A DNA stretch of 64,000 nucleotides, taken from the NCBI GenBank assembly GCA_965203445.1, contig OZ241883.1, positions 736,001 through 800,000 on the forward strand, given 5' to 3'. This stretch comes from Candidatus Oxydemutator sp. Lineage in GTDB: Bacteria; Pseudomonadota; Gammaproteobacteria; Poriferisulfidales; Oxydemutatoraceae. This document shows positions 1 through 64,000 of the stretch, piece by piece. How positions within the stretch are numbered: the stretch's first letter is position 1; every line of letters begins with the position of its first letter. Both the position numbers and the translations under genes were made by a program. The notes below the pieces were generated by a model. The model worked only from the letters and a program-made list of their open reading frames with translations. It did no database searches and had not been told where the DNA came from.

Positions 1-1855
1 CCTCGGCCGCGCGCCCGCGCAGCGCCTTGCGGATCGCGCGGTTCATGCGCCGCGCCACGTAGGCTTCGCTGCGCGCCTCAAGACGCTCGACGGCGCCGCG
101 GATGGCGTCGGCATCGCCGTCCTCGATCTCACGTTCCAGGCGCCGCTTCGCGTCGAGTATCGGCGCGCGTTCGGATTCGTCGAGCAACTCGTCGCCGTCT
201 TCGGCAAGCGCCGCGCTCAAGGCCTCGACCACCCTGAGGCCCTCGACCCGTCGCTGCCTGAGTTTGCGCCGTCGCAGGTCGTCTTCGGCGTGGGCCGCGG
301 AATCGAGGATCATGCGCTCGACCTCGGTCTCGGACAGACCGTAGGAGGGCTTGACCTCGACCTCGGTGGTCGCACCAGACTCCGGCTCCTCGGCCTCGAC
401 CGCCAGCAGGCCGTCGGCGTCGACGCGGAACGTGACCCGCACCTTGACCGCGCCCGCCTTGCGCGGCGGCAGCCCCTTCAACTCGAAGCGCGCGAGCGAG
501 CGGCAATCGTCGGCCAGTCCGCGCTCGCCCTGCACGACGTGCAGCGACAAGCCGGTCTGCCCGTCCTTGCAGGTCGTGAACTCCTGCGCCTTTGCGGTCG
601 GTATCACGCTGTTGCGCGGGATGATCTTCTCGACCAGTCCGCCCATCATCTCGAGGCCGAGCGACAGCGGCACCACGTCGAGCAACAGCACGTCGGCGGC
701 CGCGGCCGCGCGGTTGCCGGCGAGCACGTCGGCCTGGACGGCGGCGCCCAAAGCCACGACCTCGTCGGGATCAACGTCGGCCAGCGGTTCGCGCCCGAAA
801 AACTCGCGCACGCGCGAGCGCACCAGCGGCACGCGCGTCGAACCGCCGACGAGAACGACGTTTTGCACCTGCTCCACGCGCACGCCGGCGTCGTGCAATA
901 CGCGGCGGCACACGGTCATCGCGCGCTCGACCAGCGGCGCCGCCAGTTGCTCGAAGGACGCGCGCGAAAGGCGCGCGCGAAAGGCGCCGCCGTCCGGCGG
1001 CGACAACGCGCACTCGACCGAGGCGCGCTCGCTGAGCGCCTCTTTCGCGCGCCGCGCCTCGCGCATAAGATAACGCAACGAACGCGGCGTGCGCGCGAAC
1101 GACGCCGGCGCCCGCCGCGCCAAGTAGTCGGCCAGCGCGCGGTCGAAGTCGTCGCCGCCGAGAAAGCAGTCGCCGCCGGTCGCAAGCACGCGCAGCACGT
1201 CCTTATCCAACCGCAGAATCGAGACGTCAAAGGTGCCGCCGCCGAGATCAAAGACCGCGATCAGTTCGTCGTCGCCGCGGTCGAGACCGTAGGCGACCGC
1301 GGCCGCGGTCGGCTCGTTGATCAGGCGATAGACCTCGATGCCGGCGAGGCGCGCGGCGTCGCGCACGGCCTGGCGCCCGGCGTCGTCGAAATAGGCGGGC
1401 ACCGTGACCACGGCGCCGTCGAGCGGCTGCTCCAGCACGCGCTCGGCGCGACGCCTGAGCGCGCGCAGAATATCGGCGGCCACCTCGATCGCGCTTTTGA
1501 CGCCCGCGGCCGTTTGCAGTTTCGGCACCTTCGCATCATTGCGCTCGAAGCGATAGCCGAACCAGTCCGGCAGATCGGCCACGTCGGCGCCGCCGCGCCC
1601 CATCAGGCGTTTGATCGAGACTATCGTATCCGTCGGCCGCGACGAGGCGGCGGCGAGCGCCTCGTCGCCGACCAGCGGCGCGCCGGCGGCGCGGTAATGC
1701 ACCAGCGACGGCACCATGCCGAACAATACCGCGGGCACGCCGTCGCGCGGCGCGGCGACCAGCGAGTTGGTCGTGCCGAAGTCTATGCCGACCGCGCAGC
1801 GCGGCCGGCGCGCCGACGGCGCGCCGCCCGGCTCGGTAATCTGCACCAGGGCCAT
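1..1855 (-). CDS. hscA: Fe-S chaperone HscA (Hsp70 family); stop codon lies just beyond the window start
   Basis: Translated by hand because it is absent from the ORF track: ATG at 1855 gives [10 protein letters not shown], then [24 protein letters not shown] and LVGGSTRVP Hsp70 motifs; directly follows hscB. Confidence 0.95.
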
Positions 1856-1857
1856 GC

Positions 1858-2391
1858 TCAGCCTCCCGCCTCAAGGCGCCCGATCACGGCGTTGATCTCG
1901 CCGTCCAGCTTTGCGATGAATTTCATTTTCAGCAGCCACTCGCGCGCCGCCTCCACGTCGTCGTCGCGCCACGCGCGCTCGAAACCTTCGCGCGTCTCGG
2001 CGGCGCCCGTCGCCGCGTCCGCCGCCAAGCGCCGCGCGCCCGCGGCATCGGCGCGTTCGGCGGCGTCGTGCAGGCGTTCGCGCAATTCCATCTGTCCGGC
2101 GAGAAACGCGGCGTCCCGGGTGGTGTCGCGCTCCTCGTCCAACGCGACGCGGCGCAACCGCAGCAGATAAGCGGCGCGCGCGCAGTCGTCCATCAACGTG
2201 CCGTAGGCCTCGTTGACCAACGCCGAGTGGCGCAGCGCGACGCGCCGTTGCCCCTCGCCCGCGGCCGCGTGGCGGTCGGGGTGCAACAGCGCCTGCAACT
2301 TGCGGTATTTCTTCTCGAGCGCGGCCTTGTCCACCGGGAAGGCGGGCGCGAGATCGAACAACTCGAAGTAATCCGGTGCGTCTTGCGGCAC
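1858..2391 (-). CDS. hscB: Fe-S co-chaperone HscB
   Basis: DYFELF start, J-domain HPD motif, FLAGQMELRE; isc operon position. Confidence 0.93.
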   Translation of the reverse strand: MPQDAPDYFELFDLAPAFPVDKAALEKKYRKLQALLHPDRHAAAGEGQRRVALRHSALVNEAYGTLMDDCARAAYLLRLRRVALDEERDTTRDAAFLAGQMELRERLHDAAERADAAGARRLAADAATGAAETREGFERAWRDDDVEAAREWLLKMKFIAKLDGEINAVIGRLEAGG

Positions 2392-2443
2392 GTTTTCGGC
2401 ACCCGGCGCGGGAGCGGGACGCGAGACCGCGGAGGCGGGCGCG

Positions 2444-2767
2444 TCAGACGGAGAAGCTTTCGCCGCAACCGCAGCGGTCTTTCTCGTTGGGGTTGTTGAA
2501 GCGGAAACCTTCGTTCAGCCCTTCTTTGCCGAAGTCCAGCTCGGTGCCGTCGAGATAGACGAGGCTTGCGGCGTTCACCAGCACCTTGACGCCGCCGGCG
2601 TCAAACACGCTGTCGTCCACGCCGACCTCGTCGGCGTATTCGACGGTGTAGGCCAAGCCGGAGCAGCCCGTCGTCTTGACGCCGAGACGCACGCCGATAC
2701 CCTTGCCGCGCCGCGCAAGATAGCGTTTGACGCGGCCCGCGGCCACGGGCGTCATCGTGATCGGCAT
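2444..2767 (-). CDS. iscA: Fe-S assembly A-type carrier IscA
   Basis: ATG at 2767 (MPITMT); GVKTTGCSG and CGCGESF motifs; 107 aa. Confidence 0.95.
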
Positions 2768-2772
2768 CGGCT

Positions 2773-3162
2773 TCAGTCGCCCGCCGCCTGCTTGTCGTGG
2801 TAATCCTTGATCGCGGCCTTGATCGCGTCCTCGGCCAGCACCGAGCAGTGGATCTTGACCGGCGGCAGCGACAGCTCCTCGACGATCTCGACGTTCTTGA
2901 TCCTGCTCGCCTCGGCCAGCGTCTTGCCGCGCACCCACTCGGTCAGCAGGCTCGACGAGGCGATGGCCGAACCGCAGCCGTAGGTCTTGAACTTGGCGTC
3001 CTCGATGACGCCGTCGCCGTCGACCTTGATCTGCAACTTCATCACGTCGCCGCAGGCCGGCGCACCGACCATGCCGGTGCCGACGTTGGGATCGTCCTTG
3101 TCGAGCGATCCGACGTTGCGCGGATTCTCATAGTGATCCAGCACTTTTTTTCCGTATGACAT
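2773..3162 (-). CDS. iscU: Fe-S scaffold IscU
   Basis: [32 protein letters not shown]. Confidence 0.98.
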
Positions 3163-3196
3163 TGTTCAGTCCTCCATCGTTGTCGTAAGGGGCGCG

Positions 3197-4423
3197 TCAA
3201 TGCGCGACCCATTCCACTTTTTCCAGATCCACCCCGTCCTGGTACATCTCCCACAAAGGCGACAGTTCGCGCAGCCTTGTGACCGACTTGCACACCAGGT
3301 CGGTCGTGTAATCCACCTCGGCCGCGGTCGTATAGCGGCCGATGGAGAAGCGGATCGAACTGTGCGCCAGCTCATCGTTGCGCCCGAGCGCGCGCAACAC
3401 GTAGCTCGGCTCCAGCGAAGCCGAGGTGCAGGCCGAACCGCTCGAAACCGCGACGTTCTTGAGCGACATGATCAGCGACTCGCCCTCGACGAAGTTGAAA
3501 CTGACGTTGAGGTTGCCCGCGACGCGCCGCTCGAGGTCGCCGTTGCAATAGACCTCGTCCAGGCCCTTGAGGCCGTTCCACAGGCGCTCCCTGAGCGACA
3601 AAATGCGCTCGTTCTCGCTCGCCATCTCGGCCGCGGCCACGGCGAACGCCTTGCCCATGCCGACGATCTGGTGCGTCGCCAGCGTGCCCGAACGCATGCC
3701 GCGCTCATGCCCGCCGCCGTGCATCTGGGCCTCGACGCGCACGCGCGGCTTGCGCCGCACGTAGAGCGCGCCGATGCCCTTCGGCCCGTAGATCTTGTGC
3801 GCCGAGAAACTCATCAGGTCCACCGGCAGTTCGCGCAGGTTGATCGGCACCTTGCCGGCGCTTTGCGCCGCGTCCACGTGGAACACGACGCCTTGCTCGC
3901 GCGCGATCGCGCCGATGGCCGCGATGTCCTGGATCACGCCGATCTCGTTGTTGACGTGCATCACCGACAACACCGAGGTGTCGTCGCGCAGAGCCGCGGC
4001 CAGCGCGTCCAGGTCGAGCAGGCCGTCGTCGCGCGGCTCTATGTACGTGACCTCGAAGCCCTCCTTCTCGAGCTGGCGGCAGGTGTCGAGCACCGCCTTG
4101 TGCTCGGTCTTGACGGTGACGACGTGCTTGCCGCGCTTTTTGTAGAAATGCGCCGCACCCTTGATCGCCAGATTGTCCGATTCGGTGGCGCCGCTGGTCC
4201 AGACGATCTCGCGTGGATCGGCGCCGACCAGCGCCGCCACCCGCGCGCGCGCCTCGTCCACCTTCTTCTCGCTTTCCCAACCGAAGGCGTGGCTGCGCGA
4301 CGCCGGGTTGCCGAAGACGCCGTCTCGCTTCATGCAGCGCATCATCTCTTCGGTAACGCGCTCGTCCACCGGCGTGGTCGAGCTGTAATCAAGATAAATC
4401 GGCAGTTGCACTTTGCTGCTCAT
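3197..4423 (-). CDS. iscS: Cysteine desulfurase IscS
   Basis: [17 protein letters not shown] (PLP Lys), SSGSACTS (catalytic Cys). Confidence 0.98.
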
Positions 4424-4968
4424 GGTTCCTCCCGCGCGCTGGTATGCACGGCGGGCGCGCGCCTCGTCACCGTCGCCACCGCGCCGCGACCCGGCGCGCT
4501 CTTGACGTCCCTGCCGCTCCTGGCCCGCGCGTCCTGGCGCTCGGCGACCGCGAGCACCTGCTCGTCGGACACAACGTCCAGCAGGCGCACGTCAGACAAC
4601 ACGTCCTGGATGCGGCGGCTCAGGTCGCTCCACAACACGTGCGTCAGGCACTTGTGGTTGTCCTGGCAGTTGACCCGCCCCCGACAACGGGTGTTGTCCA
4701 CTTTCTCGTCCACGGCCTCGATCATGTCGGCGATGGAAATATCGCGCGCGCTGCGCGCCAAGCGGTAGCCGCCGCCCGGGCCGCGACTGCTCTCGACCAG
4801 CCCGTAACGACGCAGACCGACAAACAACCGCCCAAGATAGGCGACTGGTATGCTCTGCCGTTCGGCAATGTCGCCGAGCGCCACCGGACGCCCGCCGTTT
4901 TCATGCTCGTGCAGCGCCAAGTCGGTCATCGCCGTGACCGCGTAGCGTCCTTTGGTCGTCATGCGCAT
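4420..4968 (-). CDS. iscR: Fe-S cluster transcriptional regulator IscR (Rrf2 family)
   Basis: [19 protein letters not shown]-x5-C-x5-C-LTH ligands; first gene of the isc operon. Confidence 0.95.
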
Positions 4969-4995
4969 AATTTCTCTCCCGCGTCCACGCCATGC

Positions 4996-5028
4996 AACTT
5001 ATTATACCTGACTATTTTAGTCAAGTAT
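4996..5028 (-). promoter_or_regulatory. iscR promoter overlapped by a type-1 IscR operator
   Basis: ATACCTGACTATTTTAGTCAAGTAT (5004-5028) matches ATASYYGACTRWWWYAGTCRRSTAT at all 25 positions; minus-strand TTGACT (5024-5019)-N17-TAAGTT (5001-4996). Confidence 0.9.
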
Positions 5029-5159
5029 CAGGGGTGCCGAAGATCTCGAAGCAACACGGCACAACGGCGCGCCACGGAGCAGCGGCAAAATCAGTTATAA
5101 TCGCCGCGTCTATTGCTTGCTGAGCTTGCCGGCATGGACGCCGACGGAAAAAACAACCG

Positions 5160-6992
5160 ATGCCCCGATACCCCCTGCCCCATATCGGCGGTTGGCGAAC
5201 GGCCAACCTGCTTGGCGCCACGCTGCTGTTCGCAGGTGCGCCGGCGGGCGCGCAGGACTTGTCGCGCAACGGCATCTACGCCGGATTCGAGCTCGGGACG
5301 GTGATTCCGGGAGAATGGGACACCGGCGGCATGGACAACGACGTCCGCACCGCATGCGACGATCATCTGTTCGGCGGCGCCCGGCTCAGGACCACGGGTT
5401 GCGGCAGCGGCGACTCGTGGACTAACGAAATCGAGTTCGACACCGGCGTCCTGGGCGGACTTCAGTTGGGATGGTTTCATGACCGCTTCCGGTTCGAGCT
5501 GGAGTACGCCTACTCGCACCTGGGCGGCGACCGCGGCGGCATCAATGAGGCGATTGCGGGCAAGGAAAACGAATTTCAATACATCAATGAAAAGTTTGAG
5601 AACGTCAGCAACCACGACCTGTTCCTGAACGCGTACGTGGACTTCCCGGCGCGCCCCGGAATAACGACGTACCTGGGCTTCGGCGTCGGCTGGCGCCAGA
5701 TGGAGCTGGACTACACCGGCACCTATCTGAGAAACACCTACGACTTCTTCGTGGATCCGGCGAACAACTCGAATCCCGCGAACATGCTGGATGACAGGCG
5801 CGAGGCGGCCGGCACGATCACGCGCATCGAGAAAGAACTGGACGACGACCTGTTCGGATACCAGTTCATCGTCGGCGCCGACTACGCGCTTGACGAACGC
5901 CTGACGTTGGGGGCGAAACTGCGTTATACCCGCTTCGAGGACTTCGACGGCGGCGGCCACGAATACGACTACCTGAGAAGCCACGAATCGAACACCTCGC
6001 CGGGGGCCGGGCAGCCGGGCCGCGACCCGGGCTATCCGGCGGAGCTTGACCGCACGGTGCAGAACAAAATCAAAATTGACGACGTCGACAACTGGGCCGT
6101 CAGCCTGAACCTGAAGTACGCGTTCGGCGGCGCCGCCCATTCGCGGGCGGCACCGCGCGCCGCGAGCGCGGGCGACGAGCGCAGCGGCGTGTACGTGGGC
6201 TTGGACCTCGGCATGGTGTTCCCCGAAGACTTCGACACCGAGGAGAGCGACAACGACGTCGCGACGCGGTGCGACACCTACTTCACGTTCACGAACGGCG
6301 ACCCACGCACCGACTGCGGCAGCGGCGACGACTGGAGCGTCGGTTTCGATCCCGACACCGGCATCCTCGGCGGCGTCCACGTAGGCTGGCTGCACGGCGA
6401 CTGGCGCACCGAGATCGAATACTTCTATCAGGCCGTCGGCGGCGAGAACAATCCGATCCCCATCGACAGATTGCCGGCCGACAAAGACCAGGAAATTCTT
6501 CTGGCCAACGAGAGCGTGGACAACGTCACCGGCCACAACCTGTTTGCGAACGTGTACTACGACTTCGTCAACGCCTCGCGGTTCACCCCGTACATCGGCG
6601 CCGGCGTAGGTTGGCAGAGGATGGAGTTCGACCACGACGTCGCCTTCGTCAGAAACACCCGGGCGGTGCTCGAGGTGACCGCGCCGAGCCGAAAAGAAGC
6701 CGCCGGCACGATCACGCGCGTCGAGCAAACGCTGGACGACGACATGTTCGGTTATCAACTGATCGCCGGCGCGGATTACGCGCTGAGCGAGCGCTTCGCG
6801 GTAGGCGCGAAGCTGCGCTACACGCGCTTCGACGAATTCGACGGCGGCAGCTACGCGTACGATGAGCTGAGAAGCCACCCCTCCAGAACCGGCCCGCCGT
6901 CGGGCCCCAACGCCCGCCCGGTGCGCGTGACCTTCGAGACCGACGAAATCGAAACCTGGGGCGCGAGCCTGAACGTAAAATACCTGTTTTAG
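5160..6992 (+). CDS. Outer-membrane protein with two tandem OmpA/opacity-like beta-barrel domains
   Basis: Signal peptide ending AGA-Q; two homologous halves (GxYxGxxLG...FxNxYxDF...YxGxGVGW...GYQxIxGADY...SLNxKYxF); terminal YLF. Confidence 0.75.
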   Translation: MPRYPLPHIGGWRTANLLGATLLFAGAPAGAQDLSRNGIYAGFELGTVIPGEWDTGGMDNDVRTACDDHLFGGARLRTTGCGSGDSWTNEIEFDTGVLGGLQLGWFHDRFRFELEYAYSHLGGDRGGINEAIAGKENEFQYINEKFENVSNHDLFLNAYVDFPARPGITTYLGFGVGWRQMELDYTGTYLRNTYDFFVDPANNSNPANMLDDRREAAGTITRIEKELDDDLFGYQFIVGADYALDERLTLGAKLRYTRFEDFDGGGHEYDYLRSHESNTSPGAGQPGRDPGYPAELDRTVQNKIKIDDVDNWAVSLNLKYAFGGAAHSRAAPRAASAGDERSGVYVGLDLGMVFPEDFDTEESDNDVATRCDTYFTFTNGDPRTDCGSGDDWSVGFDPDTGILGGVHVGWLHGDWRTEIEYFYQAVGGENNPIPIDRLPADKDQEILLANESVDNVTGHNLFANVYYDFVNASRFTPYIGAGVGWQRMEFDHDVAFVRNTRAVLEVTAPSRKEAAGTITRVEQTLDDDMFGYQLIAGADYALSERFAVGAKLRYTRFDEFDGGSYAYDELRSHPSRTGPPSGPNARPVRVTFETDEIETWGASLNVKYLF

Positions 6993-7029
6993 GCCGCGCC
7001 GCGGCCATCGTCATCGCGGCGATCCAACG

Positions 7030-8043
7030 ATGACCAAAGCCGCCGTCGTCATCCCGGTCATGAACCGCGCCGCAATGATTTGCCGCGTGCTCGACTGCGT
7101 CGCCGCCCAGACCCTCGCGCCGCACCGCCTGATCGTGGTCGACGACGCCTCGGACGACGGCACGCCGGAACGGGTGCGCGGCTGGCGCGACGACAACAAA
7201 CCCGCTTTCGAGACGCGGCTGCTGGTGCACGCAACCAACCGCGGCGCGCCGGCGGCGCGCAACCACGGCCTGGCCGAGGCGCGCGACTGCGAATTCATCC
7301 ACTTTCTCGACTCCGACGACTTCCCGCCGCCGGACTTTCTCGAAAAAACCCGGGCCGCCCTCGAGGCGTCGCCGCACGCGGTCGCGGCGACGACCGACCG
7401 CCTGATGTGCTACGACCTGGCCACGCCGCAAGGCCCCAGGCGGGCGCGGGAATTCATAGACCAGCGCGCCCTCGCCGACGACCCGTGGCGGTGGTTTTTC
7501 GTCGAAGGCGCCGGCATCGCGTCGTGTACGCTGCTGCGCGCGCGCCGCGTGCGCGAACTCGGCGGCTTCAACGAGACGCTGCCGACCGGCCACGACAGCG
7601 AACTGTTCACGCGCCTGGCCGGCCTCGGCGCGTGGCTGCACGTAGCGGACTGCACCGTGACGTTCACCTCGGGCGACGCCGACCAGCGCCTCTACCGCGG
7701 CCACGACGATTACCTGCTCCAGTGGGCGCGCATCCGCGAGGACTGCCTCGAGCACTTCGGCGCGCGCGCGCACGTGCCGGAACGGCTGCGCCGCCGCGTG
7801 CTCGGGCGCTCGTGGTGCCTGGCCGGGATGCAGATGATCGCGCGCGAGCGCTTCGGCGACGCGCGCGACTGCCTCAAAAAATCGCTGGCGCGACACCCGT
7901 CGCCGCGCAACCACGCGTGGGCGCTGCTGACGCTGCTGCCCCTGCTGCGGCCGGCGATGCCGCTTTTGAGGGGCACCCGTCTGATGGAGAATTTTTCGGA
8001 TCATTTCAGCCACAAAAAAAGACAACTGTTGCGACGACCATGA
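7030..8043 (+). CDS. GT2 family glycosyltransferase
   Basis: VVIPVMNR, VVDDASDD, GAPAARNHG, FLDSDD, GGFNE motifs. Confidence 0.88.
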   Translation: MTKAAVVIPVMNRAAMICRVLDCVAAQTLAPHRLIVVDDASDDGTPERVRGWRDDNKPAFETRLLVHATNRGAPAARNHGLAEARDCEFIHFLDSDDFPPPDFLEKTRAALEASPHAVAATTDRLMCYDLATPQGPRRAREFIDQRALADDPWRWFFVEGAGIASCTLLRARRVRELGGFNETLPTGHDSELFTRLAGLGAWLHVADCTVTFTSGDADQRLYRGHDDYLLQWARIREDCLEHFGARAHVPERLRRRVLGRSWCLAGMQMIARERFGDARDCLKKSLARHPSPRNHAWALLTLLPLLRPAMPLLRGTRLMENFSDHFSHKKRQLLRRP

Positions 8044-8495
8044 AAAACAAACCACGTGCAATCCCGGCGCGCCGCGTGATACAACGCACGGTGAACCACC
8101 ACGTCGGCAACCAGATCAAACGCGTGCGACGGCACTACGGCAAACCGCTGGACGTCTTCGGCCACGTGCTGGGCGTCAGCGCGCAGCAGATCGCGCGCCT
8201 CGAGCACGGCAAAAACCGCATCAGCGCGGCGCAGCTCTACCTGATCGCGCGTTCGACGAACACGCCGATCCAATGGTTTTTCGCGGGCATGCAAAGACGC
8301 GAATTGCAGCGCCACGTCCCGGTCGTCGTCGCCACGGACAAGGTGAGCGAACCACGCGTCGCCTCCGATCTTTATCAGGAGAGCGTGCGCATGGAGGATC
8401 TGGCGTGGTCGTTCAGGAGCATCAAGTCCGCGGTCGTCAAAAACCTGTTCACGGAACTGGCGCACCAGATCGCCTGCGAGTACGACCGCGGCTGA
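8040..8495 (+). CDS. XRE-family helix-turn-helix regulator
   Basis: ATG at 8040 overlaps the GT2 stop (ATGA); HVGNQIKRVR...LGVSAQQIARLEHGKNRISAAQL...WFF. Confidence 0.8.
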   Translation: MKNKPRAIPARRVIQRTVNHHVGNQIKRVRRHYGKPLDVFGHVLGVSAQQIARLEHGKNRISAAQLYLIARSTNTPIQWFFAGMQRRELQRHVPVVVATDKVSEPRVASDLYQESVRMEDLAWSFRSIKSAVVKNLFTELAHQIACEYDRG

Positions 8496-8511
8496 GGCCG
8501 CCGACCCCGCG

Positions 8512-9291
8512 ATGTCACCGTACCTGAACGTCGCCGAGCAAGCGGCATTGGCCGCGGGCCGGATCATCATGCGCCGCGCCACGCGCCCGCACGAGATCAA
8601 GGTTCGCGCCAAGGGCCGCAACGACCCGGTCAGCGACGTGGACCTCGCATGTGAACGCGAGATCGTCGGCCACGTGCGCCGCGCCTTCCCCGACCACGCC
8701 GTCGTCTGCGAGGAAGGCGGCACGCGGCGCGCCGACGGCGAATGGCAATGGCTGGTCGACCCCCTGGACGGCACCGCCAACTTCGTGCGCGGCTTCCCCC
8801 ACTACGCCGTCTCCATCGCGCTACTGCGGCGCGGCACGCCGGTCGTCGGCGTGATTTTCGACCCGTTCAAAAACGAGCTGTTCCTGGCCGAGCGCGGCAA
8901 GGGCGCCACGCTGAACCAGCACAAGATACGCGCGTCGGAGACGACGCTCCTGCCGGGCGCGCTGATCGGCACCGGCATCCCGTACCGTCCCGACCAGGAC
9001 CTGGAGGCCTATCTCGGGAGCCTGCGCACCATCGCGCGCGAGGCCAACGTCCGCCGCGCCGGAGCGGCCGCGCTGGACTTGGCCTACGTGGCCTGCGCGC
9101 GGCTCGACGGCTTTTGGGAATTCGGGCTGCGCCCGTGGGACATAGCCGCCGGCATCGTCATCGTACGCGAGGCGGGCGGCCTGATCGGCGAACCGACGGG
9201 CGACGGCGACTGTCTCGAATCCGGCGACGTCCTGGCCGCCAACCCGGCGCTTTTCAAGACGATGACGAACCTGTTCAAGCGCGGCGGCTGA
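8512..9291 (+). CDS. suhB: Inositol monophosphatase family protein SuhB
   Basis: WLVDPLDGTANF, RRAGAAALDLAYVA, WDIAAG. Confidence 0.9.
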   Translation: MSPYLNVAEQAALAAGRIIMRRATRPHEIKVRAKGRNDPVSDVDLACEREIVGHVRRAFPDHAVVCEEGGTRRADGEWQWLVDPLDGTANFVRGFPHYAVSIALLRRGTPVVGVIFDPFKNELFLAERGKGATLNQHKIRASETTLLPGALIGTGIPYRPDQDLEAYLGSLRTIAREANVRRAGAAALDLAYVACARLDGFWEFGLRPWDIAAGIVIVREAGGLIGEPTGDGDCLESGDVLAANPALFKTMTNLFKRGG

Positions 9292-9336
9292 CGTATAAGG
9301 CCAGAAACATTCTGGACAATATCTTAGCCGCAGAAA

Positions 9337-9371
9337 GGTAGCCGACGTGCAAATAAAGCACGTCGGCTACC
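9337..9371. terminator. Perfect 14-bp hairpin between convergent genes (terminator or REP-like)
   Basis: GGTAGCCGACGTGC-AAATAAA-GCACGTCGGCTACC; no clear U-tract. Confidence 0.5.
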
Positions 9372-9594
9372 GCGTCCCAGGGTTGCGTAAAATAGCTTCC
9401 TATGCAAACCGTATGGAGGCTCATGGCATCTCCCGCCCGTAGGCTCCGTGAAAATGCCGCATTGTGTCCGATTAGGACATCTGTGCTTTGGAGAAATAGG
9501 ACGTTACTGCTTTGGGCCAACACCCCGTTTTCCGGGCCGAGGGGCGCTTTTCGGCGGATCCGACGATTCGGGCGGCAGAGAGGATGGGCGGGGC

Positions 9595-9858
9595 TCAGGT
9601 CGGGGGAATGAACGTCAACATCAGGCCGACCCCGGCAAGAATAACGACAGTGGCGCTCAAAACGACGCGATATATCAATCCGGTCAGCTTGGTCTCAAGG
9701 CGGTGCAAATCGGTTTTGAGCGCAGCCTCCAATTTGACCAGATCGGCCTTGGTCGCTACTTCGTCTACTTGGGCAATCGAGTCCGCCGCGGCCCTCGCCT
9801 CGCCGTCGGTGACATCGGGAATGCGCCTGAGCAGTTGATAAAGGGCTATGATGCTCAT
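9595..9858 (-). CDS. Small coiled-coil membrane-anchored protein (DUF1640/CCDC90-like)
   Basis: Short head, VATKADL motif, heptad stalk, C-terminal hydrophobic helix; minus-strand TATAAT at 9876-9871. Confidence 0.6.
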   Translation of the reverse strand: MSIIALYQLLRRIPDVTDGEARAAADSIAQVDEVATKADLVKLEAALKTDLHRLETKLTGLIYRVVLSATVVILAGVGLMLTFIPPT

Positions 9859-10048
9859 GATCGGGGACGGATTATAACTTTCCTTCAACGGCGGCGCTCA
9901 GGCCCGCGCCAAGCGCTGGCGGCGCTGCTGCTGTCTACGGTTTGCCGAAGGCGGGCAACAAGGGGATACCGTGGGTCGGCGGCAAGCGGGCAGGGGGAGA
10001 GGCGTATGGCGCAAGGCACCGAGTCCAGTATAATTCCGCCTCCCGACC

Positions 10049-11161
10049 ATGAATATCACGATGCGCCGGTGCATACAAAAAGTCGCCACCGGCCCCGAAT
10101 ACAGCAAGGACCTGACGTTCGACGAGGCGCGCGCGGCGATGCGGTGCATACTCGCGGACGACGCCGACCCGGTGGAGGCGGCGGTGTATCTGATCGCGCT
10201 ACGGATGAAACGCGAGACGCAGGAGGAAAACCGGGGCACCTTGCAGGCGATCCGCGAAGCGCTCGAGACCGCGACCGCGCCGGTCGACCAGGTCGTGGCC
10301 ATCGCCGACCCGTACGACGGTTTTTTGCGTTCCCTGCCGGTTTCGCCCTTTCTTCCGGCGGTGCTCGCGGCCTGCGACGTCGCCGCACTCAGCCACGGGG
10401 TGGAGAAAGTCGGCCCGAAGTACGGCGCCACCCACCATACGATTTTGCGCGCCGCCGGCGCCGACGTCGGCCTGTCGGTGCGACGGGCGGCGGCGCGCCT
10501 GCAAGACGTCGGCTGGGCCTACGTGGATCAAAGCCGTTTCTGCCCGCGGCTGCATAACTTGGCGCCGCTGCGCACCCGCATCGTCAAGCGCCCGCTGATT
10601 ACGACCGTAGAGGTGCTCGCCCACCCGGTACGCGGGCGCCGCAGCACCCATCTCGTCACCGGTTACGTGCACAAGGCGTATCCGCCGATCTATCTCGACC
10701 TGGCAAAGTTCGCCGGCTTCGCCTCCGCGGCCGTCGTGCGCGGCAGCGAGGGCGGTGTGACGCCGTCCCTGAAACAACCGGCGCGGCTGCACGAATACCA
10801 CGGCGACGCCCCGGCGCGGGCGCGCGAACTCGACCCGCGGGCCATCGGCATAGACAGCAAGACGCGCGGCGTGCCGCTGCCGGACGATTTGCCGACGGCC
10901 GAGGAGCAGGGCGATGCGATCGCCGCCGACGTGGACGTGGGCGCGCTGTCGCAACGCGCGGCCGCGGCCGGCGTGGCCGCGCTGCAAGGCGAGCCGGGCG
11001 CCGCGCGCGGCTGCCTGATATACTCCGGCGCGACGGTGCTCACCCACCTGCGGCGCTTCGATTCGATGGCGGACGCCGCGGCCGCCGTGGCCGAACGGCT
11101 CGACGACGGCAGCGCATACGAACGTTTCAACGCGGCGCGCGCTTCCGGCGTCCCCGCGTAA
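10049..11161 (+). CDS. Anthranilate phosphoribosyltransferase-like protein (glycosyl transferase family 3, YbiB-like)
   Basis: IQKVATGPEYSKDL, LIALRMKRET, YDG, HGVEKVGPKYG, GYVHKAY, RGSEG. Confidence 0.75.
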   Translation: MNITMRRCIQKVATGPEYSKDLTFDEARAAMRCILADDADPVEAAVYLIALRMKRETQEENRGTLQAIREALETATAPVDQVVAIADPYDGFLRSLPVSPFLPAVLAACDVAALSHGVEKVGPKYGATHHTILRAAGADVGLSVRRAAARLQDVGWAYVDQSRFCPRLHNLAPLRTRIVKRPLITTVEVLAHPVRGRRSTHLVTGYVHKAYPPIYLDLAKFAGFASAAVVRGSEGGVTPSLKQPARLHEYHGDAPARARELDPRAIGIDSKTRGVPLPDDLPTAEEQGDAIAADVDVGALSQRAAAAGVAALQGEPGAARGCLIYSGATVLTHLRRFDSMADAAAAVAERLDDGSAYERFNAARASGVPA

Positions 11162-11204
11162 GTTTCCCGCACAATCCGCGCCCGGCAAAACGAGGAGAAA
11201 CAGA

Positions 11205-11408
11205 ATGGACCAACTGTACAGAGACGCGATTACGCGGATGGAGGCGGCGGGCGTGCACCCCGACTACGTTTTGGGCTGGCAGGGCGGCTATTTAGGCCAC
11301 CCCGAGCGCGAACGGCAGCGCGCCAGCGACGCCTACGCCGCCGGGCGCAAAGACGGAGAGGAAAAGAACGCCGACAACTTCTCGGTCTGGGCCGGCAAGG
11401 CGGATTAG
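11205..11408 (+). CDS. Small protein resembling the Alvin_2107 sulfur-globule-oxidation-associated family
   Basis: GAGGAG RBS; YRDAITRME..GV.PDYVLGWQGGYL.HP.RE.QR..DAY.AG..DG pattern (recalled similarity). Confidence 0.65.
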   Translation: MDQLYRDAITRMEAAGVHPDYVLGWQGGYLGHPERERQRASDAYAAGRKDGEEKNADNFSVWAGKAD

Positions 11409-11464
11409 CACAAACCGCGTCCCCGCGACGCGTCGTCCCCGCTTTGTCGGCACCGACGGTTTCT

Positions 11465-12040
11465 TCAATCGGCGACCCCGTCCGACGCGGCCCCGATCAT
11501 CGAGGCGGCGCGGCGCAACTCCTTGTAGAGTGCCGGCGCCTCGGCGTCGATCACGTAATCCGGTATCCACCGGCGGTGTTTTTCATCCATCGCGTCGCGC
11601 ACGCGTTCGCCCAACAGGCGCCGCATCGTGAAGCTCGGGCCGGCGGCGGCGTCGTAGCCGCATTCGGCGTATTCCTCGGCGCGGCGGTTGACGAGACCGA
11701 TAAAACGCCGCAGGTGATCGCCGTCGTCGCCGGCGTCCGCGCGGTTGTCGCGGATGATCTCGCCGAAGCGCCGCGCCGCCGCCTCGACCAGCGCCGCGCG
11801 GTCGGCGTCGGTAAGCCTGCCGTAGGCGTAACGGTCGAGCAGGTGCAGCGCGAACGCGGCGAATTCCGAGATCGCGTCCAGCCTTTGCGCGTCGTCGCGC
11901 GTCTCGAAACCTTCGTTCTCGAGGTTCAGCAGGCACTCGGTCGTGATGCGCCACAGGTTGACGCCGATGGCGCCGGCCACCGCGCGGTAATCGCGCGTGG
12001 CGGGCGCGCGGTTCCACCTGGTTTTCAGGCGCGGCGGCAT
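11465..12040 (-). CDS. Conserved hypothetical protein
   Basis: Host-like codon usage; MPPRLKTRW start; globular composition; start could extend to 12082. Confidence 0.6.
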   Translation of the reverse strand: MPPRLKTRWNRAPATRDYRAVAGAIGVNLWRITTECLLNLENEGFETRDDAQRLDAISEFAAFALHLLDRYAYGRLTDADRAALVEAAARRFGEIIRDNRADAGDDGDHLRRFIGLVNRRAEEYAECGYDAAAGPSFTMRRLLGERVRDAMDEKHRRWIPDYVIDAEAPALYKELRRAASMIGAASDGVAD

Positions 12041-12075
12041 AACCGAGCGGTGCGGCGGTGTAGTATCATGGCGCC

Positions 12076-13185
12076 ATGCCATTGTGCCATGAAGCCTCGC
12101 CTAAGACACCGTCGCGGGCCGGGAATGGACGTGCGCCCGGCCACGCGCTGGAACGGGCGGCCCTGTGCGAGACGGTGCGCTACAACTGCGGCGTGGCCGA
12201 CGCGCGCCACGCCGGCGACTACACGATGTGCGTCTATCTGCTGAAGATGCGCGAATACTACCGCTGGGAACGGGGCTACGCCTTCGACGAGGCGCTGCCG
12301 AAAGCCGATCTGGGCGCGTGGCTGAGCGAGCGCGAGGCGCTGTGGCGGCGTCTCGAAGACCGTCCCTTCCGCAAGCTGCGCGTCGCGGAACGCGCGTTCG
12401 ATCCGTTCGACACGGCCGCGATCAACCGCCGGCTGAACCGGCGCGGTTACGTGTACTCGGGCGGCTTCGGCGGCAACGGCGTCCCTCACTTCTTTCTCGG
12501 GCGCCTCGAGTCAAGACAAACTCGCGACGGAGTCGAAGTGTTGGTGGCGGCCGCCGAATGCGCGCGCGACCTTGCGGCACCGCCGGCGATGTCGTTGGAC
12601 GGCGTGATCTTCGTGCGCCGCGAGTCCATCCGCAGGATGATCTGGGAAAAACTCACCGAATGGCGCTGGCAGCGCACGCGCAACGCGATGGCGCAGGCGT
12701 TCTCCTACTACGATTTCGACGGCGACCTCGAACGGGCGCTGGACGACATGACGCAAAACGAGATCGAGACCGTCACCCTGCACGAGCTCGGCGAGATCGA
12801 GGCCGGACGGCTGCTCGGCAAAAGGTGGTACGAGATGCTCGCGCGCCTGCCGCGCTCGCGCGCCGCGCTCATGGCGCGCGCGGTCAAGGACAATCTCGCC
12901 GATTCGATCACGGTGCTGCCGACGCTGGTCGGCGAACGCAAAATCCCGTCGCTGCACTTCCACGTCGCCAGCCTGACGGCGACGCGCAAAAAATTGTTCC
13001 CGGCGCTGACCGACGCCTACCGCGACTGGCGGCGCGGCGGCAGCATGGACGCAATCGCAGAACTGGCGGCGCCGGCGCGGCGGCACTGGCGGCGCACAGC
13101 AAACCGCCTGCTCGAGGCCTTCGAGCGCGACGGCGAGGACGCCGCGCCGCGCATCGAGGCGCTGTGCGAGCGGGCGGCGCTGTAG
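12076..13185 (+). CDS. Sfum_1244-like protein
   Basis: NCGVADARHAGDYTMCVYLLKMREYYRWE, LHELGE, RAVKDNLAD (recalled family motifs). Confidence 0.7.
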   Translation: MPLCHEASPKTPSRAGNGRAPGHALERAALCETVRYNCGVADARHAGDYTMCVYLLKMREYYRWERGYAFDEALPKADLGAWLSEREALWRRLEDRPFRKLRVAERAFDPFDTAAINRRLNRRGYVYSGGFGGNGVPHFFLGRLESRQTRDGVEVLVAAAECARDLAAPPAMSLDGVIFVRRESIRRMIWEKLTEWRWQRTRNAMAQAFSYYDFDGDLERALDDMTQNEIETVTLHELGEIEAGRLLGKRWYEMLARLPRSRAALMARAVKDNLADSITVLPTLVGERKIPSLHFHVASLTATRKKLFPALTDAYRDWRRGGSMDAIAELAAPARRHWRRTANRLLEAFERDGEDAAPRIEALCERAAL

Positions 13186-13196
13186 CGACGCCGGGC

Positions 13197-13808
13197 ATGA
13201 ACGCGGAAAACCGGTTTCATTCGCCCCTGGCCACGATACGCGAGGCCAAGCCGAACACTTTCATCTTCGAGAAGACCGGCGCGCTGCCGGACGCGCTGTG
13301 CGACGACGTCGTGCGGCGCTTCGAGGCGGCACCCGACGAGCACTACCCCGGTCGCGTCGGCCAGACCGGCTACGAGGACTTCTCGATCAAACGCTCGACC
13401 GACCTCTACATCAGCGGCAAACCGCAGTGGCGGGACGTCGACAGCGGGCTGTTCGGCTCGCTGTCGTCGGCGCTCGCCGAGTTTCGCCGCGCGTTCCCGT
13501 ACTTCCGCGGGCGCTTCAAGGACCTGGGTTACGGCATACAGCGCACGCGCACCGGCGAGTTCTACCATTGGCACGTGGACGGCGGCAGCCACGATTTCAG
13601 CGCGCGCCAGCTGGTCGCAATCTGGTACTTGAACGACGTCGAGGACGGCGGCGGCGGCGACACCGAATTCTTCGTGCAGCGGGTGCGCGTGCGCCCGCAG
13701 CGCGGCAAACTGCTGCTGTTCCCGCCGTTCTGGACGCACGAGCACCGGGGCGCGCGCCTGCAAAAAGGCGTCAAGTACATCGCCACGACCTGGGTGCTAT
13801 TCGCGTGA
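13197..13808 (+). CDS. 2OG-Fe(II) oxygenase (prolyl-hydroxylase-like)
   Basis: WHVD...WYLND...GGDTEF...FPPFWTHEHRG...KY: HxD..H facial triad. Confidence 0.85.
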   Translation: MNAENRFHSPLATIREAKPNTFIFEKTGALPDALCDDVVRRFEAAPDEHYPGRVGQTGYEDFSIKRSTDLYISGKPQWRDVDSGLFGSLSSALAEFRRAFPYFRGRFKDLGYGIQRTRTGEFYHWHVDGGSHDFSARQLVAIWYLNDVEDGGGGDTEFFVQRVRVRPQRGKLLLFPPFWTHEHRGARLQKGVKYIATTWVLFA

Positions 13809-14149
13809 GCAAGGCACCGCCGCCCGACGCATACGACGACGCCGGCTGCGCCGCGGGCGAAGCGTACGCGCTGCGCGTGCTGGGCGACAGCATGGAACCG
13901 GAGTTCGCCGACGGTTCGATCATCATCGTCGAACCCGGCGGCGTCGTCGAAAACGGATCGTACGTGATCGCCCGCACCGGCGGCGAGTACATCCTGCGGC
14001 AATTCGTCACCGAAGGCGAACACAGTTTTCTGAGGGCCTTGAACCCCGGCTACGCCGACGTCCCGGTACCCGGCGCCGAGGTCGTGCGCGGCGTCGTCGT
14101 CCAGCGCGCCGGCACGCGCCGCCGCGACCGCAAACGCTACGCCGGCTGA
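13805..14149 (+). CDS. S24 peptidase-like stand-alone domain
   Basis: GTGA overlap with the upstream stop; ALRVLGDSMEPEF..G.IIIVEP...LRALNP.Y. Confidence 0.75.
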   Translation: MSKAPPPDAYDDAGCAAGEAYALRVLGDSMEPEFADGSIIIVEPGGVVENGSYVIARTGGEYILRQFVTEGEHSFLRALNPGYADVPVPGAEVVRGVVVQRAGTRRRDRKRYAG

Positions 14150-14159
14150 GGCGCGGCCC

Positions 14160-14822
14160 TCAGCGCCCCTTGCGAATCGCGTGCTTGACCGCGATCATCG
14201 CCGCCTCGGTGCGCGAGCGCACGCCCAGTTTCTTCAGCACCACGTTGACGTGCAGCTTGACGGTGCCGAAGGTGATGCCTAAGGCTTCCGCGATCAGTTT
14301 GTTGCTGCGCCCGTGGACGAGCAGATCCAGAACCTCGCGCTCGCGCGCCGTCAGCTTACCGATCAGTTCGCCGGGACACGGCGCCGGCGGTTCGCTCAGA
14401 TCGAGTTTTTCATAGGCGCCGCGCAGCACCGGCGCGACCACGGTCTTGCCGCGAACCACGTCGTGCAGCGCGGCGACGAGATCGTCGGGGGCGCTGTCCT
14501 TCAGCAGGTAGCCTTTGGCGCCACGCTTGAGCGAGTCGCTCAGGTCGTCGCTTTCCCTGCTCGCGGTCAACATCACGACCGGCTTCGCAAAGCCGCGCCG
14601 CGACAGCTCCTCGAGCACCTGTATGCCGTCCACGGCGGACATGCGCACGGCCACCAGTACGGCGTCGGGCTGGGTCTTGTGCACCCGTTCGACGCCGCGC
14701 AGGGCGTCGCCCTCCGACGCCACCACCTCGACACCGCGCGCGGCCAGCAGCGCCTCGAGACCGTCCCTGAACAAACGGTGGCCGTCTATCAAGGCGACCG
14801 ACAGAGGAACGGCCACGTCCAC
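14160..14822 (-). CDS. NarL/LuxR-family response regulator with an atypical receiver domain
   Basis: Receiver fold (VALIDGH...VVMLT...GYLLKD) plus LTAREREVL..GRSNK.IA..L.I..GTVK.HV HTH; GTG start overlaps the dsrR stop. Confidence 0.85.
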   Translation of the reverse strand: MDVAVPLSVALIDGHRLFRDGLEALLAARGVEVVASEGDALRGVERVHKTQPDAVLVAVRMSAVDGIQVLEELSRRGFAKPVVMLTASRESDDLSDSLKRGAKGYLLKDSAPDDLVAALHDVVRGKTVVAPVLRGAYEKLDLSEPPAPCPGELIGKLTAREREVLDLLVHGRSNKLIAEALGITFGTVKLHVNVVLKKLGVRSRTEAAMIAVKHAIRKGR

Positions 14823-15163
14823 TAGGTCTCGTCCGGCGGAACGTAGGCCGGGTCGTTCGGGTTCAGGAAGATAAAGTGGAAGCGCCCACGTTCGAGTTCG
14901 ACGTAATCTATCGTCGTGTCCTTCAGCAGGCTCAGGGCGCTCCCCGACACGACCACCGAAACGTCGCCGCTGGTGAAGGAAACGTCGTCCTCGCGCGTGG
15001 CGTCGTCGAAACCCATCGCGTAGTGAAAACTGTCGTCGGGCGCGCGTTTCACGGCGACGCGCAACGGCCAGTCGCGCGCGTTGCCGCGCGCCGCGGATTT
15101 TTTTATCTGCCGGGCGGCGGACGCCGTGACCCGGATCGGCGCGTCCCCACCCGGCATCGTCAC
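14822..15163 (-). CDS. dsrR: DsrR (Cys-less HesB/IscA-like protein)
   Basis: YAMGFDD...LLKDTTIDYVELERGRFHFIFLNPNDPAYVPP closely matches the recalled Allochromatium DsrR C-terminus; no Cys. Confidence 0.8.
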   Translation of the reverse strand: MTMPGGDAPIRVTASAARQIKKSAARGNARDWPLRVAVKRAPDDSFHYAMGFDDATREDDVSFTSGDVSVVVSGSALSLLKDTTIDYVELERGRFHFIFLNPNDPAYVPPDET

Positions 15164-15810
15164 GCGCCGTGCGCCAGCCCCAACGATAGTACGGCGCGCC
15201 GCACCCGCTCGCGCGCGCCCGCGGTGGGCGGCCGCCCCGTGACGATGCGCCGCAGGTCCTCGCGCGCACGCTCAAAATCGTCGTTGACGACGACCTGGTC
15301 AAACTCGTCAAAATGGCTCATCTCTTTCATCGCTTCGCTCATGCGCCGTTCGATCACTTCCCGCGAATCGCGTCCGCGACTTTGCAGACGCTCGCGCAGC
15401 GCCTCCTTCGACGGCGGCAGGATAAATATGGAAACCGCGTCCTTCATACAGGCCCTGACCTGCCTTGCTCCCTGCCAATCTATTTCCAGCAGAATATCAC
15501 GCCCGGATTCGATTGTCATTTCAAGCCACCGCCGGGAAGTGCCGTAGCGATGGCCAAAAACCTCGGCCGATTCGAGAAAATCTCCTTTGCCCCGCAAGCG
15601 CGCAAACGTCGCCTCATCCACAAAATAATAATCGCGCCCCTCGACCTCGTCGCGCCGCCGCGGCCGGGTCGTGTGCGACACCGACATCCTGAGGCACTGC
15701 AACTCCTCCAGCAGTTTTCTGAGCAAGGTGGTCTTGCCGGCGCCCGACGGCGCGGCCACGATGAACAGACGGCCGCGACGCGCCGGACGCCGATTGACGA
15801 CGGGACCCAT
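15160..15810 (-). CDS. gmk: Guanylate kinase
   Basis: APSGAGKTT, SHTTRPRR.EV.G.DY.FV, YGTS, LEIDWQGA, FILPPS. Confidence 0.96.
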   Translation of the reverse strand: MGPVVNRRPARRGRLFIVAAPSGAGKTTLLRKLLEELQCLRMSVSHTTRPRRRDEVEGRDYYFVDEATFARLRGKGDFLESAEVFGHRYGTSRRWLEMTIESGRDILLEIDWQGARQVRACMKDAVSIFILPPSKEALRERLQSRGRDSREVIERRMSEAMKEMSHFDEFDQVVVNDDFERAREDLRRIVTGRPPTAGARERVRRAVLSLGLAHGA

Positions 15811-15889
15811 GCGCTTAATCTACCATAGGCCGGGGCGCGCCGGCGCGGCGTAATATAATTCGCCGACAACCGCGGGGGGAAACTTGGCC

Positions 15890-16213
15890 ATGACTTTTGT
15901 CGTCAACGAAAACTGCATCAAGTGCAAATATACCGACTGCGTCGAAGTCTGTCCGGTGGACTGCTTCCACGAAGGGCCGAACTTCCTGGTCATTGATCCG
16001 GAGGAGTGCATAGACTGCGCGTTGTGCGAACCCGAGTGCCCGATCGCCGCCATCGCGCCGGAGGACGCGCTCGAGCAGGAGCAGCGCCACCTGCTGCAAC
16101 TCAACGCCGAACTGGCGCTGGAGTGGCCGCTCATCACCGTGAAGAAAGACCCGCCGCCGGACGCCGACGACTGGCGCGACAAACCGAACAAGCTCGACCT
16201 GCTCGAGCGCTGA
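15890..16213 (+). CDS. fdxA: 7Fe ferredoxin FdxA
   Basis: [26 protein letters not shown]...[12 protein letters not shown]. Confidence 0.95.
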
Positions 16214-16219
16214 GCGCCG

Positions 16220-19045
16220 TTGTCCGCCGTCGTCTCCCGCCGCCGCGACCCGGGCGCGGTCTGCGCCGAAGCCGTCGTCGCCGATTTCCAGGACGATCTG
16301 CCCGACCTCGGACGCGCGGTGATCCTCGTGCCCGAGGCGTTGCAGCGCCTCAGGCCGCAATTCGTCGAGCTGCGCGCGCGGCTGCTCGAGTGCGCGCGCG
16401 CGCGCGGCCACGACGCGCTGATCGCGCCGCTGATTTCGACGCCGTGGCAGTTGTTCCTGCAACGAAGCGCGCCGCCGGCGCGCGCAGCGAGCGGACACGA
16501 GCGCGAGTTGCTGCTGGCGGACGAACTCGAAAACAACCCCGGCTCGTTCCCGCGCGGCGGGCTGTGGCAGACGACGGACGAATTGCTGCGCTTCTTCGAC
16601 GAAGTCAGCGAACTCGACGACGCGCGCGACGACGACGTTCCGCTCGAGCAGGGCCTGCGACGTCTCGCCGGACACTGGAGCACCGAGACCGAAATACTGT
16701 TGGGGGTGTGGCGGGCGTGGAACGAGACGGCGCCCGCGCTCGGCGAGCAGCGCGCGCGCTACCGGCGCGAACTGATGAGCGGCGGCCTGCTGGCCGAAGA
16801 CGAGCACGCCTACCTGTGCGGCTTCGATCAACTGACGCCGTGCCAGGCCGCGTGGGCGCGCAAACTCGAAGGCGCAGGCCGCCTGACGCGATTGCCGCGC
16901 GCGCGCACGACGCCAAAGGCCGCGTCGCCCGCCGCGGGCGCGATCGCGGACGACGACGCCCGCGCATACGTGCTCGACCGGATATTCGAGCGCGACGGCG
17001 CGCCGCTTTGCGAACGCGCGCGCGCCACCGCGGCGCGCTTCCGCGCAAGCCCGCTCGCGCCGCGCCTGCGCGTCTTCAGGCCGCGGACGCTCGAGGAGCA
17101 CGCCTGGGGCATCTGCCTGACGATACGGGAATGGCTGCGGGAGAACAAAAGCGTCGGCATCGTCAGCCTCGACCGGCGCTTGACGCGGCGCCTGCGCGCG
17201 GTGCTCGAGCGCCGCGGCCTGGCGCTCTACGACTATTCGGGATGGGAGTTGTCCACCACCAGCAGCGCCGGCGCGTTGCGCAACCTGTTGGCGCTTGCCG
17301 ACGGCGAACGCGCCCTGGAGGCGCACGTCGCGTTGATGCGTTCGCCGTGGTGCGAGCATCCGGGCGCGCGCGCGCACCTCGCCGCGGCCCTGCACCACGT
17401 CGAGCAATGCGACGCGCGCGCGGACTACCCGCCGCGCACCACCCGCGAGTGGATCGCGCGGCTGCGCAAAGGCGGCGGCGACGGCGCGTTCGCGGCCGCC
17501 GTGGCCGGGCGCGTCGCCGACGCCGCCGCGCCCCTGCGCGGCTTCGCCGAAAGCGACCGGCGGCGTCTTTTCAGCGATTACTTCGATCACCTGCTGGCGG
17601 CCATGGAAGCGCTCGGCATGAAGCGCCGCTTCGAGACCGACGCCGCCGGCGACAGACTGCTCGTCGAATTGCGCGACATGCGCGAGGCCGCGGGCGCGCG
17701 ACAAAAGCGCGGCACCTTCCGCGCGTGGCGCGGCTGGCTGGCGCACGGCCTGGAAAACGCGAACTTCTACCCACCGCCGCGGGCGCGCGAGGGCGTGCTG
17801 CTGATGAACCTGCGCCAAAGCCGGCTGGCGCGGTTCGACGCTCTGGCGGTCGCCGGGCTGGACCGGCGTCACCTGCCGGCGGCGGCGCAAACCGGGCTGG
17901 TCAACGAAAAAATCCGCCGCGAACTGAACCTGGAGACGCGCGAGCAGCGCGATGCGCTTCAGTTCGGCCTGTTCCGGCGCCTGCTGGAACGGGGCGCCGA
18001 TACGATACTGCTGAGCTGCGAGCGGGCGGCCAACGGGCGCGCCCTCGAACCTGCGCCGTGGTTGCGCGCCATCGGGGAATTCCACCGTCTCGCGTACAAC
18101 GACGATCTAGAAGACGTGCAACTGGCGCGCCGCGCCGGGCAAGCGCCGCAGCTGGAACCGCGCCGGCGCCAAGCGGGCGCGCCGGCGCAAGTGCAAAAAC
18201 GCCCGGCGCCGGCGGCGCCGCGCGACCTGTGGCCCGAACCCTTGAGCGCGGCCGCGCACCAGACGTTGGTGGATTGCCCGTACCGCTTCTTTGCGCGCTA
18301 CGCGCTGCGTCTCAGGAAACCGCGCGACGCCGTCGCCCACTGGAGCGCCGCCGACTACGGCAGCCACCTGCACCGGTGCCTGCAAGCGCTGCACCAGGAC
18401 GTGGCCGGCCTGCCCGGGCCGATGAACAAGCCGTGGACCGAAGAACATCGCGCGTTCGCGCTGCACTTGGCGGGCGAGGTCGTCGGCGCCGAATTTTCGC
18501 GCGCCGTCGAGGCCAACCGCGCCAACCGCTACTGGCGCGACGAGGCGCTGGCCGCGACCACCTGGTACGTCGGCTGGATGATCGAGTACTTCGGGCGCGC
18601 GCCGGCGCCGTCGTTCAAAGCCGAACACGGACTGGAGGCGGTGCTGGACGACGGCGCCACCCGTGTCGTTTTAGGCGGGCGCCTCGATCTGGTCGCCGAA
18701 GACGAAGCGAGCACGCGGATCCTTGACTACAAGAGCGGGCGGCTGCCGACGAAAAAGGCCGTCGAGCAGGGAGAGGAGGTCCAGCTGCCGAGCTACGCGC
18801 TGCTCGCGCAACACGTGCGCGCCGTATCGTATCTCGGACTCAGGCGCGGCGACCGCAGACCGCTGCACTTCGACCAGGAGCAGCTCGAACCGGTGCGCGA
18901 GCGGATGCGCGCACGCCTGCTCGAGATGCGCGCGTGCTACGACGACGGCCAGCCGCTGCCGGCGTGGGGCGCGGAAACCGCGTGCAGGCACTGCGACTAC
19001 TATGGGCTGTGCCGCCGCCCGGCGTGGCTGGCCTACTCGCGATGA
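16220..19045 (+). CDS. addB: AddB-like PD-(D/E)XK nuclease with Fe-S staple
   Basis: CPYRFFARYALRL, GRLD..DYKSG, QL..Y, C-terminal CRHCDYYGLC; follows fdxA; TTG start uncertain. Confidence 0.75.
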   Translation: MSAVVSRRRDPGAVCAEAVVADFQDDLPDLGRAVILVPEALQRLRPQFVELRARLLECARARGHDALIAPLISTPWQLFLQRSAPPARAASGHERELLLADELENNPGSFPRGGLWQTTDELLRFFDEVSELDDARDDDVPLEQGLRRLAGHWSTETEILLGVWRAWNETAPALGEQRARYRRELMSGGLLAEDEHAYLCGFDQLTPCQAAWARKLEGAGRLTRLPRARTTPKAASPAAGAIADDDARAYVLDRIFERDGAPLCERARATAARFRASPLAPRLRVFRPRTLEEHAWGICLTIREWLRENKSVGIVSLDRRLTRRLRAVLERRGLALYDYSGWELSTTSSAGALRNLLALADGERALEAHVALMRSPWCEHPGARAHLAAALHHVEQCDARADYPPRTTREWIARLRKGGGDGAFAAAVAGRVADAAAPLRGFAESDRRRLFSDYFDHLLAAMEALGMKRRFETDAAGDRLLVELRDMREAAGARQKRGTFRAWRGWLAHGLENANFYPPPRAREGVLLMNLRQSRLARFDALAVAGLDRRHLPAAAQTGLVNEKIRRELNLETREQRDALQFGLFRRLLERGADTILLSCERAANGRALEPAPWLRAIGEFHRLAYNDDLEDVQLARRAGQAPQLEPRRRQAGAPAQVQKRPAPAAPRDLWPEPLSAAAHQTLVDCPYRFFARYALRLRKPRDAVAHWSAADYGSHLHRCLQALHQDVAGLPGPMNKPWTEEHRAFALHLAGEVVGAEFSRAVEANRANRYWRDEALAATTWYVGWMIEYFGRAPAPSFKAEHGLEAVLDDGATRVVLGGRLDLVAEDEASTRILDYKSGRLPTKKAVEQGEEVQLPSYALLAQHVRAVSYLGLRRGDRRPLHFDQEQLEPVRERMRARLLEMRACYDDGQPLPAWGAETACRHCDYYGLCRRPAWLAYSR

Positions 19046-19797
19046 ACGCGCGCGCGCTGCACGGCGCCGCGCTCGGCGTCGCGCTGGCCGCGACCCCGGC
19101 GACGGCGGGCACCGCGGCGCTCACCGACGGCTTCGAGGCCGAGTACGCGCTCGGCATACCGGACAAAATCATAGGCGTCGTCTCGGTGGCGGTGTCGCAC
19201 CGGCGCGGCGATCTGCTCTACCGCAGCGAGACGCGCCCGCGAGGAGCGCTCGGCATGCTGATGACGATGAACGCGACGCTGATAACGCGCTCGCGCGTGC
19301 GCCGCGTCGGCGACCGCCTGCTGCCCCTCGAATACGAGTACAGCGTCGAAGGCCGTCCCGAAAAAAAACGCCGTTTGTCGTTCGACTGGCGCGAGCGCCG
19401 CGTCGCGGGCGAAAACCAGGGCGAGCATTATGAATTGGCGCTGGAGGACGGCGCGTTGGACGAAAACACGTGGCAACTGCAACTGATCGCGGACGCCGCG
19501 GCCGCGGCCGCCAACGGCGAACCGCTCGACCGCAGCTACCGCATAGTGGCCAAAGGCAAGAGCAAGACGCGGCGTTTCGTCGAGATCGGAAACGAGGAGA
19601 TCGAGACCGAATTCGGGCGCGTCGCCTGCCTGCGCGTCGACAGAATCCGACGCGGCAAGACCGACCGCGTGCTGTGGCTCAGCCCGCGCCACCATTATCT
19701 GCCGCTGGTGATCGAGAAAATCGACGACGGCAGAGTACGGCAGCGGCTGTCCATGCGCACGCTGCGCCTGCGCGGCGGCGCTCAAAAACCCGAATAG
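19042..19797 (+). CDS. DUF3108-like exported protein
   Basis: Signal peptide; LLPLEYEY, L.FDW, G.EEIETEFG, LWLSPRHHYLPLVI. Confidence 0.7.
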   Translation: MNARALHGAALGVALAATPATAGTAALTDGFEAEYALGIPDKIIGVVSVAVSHRRGDLLYRSETRPRGALGMLMTMNATLITRSRVRRVGDRLLPLEYEYSVEGRPEKKRRLSFDWRERRVAGENQGEHYELALEDGALDENTWQLQLIADAAAAAANGEPLDRSYRIVAKGKSKTRRFVEIGNEEIETEFGRVACLRVDRIRRGKTDRVLWLSPRHHYLPLVIEKIDDGRVRQRLSMRTLRLRGGAQKPE

Positions 19798-21560
19798 GCC
19801 TGCTCGAGCGGCGCCTGGAAGCGCGCGCTGATGCGGTGGCGTTTCAGCTTCAGGGTCGGGGTCAGCAGGCCGTTCTCCACGTTCCACGGATCGCGCAGCA
19901 GAATCACGCGGCGTACGCGCGCGTACGCCGCCGCGCCCGACAGGCACGCGCGCGCGCGCCGCAACGCCTCGGCCTCCAACGCCGCGTCCTCGACGACCGC
20001 GTCCGTGCCCCGGGCGCGCGCGAGCACCTCGTCGGCCAACACCAGCAACGCGACCAGAAACGGGCGGCCCTCGCCGTGCACCATCGCCTGCGCGAACCAC
20101 GCGTCGGACAGCAACGCATGCTCCAGGTCCGCCGGCGGCACCTTCTCGCCGTTCGCCATGACGATGATCTCCTTGATGCGGCCGATGATGTAGAGGCGCC
20201 CGTGCTCGTCGAGACGCGCCTGATCGCCGGTGTGCAGCCAACCGGCGGCGTCCAGCGCCCGCGCCGTGGCCTCGGCGTTGCGCCAGTACTCGCGCAGCAG
20301 GTACGGGCTGCGCGTCAACAATTCACGGTTGTCGCCGATGCGCACTTCGACGCCCGCCAGCGGCAGGCCGATGCTGGCGGGGGGGCCTCCGGCCTCGTTG
20401 ACCGACAACACCGGGGCCGTCTCGGTCAGGCCGTAACCCTGATACACCGGCACGCCGAGCGCGGTCAGCGTGCGGTTGATCGCGGGCGCCAGCGCGGCGC
20501 CGCCGGAAAGCGCGTAACGCAGGCGCCCGCCGAGACCGCGCCGAAACTTGCGCGCGATAAGCGCGTCGAACAGCGGCCACAGCAGGCGGCACGCGAGGGC
20601 CGCCGGCGAACGACCGCGGCGCCGCCAGCCGACCGCGACCGCGGCGTCGAACAGCCGCCGCGCCGCCGCCGGACGCTTGGCAAGCTCGGATTGCAGGCGC
20701 GCGTACACCTGCTCGTAAATGCGCGGCACCGAGACGAATACGGTCGGCCTCAGTTCCAGCAGGTCGTCTTTGAGCTGCTGCACCGAGCGCGCGAACGCGA
20801 CCTCGGCGCCGATCATCATGCTCAGGTAATAGCCGACGGTGCGCTCGAACATGTGCGACAACGGCAGAAACGACAGAAACAGGTTGTCCGAGCGAATGTA
20901 ATGGACGAAGTCGCTGGTGGCGGCGGCGTTGGCGAGGATCGCGCCGTGCGTCAGCACGACGCCCTTGGGCGGCCCGGTCGTGCCCGAGGTATAGACGATG
21001 GTCGCGACGTCGCGCGGCGCCGGCGCGTCGGTCGCGGCCGCGGGCTGCTCCTCGCGCGCGTCCGCGCCCCGCGCGTCGAAGACGATCACGTTGTCCGGCA
21101 CCGTCGCCGGCGTCTCGCCCAGCAAAATAACCCGCCGCAACGATTCCGTGACCCGCGGCCTCGAGCGTAGCCCGTCGAAACGCACCGCGTCTATGACCAG
21201 CACCCGCGCGCCCGAATCATCGAGGATGTAGCCGGCGTTTTCGGCGCTGTCGTGGCTGTAGATCGGCACGCTGATCAGACCCAGCCCCAATATCGCCTGG
21301 TCAAAGGCGACCCAGTCCACGCCGTTCGGCAGCATGACCGCGACGCGGTCACCGGCTTTCAGCCCCTCGGCAAGCAACGCCCGGCGACAGCGCGCCACCG
21401 CCGCCGCCACGTCGCGCCACGTGTACGCCCGCCAGCGCGATTCGCGTGCATCGTACTGACGATACGCGACCGCGTCGCCCGACGAGCGGACGCGCTCGGT
21501 GAACAGACCGCACAGGCTGCCGGCCCGCGCCGAGGAAATTTTCGGTTCCAGGTGCCGCAT
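19782..21560 (-). CDS. Long-chain fatty acid-CoA ligase (AMP-dependent synthetase)
   Basis: YTSGTTGPPKG, LPLSHMFER, QGYGLTE, WLHTGD, GRIKE, LTPTLKLKR. Confidence 0.9.
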   Translation of the reverse strand: MRHLEPKISSARAGSLCGLFTERVRSSGDAVAYRQYDARESRWRAYTWRDVAAAVARCRRALLAEGLKAGDRVAVMLPNGVDWVAFDQAILGLGLISVPIYSHDSAENAGYILDDSGARVLVIDAVRFDGLRSRPRVTESLRRVILLGETPATVPDNVIVFDARGADAREEQPAAATDAPAPRDVATIVYTSGTTGPPKGVVLTHGAILANAAATSDFVHYIRSDNLFLSFLPLSHMFERTVGYYLSMMIGAEVAFARSVQQLKDDLLELRPTVFVSVPRIYEQVYARLQSELAKRPAAARRLFDAAVAVGWRRRGRSPAALACRLLWPLFDALIARKFRRGLGGRLRYALSGGAALAPAINRTLTALGVPVYQGYGLTETAPVLSVNEAGGPPASIGLPLAGVEVRIGDNRELLTRSPYLLREYWRNAEATARALDAAGWLHTGDQARLDEHGRLYIIGRIKEIIVMANGEKVPPADLEHALLSDAWFAQAMVHGEGRPFLVALLVLADEVLARARGTDAVVEDAALEAEALRRARACLSGAAAYARVRRVILLRDPWNVENGLLTPTLKLKRHRISARFQAPLEQAYSGF

Positions 21561-21575
21561 TCGCGGGATTATAAA

Positions 21576-21755
21576 GGGAATTACATGGATAACTTGACAA
21601 ATGAAAGCCCACCGAACAATTCGATACAGAGTTCACGCGGGGACTCAAACCAAGACCCGCAAGTTGGCGGGCACCGCCGGTGTGTGTCGTTACGTAAGGC
21701 ACTATCGAGAAATGGATAGAGAACGTGACTTTGTCAAGTTGTCCATATAATTCCC
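21576..21755. mobile_element. 180-bp MITE-like element with 26-bp terminal inverted repeats
   Basis: GGGAATTACATGGATAACTTGACAAA (21576-21601) versus TTTGTCAAGTTGTCCATATAATTCCC (21730-21755): 24/26 complementary; AT-richer than flanks; no target-site duplication seen. Confidence 0.65.
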
Positions 21756-21781
21756 CGACCGAAGTACAATCGCACGTGGCG

Positions 21782-22738
21782 ATGGATACACGGCAAACAA
21801 TGCTGCGCGCCTGGCTGCAACGAACGCTGGGCGCGGATTTCTCGATGGAGGCGCTGCAAAACGACGCCAGTTTCCGGCGCTATTTCCGGATCACGCTGGC
21901 CGGCGGCAGTCTGGTCGCGGTGGACGTGCCGCCCGCCAGGGAAGGCATCGGCAATTTCCTGGAGGTGACGCAAAGGTTGGAGCGCGCCGGCGTGCGCGCG
22001 CCGCGCGTGCACGCGCACGATGACGTCAACGGATGGATGCTGCTGGACGACCTCGGGCGGCGCACGCTCGCGCAGGCGCTGACGCCGGACAACGCCGACG
22101 CACTCTACCGCTTGGCGCTCGACGAACTGGCCAGAATACAGCGCGCCGATAAGCACGGCCTGCCGGACTACAGCCGCGCGCTGCTGGTGCAGGAGATGTG
22201 CCTGTTCACCGACTGGTATTGCGACACCCATCTGCGTTGCGCCATGACCGAGAGCCGCCACGACGAGTTCGCGCGCGCCTTCGAGCTGCTGGCGGATTCG
22301 GCGCGCGCGCAACCGCGGGTGTTCGTGCACCGCGACTACCATTCGCGCAACCTGACGGTGCCGCAGGACGGCGCCGTCGGCGTGCTCGACTATCAGGACG
22401 CGGTAGCCGGCCCGGTTACCTACGATCTGGTGTCGCTGCTGAAGGACTGCTACGTCGCGTGGCCCGAGGCGCGGCGGCGGCGTTGGCTGCGCTACTACCT
22501 GCAACACAACCCACTCGACGCCGCGTTCGACGTCGTCGAGCGCTGGTTCGACTGGATGGGCATACAACGCCACCTGAAAGCCATCGGCATTTTCGCGCGC
22601 CTGCACCACCGCGACGGCAGGAGCGGCTACCTGAAAGAGGTGCCGCGCATACTCGGCTACGTCGCCGAATGTATCGGGCGCTACCCGGAACTCGACGGCC
22701 TGCGCCGCGCTCTCGCCGAACTGCCGCGGCCGCGATGA
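21782..22738 (+). CDS. amgK: MurNAc/GlcNAc kinase AmgK (aminoglycoside phosphotransferase family)
   Basis: DASFRRYFR, VHRDYHSRNL, LDYQDA, YDLVSLLKD, QRHLKAIGIFARL; upstream of murU; in-frame GTG at 21776 is an alternative start. Confidence 0.88.
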   Translation: MDTRQTMLRAWLQRTLGADFSMEALQNDASFRRYFRITLAGGSLVAVDVPPAREGIGNFLEVTQRLERAGVRAPRVHAHDDVNGWMLLDDLGRRTLAQALTPDNADALYRLALDELARIQRADKHGLPDYSRALLVQEMCLFTDWYCDTHLRCAMTESRHDEFARAFELLADSARAQPRVFVHRDYHSRNLTVPQDGAVGVLDYQDAVAGPVTYDLVSLLKDCYVAWPEARRRRWLRYYLQHNPLDAAFDVVERWFDWMGIQRHLKAIGIFARLHHRDGRSGYLKEVPRILGYVAECIGRYPELDGLRRALAELPRPR

Positions 22739-23424
22739 AGGCGATGATACTCGCCGCCGGCCGTGGCAGGCGCATGAGACCGCTGACCGACCGCGTGCCG
22801 AAGGCGCTGCTCGAAGTCGCCGGCAAACCGTTGATCGAGCACCATCTGGAGCGGCTGCGGGCGGCGGGCATCGCCCAGGTGGTGGTCAACGTCGCGCACC
22901 TGGGCGGCGCGATCCGGGAACGCCTGGGCGACGGCGCGCGCCACGGCCTGCGCATCCGTTACTCCGAGGAAGGCGGCGACGCGCTCGAGACCGGCGGCGG
23001 CATCGTCAAGGCACTGCCGCTGTTGACGGACGACGACGGCGTTTTCTTCGTCGTCAACGCCGACGTCTTTACCGACTACGCTCCCAGCCGCCCGCGGCTC
23101 GGCGAGCTGCACGCGCGCCTGGTGCTGGTGGACAACCCGCCGCATCATCCGGGCGGCGACTTCCGGCTCGACGGCGCGCGTCTGTCACCCGACGGCGGCA
23201 CGCCGCTGACCTTCGGCGGCATGGGCTACTACCGCGCCGAACTGTTCGCGGGCGCCGCCGCCGAACCGCGCCCGCTGGCGGCGTTTCTGCGCGAAGGCAT
23301 TGCGCAGGGATGCATCGGCGGCGAACACTACCGCGGCGCGTGGGCCGACGTCGGCACGCCCGAACGGCTCGCGGCGATTCGCCGACGCCTCGAACAAGGT
23401 CCTCAAACGAGGCCGCGCGCGTGA
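22735..23424 (+). CDS. murU: MurNAc alpha-1-phosphate uridylyltransferase
   Basis: MKAMILAAGRGRRMRPLTD..PKAL, ETGGGI..ALPLL, LVDNPPHH..GDF, W.DVGTPERL. Confidence 0.92.
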   Translation: MKAMILAAGRGRRMRPLTDRVPKALLEVAGKPLIEHHLERLRAAGIAQVVVNVAHLGGAIRERLGDGARHGLRIRYSEEGGDALETGGGIVKALPLLTDDDGVFFVVNADVFTDYAPSRPRLGELHARLVLVDNPPHHPGGDFRLDGARLSPDGGTPLTFGGMGYYRAELFAGAAAEPRPLAAFLREGIAQGCIGGEHYRGAWADVGTPERLAAIRRRLEQGPQTRPRA

Positions 23425-24287
23425 TCGAACTGCGCCCCGGCCACTGCCCCGAACCGCTGCGCCGCGCCGTGATCGAGAACGCGCGCGCCGCGCTGGCCGA
23501 GGATCTGGGCGGCGGCGACGTCACCACCGCGCTGATCGGCGGCGGCGACGGCGACGCGGTCATCGTCAGCCGCGACGACGCCGTTCTCGCGGGGCGTTTC
23601 TGGGTGGACGAGGTTTTCCGCCAGGTTGATCCGGCGGTCGCGATCGCCTGGCGCAAGAACGACGGCGATACGATTGCGCCGGGCGACGAAGTGTGCGCGC
23701 TCGGCGGGCCGCTCGCCGCCGTTCTCGGCGGCGAACGCAGCGCGCTGAACCTGTTGCAGACGCTGTCCGGCACCGCCACCGCGACCGCCGCGTACGTCGC
23801 GCGCGCCGCGCACACCAAAGCCGTGGTCCTCGACACGCGCAAGACGCTGCCGGGCCTGCGCCTGGCGCAAAAATACGCGGTCGTCTGCGGCGGCGGGCGC
23901 AACCATCGTGCCGACCTGGCCGACGGCGTCCTGATAAAGGACAACCACGTCCGCGCCTGCGGCTCTATCACCGAAGCCGTCAGGCGCGCACGCGCCGGCG
24001 GCGGCAGGCCGCTGGAAGTCGAGGTCGAGACGCCGGCGCAGGTTCACGAGGCGCTCGCCGCCGACGCCGAAGTCATCCTGCTCGACAACTTCGACGCGAG
24101 CGAGATTGCGGCCGTCGTACGGAGCGTGGGCGGACGCGCCAAAGTCGAGGTCTCCGGCGGCGTCAGGTTGGCCGACGTCGCCGCCATCGCCGCCTGCGGC
24201 GTGGATTACATCTCGATAGGCGCGCTGACGAAACACTTGCACGCGGTGGATTTCTCGCTGGAAGTGATGCCCCGGAAAGCGCGCTGA
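23421..24287 (+). CDS. nadC: Quinolinate phosphoribosyltransferase
   Basis: EDLGGGDVT, ERSALN, DTRKTLPG.R, NHR, IKDNH, EVEVE, LLDN, SGG. Confidence 0.95.
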   Translation: MIELRPGHCPEPLRRAVIENARAALAEDLGGGDVTTALIGGGDGDAVIVSRDDAVLAGRFWVDEVFRQVDPAVAIAWRKNDGDTIAPGDEVCALGGPLAAVLGGERSALNLLQTLSGTATATAAYVARAAHTKAVVLDTRKTLPGLRLAQKYAVVCGGGRNHRADLADGVLIKDNHVRACGSITEAVRRARAGGGRPLEVEVETPAQVHEALAADAEVILLDNFDASEIAAVVRSVGGRAKVEVSGGVRLADVAAIAACGVDYISIGALTKHLHAVDFSLEVMPRKAR

Positions 24288-24414
24288 TTATAGATAAACC
24301 CCACAACGTGCGTTGCGTCCGCCACCCGCAACCAGTCGGGACGCCGCGCCTGAAACCGGCGCTGCGCCAAGTCCGAAGGGTGCTACGCCAATGCGCGGGG
24401 TGCCTTATGAAGAC

Positions 24415-24450
24415 TTGACTATAAGATAAATCATACTTATTATCATTTGC
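24415..24450 (+). promoter_or_regulatory. Sigma70 promoter overlapped by a Fur box
   Basis: TTGACT (24415-24420)-N17-TATTAT (24438-24443); reverse complement of 24432-24450 (GCAAATGATAATAAGTATG) matches GATAATGATAATCATTATC at 14/19. Confidence 0.75.
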
Positions 24451-24488
24451 ATTAACCCCATCAACAGCCTTTATTGCAAGGAGGGCTA

Positions 24489-25811
24489 ATGCAATCCAAA
24501 CCTGTAAAACGTCATAGCCGTGTCCTGTTCACGGCGACCTGCCTGCTGGCGCTGGCGATCGCGGCGCCATCCGTTGCGCTCGCCGCCAGCGACAAGGAGT
24601 TTCGGGAACTGCAACGAACGGTGCAGGAACTGAAACGGCAACTGGACAAGGCCGAGCACAAAATCGAGGAGATGAGCCGCGAGGTCAGCGGCAACGCGCA
24701 GGCGGTGGAGGCCGCGGCCATGGCCATCGAGGAGGCGGATTCAAAACCCTCGGTGTTCGACAACATGTCCATCGGCGGCTACGGCGAGTTGCACTATAAC
24801 AATCTCGACGCCGACGACAGCGCGAACGACAAGGAGGAGATTGATTTCCATCGCTTCGTGCTGCATTTCAACTACGACTGGTCTGACAATCTGCGCGTCA
24901 TCTCGGAACTGGAGGTGGAGCATGCGCTCGTGGGCGCGGACGAAGAGGAAGCACCCGGAGAGGTCGAACTGGAGCAGGCGTATATCGAATATGATTTTGA
25001 TGCACGCAACACCGCGCGTGCCGGCGTCTTCCTGCTGCCCATCGGCCTCTTGAATGAGACGCACGAGCCGCCGACGTTTTACGGCGTCGAGCGCAACGTG
25101 GTGGAGAGCGTGATTATTCCGGTCGGCTGGTGGGCCGGCGGCGTCGGCTTCAGCCACCGTGCGGATAACGGCGTGAGTCTCGATCTGGCGCTGCACGAAG
25201 GTTTGAAAGTGACTCCCGGTGCGGAGGCCTCGATCCGCGGCGGGCGGCAGAAGACCGCAGAAGCGGCCGCCGACGATCTGGCCTTTACCGGGCGCCTCAA
25301 ATACACCGGGATGCCGGGCCTCGAATTGGGTGCCTCGATACAGTACCAAAGCGACCTGGCGCAGGACGAACCGCCGGAGTTTGAAGTCGACGACGACGGC
25401 AACGTGATCCGCGATGCCGACGGCAACGCGAACGAGCTCAACGACGTTGAAGACGCCTGGTTATACGAAGCACACGTCGCGTTCAACCGCGGGCCCTTCG
25501 GGTTGCGCGCGCTCTACGCGCAGTGGGACCTCGACGCCGACGGTGCAGTCGAGGAGTATGACGATCAGAAAGGATGGTTTGTCGAGCCTTCCTTCCGGCT
25601 GAGCGAGTCCCTCGGCGTGTTCGCCCGCTATGCGGACGTCGAAGGCGGGCGCTCGCGCGACGAGTTCGATCAATGGACGCTCGGCTTCAGCTACTGGCTG
25701 AACGAGGACGCGGTGCTGAAGGCCGACTGGCAGGACCGCGACCACGACAACGACGGCGACGAGGGGCGCGACTTCGATGGCTTCAATCTCGGCGTCGGCT
25801 ACCAGTTTTGA
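24489..25811 (+). CDS. Porin (OprO/P-like) with N-terminal coiled coil
   Basis: Signal peptide, coiled coil, GGYGELHY, DFHRFVL, ELEVEH, ELEQAY, HEPPTFYGVER, terminal GVGYQF. Confidence 0.8.
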   Translation: MQSKPVKRHSRVLFTATCLLALAIAAPSVALAASDKEFRELQRTVQELKRQLDKAEHKIEEMSREVSGNAQAVEAAAMAIEEADSKPSVFDNMSIGGYGELHYNNLDADDSANDKEEIDFHRFVLHFNYDWSDNLRVISELEVEHALVGADEEEAPGEVELEQAYIEYDFDARNTARAGVFLLPIGLLNETHEPPTFYGVERNVVESVIIPVGWWAGGVGFSHRADNGVSLDLALHEGLKVTPGAEASIRGGRQKTAEAAADDLAFTGRLKYTGMPGLELGASIQYQSDLAQDEPPEFEVDDDGNVIRDADGNANELNDVEDAWLYEAHVAFNRGPFGLRALYAQWDLDADGAVEEYDDQKGWFVEPSFRLSESLGVFARYADVEGGRSRDEFDQWTLGFSYWLNEDAVLKADWQDRDHDNDGDEGRDFDGFNLGVGYQF

Positions 25812-26358
25812 GCGTCGTCTCGCTGTAACCGCCGCGACCGCAAGCGCCCGGCGAGCAGTCCCGCTGTTGCTCCTGCTCTCGGCGTTGCCGGGCGCGGCGG
25901 GTGCGGTAACGCAGGTGTACGAAGCGCCCGATGCCTTCATCGAGCGCGTGTTCGGGAACAACGCGCCGCAAGCCGCGCTGCTCTACCCGGACAAGCCGCT
26001 GAAGGAGCGTATCCGCGCGATATTGGGGCGCCGCTACGCCAGGTTCCGCATCCGTTACTGGTTGCGCGACGGGCGCAGCGCCTGGGTGCTGGAGGAGATA
26101 GGCAAGGAGCGCCCGATCACCTGCGGCTTCGCCGTGTCCTCCTCCGGCATCGAGGAGTTGAAGGTGCTGATCTTCCGCGAGAGCCGCGGCTGGGAGATCC
26201 GCTATGAAGGGTTCACCCGCCAGTTCGCCGGCGCCAGGCTGACGTCGGCGGACAAACTCGACCGCGGCATAGACAACGTCACCGGCGCGACGCTGTCGGT
26301 GCGCGCGGCGACCAAGCTCGCGAGGCTTGCACTGCTGCTGCACGATAGCGTCCGCTGA
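25777..26358 (+). CDS. FMN-binding (flavinylated) exported protein; start uncertain
   Basis: EEIGKERPIT, FRESRGWEI, IDNVTGATLS (DxxT/SGAT flavinylation motif). Confidence 0.75.
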   Translation: MASISASATSFERRLAVTAATASARRAVPLLLLLSALPGAAGAVTQVYEAPDAFIERVFGNNAPQAALLYPDKPLKERIRAILGRRYARFRIRYWLRDGRSAWVLEEIGKERPITCGFAVSSSGIEELKVLIFRESRGWEIRYEGFTRQFAGARLTSADKLDRGIDNVTGATLSVRAATKLARLALLLHDSVR

Positions 26359-26385
26359 CACCGGGGGCGGACGCCGAGAGCGCGC

Positions 26386-27114
26386 GTGATGGTAGAGCAA
26401 TGGCATCGCCGGCTCGGGGTCGGCATTTTTGTTTTCCTGTTGTCGTTCGTGGCCACGGGCGTGGCCTTGCAGCATACCGCGGACCTGGGACTGGATCATT
26501 CCTACGTGCCCGCGGCCGCGGCCGTCGCCTTCTACGGCGTCGTTCCCGACGTCACCGACTACGCGGTCGGGCGCCGCTGGGTCTCCCACGCCGGGCGCTT
26601 TCTCTACTTCGACGGCGCGCCGGTGTTGCGCTTGCGGGTATCCGAACTCCGGGGCGCGGTCGCGCTCGGCGGCGCGTTGTGGGTCGCGGGCGACGACAAA
26701 CTGTGGCTGCTGTCGGCGCGCGGCAAGATGCTCGACGAGTTCTCGCACGGCTACGGCCTGCCCGACGTCGTTCGAGGCGTAGCCGTAGCCGCCGACGGCG
26801 ACCTCGTGATCCGCGGCGCGCGCGGCGACTGGCGCGCGAGCGTATCGGCGGATACGCCCGCGCTCGAGTGGCGGGCGTTTGCATCGAGGCAGTCGTCGTG
26901 GTCGGCACCGGCGACCGCGCCGCCGGCACTGCGCGAACGGGTGCGCGCCCACGCGCGCGCCCACTTCATCAGTTGGGAGCGCCTGCTGATAGACCTGCAC
27001 AGCGGGCGTCTGTTCGGTGTCGTCGGCGTCATCGTCGCCGACGTCGCAGCGCTGCTCCTGCTGCTGCTCGCGCTGCTGGGGCTATTCCTATGGTACCGGC
27101 GCAAGCCCTGTTGA
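26386..27114 (+). CDS. PepSY-associated transmembrane protein
   Basis: WHRRLG + TM + TG..L.H at the N-terminus; ERLLIDLHSGRLFG + TM at the C-terminus. Confidence 0.8.
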   Translation: MMVEQWHRRLGVGIFVFLLSFVATGVALQHTADLGLDHSYVPAAAAVAFYGVVPDVTDYAVGRRWVSHAGRFLYFDGAPVLRLRVSELRGAVALGGALWVAGDDKLWLLSARGKMLDEFSHGYGLPDVVRGVAVAADGDLVIRGARGDWRASVSADTPALEWRAFASRQSSWSAPATAPPALRERVRAHARAHFISWERLLIDLHSGRLFGVVGVIVADVAALLLLLLALLGLFLWYRRKPC

Positions 27115-27149
27115 CGAGACTCTCACGCCCCCCTGCTCCCCGTCCGCGC

Positions 27150-27230
27150 GACGTTGTCGCCACGGCGCGCGAGGTCATCGCCATCATCCGCGACGCCGGC
27201 GCGCAACCCTCGGCACTGCTCATCTCCTGA
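27150..27230 (+). pseudogene. pyrE: pyrE relic, copy 1 (internal deletion and stop)
   Basis: DVVATAREVIAIIRDAGAQPSALLIS*; same sequence flanks the 3' end of all three giant genes. Confidence 0.55.
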
Positions 27231-27248
27231 GGCAATGCCGACCCGTTC

Positions 27249-30200
27249 CTACGGCGCCGAAAACGTCCTGCACCGGCCCTGGTTCCCCGGCGCGAGCACG
27301 AAACACCGATCGGCGGACAACACCTCGCCGTCGAAGTCCAAATCCGCGTCCACCGCGTAATTGCCGGCCGCGTCCGGGTCGCGGTACGCGCCCGCGCCCA
27401 ACGACCTCAGGTTGTGCACGCGGATCAATACCTCGTCCCGCTCGTCTATCACGCCGTTGCGATCCACGTCGCCCGCGAACATCGCATACGTGCCTTGCCC
27501 GACTTCGGCCTGCCCGTCCCCGTGCGACTGCGCGAACCGGAAGTCCACGCAGTAGCCGGCGGTGCAGCCCTCGCCGCCGGGCGCCAATGCATTCGCGGAT
27601 ATTACCGACAGGTGGTTGCGGTGGTGCACCAACACGTACACCTGCCCGCCTTCGAGCAGCTCCGTCTCAAAACGCACGCCGTCCAGGAACAGCGCATCCG
27701 CCGCCGTCGCCGCCTCCTCGTTGATCCCTGCGATACGACCGTCGCGCAACAGCAAGCCCGCGGCGCGACCGCCCGTCGTCGGCGCCGATGCCAACGCCGC
27801 GTCCGCGGTCGCGCCGGTGCGCACCTCCACCAGCACCCAGTCCACTATCGTCGAGGTTACGCCGCTCAATCCAGACCCCTCCCCCACGTGCGGCACCGTC
27901 GTCGCCGCCGGGTAGTTCCACGGAGCCACGTTATAGGGTTGTCGCCTCGGCAAAACGTCTATCAATCCGGTGCTCATGCCACGCGAACCCCCATACGCAC
28001 CCTGCAAATACACGCGCGCGTCCACCACCACCAACCTGTCGTCGTTGGCTATCGTTACGACCGTCGAAAACCGGGTCGTGGCAACCGCAACGCTATCGCC
28101 CCGAGTACGCAACAGCCGCAACACCAGCTCCTCCTCCGGTTCTATGACGTAGTCGTCCAACAGGCGCAACCGTATCACCGCCCTCGTCGTGCCCGCGGCC
28201 ATCACCACCATACCGCCATCCTCGTCTCTATAATCGGCACCCGCCGTCGCCGTGCCGCTTACCTGATAATGGATGGTTACGTCCTCGCCGATAACCGTAG
28301 TAGCAGGCGACAAAGCCACCTCGAACCGAAGCTCCACGTCGCTCTCCGTCGTGCGTATATAGGCCGGCGTCGCCAGCATCACCACCGGTACCGACGGCTG
28401 CCTCTGGCGCTGCACGCGGATACTCGTGGTGTTGCCGCCGGGATAACGTATGCTTACACCGCGCAACGCCGGATAATCGAAACGACTCCCGAAATCCCAT
28501 GGCGCGTCGTCGTTCAACGTCACGACACCCATGGCCGTGCTCGCCACGCCGTCCACGTCCAACTGATCCCAACCGGCGTAGATGCCCGCGGCCGCCGTCG
28601 GCGCGCGCAACTCGGTGGACGTCCTGGACGACCGATCCGGCGACGGCTCGTTCTCGCCACAGCACGAAGTCTGCCCGCTGCGCGCGTGGTCAAAGTAGCT
28701 CGCCTGAACGTCGTATTCGGCCGCGTCGGCTTCATCACGCCCCCCCACCAGGCCGCCCCGGTAGATGCTTGCGCCGTGCGCTCCCCCCGTCACCCTGCCT
28801 ATCGAGTAACTGGCGCTCACCACCGAACCTATGGCGGCCCGGCCTATCAGACCACCCGAACGGAGCGCATCCGCATGCACTCGCACGGCCGCGTAACTCG
28901 CCAATACCGTGCCATGATTGGCACCCGCCAGACCGCCCGCCGCAAAAACACCCTTTACGCTGCCGCCTGTCACGTAACACGCCGCCACTTTGCCTTCGTT
29001 ACGACCCACCAACGCCCCCGTGTGCATACTGCCGCCACCCACCTCCACGTTCACGTCCCACAAGCCCACGTTGCGGATCGTGCCGGCGCTGCTTACGGCA
29101 CCGAACAAGCCCGCGTTATCCAACCGTAGCGACGACTGGATACGCAAATTGCTTACGACGTGGCCGTTGCCTTCAAAAACGGCGGTGTAATACTTTATCG
29201 GACGCCCGCCCCCCAACGGCGTCCAGTTCCGCACGCTCGACAAGTCCACGTCGTTCGACAACTCGTAGCCTTTGCAACCGCCCGCACAAGTCTCGGCCTC
29301 GTCAAAAAACGGAAAGGCCTCGTCGTAGGCAACCACGTCTCCATCAGCCACGCCACGCAAACCCGCGCCGCCCAAGTCATAGCGGATCGCCGCCAACTGC
29401 GACGTCGTCGCAACGTTTATCAGATTGTTGCCGTCGGGATCGTAATCCTTCCCGTTCGGGGCGATGACGCTGACGACCGCGGAACTGGCGACGTTCAAGC
29501 GCCGGCGCAACGCGCTCGACGTCAAAAATCCGCTCACTCTCACTCGAAACGTCTCTCTCCTCTCCGACGTCCCGTCATCCGCTATCCCTACCCGGAAAAC
29601 CACGCTGTTGGTATTGGTGAGGAACAGCAACCCATCCCTGTCCCCGTCAAAATCCAACGCCTCGGCGTGGCCGTCGCCGGCACCGGTCAGCTCCACGGAC
29701 CAACTCATCACCAACTGGCTGACGCTGGGAACATCCAATTCTACGATGTACTCAACGTCCTGCCCCTCCGTTACCAGGTCGGCGCCCCGCTGCGACAACG
29801 TCAGCAACACCGGCGGCTGTAGCCGCCGTTGCACGCCGATACCGGCGGTGTTGCCGGTGGGATAACGCGCGCTCACGCCGCGCAACATTGGATAATCCAA
29901 ACCACTCCCGAAATCCCACGGCGCGTCGTCGTTCAAGTCGCCGTCATTGCTCTGATCCACGCCGTCCACGTCCAACTGGTCCCAACCGGCGTAGATGGTG
30001 CCCACGGCCGTCGTCGGCGCGCGCAACTGGACGACCGTCCTCGACGTATGCGCGTCATTCGACGGCATGTTCCGGCCACAGCACGAACTCTGCCCGCTGC
30101 GCTCGCGGTTATAGTAGCTCGCCTGAACGTCATATTCATCGGCGTCGGTCTGGTTACGCTGCCCCACCAGGCCACCTCTTCTGGCGCCTCCACTTTGCAC

Positions 30201-33200
30201 CCTACCTATCGAGTAACTGGCACTCACCACCGAACCTGCAATGGCTTCGCCTATCAGACCACCCGAATTGTTCATGGCCGCGTGCACTTCCACGTCCGCG
30301 TAACTCCCTATTACCACGCCACGATTGACACCCGCCAGTGCGCCCGCCGACCAACCACCCGTCACGCCGCCGCCCGCCACCCAGCACGCCGCCACCCTGC
30401 CGTCGTTGCGGCCCACCAACGCACTCGTAAAAACACTGCCGTCCCCCACGCGCACGCGCGCGTTCCTTACACCCACGTTGCGGATCCTGCCGCCGACGCC
30501 CACGGCGCCGAACAATGCCGCGTAATCCAAGTCTGCCGACGTGTCAATACGCAAATTGCTTATGACGTGGCCGTTGCCCTCGAAAACAGCGGTGTAATAC
30601 GCCAACGGACTCCCGCCCCCTATCGGGATCCAGTCATCGCCTGACAAATCCAGGTCGTTCACCAACTCGTAGCCTTTGCAGCCGCCCGGACACCCGCTTT
30701 CGTCGAAAAACGGAAACGCTTCTTCGTAAGCAACCATGTCTCCATCGGCCACGCCGCGCAAGCCCATACCGCCCAAGTCATAGCGGATCGCCTTCAACTG
30801 CGTCGTCGTCATAACGTCTATCAGATTGTTGTCGTCGGGGTCATAATCGTTCCCATGCGATCTGATAACGCTGACGACCGCGGAACTGGCGGCGCTCAAA
30901 CGCACGTTGTCCGGGCCTTGCAAATTGCTTACCCTTACTCGATAACTCTCTCTCCGTTCCGACGCCCCGTCCTCCGTTACCCGTATGCTGAAAACCGCGC
31001 TGTCGGTGTTGACGAGAGTTATCGTCCCTCGCGTCGCACCGGAAAAATCGGCCGCCTCGGCGTGGCGGGCACCGACACCGACAAGCTCCACCGACCAACT
31101 CACCGTCACCGCGGCTCTGCTGCGAAAATCCAATTCCACCGCGTACGTTACCGTCGAGCCTTCCGCTATCGGATCGTCGCCTCGCTGCGACAGCGTCACC
31201 AATACCGGCGGCTGCAAGCGCCGCTGCACGCCGACATTCGTGCTGTTGCCGGTGGGATAACGCGCGCTCACGCCGCGCAACACCGGATAATCCGAACTAC
31301 TCCCGAAATCCCACGGCGCGTCGTTGAAGTCGCCATCGCCGTCCACGTCCAACTGGTCCCAACCGGCGTAGATGGTGCCCACGGCCGTCGTCGGCGCGCG
31401 CAACTCGGTGGACGTCTTCGACGAACGATCCGGCGACGGCACGTTCGTGCCGCAGCACGCAATCTGCGCGGTGCGCCCGCGGTCAAAGTAGCTCGACTGA
31501 ATCTTGACGGATGATCCGCGCGACCCTATCAGACCACCGTCCTGGTTCCCGGTCTCTTCCACTCGCCCGATGCTGTAACTGGCGCTCACTACGCTCATGT
31601 CGCCGGCACCGCCTATCAAGCCGCCTTTCGCTCGATTCGGGGGAACGGTCGCGGCGCTCACCGACACGTTGGTATAACTCGCCACCACCCTCCCCTTTGC
31701 CCCGGTCAACGCGCCTACCAGGCCGCCCACTCCCCAGCCGCCCGTCACCGACCCGCGCACCACGTAACTCGACGCTATCCTGCCATAGGCAACCCCCGCC
31801 AACGCGCCCGTCTGTATGCTGGTTTCATCCACCGTCACGTTCACGTCCACCAGACCCACGTTGCGGACGACACTGGCGGCGCCCAGGCCGCGGAACAAAC
31901 CCACAAAGTCCCATCGGTTACTCCCGCCGACAATGCGCATGTTCTCGATAACGTGGCCGTTGCCTTCGAACGTCCCGTGGTAACGGTTCTCATCAGGCAG
32001 CAAATTGCCCGGCAACTGATTGCGACCCCCGCCCCCTATCGGGTCCCAGTTGCCGCCCGACAAGTCCAGGTCGTTCAGCAATTCGTAGCCCTTGCACCTG
32101 CCCGGACACGTCTCGAACTCGTCAAAAAGTGGAAATGCGGCTTCGTAGTCATCCACGTCTCCATCGGCCACGCCGCGCAAACCCATCCCGCCCAGATCAT
32201 AGCCAATCGCCTCCAACTGCGACCTTGTCGTTACCTCTATCAGATTGTCGTTGTCGAGGTCGTAATCGGTTCCATGCGAGGCGATAGCACTGACGACCGC
32301 GGAATCGGCGGCACTCAAACGCACGCCGTCCGGGGCTTGCAAACTGCTTAACCGCACCCGAAACGCCTCTCTCGACTCCGACGTCCCGTCCTCCGCTATC
32401 CGGATCCCGAAAACCGCGCTGGCGGTGTCGACGAGAGTTACCGTCCCTCGCGTCGCCCCGACGAAATCGGCCGCCTCGGCGTGGCGGGCACCGACACCGA
32501 CAAGCTCCACCGACCAACTCACCGTCACCGCGGCTCTGCTGCGAAAATCCAATTCCACCGCGTACGTTACCGTCGAGCCTTCCGCTATCGGATCGTCGCC
32601 TCGCTGCGACAACACTACCAATACCGGCGGCTGCAAGCGCCGCTGCACGCCGACATTCGTGCTGTTGCCGGTGGGATAACGCGCGCTCACGCCGCGCAAC
32701 ACCGGATAATCCGAACTACTCCCGAAATCCCACGGCGCGTCGTTGAAGTCGCCATCGCCGTCCAGATCCAACTGGTCCCAACCGGCGTAGATGGTGCCCA
32801 CGGCCGTCGTCGGCGCGCGCAACTCGGTGGACGTCTTCGACGAACGATCCGGCGACGGCACGTTCGTGCCGCAGCACGCAATCTGCGCGGTGCGCCCGCG
32901 GTCAAAGTAGCTCGACTGAATCTTGACGGATGATCCGCGCGACCCTATCAGACCACCGTCCTGGTTCCCGGTCTCTTCCACTCGCCCGATGCTGTAACTG
33001 GCGCTCACTACGCTCATGTCGCCGGCACCGCCTATCAAGCCGCCTTTCGCTCGATTCGGGGGAACGGTCGCGGCGCTCACCGACACGTTGGTATAACTCG
33101 CCACCACCCTCCCCTTTGCCCCGGTCAACGCGCCTACCAGGCCGCCCACTCCCCAGCCGCCCGTCACCGACCCGCGCACCACGTAACTCGACGCTATCCT

Positions 33201-36200
33201 GCCATAGGCAACCCCCGCCAACGCACCCGTCTGTATGCTGGTTTCATCCACCGTCACGTTCACGTCCACCAGACCCACGTTGCGGACGACACTGGCGGCG
33301 CCCAGGCCGCGGAACAAACCCACAAAGTCCCATCGGTTACTCCCGCCGACAATGCGCATGTTCTCGATAACGTGGCCGTGACCCTCGAACGTCCCGTGGT
33401 AACGGTTCTCATCAGGCAGCAAATTGCCCGGCAACTGATTGCGACCCCCGCCCCCTATCGGGTCCCAGTTGCCGCCCGACAAGTCCAGGTCGTTCACCAA
33501 CTCGTAGCCTTTGCAGCCGCCCGGACACCCGCTTTCGTCGAAAAACGGAAACGCTTCGTCGTAAGCAACCATGTCTCCATCGGCCACGCCGCGCAAGCCC
33601 ATACCGCCCAAGTCATAGCCAATCGCCTCCAACTGCGACCTTGTCGTTACCTCTATCAGATTGTCGTTGTCGAGGTCGTAATCGGTTCCATGCGATCTGA
33701 TAACGCTGACGACCGCGGAACTGGCGGCGCTCAAACGCACGTTGTCCGGCGCCTGCAATTCGCTCAACCGCACTCGAAACATCTCTCTCCGTTCCGGCGT
33801 CCCGTCCTCCGTTACCCGTATACTGAAAACCGCGCTGTCGGTGTTGACGAGGGTTATCGTCCCTCGCGTCGCACCGGAAAAATCGGCCGCCTCGGCGTGG
33901 CGGGCACCGACACCGACAAGCTCCACCGACCAACTCACCGTCACCGCGGCTCTGCTGCGAAAATCCAATTCCACCGCGTACGTTACCGTCGAGCCTTCCG
34001 CTATCGGATCGTCGCCTCGCTGCGACAGCGTCACCAATACCGGCGGCTGCAAGCGCCGCTGCACGCCGACATTCGTGCTGTTGCCGGTGGGATAACGCGC
34101 GCTCACGCCGCGCAGCACCGGATAATCCGAACTACTCCCGAAATCCCACGGCGCGTCGTTGAAGTCGCCATCGCCGTCCAGATCCAACTGGTCCCAACCG
34201 GCGTAGATGGTGCCCACGGCCGTCGTCGGCGCGCGCAACTCGGTGGACGTCTTCGACGAACGATCCGGCGACGGCACGTTCGTGCCGCAGCACGAACTCA
34301 GCCTGGCGCGCACGCGATCAAAGTAGCTTGCCTGAATCTCGGCCGACGTGGCGCGAGCACCCGCCAGACCGCCGACCTCGGAACCGCTCCTTCGCAGCAT
34401 CGCCACCGTGTAACTGGCGCTCACTATGCTCATGTCGGAAAGCCTGCCTGCCAGACCGCCCAACGGCCGATTCAGGCTATCCACCAATACGTCGGCATAA
34501 CTGGCAATGATGATTCCACTCCCGTCCAATGTGCCCACCAGACCGCCTATGCCCCAACCGCCGTGCACCTCGCCGCCCACCACGTAACTCGACGCTATCC
34601 TGCCGGAGGCAACCCCGGCCAACGCGCCCGTCTGTATGCTGGTTTCATCCACCGTCACGCTCACGTCCACCAGACCCACGTTGCGGACGACACTGGCGGC
34701 GCCCAGGCCGCGGAACAAACCCACAAAGTCCCATCGGTTACTCCCGCCGACAATGCGCATGTTCTCGATAACGTAGCCGTGACCCTCGAACGTCCCGTTG
34801 TAACGGTTCTCATCAGGCAGCAAATCGCCCGGCAACTGATTGCGACCCCCGCCCCCTATCGGGACCCAGTCCTCGCCCGACAAGTCCAAATCATTCGACA
34901 ACTCATAGCCTTTGCAGCCGCCCGGACACCCGTTTTCCTCGAAGCCCGGAAAGGCTTCTTCGTAAGCAGCCGCGTCGTCCCCATCGGCCACGCCACGCAA
35001 ACCCATCCCGCCCAGATCATAGCCAATCGCCTCCAACTGCGACCTTGTCGTTACCTCTATCAGATTGTCGTTGTCGAGGTCGTAATCGGTTCCATGCGAG
35101 GCGATAGCACTGACGACCGCGGAACTGGCGGCGCTCAAACGCACGTTGTCCGGGCCTTGCAAATTGCTTACCCTTACTCGATAACTCTCTCTCCGTTCCG
35201 ACGCCCCGTCCTCCGTTACCCGTATGCTGAAAACCGCGCTGTCGGTGTTGACGAGAGTTATCGTCCCTCGCGTCGCACCGGAAAAATCGGCCGCCTCGGC
35301 GTGGCGGGCACCGACACCGACAAGCTCCACCGACCAACTCACCGTCACCGCGGCTCTGCTGCGAAAATCCAGTTCCACCGCGTACGTTACCGTCGAGCCT
35401 TCCGCTATCGGATCGTCGCCTCGCTGCGACAACACTACCAATACCGGCGGCTGCAAGCGCCGCTGCACGCCGACATTCGTGCTGTTGCCGGTGGGATAAC
35501 GCGCGCTCACGCCGCGCAACACCGGATAATCCGAACTACTCCCGAAATCCCACGGCGCGTCGTTGAAGTCGCCATCGCCGTCCACGTCCAACTGGTCCCA
35601 ACCAGCGTAGATGGTGCCCACGGCCGTCGTCGGCGCGCGCAACTCGGTGGACGTCTTCGACGAACGATCCGGCGACGGCACGTTCGTGCCGCAGCACGCA
35701 ATCTGCGCGGTGCGCCCGCGGTCAAAGTAGCTCGACTGAATCTTGACGGATGATCCGCGCGACCCTATCAGACCACCGTCCTGGTTCCCGGTCTCTTCCA
35801 CTCGCCCGATGCTGTAACTGGCGCTCACTACGCTCATGTCGCCGGCACCGCCTATCAAGCCGCCTTTCGCTCGATTCGGGGGAACGGTCGCGGCGCTCAC
35901 CGACACGTTGGTATAACTCGCCACCACCCTCCCCTTTGCCCCGGTCAACGCGCCTACCAGGCCGCCCACTCCCCAGCCGCCCGTCACCGACCCGCGCACC
36001 ACGTAACTCGACGCTATCCTGCCATAGGCAACCCCCGCCAACGCGCCCGTCTGTATGCTGGTTTCATCCACCGTCACGTTCACGTCCACCAGACCCACGT
36101 TGCGGACGACACTGGCGGCGCCCAGGCCGCGGAACAAACCCACAAAGTCCCATCGGTTACTCCCGCCGACAATGCGCATGTTCTCGATAACGTGGCCGTT

Positions 36201-39200
36201 GCCTTCGAACGTCCCGTGGTAACGGTTCTCATCAGGCAGCAAATCGCCCGGCAACCGATTGCGACCCCCGCCCCCTATCGGGTCCCAGTTGCCGCCCGAC
36301 AAGTCCAGGTCGTTCACCAACTCGTAGCCTTTGCAGCCGCCCGGACACCCGCTTTCGTCGAAAAACGGAAACGCTTCGTCGTAAGCAACCATGTCTCCAT
36401 CGGCCACGCCGCGCAAACCCATCCCGCCCAGATCATAGCCAATCGCCTCCAACTGCGACCTTGTCGTTACCTCTATCAGATTGTCGTTGTCGAGGTCGTA
36501 ATCGGTTCCATGCGATCTGATAACGCTGACGACCGCGGAACTGGCGGCGCTCAAACGCACGTTGTCCGGCGCCTGCAATTCGCTCAACCGCACTCGAAAC
36601 ATCTCTCTCCGTTCCGACGCCCCGTCCTCCGTTACCCGTATACTGAAAACCGCGCTGTCGGTGTTGACGAGGGTTATCGTCCCTCGTGTCGCACCGGAAA
36701 AATCGGCCGCCTCGGCGTAGACGGGGCCGACGCCGACGGTTTCCACCAACCAACTCATCGTCGCGATGCCGACGACGCCGTCCAATTCCACCGCGTACGT
36801 TACCGTCGAGCCTTCCGCTATCGGATCGTCGCCTCGCTGCGACAGCGTCACCAATACCGGCGGCTGCAAGCGCCGCTGCACGCCGACATTCGTGCTGTTG
36901 CCGGTGGGATAACGCGCGCTCACGCCGCGCAACACCGGATAATCCAGACTACTCCCGAAATCCCACGGCGCGTCGTTGAAGTCGCCATCGCCGTCCACGT
37001 CCAACTGGTCCCAACCGGCGTAGATGGTGCCCACGGCCGTCGTCGGCGCGCGCAACTCGGTGGACGTCTTCGACGAACGATCCGGCGACGGCACGTTCGT
37101 GCCGCAGCACGCAATCTGCGCGGTGCGCCCGCGGTCAAAGTAGCTCGACTGAATCTTGACGGATGATCCGCGCGACCCTATCAGACCACCGTCCTGGTTC
37201 CCGGTCTCTTCCACTCGCCCGATGCTGTAACTGGCGCTCACTACGCTCATGTCGCCGGCACCGCCTATCAAGCCGCCTTTCGCTCGATTCGGGGGAACGG
37301 TCGCGGCGCTCACCGACACGTTGGTATAACTCGCCACCACCCTCCCCTTTGCCCCGGTCAACGCGCCTACCAGGCCGCCCACTCCCCAGCTGCCCGTCAC
37401 CGACCCGCGCACCACGTAACTCGACGCTATCCTGCCATAGGCAACCCCCGCCAACGCGCCCGTCTGGACGCTGCTCGCAGGCACCTCCACGTTCACGTCC
37501 ACCAGACCCACGTTGCGGACGACACTGGCGGCGCCCAGGCCGCGGAACAAACCCACAAAGTCCCATCGGTTACTCCCGCCGACAATGCGCATGTTCTCGA
37601 TAACGTAGCCGTTGCCTTCGAACGTCCCGTTGTAACGGTTCTCATCAGGCAGCAAATTGCCCGGCAACTGATTGCGACCCCCGCCCCCTATCGGAACCCA
37701 GTCCTCGCCCGACAAGTCCAAATCATTCGACAACTCGTAGCCTTTGCACCTGCCCGGACACGTCTCGAACTCGTCAAAAAGTGGAAATGCGGCTTCGTAG
37801 TCATCCACGTCTCCATCGGCCACGCCGCGCAAGCCCATACCGCCCAAGTCATAGCCAATCGCCTCCAACTGCGACCTTGTCGTTACCTCTATCAGATTGT
37901 CGTTGTCGAGGTCGTAATCGGTTCCATGCGATCTGATAACGCTGACGACCGCGGAACTGGCGGCGCTCAAATGCACGTTGTCCGGGCCTTGCAAATTGCT
38001 TACCCTTACTCGAAACATCTCTCTCCGTTCCGGCGTCCCGTCCTCCGTTACCCGTATACTGAAAACCGCGCTGTCGGTGTTGACGAGGGTTATCGTCCCT
38101 CGCGTCGCACCGGAAAAATCGGCCGCCTCGGCGTGGCGGGCACCGACACCGACAAGCTCCACCGACCAACTCACCGTCACCGCGGCTCTGCTGCGAAAAT
38201 CCAGTTCCACCGCGTACGTCACCGTCGAACCTTCCGCTATCGGATCGTCGCCTCGCTGCGACAGCGTCACCAATACCGGCGGCTGCAAGCGCCGCTGCAC
38301 GCCGACATTCGTGCTGTTGCCGGTGGGATAACGCGCGCTCACGCCGCGCAACACCGGATAATCCAGACTACTCCCGAAATCCCACGGCGCGTCGTTGAAG
38401 TCGCCATCGCCGTCCACGTCCAACTGGTCCCAACCGGCGTAGATGGTGCCCACGGCCGTCGTCGGCGCGCGCAACTCGGTGGACGTCTTCGACGAACGAT
38501 CCGGCGACGGCACGTTCGTGCCGCAGCACGCAATCTGCGCGGTGCGCCCGCGGTCAAAGTAGCTCGACTGAATCTTGACGGATGATCCGCGCGACCCTAT
38601 CAGACCACCGTCCTGGTTCCCGGTCTCTTCCACTCGCCCGATGCTGTAACTGGCGCTCACTACGCTCATGTCGCCGGCACCGCCTATCAAGCCGCCTTTC
38701 GCTCGATTCGGGGGAACGGTCGCGGCGCTCACCGACACGTTGGTATAACTCGCCACCACCCTCCCCTTTGCCCCGGTCAACGCGCCTACCAGGCCGCCCA
38801 CTCCCCAGCCGCCCGTCACCGACCCGCGCACCACGTAACTCGACGCTATCCTGCCATAGGCAACCCCCGCCAACGCGCCCGTCTGTATGCTGGTTTCATC
38901 CACCGTCACGTTCACGTCCACCAGACCCACGTTGCGGACGACACTGGCGGCGCCCAGGCCGCGGAACAAACCCACAAAGTCCCATCGGTTACTCCCGCCG
39001 ACAATGCGCATGTTCTCGATAACGTGGCCGTGACCCTCGAACGTCCCGTGGTAACGGTTCTCATCAGGCAGCAAATTGCCCGGCAACTGATTGCGACCCC
39101 CGCCCCCTATCGGGTCCCAGTTGCCGCCCGACAAGTCCAGGTCGTTCACCAACTCGTAGCCCTCGCACCTGCCCGGACACGTCTCGAACTCGTCAAAAAG

Positions 39201-42200
39201 TGGAAATGCGGCTTCGTAGTCATCCACGTCTCCATCGGCCACGCCACGCAAACCCATCCCGCCCAGATCATAGCCAATCGCCTCCAACTGCGACCTTGTC
39301 GTTACCTCTATCAGATTGTCGTTGTCGAGGTCGTAATCGGTTCCATGCGAGGCGATAGCACTGACGACCGCGGAACTGGCGGCACTCAAACGCACGCCGT
39401 CCGGGGCTTGCAAACTGCTTAACCGCACCCGAAACGCCTCTCTCGACTCCGACGTCCCGTCCTCCGCTATCCGGATCCCGAAAACCGCGCTGGCGGTGTC
39501 GACGAGAGTTACCGTCCCTCGCGTCGCCCCGACGAAATCGGCCGCCTCGGCGTGGCGGGCGCCGACTCCGACAAGCTCCACCGACCAACTCACCGTCACC
39601 GCGGCCGTGCTGCGAACGCCAAGTTCCACCGCGTACGTTACCGTAGAACCTTCCGCTATCGGATCGCCGCTTCGCTGCGACAACGCCACCAACGATACCG
39701 ACGGCCGCAAGCGCCGCTGCACGGCGACATTCGTGCTGTTGCCGGTGAGATAACGCGCGCTCACGCCGCGCAACACCGGATAATCCGAACTACTCCCGAA
39801 ATCCCACGGCGCGTCGTTGAAGTCGCCGTCGTCGTCCACATCCAATTTGTCCCAACCGGCGTAGATGCCCACGGCCGCTGTCGGAGTGCGCAGCTCGAAG
39901 AACTTCCTGGGCGACCGATCCGGCGACGGCGGGTTCGCGCCGCAGCACGACGTCTGCCCGGTGCGATCGCGGTCAAAGTAGCTTGACTGGATCTCCACCA
40001 TAGATCCACGATACCCCATCAAACCGCCTCTATGAGGCCCCCCGCCGGTCGGAACCCCTATCGTGTAGCTGGCGCTCACTATGGACACGCCCTGGGCGCT
40101 GCCTATCAAACCGCCCGCTCTTTGCCTCCTGCCATGCACCGCGGCGTCGCTATAACCGGCAATCACGCTTCCCCCGCGCGTCTCGCCTACCAGACCGCCT
40201 ACGGCCCAGCTACCGGTCACCACCCCGCCAACCGCGTAACTCGCCGCTATCCTGCCGTAGGCGATCCCCACCAACGCGCCTACCCCCACGCTTTCAGGCG
40301 CATGCACACTCACGTTCTCCATACCCACCGAACGGATCTTGCCGCCGGCGCCCAAGGCGCCGAACAAGCCCACGCCGTCATAACGATCACTGCCGACGGC
40401 TTGTGTGAACTTCATGTTCCTGACGATGTGGCCGTTGCCTTCGAATACGGCGTCGTAGCGGTCCGATGTTCCCCCTCCGCCTATCGGCATCCAGTTGTCC
40501 ACACTCGACAAGTCCACGTCGTTCACCAACTCGTAGCCCTTGCAACCGCCCGGACACCCGCTTTCGTCGAAACCCGGAAAGGCCCTGTCGTAGGCAGCCA
40601 CGTCTCCATCGGCCACGCCGCGAAAACCCATACCGCCCAAGTCATGGCGGATCGCCGCCAACTGCGACGTCGTCGCAACGTCTATCAGATTGTTGTCGTC
40701 GTGGTCGTAATCGCTTCCATTCTGTACGATGGCACTGACGACCGCGGAACTGGCGACGCTCAGGGCTATCCTGTCCGAGGCCTGCAATGCGCTCAAACGC
40801 ACCCGAAAACTCTCTCTCGGTTCCGTCGTTCCGTCCCTCGCTATCCCGACCCGGAAAACCGCGCTGTTGGTATTGACGAGAGTGATCACCCCTCGCGTCA
40901 CCGCGACAAAATCGGCCGCCTCGGCGTAGCCGTCGCCGACGCCGACGGGTTCCACCGACCAGCTCATCGCCACCACGACGCCACTGCTGGCGACGCTGTC
41001 GCTGACGTCCAATCCCACCGCGTACGTCACCGTCGAACCTTCCGTCAGCAGACCGCCGTTTCGCTGCGACAACGCCACCAATACCGGCGGCTGCAAGCGC
41101 CGCTGCACGCCGACGTTCGTACTGTTGCCGGTGGGATAACGCGCGCTGACGCCGCGCAACAACGGATAATCCAGACCGCTCCCGAAATCCCACGGCGCGT
41201 CGTCGTTGAAGTCGTCGTCACCAAGCTGATCCACGCCGTCCACGTCCAATTTGTTCCAACCGGTGTAGATGCCCACGGCCGTCGTCGGAGCACGCAAATC
41301 CCGGCCCGCCCTGCGCGTTGTCGCGGGCACGCGGATACCGTTGCCCCAAGTACTACGGGTGCCGTCGAAGTAACTGTTTTCTATCTCCCCTGGATTAACC
41401 CTGTTTTGGATACCGACCAGACCGCCGGCATTGTCGCCTCCCGCGAACAAACCGGACGAATAACTCGCTATGACCTTTCCGCTATTAAAATACACCAGAC
41501 CTCCGGCTAACGAACCATTCCCCACGACCCTTACCGCCACGTCGACATAACTGGCGACGATCAACCCACCATTCCCACCCACCAGACCGCCCGCAGCCCC
41601 ACCGAACGAAGGGGCCACGAGAGTCACTGTGCCACCCACCACGTAACTCGCCGCCACCTTCCCGTAATTGTCGCCCACCAGCGCACCTCCAGTATTGCGC
41701 CCGGACACGTCCACGTCCACCAGACCCACGTTGCGGATGACGCCATCCACACCCACGACACGAAACAAGCCTGTACGATTCCCCGGATCGTTCACATGCA
41801 GATTTCTGATGATGTGGCCGTTGCCTTCGAATACGGCGTTGTAGCGAAGCGACAAAGGAGACTCCTCCCCTATCGGTACCCAGTCCACACCAGCAAGGTC
41901 CACGTCGTTCAGCAATTCATAGCCGGTGCAGGTGTCGGGACAAGAGTCGAGCACGTCAAAAAACGGAAATGCGTCTTCGTAATCAATCACGTCTCCATCG
42001 GCCACGCCGCGCAAACCCATACCGCCCAAGTCATAGCGGATCGCCGCCAACTGCGACGTCGTCGCAACGTCTATCAGATTGTTGTCGTCGCGGTCATAAT
42101 CGGTTCCATGCGGCTCAATAAAACTGATGACCGAGGAACTGGCGGCACGCAAACGCACGTTGTCCGGGCCTCGCAAATTGCTTAATCTCACTCGAAATCT

Positions 42201-43670
42201 CTCTGCCCGTTCCGACGTCCCGTCCTCCTCTATCTTCACCCCGAAAACCGCGCTGTTGGTGTTGACGAGAGTTATCGTCTCTTGCGTCGTCCCGACAAAA
42301 TCAGCCGCCTCGGCGTAGCCGGTGCCGACGCCGACGGTTTCTACCGACCAACTCACCGTCACCGCGGCCCTGCTGCGAAAATCCAGTTCCACCGCGTACG
42401 TCACCGTCGAGCCTTCCGCCGCCAGACCGCCGCTTCGTTGCGACAACGCCATCAGCACCGGCGGCTGCAAGCGCCGCTGGACGCCGATATTCGTGGTGTT
42501 GCCGGCGAGATAACGCGCGCTCACGCCGCGCAACAACGGATAATCAAAACCACTTCCGAAATCCCACGGCGCGTCGTTGCGCTCGCCGTCGCCGTCCAGA
42601 TCCAACCTGTCCCAACCGGCGTAGATGGTGCCCACGGCCGTCGTCGGCGCGCGCAACTCGGCCGACGTCCTCGACGTATGCACGTCATTCGACGGCATGT
42701 TTCGGCCACAGCACGTAGTCTGACCGCTGCGCCCCCGATCATAGTAGCTTGCCTGAACGTCATATTCATCGGCGTCGAGTTCGTTACGCTGCCCCACCAG
42801 GCCACCCCTTCTGTCGCCTCCGCTTCGCACCTCACCTATCGAGTAACTGGCACTCACCACCGAACCTGCAATGGCTTCGCCTATCAGACCACCCGAATTG
42901 TTCATGGCCGCGTGCACTTCCACGTCCGCGTAACTCGCTATTATCACACCACGATTGACACCCGCCAGTGCGCCCGCCGACCAACCACCCGTCACGCCGC
43001 CGCCCGCCACCCAGCACGCCGCCACCCTGCCGTCGTTGCGGCCCACCAACGCACTCGTAAAAACACTGCCGTCCCCCACGCGCACGCGCGCGTTCCTTAC
43101 ACCCACGTTGCGGATCCTGCCGCCGACGCCCACGGCGCCGAACAATGCCGCGTAATCCATGTCTGCCGACGTGTCAATACGCAAATTGCTGATGACGTGG
43201 CCGTTGCCTTCAAAAACGGCGGTGTAATACGCCAACGGAGACCCGCCCCCTATCGGGTCCCAGTCCCTGCCCGACAAGTCCACGTCGTTCAGCAATTCAT
43301 AACCGGTGCAGGTGGTGGGACAACCCATGCCCTGCACGGCGTCGGGGAATGCAGCGACATAAGCGGCCGTGGAGGCATTGGAGGCGTTGCCGTCACCGTT
43401 CAGATCGTGGGTGATGGCCTGCAACTGCGTCGAATTCCGGACATCTATCAGATTGTTGTTATTGAGGTCATAGTCGGTGGTGCCCGTCGGGGTTTGGGCC
43501 GCGGCGCCTGCGGCAAAAACCATCAGCGCCAGGCACGCGGCAATCCTCATTGCCCATACCTTGGTCATACCGGATGTAAGGGGGGGCAACACGCGCATCA
43601 GCAGCAACCACAACCGCTCGTCTGCGACTCTCGCATCGCTTTTGAGTGGGAAGATCATCTCGCGTTGCAC
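27249..43670 (-). CDS. Giant secreted modular protein 1: 11 GLUG/Calx-beta-like modules plus C-terminal Calx-beta and dockerin-like domain; putative adhesin
   Basis: 5473-aa ORF; signal peptide MRIAACLALMVFAAGAAA-Q; 11 repeats starting DYDxDxxNLI; GGLVG repeats; start could be 43670, 43598 or 43550. Confidence 0.85.
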   Translation of the reverse strand: MQREMIFPLKSDARVADERLWLLLMRVLPPLTSGMTKVWAMRIAACLALMVFAAGAAAQTPTGTTDYDLNNNNLIDVRNSTQLQAITHDLNGDGNASNASTAAYVAAFPDAVQGMGCPTTCTGYELLNDVDLSGRDWDPIGGGSPLAYYTAVFEGNGHVISNLRIDTSADMDYAALFGAVGVGGRIRNVGVRNARVRVGDGSVFTSALVGRNDGRVAACWVAGGGVTGGWSAGALAGVNRGVIIASYADVEVHAAMNNSGGLIGEAIAGSVVSASYSIGEVRSGGDRRGGLVGQRNELDADEYDVQASYYDRGRSGQTTCCGRNMPSNDVHTSRTSAELRAPTTAVGTIYAGWDRLDLDGDGERNDAPWDFGSGFDYPLLRGVSARYLAGNTTNIGVQRRLQPPVLMALSQRSGGLAAEGSTVTYAVELDFRSRAAVTVSWSVETVGVGTGYAEAADFVGTTQETITLVNTNSAVFGVKIEEDGTSERAERFRVRLSNLRGPDNVRLRAASSSVISFIEPHGTDYDRDDNNLIDVATTSQLAAIRYDLGGMGLRGVADGDVIDYEDAFPFFDVLDSCPDTCTGYELLNDVDLAGVDWVPIGEESPLSLRYNAVFEGNGHIIRNLHVNDPGNRTGLFRVVGVDGVIRNVGLVDVDVSGRNTGGALVGDNYGKVAASYVVGGTVTLVAPSFGGAAGGLVGGNGGLIVASYVDVAVRVVGNGSLAGGLVYFNSGKVIASYSSGLFAGGDNAGGLVGIQNRVNPGEIENSYFDGTRSTWGNGIRVPATTRRAGRDLRAPTTAVGIYTGWNKLDVDGVDQLGDDDFNDDAPWDFGSGLDYPLLRGVSARYPTGNSTNVGVQRRLQPPVLVALSQRNGGLLTEGSTVTYAVGLDVSDSVASSGVVVAMSWSVEPVGVGDGYAEAADFVAVTRGVITLVNTNSAVFRVGIARDGTTEPRESFRVRLSALQASDRIALSVASSAVVSAIVQNGSDYDHDDNNLIDVATTSQLAAIRHDLGGMGFRGVADGDVAAYDRAFPGFDESGCPGGCKGYELVNDVDLSSVDNWMPIGGGGTSDRYDAVFEGNGHIVRNMKFTQAVGSDRYDGVGLFGALGAGGKIRSVGMENVSVHAPESVGVGALVGIAYGRIAASYAVGGVVTGSWAVGGLVGETRGGSVIAGYSDAAVHGRRQRAGGLIGSAQGVSIVSASYTIGVPTGGGPHRGGLMGYRGSMVEIQSSYFDRDRTGQTSCCGANPPSPDRSPRKFFELRTPTAAVGIYAGWDKLDVDDDGDFNDAPWDFGSSSDYPVLRGVSARYLTGNSTNVAVQRRLRPSVSLVALSQRSGDPIAEGSTVTYAVELGVRSTAAVTVSWSVELVGVGARHAEAADFVGATRGTVTLVDTASAVFGIRIAEDGTSESREAFRVRLSSLQAPDGVRLSAASSAVVSAIASHGTDYDLDNDNLIEVTTRSQLEAIGYDLGGMGLRGVADGDVDDYEAAFPLFDEFETCPGRCEGYELVNDLDLSGGNWDPIGGGGRNQLPGNLLPDENRYHGTFEGHGHVIENMRIVGGSNRWDFVGLFRGLGAASVVRNVGLVDVNVTVDETSIQTGALAGVAYGRIASSYVVRGSVTGGWGVGGLVGALTGAKGRVVASYTNVSVSAATVPPNRAKGGLIGGAGDMSVVSASYSIGRVEETGNQDGGLIGSRGSSVKIQSSYFDRGRTAQIACCGTNVPSPDRSSKTSTELRAPTTAVGTIYAGWDQLDVDGDGDFNDAPWDFGSSLDYPVLRGVSARYPTGNSTNVGVQRRLQPPVLVTLSQRGDDPIAEGSTVTYAVELDFRSRAAVTVSWSVELVGVGARHAEAADFSGATRGTITLVNTDSAVFSIRVTEDGTPERREMFRVRVSNLQGPDNVHLSAASSAVVSVIRSHGTDYDLDNDNLIEVTTRSQLEAIGYDLGGMGLRGVADGDVDDYEAAFPLFDEFETCPGRCKGYELSNDLDLSGEDWVPIGGGGRNQLPGNLLPDENRYNGTFEGNGYVIENMRIVGGSNRWDFVGLFRGLGAASVVRNVGLVDVNVEVPASSVQTGALAGVAYGRIASSYVVRGSVTGSWGVGGLVGALTGAKGRVVASYTNVSVSAATVPPNRAKGGLIGGAGDMSVVSASYSIGRVEETGNQDGGLIGSRGSSVKIQSSYFDRGRTAQIACCGTNVPSPDRSSKTSTELRAPTTAVGTIYAGWDQLDVDGDGDFNDAPWDFGSSLDYPVLRGVSARYPTGNSTNVGVQRRLQPPVLVTLSQRGDDPIAEGSTVTYAVELDGVVGIATMSWLVETVGVGPVYAEAADFSGATRGTITLVNTDSAVFSIRVTEDGASERREMFRVRLSELQAPDNVRLSAASSAVVSVIRSHGTDYDLDNDNLIEVTTRSQLEAIGYDLGGMGLRGVADGDMVAYDEAFPFFDESGCPGGCKGYELVNDLDLSGGNWDPIGGGGRNRLPGDLLPDENRYHGTFEGNGHVIENMRIVGGSNRWDFVGLFRGLGAASVVRNVGLVDVNVTVDETSIQTGALAGVAYGRIASSYVVRGSVTGGWGVGGLVGALTGAKGRVVASYTNVSVSAATVPPNRAKGGLIGGAGDMSVVSASYSIGRVEETGNQDGGLIGSRGSSVKIQSSYFDRGRTAQIACCGTNVPSPDRSSKTSTELRAPTTAVGTIYAGWDQLDVDGDGDFNDAPWDFGSSSDYPVLRGVSARYPTGNSTNVGVQRRLQPPVLVVLSQRGDDPIAEGSTVTYAVELDFRSRAAVTVSWSVELVGVGARHAEAADFSGATRGTITLVNTDSAVFSIRVTEDGASERRESYRVRVSNLQGPDNVRLSAASSAVVSAIASHGTDYDLDNDNLIEVTTRSQLEAIGYDLGGMGLRGVADGDDAAAYEEAFPGFEENGCPGGCKGYELSNDLDLSGEDWVPIGGGGRNQLPGDLLPDENRYNGTFEGHGYVIENMRIVGGSNRWDFVGLFRGLGAASVVRNVGLVDVSVTVDETSIQTGALAGVASGRIASSYVVGGEVHGGWGIGGLVGTLDGSGIIIASYADVLVDSLNRPLGGLAGRLSDMSIVSASYTVAMLRRSGSEVGGLAGARATSAEIQASYFDRVRARLSSCCGTNVPSPDRSSKTSTELRAPTTAVGTIYAGWDQLDLDGDGDFNDAPWDFGSSSDYPVLRGVSARYPTGNSTNVGVQRRLQPPVLVTLSQRGDDPIAEGSTVTYAVELDFRSRAAVTVSWSVELVGVGARHAEAADFSGATRGTITLVNTDSAVFSIRVTEDGTPERREMFRVRLSELQAPDNVRLSAASSAVVSVIRSHGTDYDLDNDNLIEVTTRSQLEAIGYDLGGMGLRGVADGDMVAYDEAFPFFDESGCPGGCKGYELVNDLDLSGGNWDPIGGGGRNQLPGNLLPDENRYHGTFEGHGHVIENMRIVGGSNRWDFVGLFRGLGAASVVRNVGLVDVNVTVDETSIQTGALAGVAYGRIASSYVVRGSVTGGWGVGGLVGALTGAKGRVVASYTNVSVSAATVPPNRAKGGLIGGAGDMSVVSASYSIGRVEETGNQDGGLIGSRGSSVKIQSSYFDRGRTAQIACCGTNVPSPDRSSKTSTELRAPTTAVGTIYAGWDQLDLDGDGDFNDAPWDFGSSSDYPVLRGVSARYPTGNSTNVGVQRRLQPPVLVVLSQRGDDPIAEGSTVTYAVELDFRSRAAVTVSWSVELVGVGARHAEAADFVGATRGTVTLVDTASAVFGIRIAEDGTSESREAFRVRLSSLQAPDGVRLSAADSAVVSAIASHGTDYDLDNDNLIEVTTRSQLEAIGYDLGGMGLRGVADGDVDDYEAAFPLFDEFETCPGRCKGYELLNDLDLSGGNWDPIGGGGRNQLPGNLLPDENRYHGTFEGNGHVIENMRIVGGSNRWDFVGLFRGLGAASVVRNVGLVDVNVTVDETSIQTGALAGVAYGRIASSYVVRGSVTGGWGVGGLVGALTGAKGRVVASYTNVSVSAATVPPNRAKGGLIGGAGDMSVVSASYSIGRVEETGNQDGGLIGSRGSSVKIQSSYFDRGRTAQIACCGTNVPSPDRSSKTSTELRAPTTAVGTIYAGWDQLDVDGDGDFNDAPWDFGSSSDYPVLRGVSARYPTGNSTNVGVQRRLQPPVLVTLSQRGDDPIAEGSTVTYAVELDFRSRAAVTVSWSVELVGVGARHAEAADFSGATRGTITLVNTDSAVFSIRVTEDGASERRESYRVRVSNLQGPDNVRLSAASSAVVSVIRSHGNDYDPDDNNLIDVMTTTQLKAIRYDLGGMGLRGVADGDMVAYEEAFPFFDESGCPGGCKGYELVNDLDLSGDDWIPIGGGSPLAYYTAVFEGNGHVISNLRIDTSADLDYAALFGAVGVGGRIRNVGVRNARVRVGDGSVFTSALVGRNDGRVAACWVAGGGVTGGWSAGALAGVNRGVVIGSYADVEVHAAMNNSGGLIGEAIAGSVVSASYSIGRVQSGGARRGGLVGQRNQTDADEYDVQASYYNRERSGQSSCCGRNMPSNDAHTSRTVVQLRAPTTAVGTIYAGWDQLDVDGVDQSNDGDLNDDAPWDFGSGLDYPMLRGVSARYPTGNTAGIGVQRRLQPPVLLTLSQRGADLVTEGQDVEYIVELDVPSVSQLVMSWSVELTGAGDGHAEALDFDGDRDGLLFLTNTNSVVFRVGIADDGTSERRETFRVRVSGFLTSSALRRRLNVASSAVVSVIAPNGKDYDPDGNNLINVATTSQLAAIRYDLGGAGLRGVADGDVVAYDEAFPFFDEAETCAGGCKGYELSNDVDLSSVRNWTPLGGGRPIKYYTAVFEGNGHVVSNLRIQSSLRLDNAGLFGAVSSAGTIRNVGLWDVNVEVGGGSMHTGALVGRNEGKVAACYVTGGSVKGVFAAGGLAGANHGTVLASYAAVRVHADALRSGGLIGRAAIGSVVSASYSIGRVTGGAHGASIYRGGLVGGRDEADAAEYDVQASYFDHARSGQTSCCGENEPSPDRSSRTSTELRAPTAAAGIYAGWDQLDVDGVASTAMGVVTLNDDAPWDFGSRFDYPALRGVSIRYPGGNTTSIRVQRQRQPSVPVVMLATPAYIRTTESDVELRFEVALSPATTVIGEDVTIHYQVSGTATAGADYRDEDGGMVVMAAGTTRAVIRLRLLDDYVIEPEEELVLRLLRTRGDSVAVATTRFSTVVTIANDDRLVVVDARVYLQGAYGGSRGMSTGLIDVLPRRQPYNVAPWNYPAATTVPHVGEGSGLSGVTSTIVDWVLVEVRTGATADAALASAPTTGGRAAGLLLRDGRIAGINEEAATAADALFLDGVRFETELLEGGQVYVLVHHRNHLSVISANALAPGGEGCTAGYCVDFRFAQSHGDGQAEVGQGTYAMFAGDVDRNGVIDERDEVLIRVHNLRSLGAGAYRDPDAAGNYAVDADLDFDGEVLSADRCFVLAPGNQGRCRTFSAP
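30855..39345 (-). repeat. Six near-identical tandem ~1.41-1.42 kb module copies inside giant gene 1
   Basis: Identical or near-identical shadow ORFs recur at 31511, 32930, 35750, 37163 and 38582; boundaries approximate. Confidence 0.9.
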
Positions 43671-43745
43671 CTGATGAAACTATGGCATATGTGGCCTTCC
43701 CGTAACATTACCACAAGTTGTCCAGCGGATGGCCAACGATAAAAA

Positions 43746-43787
43746 CCCCTCACCCTCCTTCTTTCCCCCTCTCCCGGAGGGAGAGGG
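43746..43787. repeat. BoxC-like pyrimidine/purine palindromic element
   Basis: CCCCTCACCC...CCCTCTCCC-GGA-GGGAGAGGG hairpin (43767-43787). Confidence 0.5.
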
Positions 43788-43875
43788 TTTGATCGGGGCC
43801 TGCGGCCATTCTTCCTTCATAGGAGAGAGTGGCCCTATATAATATGTGCTTCGATGCACACGCTACTATTGACCG

Positions 43876-44837
43876 ATGCGCGTCCTGGGCCTTGAGACCT
43901 CGTGCGACGAGACCGGCGTCGGGCTGGTGGACTCCGACGCAGGCGTCGTCGCCGAGGCGCTCTTCAGTCAGATCGAGACGCACCGACCGCACGGCGGCGT
44001 CGTGCCGGAGTTGGCGGCGCGCGACCACGTGCATAAGCTGCTGCCGCTGGTGCGCGAGGTGCTCGGCGACGACCTGCTGCGGCGTGTGGACGCGGTGGCC
44101 TACACCGCCGGCCCCGGCCTTGCCGGCGCGCTGCTGACTGGCGCCGTATTCGGACACGGCCTGGCGTGGGCGCTGGGCAAGCCGGCGCTCGGCGTGCACC
44201 ACATGGAGGCGCACATGCTCGCGTGCATGCTGCCGCAGGCGCCGCCGCTGCCGTACCTCGCGCTGCTGGTGTCGGGCGGTCACACCCAGCTGGTCGCGGC
44301 CCACGGGCTGGGCCGCTACGAACTGCTCGGAGACACCTTGGACGATGCGGTCGGCGAGGCCTTCGACAAGTCGCGCGCACCTTGGGCCTGGGTTATCCCG
44401 GCGGCCCGGAGATAGAGCGGCTGGCGCGGCGCGGGCGCGCCGGGCGTTTTGTGTTCCCGCGTCCGATGGCAAACCATCCGGGCCTCGATTTCAGTTTCAG
44501 CGGCCTGAAGACACACGCGCTGCACACCCTGCGCGGACTGCAACGCGACAACGACGACGGCGGCGACGGGCAAGACCGCGCCGACCTGGCGCGCGCCTTC
44601 GAGACCGCGGCCGTCGGCACGCTGGTGCAGCGCTGCCGGCGCGCGCTCGAACAAACCGGCTTCAGCCGCCTGGTCGCCGTCGGCGGCGTCGCCGCCAACG
44701 AACACCTACGCACCGAACTCGCCAAGTTCGACGCGCGCGGCACCGAAGTGATCTATCCAAAGACGAAGTGGTGCACCGACAACGGCGTCATGATCGCCAA
44801 CGCCGGAATGCTGCGCCTGCAAGTCAAGGGGGGTTGA
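43876..44837 (+). pseudogene. tsaD: tRNA t6A threonylcarbamoyltransferase TsaD with a 1-nt frameshift near 44370 (real lesion or sequencing error)
   Basis: [48 protein letters not shown] in one frame; [35 protein letters not shown] in another. Confidence 0.9.
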
Positions 44838-44867
44838 TCAGGGAGGGGAGACGTGCTTCAGGGGCGC

Positions 44868-44939
44868 GGCGCGCAACCCTCGGCACTGCTCATCTCCTGC
44901 GGCCGCCGCGAAAAAGGCACCGGGGCAACCTCGGCAATG
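44868..44939 (+). pseudogene. pyrE: pyrE relic, copy 2
   Basis: GAQPSALLISCGRREKGTGATSAM. Confidence 0.55.
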
Positions 44940-44951
44940 CCGACCCGTTGC

Positions 44952-47900
44952 CTACGGCGCCGAAAACGTCCTGCACCGACCCTGGGTCCCCGGCGCGAGC
45001 ACGAAACACCGATCAGCGGACAACACCTCGCCGTCGAAGTCCAAATCCGCGTCCACCGCGTAATTGCCGGCCGCGTCCGGGTCGCGGTACGCGCCCGCGC
45101 CCAACGACGTCAACGACCTCAGGTTGTGCACGCGGATCAATACCTCGTCCCGCTCGTCTATCACGCCGTTGCGATCCACGTCGCCCGCGAACATCGCATA
45201 CGTACCTTGCCCGACTTCGGCCTGCCCGTCCCCGTGCGACTGCGCGAACCGGAAGTCCACGCAGTAGCCGGCGTTACATCCCTCGCCGCCGGGCGCCAAT
45301 GCATTCGCGGATATTACCGACAGGTGGTTGCGGTGGTGCACCGACACGTACACCTGCCCGCCTTCGAGCAGTTCCGTCTCAAAACGCACACCGTCCAGGA
45401 ACAGCGCGTCCGCCGCCGTCGCCGCCTCCTCGTTGATCCCTGCGATACGACCGTCGCGCAACAGCAGGCCCGCGGCGCGCCCGCCCGGCGTCGGTGCCGA
45501 TGCCAACGCCGCGTCCGCGGTCGCGCCGGTGCGCAGCTCCACCAACACCCAGTCCACTATCGTCGAAGTTACGCCGCTCAATCCAGACCCCTCCCCCACG
45601 TGCGGCACCGTCGTCGCCGCCGAGTAGTTCCACGGAGCCACGTTATAGGGCTGTCGCCTCGGCAAAACGTCTATCAATCCGGTGCTCATGCCACGCGAAC
45701 CCCCATACGCACCCTGCAAATACACGCGCGCATTCACCACCACCACCAACCTGTCATCGTTGGCTATCGTTACGACCGTCGAAAACCGGGTCGTAGCAAC
45801 CGCAACGTTGTCGCCCTGCACACGCAACAGTCGCAACACCAGCTCCTCCTCCGGTTCTATCGCATCGTCATCCAACAGGCGCAATCGTATCACCGCCCTC
45901 GTCGTGCCCGCGGCCATCACCACCATGCCACGCCCCTCGTCTCTATAATCGGCACCCGCCGTCGCCGTGCCGCTTACCTGATAATGGATGGTTACGCTCC
46001 CGCTGATAACCGTAGTGGCAGGCGACAAAGCCACCTCGAACCGAAGCTCCACGTCGCTCTCCGTCGTGCGTATATGGGCCGGCGTCGCCAGCATCACCAC
46101 CGGTAGCAACGGCTGCCTCTGGCGCTGCACGCGGATACTCGTGGTGTTGCCGCCGGGATAACGCGCGCTTACGCCGCGCAGCACCGGATAATCCAGCCTG
46201 CTCCCGAAATCCCACGGCGCGTCGTCATTCAACGTCACGACACCCATGGCCGTGCTCGCCACGCCGTCCACGTCCAACTGGTTCCAACCGGCGTAGATGC
46301 CCACGGCCGCCGTCGGCGCGCGCAACTCGATGGACGTCCTGGACGACCGATCCGGCGACGGCTCGTTCTCGCCACAACACGAACTCTGCCCGCTGCGCGC
46401 GCGGTCAAAGTAACTCGCCTGAACGTCGTATTCGGCCGCGTCGGCTTCATCACGCCCCCCCACCAAGCCGCCCCGGTAGGTGCTTGCGCCGTGCGCTCCC
46501 CCCGTCACCCTGCCTATCGAGTAACTGGCGCTCACCACCGAACCTGCGGCGGCCCGGCCTATCAGACCACCCGAACGGAGCCCATCCGCGTGCACTCCCA
46601 CGGCCGCGTAACTCGCCAATACCGCGCCATAATTGGCACCCGCCAGACCGCCCGCCGCAAAAACACCCTCTACGCTGCCGCCTGTCACGTAACACGCCGC
46701 CACCTTGCCTTCGTTACGACCCACCAACGCCCCCGTATGCATACTGCCGCCACCCACCTCCACGTTCACGTCCCGCAAGCCTACGTTGCGGATCGTGCCG
46801 ACGCCGCTTACGGCCCCGAACAAGCCCGCGTTATCCAACCGCAGCGACGACTGGATACGCAAGTTGCTTACGACGTGGCCGTTGCCTTCAAAAACGGCGG
46901 TGTAATACTTTATCGGACGCCCACCCCCCAACGGCGTCCAGTTCCCCACGCTCGACAAGTCCACGTCGTTCGACAACTCGTAGCCTTTGCAACCGCCCGC
47001 ACAAGTCTCGGCCTCGTCAAAAAACGGAAAGGCCTCGTCGTAGGCAACCACGTCTCCATCAGCCACGCCACGCAAACCCGCGCCGCCCAAGTCATAGCGG
47101 ATCGCCGCCAACTGCGACGTCGTCGCAACGTTTATCAGATTGTTGCCGTCGGGATCGTAATCCTTCCCGTTCGGGGCGATGACGCTGACGACCGCGGAAC
47201 TGGCGACGTTCAAGCGCCGGCGCAACGCGCTCGACGCCACAAATCCGCTCACTTTCACTCGGAACGTCTCTCTCCTCTCCGGCGTCCCGTCATCCGCTAT
47301 ACTCACCTGGAAAACCGCGCTCCTGGTATTGGTCAGGAACAGAAATCCATCCCTGTCCCCGTCAAAATCCAACGCCTCGGCGTGGCCTTCGCCGGCACCG
47401 GTGTACTCCACGGACCAATTCATCACCAACTGGATGACGCTGGGAACGTCCAACTCTACGATGTACTCCACGTCCTGCCCCTCCGTTACCAGGTCGGCGC
47501 CCCGCTGCGACAACGTCAGCGACACCGGCGGCTGCAAGCGCCGTTGCACGCCGACACTCGTGGTGTTGCCGGTGGGATAACGCGCGCTCACGCCGCGCAA
47601 TACCGGATAATCCAAACCACTCCCGAAATCCCACGGCGCGTCGTCATTCAACGTCACGGCACCCATGGCCGTGCTCGCCACGCCGTCCACGTCCAACTGG
47701 TCCCAACCGGCGTAGATGCCCACGGCCGCCGTCGGCGCGCGCAACTCGATGGACGTCCTGGACGACCGATCCGGCGACGGCTCGTTCTCGCCACAACACG
47801 AACTCTGCCCGCTGCGCGCGCGGTCAAAGTAGCTCGCCTGAACGTCGTATTCGGCCGCGTCGGCTTCATCACGCCCCCCCACCAGACCGCCCCGGTAGGT

Positions 47901-50900
47901 GCTTCCTCCACGTGCTCCCCCTGTCACCCTGCCTATCGAGTAACTGGCGCTCACCACCGAACCTGCGGCGGCCCGGCCTATCAGACCACCCGAGCGGAGC
48001 CCATCCGCGTGCACTCCCACGGCCGCGTAACTCGCCAATACCGTGCCATGATTGGCACCCGCCAGACCGCCCGTCGCGGAAACACCCTTTACGCTGCCGC
48101 CTGTCACGTAGCACGCCGCCACTTTGCCTTCGTTACGACCCACCAACGCCCCCGTATGCATACTGCCGCCACCCACCTCCACGTTCACGTCCCGCAAGCC
48201 CATGTTGCGGATCGTGCCGACGCCGCTTACGGCCCCGAACAAGCCCGCGTTATCCAACCGTAGCGACGACTGGATACGCAAGTTGCTTACGACGTGGCCG
48301 TTGCCTTCAAAAACGGCGGTGTAATACCTTATCGGATTCCCGCCCCCTAACGGCGTCCAGTTCCCCACGCTCGACAAGTCCACGTCGTTCGACAACTCGT
48401 AGCCTTTGCAACCGCCCGCGCAAGTCTTGACCTTGTCAAAAAACGGAAAGGCCTCGTCGTAGGCAACCACGTCTCCATCAGCCACGCCGCGCAAACCCGC
48501 GCCGCCCAAGTCATAGCGGATCGCCGCCAACTGCGACGTCGTCGCAACGTTTATCAGATTGTTGCCGTCGGGATCGTAATCCCTCCCGTTCGGGGCGATG
48601 ACGCTGACAACCGCGGAACCGGCGGGGTTCAAACGCACGTTGTCCGGGCCTTGCAAATCGCTTACCCTCACTCGAAACGTCTCTCTCCTCTCCGGCGTCT
48701 CGTCCTCCTTTATCCCCACCTGGAAAACCGCGCTGGCGGTGTCGACCAGAACCACCTGCCCGCTCGTCGCACCGTCAAAATCCAACGCCTCGGCGTGGCC
48801 TTCGCCTACGCCGGTCAACTCCACCGACCAATTCATCGTCACCGCGCCGGCGCCGCGAGTGCTCAAGGTCACCGCGTACTCCGCCTCCTCACCCTCCGAT
48901 TTTCTTCCGGCGCCCTGCGACAACGTCACAAATACACCGGCCGCCAGCCGCTGCGCTCGGATGCCGGTGGTGTTGCCGTCGGGGTAACGCTCGCTTACGC
49001 CACGCAACACCGGATAATCCAGATTCGTACCGAAATCCCACGGGTTGTCGTCGTTCAACGTCAAAACCCCCATCACCGTGCCCGTCGTGTCGTCCACGTT
49101 CAGACCGCTCCAGGCGGCATAAATGCCCTCGGCCGCGACCGGCGAACGCAACTCCCGGCTCGTCCTGACCGCCGTCGCCGACACGTTCGTACCGCCCGAT
49201 GATAAGCCGCCGCTATCTCTGTCATAGTAACTGGCCTCTATCGCGGTCGACGCGGCATCGTTTTGGCCCACCAAACCGCCATCGTTACGCGTCGCATGGG
49301 GCCAGACAACACGCGCCAGCCCTACGATTCCTAATGAATAACTCGCTATGATCTTCCCGCCGGGAGCGTTATAACCCACCAGACCACCGGTAGGGGATGC
49401 AGCCCCCCTGACGTACGCGTTGGCGTAACTGGCAATGATCGTCCCCTCATTGCCACCCACCAGACCACCCACGGTCCAACTGCCGATCACGTCTCCCTGA
49501 TCATCTTCGCCCACCACGTAACACGCCGCCACTTTGCCGCCGTAGTTGACCCCCGCCAACCCGCCCGTTGATATGCTGTTCATGTGCACGGCCACTTTCG
49601 CGCCCATCAGGCCCACGTTGCGAATGACACCGCTTGCGCCCAAGCCCCGGAACAAGCCCACAAAGTGCCAGACAACGTTCGGCGCGTTCACTTCCATGTT
49701 GCTGATAACGTGGCCGTTGCCTTCGAACACCGCTTTGTAAAGGTACTTCTCAGGCAGCCGGCCATCCACCCGGGGATCGAGCCCCCCGCCCCCTATCGGT
49801 TGCCAGGCCAAGCCCGACAAGTCCACGTCGTTCAGCAACTCGTAGCCCTTGCAGCCGCCCGCACACGCCCCGATCTCGTCAAAAAACGGAAATGCGCCTT
49901 CGTAAGCGGCTACAGCGGCCACGTCTTCGCCATCCACGCCGCCCAGACCCATACCTCTCAAATCATAGCGGATCGCCGACAACTGCGACGTCGTCATAAC
50001 GTCTATCAGACCGTTGTCGTCGGCGTCGTAATTTTTGCCATGCGAGGCGATGACGCTGACAACCGCGGAACTGGCGACGTTCAAGCGCTGGCGCAACGCG
50101 CCCGACGTCAAAAATCTGCTCACTCTCACTCGAAACGTCTCTCTCAACTCCGGCCTCACGTCATCCGCTATCCGTACCTGGAAAACCGCACTGCTGGTAT
50201 TGGTGAGGACCAGCACCCCATCCCTGTCCCCGTCAAAATCCGACGCCTCGGCGTGGCCGTCGCCGGCACCGGTGTACTCCACGGACCAATTCATCACCAA
50301 CTGGCTGACGCGACCATCCAATTCCACCGTGTATTCCACCACCTGCCCCTCCGTCAACAAGTCAGCGCCCCGCTGCGACAACGTCAGCAACACCTGCGGC
50401 TGCAAGCGCCGTTGCACGCCGATACCGGCGGCGTTGCCGCCGGGAAAACGCGCGCTCACGCCGCGCAGTACCGGATAATCAAAACCACTCCCAAAATCCC
50501 ACGGCGCGTCGTCGTTCAAATCATCGTCATCAAGCTGATCCACGCCGTCCACGTCCAATTTGTCCCAACCGGCGTATATGCCCACCGCCGACGTCGGGGC
50601 GCGCAACTGTAAGGACGTCCTCGACGTCTGCGCGTCCGACGACGGCGGCGTCTGGCCGCCACAGCACGATGTCTGCCCGCTGCGCCCGCGGTCGTAGTAG
50701 CTTGCCTGAACGTCGTATTTGTCGGCATCGCTTTCATTGCGCCTTCCCAACAAGCCGCCCCTTACGGTGCTTCCGCCATAGCGACCCCCGGACACCATGC
50801 CGACGGAGTAACTGGCGCTCACCACCGAACCTGCAATGGCTTCGCCTATCAGACCACCCGCCGTGTGGGCGTCCGCATGTACCCCCACGTCCGCGTAACT

Positions 50901-53900
50901 CGCTATTACCGCGCCACCATTGGCGCCCGCCAAACCGCCCGCCCCCCAAACACCCTTTACCCTGCCGGCTTGACCATCTACGCTGCCACCCAGCACGTAA
51001 CACGCCGCCACTCTGCCTTCGTTACGACCCACCAGCGCGCCCGTATGAACTCCTGCCCCCACGCTCACGAAAACGTCCCTCAGGCCCACGTTGCGGATCC
51101 TGCCGCCGACGCCCACGGCACTGAACAAACCCGCGTTATTCAACGACGGGCTCTCAATGCGCAAATTGCTTATGACGTGGCCGTTGCCTTCAAAAACCGC
51201 GGTGTAATACTCTAACGGAGACCCACCCCCTAACGGCGTCCAGTTCCCCACGCTCGACAAATCCAGGTCGTTCGACAACTCGTAGCCGGCGCACGTGCCG
51301 GGACAGGTGCTACTCTCGTTAAAAAATGGAAATGCCTCTTTGTAAGCATCCGCGTCGTCCCCATCAGCCACGCCGAGCAAACCCATACCGCCCAAGTCAT
51401 AGCGGATCGCCGACAACTGCGACGTCGTCGCAACCTCTATTAAATTATCGCCGTCGGGGTCGTAATCCGTCCCGCCGCTCCTTGCGATGACGCTGACGAC
51501 CGCGGAACTGGCGGCGCTCAGACGCAGCCCGTCCAAACCCCTCGGCTCGCTCAAGCGCACGCGGAACGTCTCTCTCCCCTCCGGCCCGTCGCCATCCTCG
51601 ATAGTAATCGTGAAAACCGCGCTGTCGGTGCCCGCCAGAACCACCTGCCCGCTCGTCGCACCGTCAAAATCCGACGCCTCGGCGTGGCCTTCGCCGACGC
51701 CGGTCAACTCCACCGACCAAGTCATCGTCACCGCGGGACCGTAAGCGCCCAATGCCACCGTGTACTCCGCCGCATCGCCCTCGAATGTTCTTTCGGCGCC
51801 CTGCGACAACGTCACCAATACGTCGGCCACCGGGCGCTGCACTCGGATGCCGGTGGTGTTGCCCTTGGGGTAACGCGCGCTTACGCCGCGCAGCACCGGA
51901 TAATCCAGATTGGTACCGAAATCCCACGGGTTGTCGTCGTTCAACGTCAAAACCCCCATCACCGTGCTCGACGTGTCGTCCACGTCCAGACCGCTCCAAG
52001 CGGCATAAATACCCTCGGCCGCGACCGGCGACCGCAACTCCCGGCTCGTCCTGACCGTCGTCGCCGACACGCTATCACCGCCCGACGATAAGCCGCTGCT
52101 ATCCGTGTCAAAGTAACTGCTCTCTATCGCGGTTGACGCGGCCGCGTTGATGCCCACCAGACCGCCGTTGTTACGCGCCACGTGCGACCAGTAAACGGGC
52201 GGCTGCCCCACGCTATCCAATGAATAACTCGCTATGATCTTCCCGCCGGAAGCGTTATAACCCGCCAGACCGCCGGCAGGGCTTGCGGCCACCCTCACGT
52301 CCACGTCGGTGTAACTGGCAATGATCGTTCCCTCATTGTGGCTCACCAGACCACCCGCGCCCCAACCGCCGCTCACATCTCCGTCGCGGTGCCCTCTGCC
52401 CGTCACCCAACACGCCGCCATTTTGCCGCCGTAGTTGACCCCCGCCAACGCGCCCGTCTGTATGCTGCTCCTGTGCACGAACACGTACACGTTCGCCAAG
52501 CCCACGTTGCGGATGACACCGCCTGCGCCCAAGCCCCGGAACAAGCCCACAAAGTGCCAGGGCTTACTCGACAGCACCGCTTCCATATTGCTGATAACGT
52601 GGCCGTTGCCTTCGAACACCGCGTTGTAAAGGTGCTCCTCGGGCAGCCTGCCGCCGACGCGGGGATCAAGCCCTCCGCCCCCTATCGGTTGCCAGGCCAA
52701 GCCCGACAAGTCCAGGTCGTTCAGCAATTCGTAGCCCTTGCAGCCGCTCGCACACGTCTCTTCCACGTCAAAATACGGAAATACGGCTTCGTACGCGGCC
52801 ACGCCTCCATAATCCACGCCGGCCAGGCCTCTGCCTCTCAAGTCATGGGTTATCGCCGCCAACTGCGACGTCGTCGCGACCTCTATCAGACCGTCGTCGT
52901 TGTCGTCATAGTCCCGCCCCTGCGGTGCGATGAAGCTGACGACCGCGGAAGCGGCGACGCTCAAACGAAAGTTGTCCGGACCCCGCAAATCAGAAAGCCG
53001 CACCCGAAAACGCTCCAGCCGTTCCAACCCGTCGTCCCGCGCTATCCCTATCCTGAAAACCACGCCGTCGGTGTCGACCAGAACCACCTCCCCGCTCGTC
53101 GCACCGGAAAAATCGGCCGCGGCGGCGTGGCCGGTGCCGGCACCGGTCAGCTCCACCGACCAATTCATCGTAACCGCGCCGACACTGGGAACGTCAAGTT
53201 CCACCGCATACGTCGCCGTCGAATCTTCCGTTGCCAGAACGTCGCCTCGCTGCGATAGCGTCGCCAATACCGGCGGCTGCAAGCGCCGCTGCACGCCGGT
53301 ACTCGTGGTGTTGCCGGTGGGATAACGCGCGCTCATGCCGCGCAGCACCGGATATTCCGAACTACTCCCGAAATCCCACGGCGCGTCGTCGTTCAAGTCG
53401 TCGTCATCAAGCTGATCCACGCCGTCCACGTTCAACTGGCCCCAACCGGCGTAGATGCCCATAGCCGACGTCGGGCCGCGCAACTCGGCGGACATCCTGG
53501 CGGGCGCACTGTTCGACGACGGCATGCTCGTACCGCAGCACGCACTCAACCCGGCGCGCCGGCGGTCAAAGTAGCTTGACTGAAGCTCCAAAAAGGAAGA
53601 ATCATTAAACCCTGTCAAACCGCCTCTATGACCTCCCCCGCCGGTCGGAACCCCTATCGTGTAGCTGGCGCTCACTACGGACTGGCCCACGCCCACGCCG
53701 CCGCTCACGCTGCCTATCAAACCGCCCGCTCTTTGTCCCCGGCCATGCACCGCCACGTCGCTGTAACTGGCAATCACGGTTCCCCCGAAGATCTCGCCCA
53801 CCAGACCGCCTACCGCCCAGGAACCGGTCACCACCCCGCCGACCGCGTAACTCGCCGCTATCCTGCCGTAGGCAGTCCCCGCCAACGCGCCTACCCCCAC

Positions 53901-56900
53901 GCTTTCAGGCGCATTCACGCTCACGTTCTCGATGCCTACCGAACGGATTTTGCCGCCGGCGCCCAAGATGCCGAACAAGCCCACGTCGTCATAACGATCA
54001 CTGCCGACGGCTCGTGTGAACTTCATGTTCCTGACGACGTGGCCGTTGCCTTCGAATACGGCGTTGTAGCGGGACGACCCCCTGCCTATCGGCGTCCAGT
54101 CCTCACCCGACAAGTCCATATCGTTCGACAACTCGTAGCCTTTGCAATCGCCCGGACACGTCCCGAACTCGTCAGAAAACGGAAATGCCGCGCTATAGGT
54201 GGTCGCATATGCTTCCCTGTCGGGCACGCCGTCGCCGTCCAAGTCATAGCGGATCGCCGACAACTGCGACGTCGTCATAACGTCTATCAGATTGTTGTCG
54301 TCGAGGTCATAATCGTTCCCGTTCCTGGCGATAACACTGTCGACCGCGGAACTGGCGGCATCCAGACGCACGCCGTCCGGGGCTTGCAAACTGCTCAACC
54401 GCACCCGAAACGCCTCCCGTAACTCCAGCGTCTCGTCCTCTGCTATCCCCACCCCGAAAACCGCGCTGTCGGTGCCCGCCAGAACCACCCGCCCTCGCGT
54501 CGCCCCGACAAAATCGGCCGCCTCGGCGTGCCCGGCGCCGACAAGCTCCACCGACCAACTCATCGTCACCACGGCCGCGCCGATGACCTCGTCGTCGGCA
54601 TTCCATTCCACCGCGTACGTCACCGTCGAACCTTCCGCTATCGGACTGCCGCCTCGCTGCGACAACGCCACCGCTACCGGCGGCTGCACGCGCCGCTGCA
54701 CGCCGATACTCGTGGTGTTGCCGGCGGGATAACGCGCGCTCACGCCGCGCAACACCGGATATTGGAAACGATTACCAAAATCCCACGGCGCGTCGTCGTT
54801 CAAGTCGCCGTCGTCGCGCTGATCCACGCGATCCACGTTCAACTGGTCCCAACCGGCGTAGATAGTGCCCGCCGTCGTCGTCGGGGCGTACAAATCACTG
54901 GAAGTCCTGGGCGTATCGTCCGGCGACAGCGGGTTCGTGCCGCAGCACGAACTCTGTTCGCTGCGCACGCGATCAAAGTAGCTCGACTGAATCTCGGCCG
55001 ATGTAGCACGCTTCCCGATCAGACCGCCGATCTCGGAACCGCTCCTTTTCAGCGTCGCCAACGTGTAACTGGCGCTCACTATGCTCATGCCGCTGGCCTC
55101 GCCTACCAGACCACCCAACGGCCGATTCTGGGTATCCACCAACACGTCATCAACATAACTGGCAATTATGATTCCGCTCCCGCCCAATTCGCCCACCAGA
55201 CCGCCTATGCCCCAACCGCCGTGCACCGCACCGCCCGCCACGTAACTCGACACTATCCTGCCGTAGGCAACCCCCGCCAACGCGCCCGTCTGTACGCTGC
55301 CTGGATGCACACTCACGTTCACGTTCACCAAACCCACGTTGCGGACGACACCGGCGACGCCCAGGCCACGGAACAGACCCACAAAGTCCCAACGGGTACT
55401 CACGCCGTTAACGCGGTCGTCAATGCGCATGTTCTCGATGACGTGGCCGTTGCCTTCGAACGTCCCGTGGTAACGGTTCTCATCAGTCAAACCGCCTGGC
55501 AACCGATTGCGCACCCCGCCCCCTATCGGGTTCCAGTCCTCATCCGACAAGTCTATATCGTTCGACAACTCGTAGCCTTTGCAACTGCCCGGACACGTCC
55601 CGAACTCGTCAGAAAACGGAAATGCCGCACTATAGGTGGTCGCATATGCTTCCCCGTCGGGCACGCCGTCGCCGTCCAGATCATAGCGGATCGCCGACAA
55701 CTGCGACGTCGTCGCTACCTCTATCAGATTGTTGTCGTCGAGGTCATAATCCTTCCCGTTCGATGCGATGACGCTGACAACCGCGGAACTGGCGGCATTC
55801 AAACGCACGTTGTCCGGGCCTTGCAAACTGCTCAACCGCACCCGATACGTTTCCCTCTCTTCCGACGTCTCGTCCTCTTTTATCCCTACCCTGAAAACCG
55901 CGCTGTCGGTATTGACCAGAACCACCCGCCCTCGCGTCGCCCCGACAAAATCGGCCGCCTCGGCGTGGCCGGCGCCGACAAGCTCCACCGACCAACTCAT
56001 TGTCACCTCATACCTGATGGGAAAATCCAATTCCACCGCGTACGTTACCGTCGAGCCTTCCGCCACCAGATCGCCGCCTCGCTGCGACAACGCCACCAAT
56101 ATCGGCGGCTGCAAACGCCGCTGCACGCCGGTACTCGTGGTGTTGCCAGTGGGATAACGCGCGCTCATGCCGCGCAGCACCGGATGATCCAAATCACTCC
56201 CGAAATCCCACGGCGCGTCGTTGAAGTCGCCGTCGCCGTCCAGATCCAACCGGTCCCAACCGGCGTAGATGGTGCCCGTCGCCGTCGTCGGGATGCGCAA
56301 CTGGCTGGAAGTCCTGAGCGTATTGTCCGCCGTCGGCGCGTTCGTGCCGCAGCACGAACTCTGTTCGCTGCGCACGCGATCAAAGTAGCTCGACTGAATC
56401 TCGGCCGATGTATCACGGGCACCCACCAGACCGCCGACCTCGACACCACTCCTTTTCAGCGTCGCCAACGTGTAACTGGCGCTCACTATGCTCATGCCGG
56501 AAGCCTTGCCTACCAGACCACCCAACGGCCGCTGCGGGCTATCCACCAACACGTTGGCATAACTCGCCACCACCGTTCCCGTGGCCAACTCGCCCGCCAG
56601 GGCGCCTATGACCCAACCGCCGTGCACCTCGCCGCCCGCCACGTAACTCGACGCTATCCTGCCGTAGACTATCCCCGCCAACGCGCCCGTCAGTACGCTG
56701 TTCGAAGGCACCCTCACGTCCACGTTCACCAAGCCCACGTTGCGGATGACACCGGCCTCGCCCAGGCCTCGGAACAAACCCACAAGGTCCCAACGGGTAC
56801 TCACGCCGTTAACGCGGTCGTCAATGCGCATGTTCTCGATAACGTGGCCGTTGCCCTCGAATACCGCGTTGTAACGGTCCGCAGGCAGCAATCCGTCCGG

Positions 56901-57224
56901 CAACTGATTGCGCCCCCCGCCCCCTATCGGGTTCCAGTCCCTGCCCGACAGGTCCACGTCGTTCAGCAATTCATAACCGTTGCAGGTGCCGGGACAACCC
57001 ATGCCCGGCACGGCGTCGGGAAACGCGGTGCTATAAGCGGCGGGGGCGGCGTTGCCGGCACCCGTCAGATCGTGGGTGATGGCCTGCAACTGCGTCGAAG
57101 TCCTGACGTCTATCAGATTGTTGTCATTGACGTCGTAGTCGACGCTGCCCGTCGGGGTTTGGGCCGCGACGCCGGCGGCAAAAGTCATCAGCAGCAAGCA
57201 CGCGGCAATTCTCATTGTCCACAC
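44952..57224 (-). CDS. Giant secreted modular protein 2: 8 modules plus the same C-terminal domain; probable true start at 57283 is out of frame across a poly-C tract
   Basis: 4090-aa ORF; MRIAACLLLMTFAAGVAA-Q signal peptide; same architecture as gene 1. Confidence 0.85.
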   Translation of the reverse strand: MWTMRIAACLLLMTFAAGVAAQTPTGSVDYDVNDNNLIDVRTSTQLQAITHDLTGAGNAAPAAYSTAFPDAVPGMGCPGTCNGYELLNDVDLSGRDWNPIGGGGRNQLPDGLLPADRYNAVFEGNGHVIENMRIDDRVNGVSTRWDLVGLFRGLGEAGVIRNVGLVNVDVRVPSNSVLTGALAGIVYGRIASSYVAGGEVHGGWVIGALAGELATGTVVASYANVLVDSPQRPLGGLVGKASGMSIVSASYTLATLKRSGVEVGGLVGARDTSAEIQSSYFDRVRSEQSSCCGTNAPTADNTLRTSSQLRIPTTATGTIYAGWDRLDLDGDGDFNDAPWDFGSDLDHPVLRGMSARYPTGNTTSTGVQRRLQPPILVALSQRGGDLVAEGSTVTYAVELDFPIRYEVTMSWSVELVGAGHAEAADFVGATRGRVVLVNTDSAVFRVGIKEDETSEERETYRVRLSSLQGPDNVRLNAASSAVVSVIASNGKDYDLDDNNLIEVATTSQLSAIRYDLDGDGVPDGEAYATTYSAAFPFSDEFGTCPGSCKGYELSNDIDLSDEDWNPIGGGVRNRLPGGLTDENRYHGTFEGNGHVIENMRIDDRVNGVSTRWDFVGLFRGLGVAGVVRNVGLVNVNVSVHPGSVQTGALAGVAYGRIVSSYVAGGAVHGGWGIGGLVGELGGSGIIIASYVDDVLVDTQNRPLGGLVGEASGMSIVSASYTLATLKRSGSEIGGLIGKRATSAEIQSSYFDRVRSEQSSCCGTNPLSPDDTPRTSSDLYAPTTTAGTIYAGWDQLNVDRVDQRDDGDLNDDAPWDFGNRFQYPVLRGVSARYPAGNTTSIGVQRRVQPPVAVALSQRGGSPIAEGSTVTYAVEWNADDEVIGAAVVTMSWSVELVGAGHAEAADFVGATRGRVVLAGTDSAVFGVGIAEDETLELREAFRVRLSSLQAPDGVRLDAASSAVDSVIARNGNDYDLDDNNLIDVMTTSQLSAIRYDLDGDGVPDREAYATTYSAAFPFSDEFGTCPGDCKGYELSNDMDLSGEDWTPIGRGSSRYNAVFEGNGHVVRNMKFTRAVGSDRYDDVGLFGILGAGGKIRSVGIENVSVNAPESVGVGALAGTAYGRIAASYAVGGVVTGSWAVGGLVGEIFGGTVIASYSDVAVHGRGQRAGGLIGSVSGGVGVGQSVVSASYTIGVPTGGGGHRGGLTGFNDSSFLELQSSYFDRRRAGLSACCGTSMPSSNSAPARMSAELRGPTSAMGIYAGWGQLNVDGVDQLDDDDLNDDAPWDFGSSSEYPVLRGMSARYPTGNTTSTGVQRRLQPPVLATLSQRGDVLATEDSTATYAVELDVPSVGAVTMNWSVELTGAGTGHAAAADFSGATSGEVVLVDTDGVVFRIGIARDDGLERLERFRVRLSDLRGPDNFRLSVAASAVVSFIAPQGRDYDDNDDGLIEVATTSQLAAITHDLRGRGLAGVDYGGVAAYEAVFPYFDVEETCASGCKGYELLNDLDLSGLAWQPIGGGGLDPRVGGRLPEEHLYNAVFEGNGHVISNMEAVLSSKPWHFVGLFRGLGAGGVIRNVGLANVYVFVHRSSIQTGALAGVNYGGKMAACWVTGRGHRDGDVSGGWGAGGLVSHNEGTIIASYTDVDVRVAASPAGGLAGYNASGGKIIASYSLDSVGQPPVYWSHVARNNGGLVGINAAASTAIESSYFDTDSSGLSSGGDSVSATTVRTSRELRSPVAAEGIYAAWSGLDVDDTSSTVMGVLTLNDDNPWDFGTNLDYPVLRGVSARYPKGNTTGIRVQRPVADVLVTLSQGAERTFEGDAAEYTVALGAYGPAVTMTWSVELTGVGEGHAEASDFDGATSGQVVLAGTDSAVFTITIEDGDGPEGRETFRVRLSEPRGLDGLRLSAASSAVVSVIARSGGTDYDPDGDNLIEVATTSQLSAIRYDLGGMGLLGVADGDDADAYKEAFPFFNESSTCPGTCAGYELSNDLDLSSVGNWTPLGGGSPLEYYTAVFEGNGHVISNLRIESPSLNNAGLFSAVGVGGRIRNVGLRDVFVSVGAGVHTGALVGRNEGRVAACYVLGGSVDGQAGRVKGVWGAGGLAGANGGAVIASYADVGVHADAHTAGGLIGEAIAGSVVSASYSVGMVSGGRYGGSTVRGGLLGRRNESDADKYDVQASYYDRGRSGQTSCCGGQTPPSSDAQTSRTSLQLRAPTSAVGIYAGWDKLDVDGVDQLDDDDLNDDAPWDFGSGFDYPVLRGVSARFPGGNAAGIGVQRRLQPQVLLTLSQRGADLLTEGQVVEYTVELDGRVSQLVMNWSVEYTGAGDGHAEASDFDGDRDGVLVLTNTSSAVFQVRIADDVRPELRETFRVRVSRFLTSGALRQRLNVASSAVVSVIASHGKNYDADDNGLIDVMTTSQLSAIRYDLRGMGLGGVDGEDVAAVAAYEGAFPFFDEIGACAGGCKGYELLNDVDLSGLAWQPIGGGGLDPRVDGRLPEKYLYKAVFEGNGHVISNMEVNAPNVVWHFVGLFRGLGASGVIRNVGLMGAKVAVHMNSISTGGLAGVNYGGKVAACYVVGEDDQGDVIGSWTVGGLVGGNEGTIIASYANAYVRGAASPTGGLVGYNAPGGKIIASYSLGIVGLARVVWPHATRNDGGLVGQNDAASTAIEASYYDRDSGGLSSGGTNVSATAVRTSRELRSPVAAEGIYAAWSGLNVDDTTGTVMGVLTLNDDNPWDFGTNLDYPVLRGVSERYPDGNTTGIRAQRLAAGVFVTLSQGAGRKSEGEEAEYAVTLSTRGAGAVTMNWSVELTGVGEGHAEALDFDGATSGQVVLVDTASAVFQVGIKEDETPERRETFRVRVSDLQGPDNVRLNPAGSAVVSVIAPNGRDYDPDGNNLINVATTSQLAAIRYDLGGAGLRGVADGDVVAYDEAFPFFDKVKTCAGGCKGYELSNDVDLSSVGNWTPLGGGNPIRYYTAVFEGNGHVVSNLRIQSSLRLDNAGLFGAVSGVGTIRNMGLRDVNVEVGGGSMHTGALVGRNEGKVAACYVTGGSVKGVSATGGLAGANHGTVLASYAAVGVHADGLRSGGLIGRAAAGSVVSASYSIGRVTGGARGGSTYRGGLVGGRDEADAAEYDVQASYFDRARSGQSSCCGENEPSPDRSSRTSIELRAPTAAVGIYAGWDQLDVDGVASTAMGAVTLNDDAPWDFGSGLDYPVLRGVSARYPTGNTTSVGVQRRLQPPVSLTLSQRGADLVTEGQDVEYIVELDVPSVIQLVMNWSVEYTGAGEGHAEALDFDGDRDGFLFLTNTRSAVFQVSIADDGTPERRETFRVKVSGFVASSALRRRLNVASSAVVSVIAPNGKDYDPDGNNLINVATTSQLAAIRYDLGGAGLRGVADGDVVAYDEAFPFFDEAETCAGGCKGYELSNDVDLSSVGNWTPLGGGRPIKYYTAVFEGNGHVVSNLRIQSSLRLDNAGLFGAVSGVGTIRNVGLRDVNVEVGGGSMHTGALVGRNEGKVAACYVTGGSVEGVFAAGGLAGANYGAVLASYAAVGVHADGLRSGGLIGRAAAGSVVSASYSIGRVTGGAHGASTYRGGLVGGRDEADAAEYDVQASYFDRARSGQSSCCGENEPSPDRSSRTSIELRAPTAAVGIYAGWNQLDVDGVASTAMGVVTLNDDAPWDFGSRLDYPVLRGVSARYPGGNTTSIRVQRQRQPLLPVVMLATPAHIRTTESDVELRFEVALSPATTVISGSVTIHYQVSGTATAGADYRDEGRGMVVMAAGTTRAVIRLRLLDDDAIEPEEELVLRLLRVQGDNVAVATTRFSTVVTIANDDRLVVVVNARVYLQGAYGGSRGMSTGLIDVLPRRQPYNVAPWNYSAATTVPHVGEGSGLSGVTSTIVDWVLVELRTGATADAALASAPTPGGRAAGLLLRDGRIAGINEEAATAADALFLDGVRFETELLEGGQVYVSVHHRNHLSVISANALAPGGEGCNAGYCVDFRFAQSHGDGQAEVGQGTYAMFAGDVDRNGVIDERDEVLIRVHNLRSLTSLGAGAYRDPDAAGNYAVDADLDFDGEVLSADRCFVLAPGTQGRCRTFSAP

Positions 57225-57241
57225 CCTGCTATGCGGGATCA

Positions 57242-57262
57242 GGGGGGGGGGGGGGGGGGGGG
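57242..57262 (-). repeat. Homopolymer G21 (C21 on the coding strand) at the 5' end of giant gene 2
   Basis: 21 consecutive G read directly; homologous position in gene 1 is G7 (43580-43586). Confidence 0.85.
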
Positions 57263-57289
57263 TAGGCGGATGTCGCGCACCATGCGCTG

Positions 57290-57295
57290 ATTATA
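57290..57295 (-). promoter_or_regulatory. -10 box TATAAT 6 nt upstream of ATG 57283
   Basis: Plus-strand ATTATA; no convincing -35 found. Confidence 0.5.
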
Positions 57296-57440
57296 ATCCT
57301 GTATGTTCCCTAAAACCGTCCCCCTGAGAAGTCTCCGAAAAACACGGGCGGTTCAAGGTAAGTTGGCGTCGGGCATCAGCGGATAGGCGAGGCGGTCGCT
57401 TCTCTCACTATAATATAGACACGGGGCTTACCACCTTGCG

Positions 57441-57560
57441 TCAGCGGGCGACATCGCGCGCGCGGCCATCGCCATCATCCGCGACGCCGGCGCGCAACCC
57501 TCGGCACTGCTCATCTCCTGCGGCCGCCGCGAAAAAGGCACCGGGGCAACCTCGGCAATG
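57441..57560 (+). pseudogene. pyrE: pyrE relic, copy 3 (longest)
   Basis: SAGDIARAAIAIIRDAGAQPSALLISCGRREKGTGATSAM aligns without gaps to the recalled PyrE segment [40 protein letters not shown]. Confidence 0.6.
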
Positions 57561-57572
57561 CCGACCCGTTGC

Positions 57573-60500
57573 CTACGGCGCCGAAAACGTCCTGCACCGG
57601 CCCTGGGTCCCCGGCGCGAGCACGAAACACCGATCAGCGGACAACACCTCGCCGTCGAAGTCCAAATCCGCGTCCACCGCGTAATTGCCGGCCGCGTCCG
57701 GGTCGCGGTACGCGCCCGCGCCCAACGACGTCAACGACCTCAGGTTGTGCACGCGGATCAATACCTCGTCCCGCTCGTCTACCACGCCGTTGCGATCCAC
57801 GTCGCCCGCGACCATCGCATACGTGCCTTGCCCGACTTCGGCCTGCCGACCCCCGTGCGACTGCGCGAACCGGAAGTCCACGCAGTAGCCGGCGTTACAT
57901 CCCTCGCCGCCGGGCGCCGATGCATTCGCGGATATTACCGACAGGTGGTTGCGGTGGTGCACCAACACGTACACTTCCTGACCTTCGGGCAGCTCCGTCT
58001 CAAAATGCACGCCGTTCAAGAACAGCGTATCCGCCGCCGTCGCCGCCTCCTCGTTGATCCCTGCGATACGACCGTCGCGCAACAGCAAACCCGCGGCGCG
58101 ACCGCCCGTCGTCGGCGCCGATGCCAACGCCGCGTCCGCGGTCGCGCCGGTGCGCACCTCCACCAGCACCCAGTCCACTATCGTCGAGGTTACGCCGCTC
58201 AATCCAGACCCCTCCCCCACGTGCGGCACCGTCGTCGCCGCCGGGTAGTTCCACGGAGCCACGTTATAGGGTTGTCGCCTCGGCAAAACGTCTATCAATC
58301 CGGTGCTCATGCCACGCGAACCCCCATACGCACCCTGCAAATACACGTGCGCGTCCACCACCAACCTGTCGTCGTTGGCTATCGTTACGACCGTCGAAAA
58401 CCGGGTCGTGGCAACCGCAACGCTATCGCCCCGAGTACGCAACAGCCGCAACACCAGCTCCTCCTCCGGTTCTATGACGTAGTCGTCCAACAGGCGCAAC
58501 CGTATCACCGCCCTCGTCGTGCCCACGGCCATCACCACCATACCGCCATCCTCGTCTCTATAATCGGCACCCGCCGTCGCCGTGCCGCTTACCTGATAAT
58601 GGATGGTTACGTCCTCGCCGATAACCGCAGTAGCAGGCGACAAAGCCACCTCGAACCGAAGCTCCACGTCGCTCTCCGTCGTGCGTATATAGGCCGGCGT
58701 CGCCAGCATCACCACCGGTACCGACGGCTGCCTCTGGCGCTGCACGCGGATACTCGTGGTGTTGCCGCCGGGATAACGTATGCTTACACCGCGCAACGCC
58801 GGATAATCGAAACGACTCCCGAAATCCCACGGCGCGTCGTCATTCAACGTCACGACACCCATGGCCGTGCTCGCCACGCCGTCCACGTCCAACTGGTTCC
58901 AACCGGCGTAGATGCCCACGGCCGCCGTCGGCGCGCGCAACTCGATGGACGTCCTGGACGACCGATCCGGCGACGGCTCGTTCTCGCCACAACACGAACT
59001 CTGCCCGCTGCGCTCGTGGTCAAAGTAGCTCGCCTGAACGTCGTATTCGGCCGCGTCGGCTTCATCACGCCCCCCCACCAGGCCGCCCCGGTAGGTGCTT
59101 GCGCCGTGCGCTCCCCCCGTCACCCTGCCTATCGAGTAACTGGCGCTCACCACCGAACCTATGGCGGCCCGGCCTATCAGACCACCCGAGCGGAGCCCAT
59201 CCGCGTGCACTCCCACGGCCGCGTAACTCGCCAATACCGTGCCATGATTGGCACCCGCCAGACCGCCCGTCGCAGAAACACCCTTTACGCTGCCGCCTGT
59301 CACGTAACACGCCGCCACCTTGCCTTCGTTACGACCCACCAACGCCCCCGTATGCATACTGCCGCCACCCACCTCCACGCTCACGTCCCGCAAGCCCACG
59401 TTGCGGATCGTGCCGACGCCGCTTACGGCGCCGAACAAGCCCGCGTTATCCAACCGTAGCGACGACTGGATACGCAAGTTGCTTACGACGTGGCCGTTGC
59501 CTTCAAAAACGGCGGTGTAATACTTTATCGGATTCCCGCCCCCCAACGGCGTCCAGTTCCGCACGCTCGACAAGTCCACGTCGTTCGACAACTCGTAGCC
59601 TTTGCAACCGCCCGCGCAAGTCTCGGCCTCGTCAAAAAACGGAAAGGCCTCGTCGTAGGCAACCACGTCTCCATCAGCCACGCCACGCAAACCCGCGCCG
59701 CCCAAGTCATAGCGGATCGCCGCCAACTGCGACGTCGTCGCAACGTTTATCAGATTGTTGCCGTCGGGATCGTAATCCTTCCCGTTCGGGGCGATGACGC
59801 TGACGACCGCGGAACTGGCGACGTTCAAGCGCTGGCGCAACGCGCTCGACGTCAAAAATCCGCTCACTCTCACTCGAAACGTCTCTCTCCTCTCCGACGT
59901 CCCGTCATCCGCTATCCCTACCCGGAAAACCACGCTGTTGGTATTGGTGAGGAACAGCAACCCATCCCTGTCCCCGTCAAAATCCAACGCCTCGGCGTGG
60001 CCGTCGCCGGCACCGGTGTACTCCACGGACCAACTCATCGCCAACTGGCTGACGCTGGGAACATCCAATTCTACGATGTACTCAACGTCCTGCCCCTCCG
60101 TTACCAGGTCGGCGCCCCGCTGCGACAACGTCAGCGACACCGGCGGCTGCAAGCGCCGTTGCACGCCGGCACTCGTGGTGTTGCCGGTGGGATAACGCGC
60201 GCTCACGCCGCGCAACATCGGATAATCCAAACCACTCCCGAAATCCCACGGCGCGTCGTCGTTCAACGTCCGCACGCCCATGACCGTGCCCGTCGTGTCG
60301 TCCACGTTCAGCTTGTCCCAACCGGCGTATATGCCCATCGCCGCCGTCGGGGCGCGCAACTGGACCGAGGTCCTCGACGTCTGCGCGTCCGACGACGGCA
60401 TGCGCTGGCCACAGCACGATGTCTGCCCGCTGCGCCCGCGGTCATAGTAGCTTGCCTGAACGTCGTATACGGCGTCGTCGGTTTCGTTACGCTGCCCCAC

Positions 60501-63500
60501 CAGGCCGCCCCTTCTGGGACCTCCATCTTGTGAACCCCCGGTCACCTTGCCTATCGAGTAACTGGCACTCACCACCGAACCTGCAACGGCTTCGCCTATC
60601 AGACCACCCGAGTTGTTCCTGGCCGCGTGCACTGCCACGTTCGCGTAACTCGCTATTACCACGCCATGATTGACACCCACCAGACCACCCGCCGACCAAC
60701 CACCCGTTACGCCGCCGCCCGCCACCCAACACGCCGCCACCCTGCCGTCGTTGCGACCCACCAACGCACTCGTAAAAACACTGTCGTCCCCCACGTTCAC
60801 GCGCGCGTTCCTTACGCCCACGTTGCGGATCGTGCCGCCGACGCCCACGGCGCTGAACAATGCCGCGTAATTCAAGTTCGACATCGAAACGATACTCATG
60901 CTGCTTATCACAAAGCCGTTGCCTTCAAAAACCGCGGTGTAATACGCCAACGGACTCCCGCCCCCTATCGGGATCCAGTCATCGCCTGACAAATCCAGGT
61001 CGTTCACCAACTCGTAGCCTTTGCAGCCGCCCGGACACCCGCTTTCGTCGAAAAACGGAAACGCTTCTTCGTAAGCAACCACGTCGTCTCCATCAGCCAC
61101 GCCGCGCAAGCCCATACCGCCCAAGTCATAGCGGATCGCCTTCAACTGCGTCGTCGTCATAACGTCTATCAGATTGTTGTCGTCGGGGTCATAATCGTTC
61201 CCATTCGAGGCGATGACGCTGACGACCGCGGAACTGGCGGCGCTCAGACGCAGCCCGTCCAAACCCCTCGGCTCGCTCAAGCGCACGCGGAACGTCTCTC
61301 TCCCTTCCGATCCGTCGCCATCCTCGATAGCTATCCTGAAAACCGCGCTGTCGGTGCCCGCCAGAACCACCTGCCCGCGCGTCGCCGCGGAAAAGTCGTC
61401 CGCATCGGCGTGGCCCATGCCGACGCCGGTGAACTCCACCGACCAGGTCATCGTCACCGCGGGACCGTAAGCGCCCAATGTCACCGCGTACTCCGCCTCC
61501 GCGCCCTCCAATTTGTTTCCGGCGCCCTGCGACAACGTCACCAATACATTGGCCACCGGGCGCTGCGCCCGGACGCCGGTGGTGTTGCCCTTGGGATAAC
61601 GCGCGCTTACGCCGCGCAACGCCGGATAATCCACATTCGTGCCGAAATCCCACGGGTTGTCGTCGTCCAGCGTCGAAACGCCCATCACCGTGCTCGACGT
61701 ATCGTCCACGTTCAGACCGCTCCAGGCCGCATAAATGCCCTCGGCCGCGATCGGCGAACGCAACGCCCGGCTCGTCTGTACCGCCGACGACGACACGTCC
61801 ACACCGCCCGACGATAAGCCGCTGCGTTGTCTGTCAAAGTAACTGCTCTCTATCGCGCCATCGTTGTGGCCCACCAGACCGCCCATGTCCCTGTCTCGCA
61901 CGCCGCGAACTCGAACATTCTCCAGTTTCACATTTCTCAATGAATAACTCGCTATGATCTTCGCGCCGGGGGCGTTATAACCCACCAGACCACCGGCACC
62001 GGCCGCACCCGTCCCCACCGTCACGTCGGTGTAGCTGGCAATGATCGTTCCCCCATTGAAGGCCACCAGACCACCCACACCCCAACCGCCGATCATATCT
62101 CCATCGGGGTGCCCTCTGCCCGTCACCCAACACGCCGCCACCTTGCCGCCGTAGTTGACCCCCACCAATCCGGCCGTCTGTATACTGCTTGGATGCAAGG
62201 CCACGCGCACGTCCGCCAGGCCCACGTTGCGGATGACACCGCCTACGCCCAAGCCCTGGAACAAGGCCACAAATTGCCAAGGCCTCCCCCCACTGACTAC
62301 TCTCATATTGCTGATAACGTGGCCGTTGCCTTCGAATACTCCTTTGTAAAGGTATTCCTCGGGCAGCCGTTGACCGGGGCCGCGGGCATCGCGTAGCCCG
62401 CTCCCTATCGGTTGCCAAGTCAGGCCCGACAAGTCCAGGTCGTTCAACAATTCGTAGCCGGTGCAGCCGCGCGTACACGTCTCCCCCACGTCAAAAAACG
62501 GATACGCGGCTTCGTACGCGACTACGTCTCCATAATCCACGCCGGCCAGACCTCTGCCTCTCAAATCATGGGTTATCGCCGCCAACTGCGACGTCGTCGC
62601 GACCTCTATCAGACCATCGTCATTTTCGTCGTAGTCCCTACCCTGCGGTGCGATGAAGCTGACGACCGCGGAAGCGGCGACGCTCAAACGAAAGTTGTCC
62701 GCGCCCTGCAAATCAGAAAGCCGCACCCGAAAACGCTCCAGCCGTTCCAACCCGTCGTCCTCTTCGATGGTTATCCTGAAAACCGCGCTGTCGGTATTGA
62801 CCAGAACCACCTCCCCGCTCGTCGCACCGGAAAAATCGGCCGCGGCGGCGTGGCCGGTGCCGGCACCGGTCAGCTCCACCGACCAATTCATCGTAACCGC
62901 GCCGACACTGGGAACGTCAAGTTCCACCGCATACGTCGCCGTCGAACCTTCCGTTGCCAGAACGTCGCCTCGCTGCGATAGCGTCGCCAATACCGGCGGC
63001 TGCAAGCGCCGCTGCACGCCGGCACTCGTGCTGTTGCCGGTGGGATAACGCGCGCTCATGCCGCGCAGCAACGGATATTCCGAACTATTCCCGAAATCCC
63101 ACGGCGCGTCGTTGAAGTCGCCGTCGGCGTCCACATCCAACTTGTCCCAACCGGCGTAGATGCCCATAGCCGACGTCGGGCCGCGCAACTCGGCGGACGT
63201 CCTGGCGGGCGCACTGTTCGACGACGGCATGCTCGTACCGCAGCACGCACTCAACCCGGCGCGCCGGCGGTCAAAGTAGCTTGACTGAAGCTCCAAAAAG
63301 GAAGAATCATTAAACCCTGTCAAACCGCCTCTATGACCTCCCCCGCCGGTCGGAACCCCTATCGTGTAGCTGGCGCTCACTACGGACTGGCCCACGCCCA
63401 CGCCGCCGCTCACGCTGCCTATCAAACCGCCCGCTCTTTGTCCCCGGCCATGCACCGCCACGTCGCTGTAACTGGCAATCACGGTTCCCCCGAAGATCTC

Positions 63501-64000
63501 GCCCACCAGACCGCCTACCGCCCAGGAACCGGTCACCACCCCGCCGACCGCGTAACTCGCCGCTATCCTGCCGTAGGCAGTCCCCGCCAACGCGCCTACC
63601 CCCACGCTTTCAGGCGCATTCACGCTCACGTTCTCCAGACCTACCGAACGGATTTTGCCGCCGGCGCCCAAGATGCCGAACAAGCCCACGTCGTCATAAC
63701 GATCACTGCCGACGGCTCGTGTGAACTTCATGTTCCTGACGACGTGGCCGTTGCCTTCGAATACGGCGTTGTAGCGGGACGACCCCCTGCCTATCGGGAT
63801 CCAGTCATCGCCTGACAAATCCAGGTCGTTCACCAACTCGTAGCCTTTGCAGCCGCCCGGACACCCACTTTCGTCAAAAGACGGAAATGCCTCGTCGTAA
63901 GCGACCATGTCTCCATCAGCCACGCCGCGCAAACCCATACCGCCCAAGTCATAGCGGATCGCCGACAACTGCGACGTCGTCATAACGTCTATCAGATTGT
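57573..64000 (-). CDS. Giant modular protein 3, 5' part outside the window: at least 4 modules plus the same C-terminal domain
   Basis: Frame stays open to the window edge (..NLIDVMTTSQL); ends CRTFSAP like genes 1 and 2. Confidence 0.85.
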   Translation of the reverse strand, partial: NLIDVMTTSQLSAIRYDLGGMGLRGVADGDMVAYDEAFPSFDESGCPGGCKGYELVNDLDLSGDDWIPIGRGSSRYNAVFEGNGHVVRNMKFTRAVGSDRYDDVGLFGILGAGGKIRSVGLENVSVNAPESVGVGALAGTAYGRIAASYAVGGVVTGSWAVGGLVGEIFGGTVIASYSDVAVHGRGQRAGGLIGSVSGGVGVGQSVVSASYTIGVPTGGGGHRGGLTGFNDSSFLELQSSYFDRRRAGLSACCGTSMPSSNSAPARTSAELRGPTSAMGIYAGWDKLDVDADGDFNDAPWDFGNSSEYPLLRGMSARYPTGNSTSAGVQRRLQPPVLATLSQRGDVLATEGSTATYAVELDVPSVGAVTMNWSVELTGAGTGHAAAADFSGATSGEVVLVNTDSAVFRITIEEDDGLERLERFRVRLSDLQGADNFRLSVAASAVVSFIAPQGRDYDENDDGLIEVATTSQLAAITHDLRGRGLAGVDYGDVVAYEAAYPFFDVGETCTRGCTGYELLNDLDLSGLTWQPIGSGLRDARGPGQRLPEEYLYKGVFEGNGHVISNMRVVSGGRPWQFVALFQGLGVGGVIRNVGLADVRVALHPSSIQTAGLVGVNYGGKVAACWVTGRGHPDGDMIGGWGVGGLVAFNGGTIIASYTDVTVGTGAAGAGGLVGYNAPGAKIIASYSLRNVKLENVRVRGVRDRDMGGLVGHNDGAIESSYFDRQRSGLSSGGVDVSSSAVQTSRALRSPIAAEGIYAAWSGLNVDDTSSTVMGVSTLDDDNPWDFGTNVDYPALRGVSARYPKGNTTGVRAQRPVANVLVTLSQGAGNKLEGAEAEYAVTLGAYGPAVTMTWSVEFTGVGMGHADADDFSAATRGQVVLAGTDSAVFRIAIEDGDGSEGRETFRVRLSEPRGLDGLRLSAASSAVVSVIASNGNDYDPDDNNLIDVMTTTQLKAIRYDLGGMGLRGVADGDDVVAYEEAFPFFDESGCPGGCKGYELVNDLDLSGDDWIPIGGGSPLAYYTAVFEGNGFVISSMSIVSMSNLNYAALFSAVGVGGTIRNVGVRNARVNVGDDSVFTSALVGRNDGRVAACWVAGGGVTGGWSAGGLVGVNHGVVIASYANVAVHAARNNSGGLIGEAVAGSVVSASYSIGKVTGGSQDGGPRRGGLVGQRNETDDAVYDVQASYYDRGRSGQTSCCGQRMPSSDAQTSRTSVQLRAPTAAMGIYAGWDKLNVDDTTGTVMGVRTLNDDAPWDFGSGLDYPMLRGVSARYPTGNTTSAGVQRRLQPPVSLTLSQRGADLVTEGQDVEYIVELDVPSVSQLAMSWSVEYTGAGDGHAEALDFDGDRDGLLFLTNTNSVVFRVGIADDGTSERRETFRVRVSGFLTSSALRQRLNVASSAVVSVIAPNGKDYDPDGNNLINVATTSQLAAIRYDLGGAGLRGVADGDVVAYDEAFPFFDEAETCAGGCKGYELSNDVDLSSVRNWTPLGGGNPIKYYTAVFEGNGHVVSNLRIQSSLRLDNAGLFGAVSGVGTIRNVGLRDVSVEVGGGSMHTGALVGRNEGKVAACYVTGGSVKGVSATGGLAGANHGTVLASYAAVGVHADGLRSGGLIGRAAIGSVVSASYSIGRVTGGAHGASTYRGGLVGGRDEADAAEYDVQASYFDHERSGQSSCCGENEPSPDRSSRTSIELRAPTAAVGIYAGWNQLDVDGVASTAMGVVTLNDDAPWDFGSRFDYPALRGVSIRYPGGNTTSIRVQRQRQPSVPVVMLATPAYIRTTESDVELRFEVALSPATAVIGEDVTIHYQVSGTATAGADYRDEDGGMVVMAVGTTRAVIRLRLLDDYVIEPEEELVLRLLRTRGDSVAVATTRFSTVVTIANDDRLVVDAHVYLQGAYGGSRGMSTGLIDVLPRRQPYNVAPWNYPAATTVPHVGEGSGLSGVTSTIVDWVLVEVRTGATADAALASAPTTGGRAAGLLLRDGRIAGINEEAATAADTLFLNGVHFETELPEGQEVYVLVHHRNHLSVISANASAPGGEGCNAGYCVDFRFAQSHGGRQAEVGQGTYAMVAGDVDRNGVVDERDEVLIRVHNLRSLTSLGAGAYRDPDAAGNYAVDADLDFDGEVLSADRCFVLAPGTQGRCRTFSAP

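Follow-up and report, generated by a model that had tools for sequence, protein, structure and literature searches.

The minus strand of the window (the whole 64,000-nt stretch of DNA analysed here) carries three giant tandem paralogous genes with 11, 8 and 4 modules, each of about 470 aa. They encode putatively exported bead proteins, which were very probably diversified by ordinary homologous recombination (gene conversion and unequal crossing-over) among their modules. That the modules are mosaics, as the initial annotation had observed, is confirmed, and its overall interpretation is partly supported. The scale and architecture of the family are notable; the mechanism, recombination between paralogous modules, is classical.

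Architecture of the genes and of the family

Modules were delimited by two anchors, the [DN]xLIxV motif and W.P(I/L)G, which recovered all 23 of the modules originally counted (11, 8, 4). Full-length modules span 458-484 aa, and the final module of each gene, of 348 aa, is followed by a C-terminal region of 379-383 aa, that of gene 1 being 95-96% identical to its counterparts in genes 2 and 3. Four Cys are conserved per module, and the proteins are acidic (D+E about 12% of the composition). The main features are as follows:

27249..43670, minus strand: gene 1, a 5473-aa open frame with 11 modules
43494..43550, minus strand: predicted Sec-type signal peptide of gene 1 (MRIAAC...AAGAAAQ), as read from the letters
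27249..28385, minus strand: C-terminal region of gene 1 (Calx-beta, an unnamed domain and a dockerin-like Ca-loop pair)
44952..57224, minus strand: gene 2, 4090 aa, 8 modules
~57159-57215, minus strand: predicted signal peptide of gene 2
44952..46100, minus strand: C-terminal region of gene 2
57573..64000, minus strand: 3' part of gene 3 (frame to 63998, open at the right end of the window), 4 modules in the window
57573..58715, minus strand: C-terminal region of gene 3 (Pfam Calx-beta, E 1.5e-7; Dockerin_1, E 0.0068, below the cut-off)

The probable start of gene 1 is the Met at 43550, or alternatively that at 43568. The entire gene 3 is a 4409-aa open frame with nine modules, five of which lie outside the window, and it runs about 6.8 kb past the window. 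Two single-base frame changes were observed. One falls in tsaD, an essential gene that lies within the window, and the other in the first module of gene 3; they raise doubts, since they point either to indel errors in the assembly or to decay of some of these genes.

The genome, a single closed contig of 2.38 Mb, harbors 153 full modules, amounting to 9.1% of its length. The paralogues carry 11, 8, 9, 6 and 8 modules, and the number reaches 33 per protein elsewhere in the genome; no module of the family was found in the three same-genus genomes examined.

Mosaic structure of the modules

Typed by their loops, the modules (labelled below by gene and position) read A, B, C, six D including the deviant 7th module, A and E in gene 1, D-like, D-like, C, F, A/E-like, F, E and E in gene 2, and C, F, A and E in the window part of gene 3, exactly as the initial annotation had listed them:

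42084..43457, minus strand: g1m1, type A, core resembling g1m10, head resembling g2m1
42634..43239, minus strand: g1m1 tract following g1m10 (informative sites, g1m10 vs g2m1: inside 211 vs 6, outside 34 vs 132; Fisher p 2e-61)
40695..42083, minus strand: g1m2, type B, core more divergent than all others (53-72% to the rest)
39321..40694, minus strand: g1m3, type C, head resembling g1m2, core g2m3/g3m1, tail g1m8
40022..40490, minus strand: g1m3 core tract following g2m3 (informative sites for vs against: inside 132 vs 17, outside 33 vs 162; p 2e-43)
37902..39320, minus strand: g1m4, type D, the module used for folding
36486..37901, minus strand: g1m5, type D
35070..36485, minus strand: g1m6, type D, MVAY...ESGCPGGC head
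33666..35069, minus strand: g1m7, deviant D, own head type, gene-2-like core
34295..34577, minus strand: g1m7 tract following g2m1/g2m2 (82-91% nucleotide identity)
32250..33665, minus strand: g1m8, type D, final ~240 nt following g1m3 (29/29 informative sites)
30831..32249, minus strand: g1m9, type D, 665-nt exact tract in common with g1m4
29430..30830, minus strand: g1m10, type A, core resembling g1m1, flanks resembling g3m3
29938..30569, minus strand: g1m10 core tract following g1m1 (informative sites for vs against: inside 71 vs 21, outside 5 vs 209; p 6e-44)
28386..29429, minus strand: g1m11, type E, beta-helix part alone, without the module-type Calx-beta domain
55734..57122, minus strand: g2m1, D-like
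54297..55733, minus strand: g2m2, D-like
52896..54296, minus strand: g2m3, type C, 436-nt exact tract in common with g3m1, head (54102-54238) following g2m2
51450..52895, minus strand: g2m4, type F
50016..51449, minus strand: g2m5, A/E-like, 14 mismatches to a copy at a distance of 1.27 Mb
48564..50015, minus strand: g2m6, type F, 556-nt exact tract in common with the copy at genome position 2.06 Mb
47145..48563, minus strand: g2m7, type E core, A-type (g3m3-like) tail at 47145-47645
46101..47144, minus strand: g2m8, type E, beta-helix part alone
62619..63998, minus strand: g3m1, type C, module 6 of the entire gene 3, head (63798-63943) following g1m10/g1m6 and not g2m3
61179..62618, minus strand: g3m2, type F
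59760..61178, minus strand: g3m3, type A
58716..59759, minus strand: g3m4, type E, beta-helix part alone, query of the database search

Heads and cores are combined across types. As initially reported, the patch ...MVAY.EAFP.FDESGCPGGCKGY precedes D (g1m6, g1m8), A (g1m10) and C (g3m1) cores; a close variant of it forms the head of g3m3, which has an A core. The mid-module switch of g1m7 to a gene-2-like core was likewise borne out between 34295 and 34577, where informative sites favor g2m2 over g1m4 by 64 to 11, vs 22 to 176 outside (Fisher p 1e-31). The word "shuffled" overstated the disorder: genes 2 and 3 and the paralogue at 2.06 Mb have a collinear backbone in common (D.. C F .. A/E .. 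E), which is altered by duplications of one or two modules.

No single tree explains all sites, as each of four alignment partitions rejected the trees of the other three in AU tests (delta lnL 69-774, p-AU <= 0.0023). All eight parent/child triplets examined had sharp two-sided breakpoints (Fisher p about 1e-19 to 1e-61), at which dS shifts about 10-fold. Between g1m10 and g1m1, dS drops from 0.919 in the head to 0.070 in the core and climbs back to 0.622 in the Calx part, and the pattern is reversed between g1m10 and g3m3 (0.021, 0.224 and 0.039). In the PHI test, which the initial annotation had named, none of 1000 site permutations reached the observed value for four of five window module sets (all 23 modules, the 20 full ones, 16 non-redundant ones and the six D modules) or for four other genome arrays; this was our own implementation, which is somewhat liberal (p <= 0.05 in 4 of 20 null simulations). 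Simulating the core tree 20 times without recombination gave a PHI deficit of at most 0.010, vs 0.136 in the real data.

The fifth window set, the four E modules, gave no significant PHI result (68/1000). Their three combinations (RPIK with VFAA, NPIR with VSAT and NPIK with VSAT) contain no four-gamete violation, and the proposed mixing among E modules is weak within the window; PHI became significant only once the two E copies at genome position 2.06 Mb were added (six E modules, 0/1000).

A copying model of 42 modules from five genes needed 73 donor switches, and breakpoints were found along the entire module length. They cluster weakly at residues 58-75 (11 of 73) and 270-340 (24 of 73), with weak clustering at domain borders (chi-square p 0.039), and where they fall shows no link with local nucleotide identity (p 0.18). 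The idea that diversity is concentrated in loops was not supported for substitutions, as column entropy was 0.95 bits for predicted strands, against 1.13 for helices and 1.05 for coil (Mann-Whitney p 0.21); 26 of the 36 indel regions lie outside predicted strands.

Recent and older exchange

Within the gene 1 D array, exact tracts in common run to 665 nt. Genes 2 and 3 share up to 436 nt without a difference, and gene 2 shares up to 556 nt with the copy 1.27 Mb away. Within that copy, at 2.06 Mb, the first 395 codons of one module (about 1.18 kb) equal those of its neighbour with three mismatches, and its tail stays F-type. Modules 5-8 of gene 2 recur there as the same mosaics at 98-99% identity, the two sets lying in different unique contexts.

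P0158, the orthologue of gene 1 from another assembly, matches g1m1 at 94%, g1m2 at 98% and g1m3 at 95% (aa). Its six D modules, in contrast, do not correspond position by position to those in gene 1 (76-93%). Its D array pairs head types H1-H3 with core types K1/K2 otherwise than gene 1 does, and H1K1, H1K2, H3K1 and H3K2 are all present across the two genomes, although these pairings could be misassembled in P0158 if that assembly is a short-read one. The initial annotation called the exchange "ongoing". In favor of this, the D arrays differ despite flanks that are 94-98% identical; against it, the combinations in g1m1 and g1m7 are also present in P0158. Thus some mosaics are older than the split from P0158, and the exchange is not all recent.

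Origin of the mosaics

Modules of 1.4 kb at 62-98% nucleotide identity are similar enough for the ordinary homologous recombination of the cell, and dedicated machinery would not be needed. Non-reciprocal gene conversion has swapped in module heads, cores or tails from the same gene, from neighbouring genes and from copies 1.3 Mb away, and entire modules have been duplicated, deleted and homogenised by unequal crossing-over, as in the six-module D array of gene 1. The outcome would be a set of proteins carrying putative ligand-binding beta-helices in many combinations. Both processes, within and between genes, had been proposed at the outset and are well supported by the AU tests, the sharp breakpoints, the dS shifts, the variation in module number and the near-identical tandem copies, such as those of the D array.

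The region is highly repetitive, with D-array exact tracts of up to 665 nt and at least two suspicious single-base frameshifts in the assembly, and public-run contigs measure 100-500 nt within the repeats, none spanning a junction. An assembler might thus have joined reads of different near-identical modules into artefact mosaics. Such chimeras would equal their parents on either side, but none of the main mosaics does: g1m10 is 5, 33 and 15 positions away from its best donors (head, core, tail) and 15 away in a fourth segment of 19 codons, g1m3 is 20, 42 and 45 away, and g1m7 35, 7, 26, 9 and 2, its core having no identical donor anywhere in the genome and none above 91% identity. Moreover, the genome is closed in one contig, the reading frame is intact in all 153 full modules, cassette types recur in the independent P0158 assembly, and the mosaics of gene 2 modules 5-8 are repeated at 2.06 Mb in a different unique context, which together make assembly artefacts very unlikely as the source of the mosaics, although misjoins may be present inside the near-identical D array. 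It is somewhat less improbable, though still unlikely, that the mosaics date only from the origin of the family and that the modules now diverge independently by mutation. Many tracts are just 82-95% identical to their nearest donor, and the g1m1 and g1m7 combinations common to P0158 would fit such ancient shuffling; however, tracts with dS of 0.02-0.07 adjoin flanks with dS of 0.6-0.9, exact inter-module tracts reach 436-665 nt, and the ~1.18-kb conversion tract and the D arrays of the two genomes, whose modules do not match by position between well-conserved flanks, also speak against it.

The high dN/dS (0.35-1.06 region-wide, 0.92-1.06 in the cores of F-type modules) could mean that a common ligand pressure drove amino-acid changes in parallel or by convergence, without recombination. 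Yet synonymous sites are alike too, dS and dN switch at the same breakpoints, and convergence cannot yield hundreds of identical nucleotides in a run, so that this explanation is scarcely credible. Dedicated programmed variation, for instance through a diversity-generating retroelement, through a site-specific recombinase or through silent donors that supply a single expression site as in pilE/pilS or MgPa, would accord with the very large family, the weak breakpoint clusters and three blocks with almost invariant third codon positions. However, the block pattern was picked post hoc and shows no significant autocorrelation (p 0.45), breakpoints occur all along the module, the modules all lie in full-length open frames rather than promoterless fragments, and the complete genome yielded no reverse transcriptase (PF00078), while control genomes gave matches. 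We therefore rate programmed variation slightly below even the assembly artefacts in probability, and ordinary recombination among modules remains the preferred explanation.

Fold and putative function

AlphaFold2 modelled g1m4, with an alignment of 150 paralogous modules, at a pLDDT of 90.3 and a pTM of 0.84. In this model each bead is a short helical cap followed by a GLUG-type right-handed beta-helix (about 270 aa) and a Calx-beta sandwich, and the predicted beta-helix shares its fold with PDB 3n6z and with the domain at the N-terminus of M26 IgA1 proteases. BLASTP against the GLUG-annotated P0010 aligned residues 1-330 (E 1e-34). An N-terminal hydrophobic signal and the four conserved Cys per module suggest export, although apart from the signal peptide neither an anchor nor a secretion route is apparent. 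The Calx-beta domains together with DxDxD-type junction motifs suggest Ca2+ stiffening. By analogy of fold and domains, the proteins are probably Ca2+-stiffened, multi-headed surface or matrix fibres for attachment, in which we infer the beta-helices, with their many combinations and the high non-synonymous change in the module cores, to be putative ligand-binding parts.

Comparison with known systems

The nearest structural relative is the GLUG / Peptidase_M26_N beta-helix domain (Pfam PF07581 and PF05342). Structures have been solved for BACOVA_03286 (PDB 3n6z) and for the N-terminal beta-helix in M26 IgA1 metalloproteases from two species, S. pneumoniae (7jgj) and G. haemolysans (7uvk). The modules are homologous in sequence to GLUG-annotated proteins, although the Pfam GLUG cut-off was passed by only 2 of the 23 modules and that of Calx-beta by none. 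Both have a non-catalytic, independently folding beta-helix, which in the S. pneumoniae protease binds a protein ligand, the IgA1 Fab (PMC7695701). The present proteins differ in having no protease part (HExxH is absent from all three, and a search of gene 3 gave no match to the M26 catalytic domain) and in carrying 8-11 copies per protein, or up to 33 elsewhere in the genome, each then followed by Calx-beta.

Giant Ca2+-dependent or fibrillar adhesins of the LapA, SiiE and MpIBP types are likewise very long, exported, acidic proteins with tandem beta-sandwich repeats, and the apparent Ca2+ stiffening adds to the likeness. Those adhesins are exported by type I secretion, carry RTX repeats at the C-terminus and are not known to have a Sec signal; what they repeat is a stalk domain of roughly 100 aa, with a single adhesive tip. 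In contrast, the proteins described here have a predicted N-terminal signal peptide and no GGxGxD nonapeptide, and the putative binding domain sits inside the repeated unit.

Ectopic recombination and concerted evolution are reported for yeast FLO adhesins (PMC3512402), Neisseria Opa (bioRxiv 10.64898/2026.02.02.703239), Mycoplasma genitalium MgPa (PMC2169797) and spider silk genes (PMC9779670). There too, paralogous repeat-bearing surface genes reportedly swap segments by homologous recombination, which leaves chimeric alleles, repeat numbers that vary and arrays that are homogenised. The difference here is that the exchanged unit is part of a 470-aa two-domain module, with neither silent cassettes nor a single expression site, and that 153 modules occupy 9.1% of a 2.38-Mb genome; a familiar route of surface-protein diversification is thus followed at an unusually large scale.

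Module arrays of the three giant genes

The modules lie in three giant genes, each a long open frame on the minus strand:

27249-43670, minus strand: gene 1 (5473 aa)
44952-57224, minus strand: gene 2 (4090 aa)
57573-63998, minus strand: gene 3 (open at the window's right end)

Split by the module start motif together with the W.P(I/L)G anchors, these genes comprise 11, 8 and 4 modules in the window, respectively, a full module being made up of a head (helical cap), a core (GLUG-type beta-helix) and a tail (linker and Calx-beta domain). Full modules are 458-484 aa long; each gene closes with a shorter module of 348 aa, after which comes a C-terminal region of 379-383 aa. The five closest genes contain 11, 8, 9, 6 and 8 modules. 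The coding strand of the giant genes is G-rich, and their G + C content is 61-65%, while that of the housekeeping genes on their left is 63-72%. Tandem Repeats Finder reported no repeats in the window, as the program handles periods of at most 500, whereas the repeated unit spans approximately 1.4 kb. The typing of modules (A to F) by the loop after W.P(I/L)G, as proposed in the initial annotation, was reproduced exactly.

Recombination between modules

The mosaicism of the 23 modules is confirmed. Their pairwise nucleotide identities range from 62 to 98%, and in windows of 120 nt the closest match to a module shifts along its length. In module 10 of gene 1 (g1m10; other modules are named likewise), the first 80 and last 160 codons follow g3m3 (98-100%) and the middle follows g1m1 (88-100%), while g1m3 passes from g1m2-like through g2m3/g3m1-like to g1m8-like sequence. 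Over most 120-nt windows of the core, g2m3 and g3m1 show no difference, and they share an exact tract of 436 nt, the longest between genes 2 and 3, but their heads are different. Two-sided breakpoints were present in all eight triplets examined (Fisher p 2e-19 to 2e-61), and these values stay far under any threshold after multiplication by the number of possible segment pairs (<1e5).

The alternative that one tree explains all sites, against which the initial annotation had set its reading, decisively fails in AU tests. A maximum-likelihood tree was inferred for each of four partitions (head, core, link and Calx), and the data of every partition reject the other three trees (delta lnL 69-774, p-AU <= 0.0023); thus, the modules are mosaic. 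With our own implementation of the PHI test, 0 of 1000 permutations reached the observed value in every window set except the four E modules, the type with which each gene ends. The implementation is somewhat liberal, as 4 of 20 recombination-free alignments simulated on the core tree gave p <= 0.05; however, the largest PHI deficit was 0.010 in the simulations and 0.136 in the real data. The result was again 0 of 1000 in four other module arrays of the genome, indicating that exchange is a property of the whole module family. Two of the three patchwork examples put forward earlier were recovered, whereas the one drawn from the E modules was not: three of the four possible combinations occur in the window, and the PHI result (68 of 1000 permutations) is not significant alone.

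Synonymous divergence by region, which differs sharply along g1m10, rules out convergence.

Table. Synonymous divergence (dS) of g1m10 from two other modules, by region
Pair; head; core; Calx
g1m10/g1m1; 0.919; 0.070; 0.622
g1m10/g3m3; 0.021; 0.224; 0.039

In addition, the modules combine the features by which concerted evolution is recognized, namely trees that conflict between parts of the repeat, low-dS tracts, and a closer similarity among paralogues of one genome than between positional orthologues of two. Taken together, the AU tests, the regional dS values and the shared tracts show that the earlier interpretation, gene conversion and unequal crossover among modules, was right in its main part.

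Mosaics and assembly quality

Mosaics of this kind could also be produced in assembly, as chimeras of similar modules, and two frame changes call for caution in this respect: a one-base shift of frame splits tsaD, which lies between genes 1 and 2, and module 1 of gene 3, beyond the window, is split as well. However, the mosaics are identical to no donor on either side, the open frames run unbroken throughout, the same mosaics were found again in two unique contexts, and the cassette types are also present in P0158, an orthologue of gene 1 in another assembly. These observations argue against assembly chimeras.

Public sequencing runs were also compared with the window. Among the 14 runs listed, 13 contain part of it, and the list includes no RNA run that contains it; several "sponge metagenome" runs contain small shares (0.07-0.14). 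In four runs taken as Logan contigs (X1-X4), whose contigs are 100-500 nt long within the repeats, none of the listed pieces spans a mosaic junction. X1 and X2 show 0 differences to the unique flank at 26000-27121 and may come from the source sample, and X3 and X4 have no coverage of that flank. The many differing letters and joints in X1-X4 are most simply explained as contigs of paralogous modules placed at 95% likeness.

The essential t6A gene tsaD (window 43876-44920, plus strand) is read in two frames. Compared with a 348-aa homologue of the same genus, residues 13-177 lie in frame +1 and residues 173-322 in frame +3, with the switch near 44370; the change may be either an assembly indel or a real lesion. 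The frame change in module 1 of gene 3 lies at about 806,816 of the source contig, approximately 6.8 kb to the right of the window's end, and separates the signal peptide and the first ~110 residues from an open frame of 4409 aa.

Recent exchange and an orthologue in another assembly

Exact shared tracts reach 665 nt within the D array of gene 1 (its six D modules) and 556 nt between gene 2 and a copy 1.27 Mb away. This distant copy is collinear with g2m5-8, with 14-30 differences per module, and in one of its modules the first 395 codons were overwritten by the neighbour (3 mismatches) while the F-type tail was kept. Furthermore, the gene at 2.23 Mb represents an internal four-module duplication.

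P0158, the 4183-aa orthologue of gene 1, is encoded on a different public contig. Its modules 1-3 share 94, 98 and 95% amino acid identity with g1m1-3, and its next six modules are of type D, as in gene 1, but here the positional pairs are only 80-90% identical and the best matches are off-diagonal. The D modules of gene 1 are 93-97% alike in amino acids among themselves (m7 excepted), compared with 76-93% to those of P0158. With the Cys-loop patch as the criterion for head types (H1-H3) and the GG.V.GG patch for core types (K1/K2), the two arrays differed in composition and order.

Table. Head and core types of the D modules, in order
Source genome: H1K1, H1K1, H2K1, H3K2, H2K1, H1K1
P0158 (as assembled): H1K2, H3K1, H3K2, H2K1, H3K1, H2K1

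All four pairings of H1/H3 with K1/K2 are present, suggesting that the reassortment of heads and cores took place close to, or after, the divergence of two lineages with 94-98% likeness elsewhere. Both the A-type core of g1m1 and the unusual core of g1m7 also occur in P0158 and are therefore old.

Diversity and mechanism of variation

The expectation that diversity is concentrated in loops was not borne out for substitutions, as column entropy was 0.95 bits for strands, 1.13 bits for helices and 1.05 bits for coil (p 0.21). The variable stretches are instead patches, strands included, at residues 41-50, 101-120, 201-220, 231-250 and 371-380 of g1m4; most indel regions (26 of 36) fall outside strands. 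Ratios of dN to dS are high across regions (0.35-1.06) and reach about 1 in F-type cores; as region-wide figures, these values fit either diversifying selection or relaxed constraint. Weak clusters of breakpoints occur at residues 58-75 and 270-340 (chi-square p 0.039, 12 bins); they show no link with local nucleotide identity (p 0.18).

A separate observation concerns third codon positions of conserved residues, which are almost invariant in residues 3-27, 156-160 and 291-326 of g1m4 (window 37902-39320). The mean entropy of these blocks is 0.48, 0.12 and 0.34 bits versus ~0.9 elsewhere, in modules that are ~47% identical in protein (150 aligned). The blocks were picked after looking, and neighbour autocorrelation was not significant (p 0.45).

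Two specialized systems of variation were considered and rejected. For a diversity-generating retroelement, the reverse transcriptase family PF00078 gave 0 matches in the complete source genome, while 3 of 14 control genomes matched; for cassette-type antigenic variation as in pilE/pilS or MgPa, no silent partial donors were found among open frames of at least 1200 aa. The exchange works through ordinary homologous recombination between paralogous modules.

Fold and architecture of the proteins

Profile searches with Pfam recognized little of the modules: GLUG was matched in 8 of 23 at E <= 0.1 and passed the 20.5-bit cut-off in two (g2m6, 23.0 bits; g3m2, 22.2 bits), and Calx-beta (PF03160) was matched in 4 of 23 at E <= 0.1 and in none at the 27-bit cut-off. 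The C-terminal region passes Pfam Calx-beta with 31.9 bits, Calx-beta is the sole Pfam match on gene 3 at E <= 0.01, and an NCBIfam search with the module gave no match. At the sequence level, homology to GLUG-annotated proteins (PF07581/PF05342 region) is full-length: BLASTP to one such relative, P0010, gave E 1e-34 over residues 1-330, and both P0010 and a second relative, P0020, pass Pfam Glug. A phmmer search of public data with the beta-helix domain returned 22,543 cluster representatives at E <= 1e-3, and many of the 120 relatives listed carry PF07581 and/or PF05342.

Single-sequence AlphaFold on g3m3 reached a pLDDT of 29.9, whereas AlphaFold2 with an alignment of 150 paralogous modules reached 90.3 (pTM 0.84) and modelled a helical cap, a beta-helix and a C-terminal sandwich. 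The predicted beta-helix has the right-handed fold common to 3n6z and the N-terminal domain of IgA1 protease, and the sandwich has the Calx-beta fold, with profile similarity to CBD1 of NCX/CALX; Foldseek against the PDB picked up the Calx-beta part only, and the beta-helix match came from a wide VIA search. In a study of the Streptococcus pneumoniae IgA1 protease, the beta-helix domain is described as folding independently, binding IgA1 Fab and gating the active site (PMC7695701). A large-scale fibrillar-adhesin survey had already included a Peptidase_M26_N cluster, whose top hit was 3N6Z, among possible adhesive domains, with its function described as ambiguous (PMC9210967).

An M26 IgA1-specific metalloprotease is ruled out, as genes 1-3 encode no HExxH, the zinc-binding motif of the Peptidase_M26_C catalytic domain. 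A type I-secreted RTX adhesin of the LapA kind was rejected, since the three proteins have no GGxGxDxUx and do have a hydrophobic N-terminal signal. Cellulosome-type attachment was also rejected, with Dockerin_1 at E 0.0068 and 17 bits against a cut-off of 22.9, and no match to a cohesin partner (PF00963) was found in the complete genome. A hydrophobic signal opens each protein, and four Cys and a DxDxD-type junction motif are kept in each module. From the fold, the analogy with IgA1 protease, the absence of HExxH and RTX motifs, the signal, the four Cys and the DxDxD motif, we infer that the proteins are exported strings of 8-11 potential binding heads, probably stiffened by Ca2+.

The C-terminal ~260 residues past the last Calx-beta domain (27249-28385, 44952-46100 and 57573-58715, minus strand) match no Pfam family except the sub-threshold dockerin, and in a language-model feature search the C-terminal 259 aa resembled unnamed hypothetical-protein clusters only, one of them with 15% Dockerin_1 members. 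The next gene upstream of gene 3 (808150-816606 of the source contig, minus strand) encodes 2819 aa with Calx-beta-like repeats but lacks beta-helix modules; its C-terminal domain of ~250 aa is the one found in genes 1-3, indicating that this tail is common to different giant-gene families.

Scale and distribution

The source genome is closed at 2,378,814 bp. An HMM of the module detected 153 full modules, all inside long open frames of at least 13 genes, amounting to 216,657 nt or 9.1% of the genome; the largest of these genes encodes 16,130 aa with 33 modules. Almost all of the module genes are found on the minus strand at 569-807 kb, and other copies lie at 2.06, 2.23 and 2.32-2.37 Mb. Open frames of at least 2500 aa, among them frames of 17,496 and 16,130 aa, occupy 20.5% of the genome.

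No modules were found in the three genomes of the same genus, which are 1.6-1.8 Mb in size and include one assembled as a single contig at 98% completeness, and a search of genome contigs for related loci with the E module yielded no relative among 151 pattern matches. In a comparison of synteny, tsaD alone was recovered from the same-genus genomes, and the porin was not found there with the query used. The window's IscS shares 78-80% identity with gammaproteobacterial proteins, for example from Thioalkalivibrio and Thiohalobacter. Nine of 18 genomes of the same family gave matches, all distant (35-48% identity) and in other giant frames. Six family genomes (G004, G005, G009, G012, G015 and G017; for example, loci L020-L024) contain tens of distant GLUG beta-helix matches in frames that recur at ~5,800-6,000 aa. 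In these relatives, which belong to other genera, a different giant-gene design seems to have expanded in parallel.

A possible recombining repertoire of putative binding modules

Surface proteins are well known to diversify through exchange between repeats, as in the FLO, Opa and MgPa families. The recombination mechanism described here is accordingly not new; what is notable is its scale and the use of a little-studied putative binding domain as the repeated unit. This unit is a putative ligand-binding beta-helix rather than a passive stalk domain, and belongs to a very large family on which hardly anything has been published. Should the variable cores bind different ligands, the locus would provide a natural series of related binding modules together with a datable record of their reassortment.

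It is conceivable, although we consider it rather unlikely, that the arrays serve as a standing combinatorial library, in which head, core and tail are semi-independent cassettes recombined fast enough that close strains display different sets of heads. If so, approximately a tenth of the DNA of a small genome would be devoted to a recombination-driven repertoire for recognizing a host, partners or enemies. Such a library would operate without silent cassettes or dedicated enzymes, but would be functionally similar to antigenic and adhesin variation.

Follow-up and report, generated by a model that had tools for sequence, protein, structure and literature searches.

How are giant modular proteins, encoded one after another on a single strand, held at the surface of a bacterial cell, and how does their repertoire change? 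This question is raised by three very large paralogous genes in the 64,000-nucleotide stretch of DNA analysed here (the window). Our preferred reading, with a probability of roughly 0.6, is that their products are adhesins which, once secreted, dock on a cohesin stalk in the outer membrane, and that ordinary recombination diversifies them. The earlier note had proposed a variable adhesin locus; the adhesin-like anatomy and the mosaicism of the modules hold, but the array does not stand by itself and turned out to be a slice of a genome-wide family.

Three giant genes and their head modules

The three giant paralogues described previously are real, with 11, 8 and, within the window, 4 modules (Table 1). 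In the list of open reading frames of the window they occupy 27249-43670, 44952-57224 and 57573 to the open end, all on the minus strand, and the probable starts of genes 1 and 2 are at 43550 and 57215. Both of these open with MRIAACL...AAAQ/VAAQ, which, judged by eye, agrees with the Sec-type signal peptides already suggested for them. Gene 3 extends beyond the window to about 71194 and has nine modules in total; the first of those in the window begins 19 nt outside it, and the first module of the gene as a whole carries a frameshift at a short G run. Further on, at genome positions 808147-816606, lies a fourth gene that shares the common C-terminus. In the whole genome (2.4 Mb, one contig, 100% complete), 30 giant genes account for 21.9% of the sequence.

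Table 1. Coordinates of the features discussed (positions are those of the window)
Feature	Position	Strand	Description
pyrE fragment behind gene 1 stop codon	27165..27230	+	shared flank
Gene 1	27249..43550	-	signal peptide, 11 GLUG-type head (+ Calx-beta-like) modules, last Calx-beta, predicted C-terminal X-dockerin; 5433 aa
XDoc of gene 1	27252..28025	-	dockerin loops run downward from 27476; has the first strand, VDARVYLQGAY
Last Calx-beta domain of gene 1	28026..28385	-	Pfam PF03160, 33.6 bits, cut-off 27
Gene 1 modules 4-9	30849..39338	-	87-98% identical at the DNA level, with exact tracts of as much as 665 nt in common; block homogenised recently
C7 run	43580..43586	-	upstream of gene 1 probable start
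tsaD duplicate, frameshifted	43876..44823	+	86% identical to copy at genome 1063915-1064883
pyrE fragment behind gene 2	44867..44935	+	shared flank
Gene 2	44952..57215	-	signal peptide, 8 modules, Calx-beta, predicted X-dockerin; 4087 aa
XDoc of gene 2	44955..45737	-	
C21 run	57242..57262	- (G21 on +)	26 nt upstream of gene 2 probable ATG; candidate slippage-prone expression switch
pyrE fragment behind gene 3	57444..57556	+	shared flank
Gene 3, 3' part	57573..64000	-	4 modules, Calx-beta, predicted X-dockerin from 58358

Modules are 456-491 residues long, except that the final one of each gene has 354 residues and is followed by a different Calx-beta domain. Genes 1-3 together with a distant paralogue have 33 modules; the previously noticed motifs CxxxCxGYEL and WDFG....[YH]PxL are present in all 33 and the CC pair in 27. 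In a Pfam scan that covered gene 2, two pieces of gene 1 and as much of gene 3 as the window holds, Calx-beta was the sole family over cut-off; the last such domain of each gene exceeded the PF03160 cut-off, and the Calx-beta-like copies within modules matched exchanger structures weakly (E 0.07). An Rfam scan of the window gave no match. The head part of the module resembles the GLUG/peptidase M26 N-terminal beta-helix (PF07581, PF05342; IgA1 protease PDB 6xjb), with an Atlas score of 0.96 and 195 shared features and with E values of 4.6e-4 against the PDB and 1.9e-4 for ZmpA; Pfam Glug itself gave no direct match. Unlike in those proteins, there are here 8-33 repeats per protein and a Cys-rich cap, and no protease domain was found. 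The products would be giant Sec-exported surface fibres, in which GLUG-type beta-helix heads are spaced by Calx-beta-like domains and would bind ligands, host glycans or matrix being the likely targets.

The mosaicism reported previously was borne out. Recombination has made mosaics of the modules, and the exchange extends to a gene 1.28 Mb away, to whose modules modules 5 and 6 of gene 2 are 99% identical. The longest exact tracts shared inside a gene reach 665 nt and those shared by distant genes 556 nt, and incompatibility between near sites was lower than after permutation (0.375 vs 0.448, P 0.001). The genome holds about 180 heads, and the closest relative of a head lies in another gene for 90 of 179. 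This mosaicism is the observed part of a process in which RecA-type recombination and gene conversion would remodel the repertoire.

It is also possible, although we place it well short of even odds, that concerted evolution of the repeats produced the mosaicism without selection for it and that the heads are structural spacers, which would be compatible with docking. In 25 non-independent pairs, dN/dS was 1.17 at variable head positions, a value compatible with neutral drift, and 0.89 at middling columns, as this alternative expects; it is also favoured by the six alike modules of gene 1, which are homogenised rather than diversified. On the other hand, purifying selection acts on the framework (0.25), the 2.4-Mb genome maintains 80 head types at 80% identity, and the residues that vary come back at the turn preceding each GGLVG repeat, where on a beta-helix they would stack on one face.

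The C-terminal domain and its putative stalk

The near-identity of the C-termini was confirmed (last 283 residues 95-97% identical across the three genes), but the earlier note had missed their identity, which is the key to the mechanism: the common C-terminus is predicted to be an X module plus dockerin (XDoc) resembling the XDocII of CipA. The AlphaFold2 model of the gene 1 domain (pLDDT 90.7) shows an X module with a beta-sandwich fold and then, at the C-terminal end, a dockerin with two loops. The top ten Foldseek rows were all XDoc-bearing chains (E 8.5e-4), and VIA gave Z 9.3 (rmsd 3.9, 152 aligned) and 9.0, with the next fold at Z 4.0. The dockerin scores below the Pfam Dockerin_1 cut-off (16.6 vs 22.9 bits).

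There are about 25 XDoc copies in this genome, and the domain occurs in 16 of 18 genomes of the family and in none of 22 searched genomes of other families. In its fused form, over no Pfam cut-off, it ends many secreted proteins in Bacteroidota-group genomes. The first X strand is present in 25/25 copies here and 79/82 copies from the Bacteroidota group. In the literature searched, which had most subscription journals outside its reach, we found no description of the domain, the tag described below or the system.

In the relatives, XDoc is encoded as a separate secreted adaptor whose first strand is absent in 28 of 29 copies, and the missing strand is found as a C-terminal tag (…RVFLEGxLx-stop) of other proteins. 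The tag pattern matched 103 times in 15 of the 18 family genomes (reversed control, 7), and a stop lay within 14 codons in 17 of 19 family loci read (16 at exactly 10), compared with 1 of 10 in other families. From these sequences we infer that the tag, with ~13 residues equal to the first strand of the X module, completes the fold of the strand-less adaptor. A tag-ended ORF was not found in the present genome.

The adaptor gene is followed by a stalk gene in 9 of 10 XDoc-bearing relatives covered and in 12 further fetched loci (9 by HMM, 3 by eye). The N-terminal domain of the gene after the adaptor is predicted to have a cohesin fold (pLDDT 80.5); Foldseek placed the SdbA type II cohesin first, and in VIA the 20 best rows were all cohesins or cohesin-like (Z 11.0-7.3). 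By strict patterns, 25 of 69 relatives of this domain end in GlyGly-CTERM and 10 in the tag. A complex predicted for adaptor, tag and cohesin of one relative (G015), hence for its proteins and not those of the window, scored 0.50 against 0.00 for the best control, with 47% contact agreement, partner pLDDT of at least 64 and tag binding outside the score. In calibration, of 157 solved complexes 18 passed at 0.60 or under, as did both of the two mismatches that passed at all, and the pass may reflect likeness to solved XDoc-cohesin complexes; the prediction lends weak support to an adaptor-cohesin complex in this relative. Docking in the relatives is supported by gene order, both folds and this weak complex prediction.

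For the giants of the window, the docking model would work as follows. After Sec, the products would probably leave through a type II secretion system, which would have to export giants of 4,000-17,000 residues across the family; their dockerin would bind a stalk (in this genome a candidate) with a cohesin as its tip, kept in the outer membrane by GlyGly-CTERM/rhombosortase, and many passengers would share one or few docking sites. Rhombosortase and GspD, a type II secretin, are both over cut-off in this genome, and GlyGly-CTERM-like tails were seen by eye and with the A4 profile in four of its long proteins, one of them directly after an XDoc giant; a TIGR03501 search matched in no genome. 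The proteins of the window have no such tail and end with XDoc. They do not resemble type I RTX adhesins of the LapA/BapA kind, having signal peptides (by eye) and no RTX family in the Pfam scan; nor, with Calx-beta as the only family in the portions scanned, do they show the scaffoldins or enzymes of a cellulosome.

An unlikely alternative, but one that has to be weighed, is that the fused X-dockerin has no cohesin partner here and serves as a folding or secretion cap or binds a foreign cohesin, the giants being released to the host matrix or otherwise held. No cohesin was found in this genome by any profile (Pfam Cohesin, 0; family HMMs over five rounds, 0), and in a quick tree the XDoc copies of this genome and close metagenomic relatives form their own clade (support 98) apart from the split adaptors, which group weakly (77); the order of fusion and splitting is left unsettled by this tree. 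However, such profiles miss true cohesins too, both dockerin loop motifs are retained, and the XDoc-then-stalk gene order is kept at genome 1594987-1627385. The candidate stalk there (1622100-1627385) has a tip (1622271-1623035) whose full length aligns with the family cohesins; identity is 12-20%, and the two N-terminal cysteines fall in register. With hhalign the tip reached at most 2% probability, no better than control segments. The searches for a cohesin are insensitive: with that profile true Pfam cohesins reached 1.3%, and three tips of relatives that look like cohesins escaped detection. An Atlas search gave low recognition and barrel-like matches, which we judged uninformative. No homologue of the tip was found among proteins of 937-2982 residues or in metagenome contigs, and one at 46% was found among shorter proteins. 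The XDoc gene adjoining this candidate is of a different subtype (38% identity), so the proteins of the window may not be its partners.

A more general scheme, for which we would put the odds at even, joins the two forms into one plug-in display. The tag (R-x-R/K-VFLEG-A/P-L-x, stop) would be read through strand complementation by the adaptor, with no protease, and the adaptor would dock its passenger on the GlyGly-CTERM-anchored cohesin stalk; where one protein has both a cohesin at its N-terminus and the tag at its C-terminus, head-to-tail chains could form. The genes of the window would represent the fused form, ~25 giant, recombining and partly phase-variable adhesins competing for few stalks.

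Comparison with known docking systems

SdbA-type cellulosome anchors are attached through SLH, and we know of no cellulosome in which the X module is split into a tag and an adaptor. Terminal strands that complete the beta-sandwich of another protein are familiar from chaperone-usher and type V pili; here the acceptor would instead be, from its sequence, an X-dockerin adaptor linking unrelated passengers to a cohesin, with no pilin polymer.

The closest structural counterpart is the X-dockerin II of Clostridium thermocellum CipA with the type II cohesin of SdbA (PDB 2b59, 5g5d, 3kcp, 2bm3). Both systems share a C-terminal X module plus dockerin, the partner domain in the relatives is likewise predicted to be a cohesin fold, and large proteins would in both cases be placed on a cell-anchored cohesin. 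However, the host here is Gram-negative, the anchor would be GlyGly-CTERM rather than SLH, the passengers have no enzyme or cohesin array by Pfam, and the X module, which is larger, includes the invariant motif HR[NH]HL.

A bond between neighbouring giants has been predicted in Chlorobium chlorochromatii, whose adjacent symbiosis genes Cag_2038 and Cag_2037 encode a C-terminal dockerin and an N-terminal cohesin, respectively, with the dockerin gene first as here (bioRxiv 10.64898/2026.03.19.712371). That case concerns one pair, for which type I secretion was proposed, and the passages of the preprint on this pair describe no interchangeable passenger family, GlyGly-CTERM stalk or split tag. 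In the GlyGly-CTERM surface display described in the literature (PMC6219818), rhombosortase, type II secretion and GlyGly-CTERM tails occur together, as their counterparts do in this genome; the tail-less proteins of the window would differ in being displayed indirectly, via a stalk.

If correct, docking offers a testable route by which a small-genome, sponge-associated gammaproteobacterium could attach and swap giants at its surface, and it would add type II secretion with rhombosortase to the settings in which cohesin-dockerin anchoring is used. In the relatives, the pair of tag and adaptor would represent a novel type of C-terminal sorting signal, whose ten-codon motif would identify the surface proteome of these uncultured bacteria and which could serve as a natural peptide-tag/catcher pair. 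Naming the X-dockerin is useful beyond this genome, given its frequency in the Bacteroidota group.

Variation, assembly and homopolymer runs

As the earlier note anticipated, no dedicated recombinase needs to be invoked: no diversifier was found, and RecA is present. Reverse transcriptase gave no match, hence no evidence of a DGR (the control matched in 3 of 14 genomes), and no shufflon was seen in a search of tyrosine recombinases; the two of these in the genome, at 257 kb and 1.81 Mb, are some 0.5 and 1.0 Mb distant from the array. Among the exact repeats of at least 150 nt listed, all are direct.

Fast combinatorial variation, with module order reshuffled within the population to evade host or phage, appears quite improbable. 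The long exact tracts do indicate recent exchange, and where the 3' end of a giant gene meets the tsaD copy, a contig of a different study (X3) departs from this genome. However, each gene has its own signal peptide and start, with no silent cassette store or single expression site, neither reverse transcriptase nor a nearby recombinase is at hand, and of the 19 joints listed, out of many in read run X1, which may be the source sample, paralogues explain 16. The other three, with sides of 21-29 letters, were not accounted for in this way, and module order is beyond what contigs can resolve.

A misassembled array, named beforehand as the outcome that would overturn the locus, is hardly credible: long near-identical tracts and the gene 3 frameshift at a short G run could suggest it, but X1 read depth follows copy number (single-copy pieces 33, 33 and 20.5; two-copy pieces 51.9 and 61.8), the modules are diverged mosaics (54-98% alike) rather than duplicates, the complete genome is a single contig, and the tsaD frameshift, once suspected to be an error, is present in the reads.

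The shared flanks claimed previously are present and consist of pyrE fragments. As for the tsaD duplicate between genes 1 and 2, an assembly error as the source of its frameshift was discarded (0 differences in X1 reads and contigs, depth 33).

The poly-C switch proposed previously stands as a run, C21 in front of gene 2, but not as a coding frameshift switch, the run being upstream of the probable ATG; from there it would at most tune expression. By eye, the ATG further upstream is out of frame with the ORF in gene 2, gene 3 and a run-less paralogue, and for this reason a frameshift switch was rejected for gene 2. At the matching site gene 3 has C8. In Moraxella catarrhalis, a poly-G run 29 bp upstream of the uspA1 adhesin ORF is described as giving graded expression (PMC7302503); the likeness of the C21 run to it is one of position alone. 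A promoter and terminator scan of 57150-57620 found none; a TATAAT was noticed upstream of the poly-C by eye only. Slippage in G/C runs would probably set which giants are made, and what is observed is where the runs lie: in two giants outside the window a G run begins at the ATG and sets the frame, and 5 of the 13 G/C runs of at least 11 are at 5' ends of giants (P 3e-8).

The array within a genome-wide family

The three giant paralogues described in the earlier note are present in the window, as minus-strand open reading frames (table). Gene 3 has a frameshift in its first module, and a fourth gene beyond it carries Calx-beta-like repeats and the same C-terminus as genes 1-3. The module motifs reported before were recovered in the 33 modules examined, with CxxxCxGYEL and WDFG..YP.L in every one (33/33 each) and the CC pair in 27. 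The module heads are similar to N-terminal beta-helix domains of the GLUG / M26 type, and the final spacer in each gene matches Calx-beta over cut-off. What did not hold was the idea of a self-contained locus: the genome (a single contig of 2.38 Mb, completeness 100%) carries 30 giant or related genes (520,513 nt, 21.9% of the genome) and 179 full heads (80 clusters at 80% identity) spread across it, so the array is only one slice of a genome-wide family. Other giants have FG-GAP/VCBS-like repeats (by eye) and lack both the C-terminal domain discussed below and a GlyGly-CTERM tail. Array pieces at 92-98% identity were also present in another study's sponge metagenome (run X5).

Features of the array, its surroundings and related loci (G000:C1, this genome)
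Feature	Position	Strand	Description
Gene 1	window 27249-43550	-	5433 aa, 11 modules
Gene 2	window 44952-57215	-	4087 aa, 8 modules
Gene 3	window 57573, continuing to about 71194 beyond the window	-	4 modules inside window, 9 in total
Genes left of array	window 10049-13185	+	TrpD/YbiB-like and Sfum_1244-family (over cut-off); unrelated to the finding
Palindromic repeat	window 43747-43816		roughly 60 nt, upstream of gene 1; many genomic copies (REP-like)
tsaD duplicate	window 43876-44823	+	frameshifted
Candidate stalk	G000:C1:1622100-1627385		
Tandem of six XDoc giants	G000:C1:569222-727874	-	159 kb, largest 16,130 aa
Other giants	G000:C1:156892-161556, 319503-330950	-	leucine-rich repeats with XDoc end, or FG-GAP/VCBS-like repeats (by eye)
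N-terminal X-dockerin ORF	G000:C1:893360-895423	+	687 aa, then hydrolase-like region (by eye)
Candidate extender	L136:2014-3966 (G011)		650 aa, N-terminal cohesin, complete C-terminal X-dockerin
G/C runs away from giants	G000:C1:81736, 359212, 1381142, 1381208, 1459668, 1480509, 1824504, 1918062		18-28 nt

A C-terminal X-dockerin and its predicted partners

The final 259 residues of gene 1 were predicted (pLDDT 90.7) to fold as an X-module plus dockerin (XDoc). The best ten Foldseek rows were chains with an X module plus type II dockerin from cellulosomal scaffoldins (best E 8.5e-4), and an unbiased structure search gave Z of 9.3 and 9.0 for X-dockerin chains versus 4.0 for the next fold. This genome has 26 XDoc matches, including one fragment; the sole full copy away from a C-terminus is in the 687-aa ORF. 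XDoc also ends many secreted proteins in Bacteroidales, Ignavibacteria and allied groups, in three of which it directly follows a Pfam cohesin. At loci L057-L130 (Bacteroidales, Ignavibacteria, Calditrichota, Cloacimonadota) the proteins with this fused end are diverse, often several per contig, and no Pfam family over cut-off covers the domain there.

Within the family, XDoc was found in 16 of 18 genomes (1-5 copies) versus 0 of 22 searched from other families, and in relatives nearly every copy is a small secreted protein (the adaptor). Public records titled Candidatus Porisulfidus, a group of sponge symbionts, also encode it. The domain's first strand is absent from 28/29 copies in the fetched loci of relatives, compared with 0/25 in this genome and 1/80 untruncated Bacteroidota-group copies. 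The missing strand forms the extreme end of other proteins in relatives (the tag), and a search with its DNA pattern hit 103 sites across 15 of the 18 family genomes (no more than 26 in any one) versus 7 for the control. In the 19 tag loci read, a stop lay exactly 10 codons from the motif start in 16 and within 14 codons in 17, versus 1/10 within 14 codons for tag-like loci of other families; two of the 19 lacked a long upstream frame.

The giant encoded after the adaptor (the stalk) has an N-terminal domain predicted to fold as a cohesin (pLDDT 80.5), with SdbA as best Foldseek match and cohesins or cohesin-like chains in the best 20 VIA rows (Z 11.0-7.3). This gene order was observed in 9 of 10 XDoc-bearing relatives surveyed, the tenth having a stalk with a divergent tip. 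Of the 69 proteins that carry the stalk cohesin, 25 have a GlyGly-CTERM end and 10 a tag end; many of the others are fragments. For an adaptor-tag-cohesin complex predicted from G015 sequences, the score was 0.50 versus 0.00 for the best of three controls (contact agreement 47%, partner pLDDT at least 64). This is weak support for docking: passes at 0.60 or under comprised 18 of 157 solved complexes and both of the mismatches that passed, and resemblance to solved XDoc-cohesin structures may account for the value.

We propose that the giants would be exported via Sec plus type II secretion and dock on a stalk, that in relatives the tag would complete the adaptor by strand complementation, and that the heads may bind ligands. 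For this genome, we put the probability of the docking model at about 60%. Rhombosortase and GspD are both encoded, and four long proteins have GlyGly-CTERM-stalk-like ends. One, the candidate stalk, directly follows a 9047-aa XDoc giant, an order as in relatives, and an end-to-end alignment of its first 250 residues with family cohesins shows 12-20% identity. No profile test of this tip as a cohesin was significant, and the same tests also fail on true cohesins; its cohesin identity is the weakest link of the model.

Several variants were noticed. The gene for the candidate extender has an adaptor gene on one side and a gene for a GlyGly-CTERM cohesin protein on the other. Tandem units at L017-L019 (G005, G015, G017) combine an adaptor gene with a giant whose N-terminus is a cohesin and whose C-terminus is the tag; giants built this way could form head-to-tail polymers. 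P0116, P0170, P0176 and L132:1869-8003 have three cohesin-like domains each, as scaffoldin-like stalks.

The docking would work like CipA XDocII on SdbA, although the system is not a cellulosome. Among symbiosis systems, the Chlorobium pair Cag_2038/Cag_2037 (bioRxiv 10.64898/2026.03.19.712371) is the closest precedent. Reports also exist of cohesin/dockerin adhesins from sulfate reducers that live syntrophically (PMC10553843), of dockerin-like and cohesin-like modules from Saccharophagus degradans (PMC2386152), of Omnitrophota giants rich in dockerins (bioRxiv 10.1101/2023.11.21.568195) and of GlyGly-CTERM surface display (PMC6219818). Tandem shuffled adhesins by themselves are already known. 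The novelty lies in the docking domain, and chiefly in its division into tag and adaptor among relatives; no account of XDoc, tag or adaptor was found in the literature searched.

Mosaicism and the array in the population

Similarity painting revealed that the nearest relative changes abruptly inside modules; for example, module 1 of gene 1 is 97-100% similar to module 10 in its core and 74-87% similar to other modules at its start. The longest exact shared tract (665 nt) lies inside gene 1, gene 2 shares 12 exact tracts (2608 nt, longest 556 nt) with a paralogue 1.28 Mb away, and the closest head is in a different gene for 90 of the 179 heads. Incompatibility was 0.375 for near sites versus 0.448 when permuted (P 0.001). 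In line with the proposal that no dedicated recombinase is needed, no reverse transcriptase matched in the genome and the two tyrosine recombinases lie far from the array; RecA and a competence gene of the ComEC type were identified. The shared flanks noted previously are pyrE fragments behind four stop codons, suggesting that copying of 3' ends took neighbouring sequence along. For head columns classed as variable from other genes, dN/dS over 25 non-independent pairs was 1.17 versus 0.25 in the framework; the variable columns are free to vary, a value of 1.17 being short of showing positive selection.

In run X1, a possible source sample of the assembly, depth was 33, 33 and 20.5 for single-copy array pieces and 51.9 and 61.8 for pieces with two matching copies. 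Because no piece spans a whole gene, module order is supported, short of proven. Paralogues account for 16 of the 19 X1 joints among those listed, so the joints give no evidence that module order varies in the population. Between genes 1 and 2, the frameshift of the tsaD duplicate recurs in an X1 contig with no differences and is therefore real. This copy is only 86% identical to the genome's other one, and may have originated in a sister lineage and arrived together with a giant gene. A contig of another study has a different spacer between a giant gene's 3' end and the tsaD copy, which shows a strain difference at one junction only.

Homopolymer runs

G/C runs of 18-28 nt numbered 12 versus 0.004 expected. 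Among the 13 runs of at least 11 nt, five are no more than 300 nt from the 5' end of a giant (P 3e-8) and eight are elsewhere. Slippage in such runs might switch giants. Two giants beyond the window have a run that begins at the ATG and sets the reading frame. In the tandem of six, G27 and G25 start at the ATG of two genes, and G8 occurs in two others. The C21 of gene 2, 26 nt upstream of its probable ATG (C8 in gene 3 at the same position), is similar to the G tract found upstream of Moraxella uspA1 (PMC7302503). The eight runs away from giants are possible contingency loci; at least two lie where a long ORF begins, one of these ORFs being glycosyltransferase-like (by eye).
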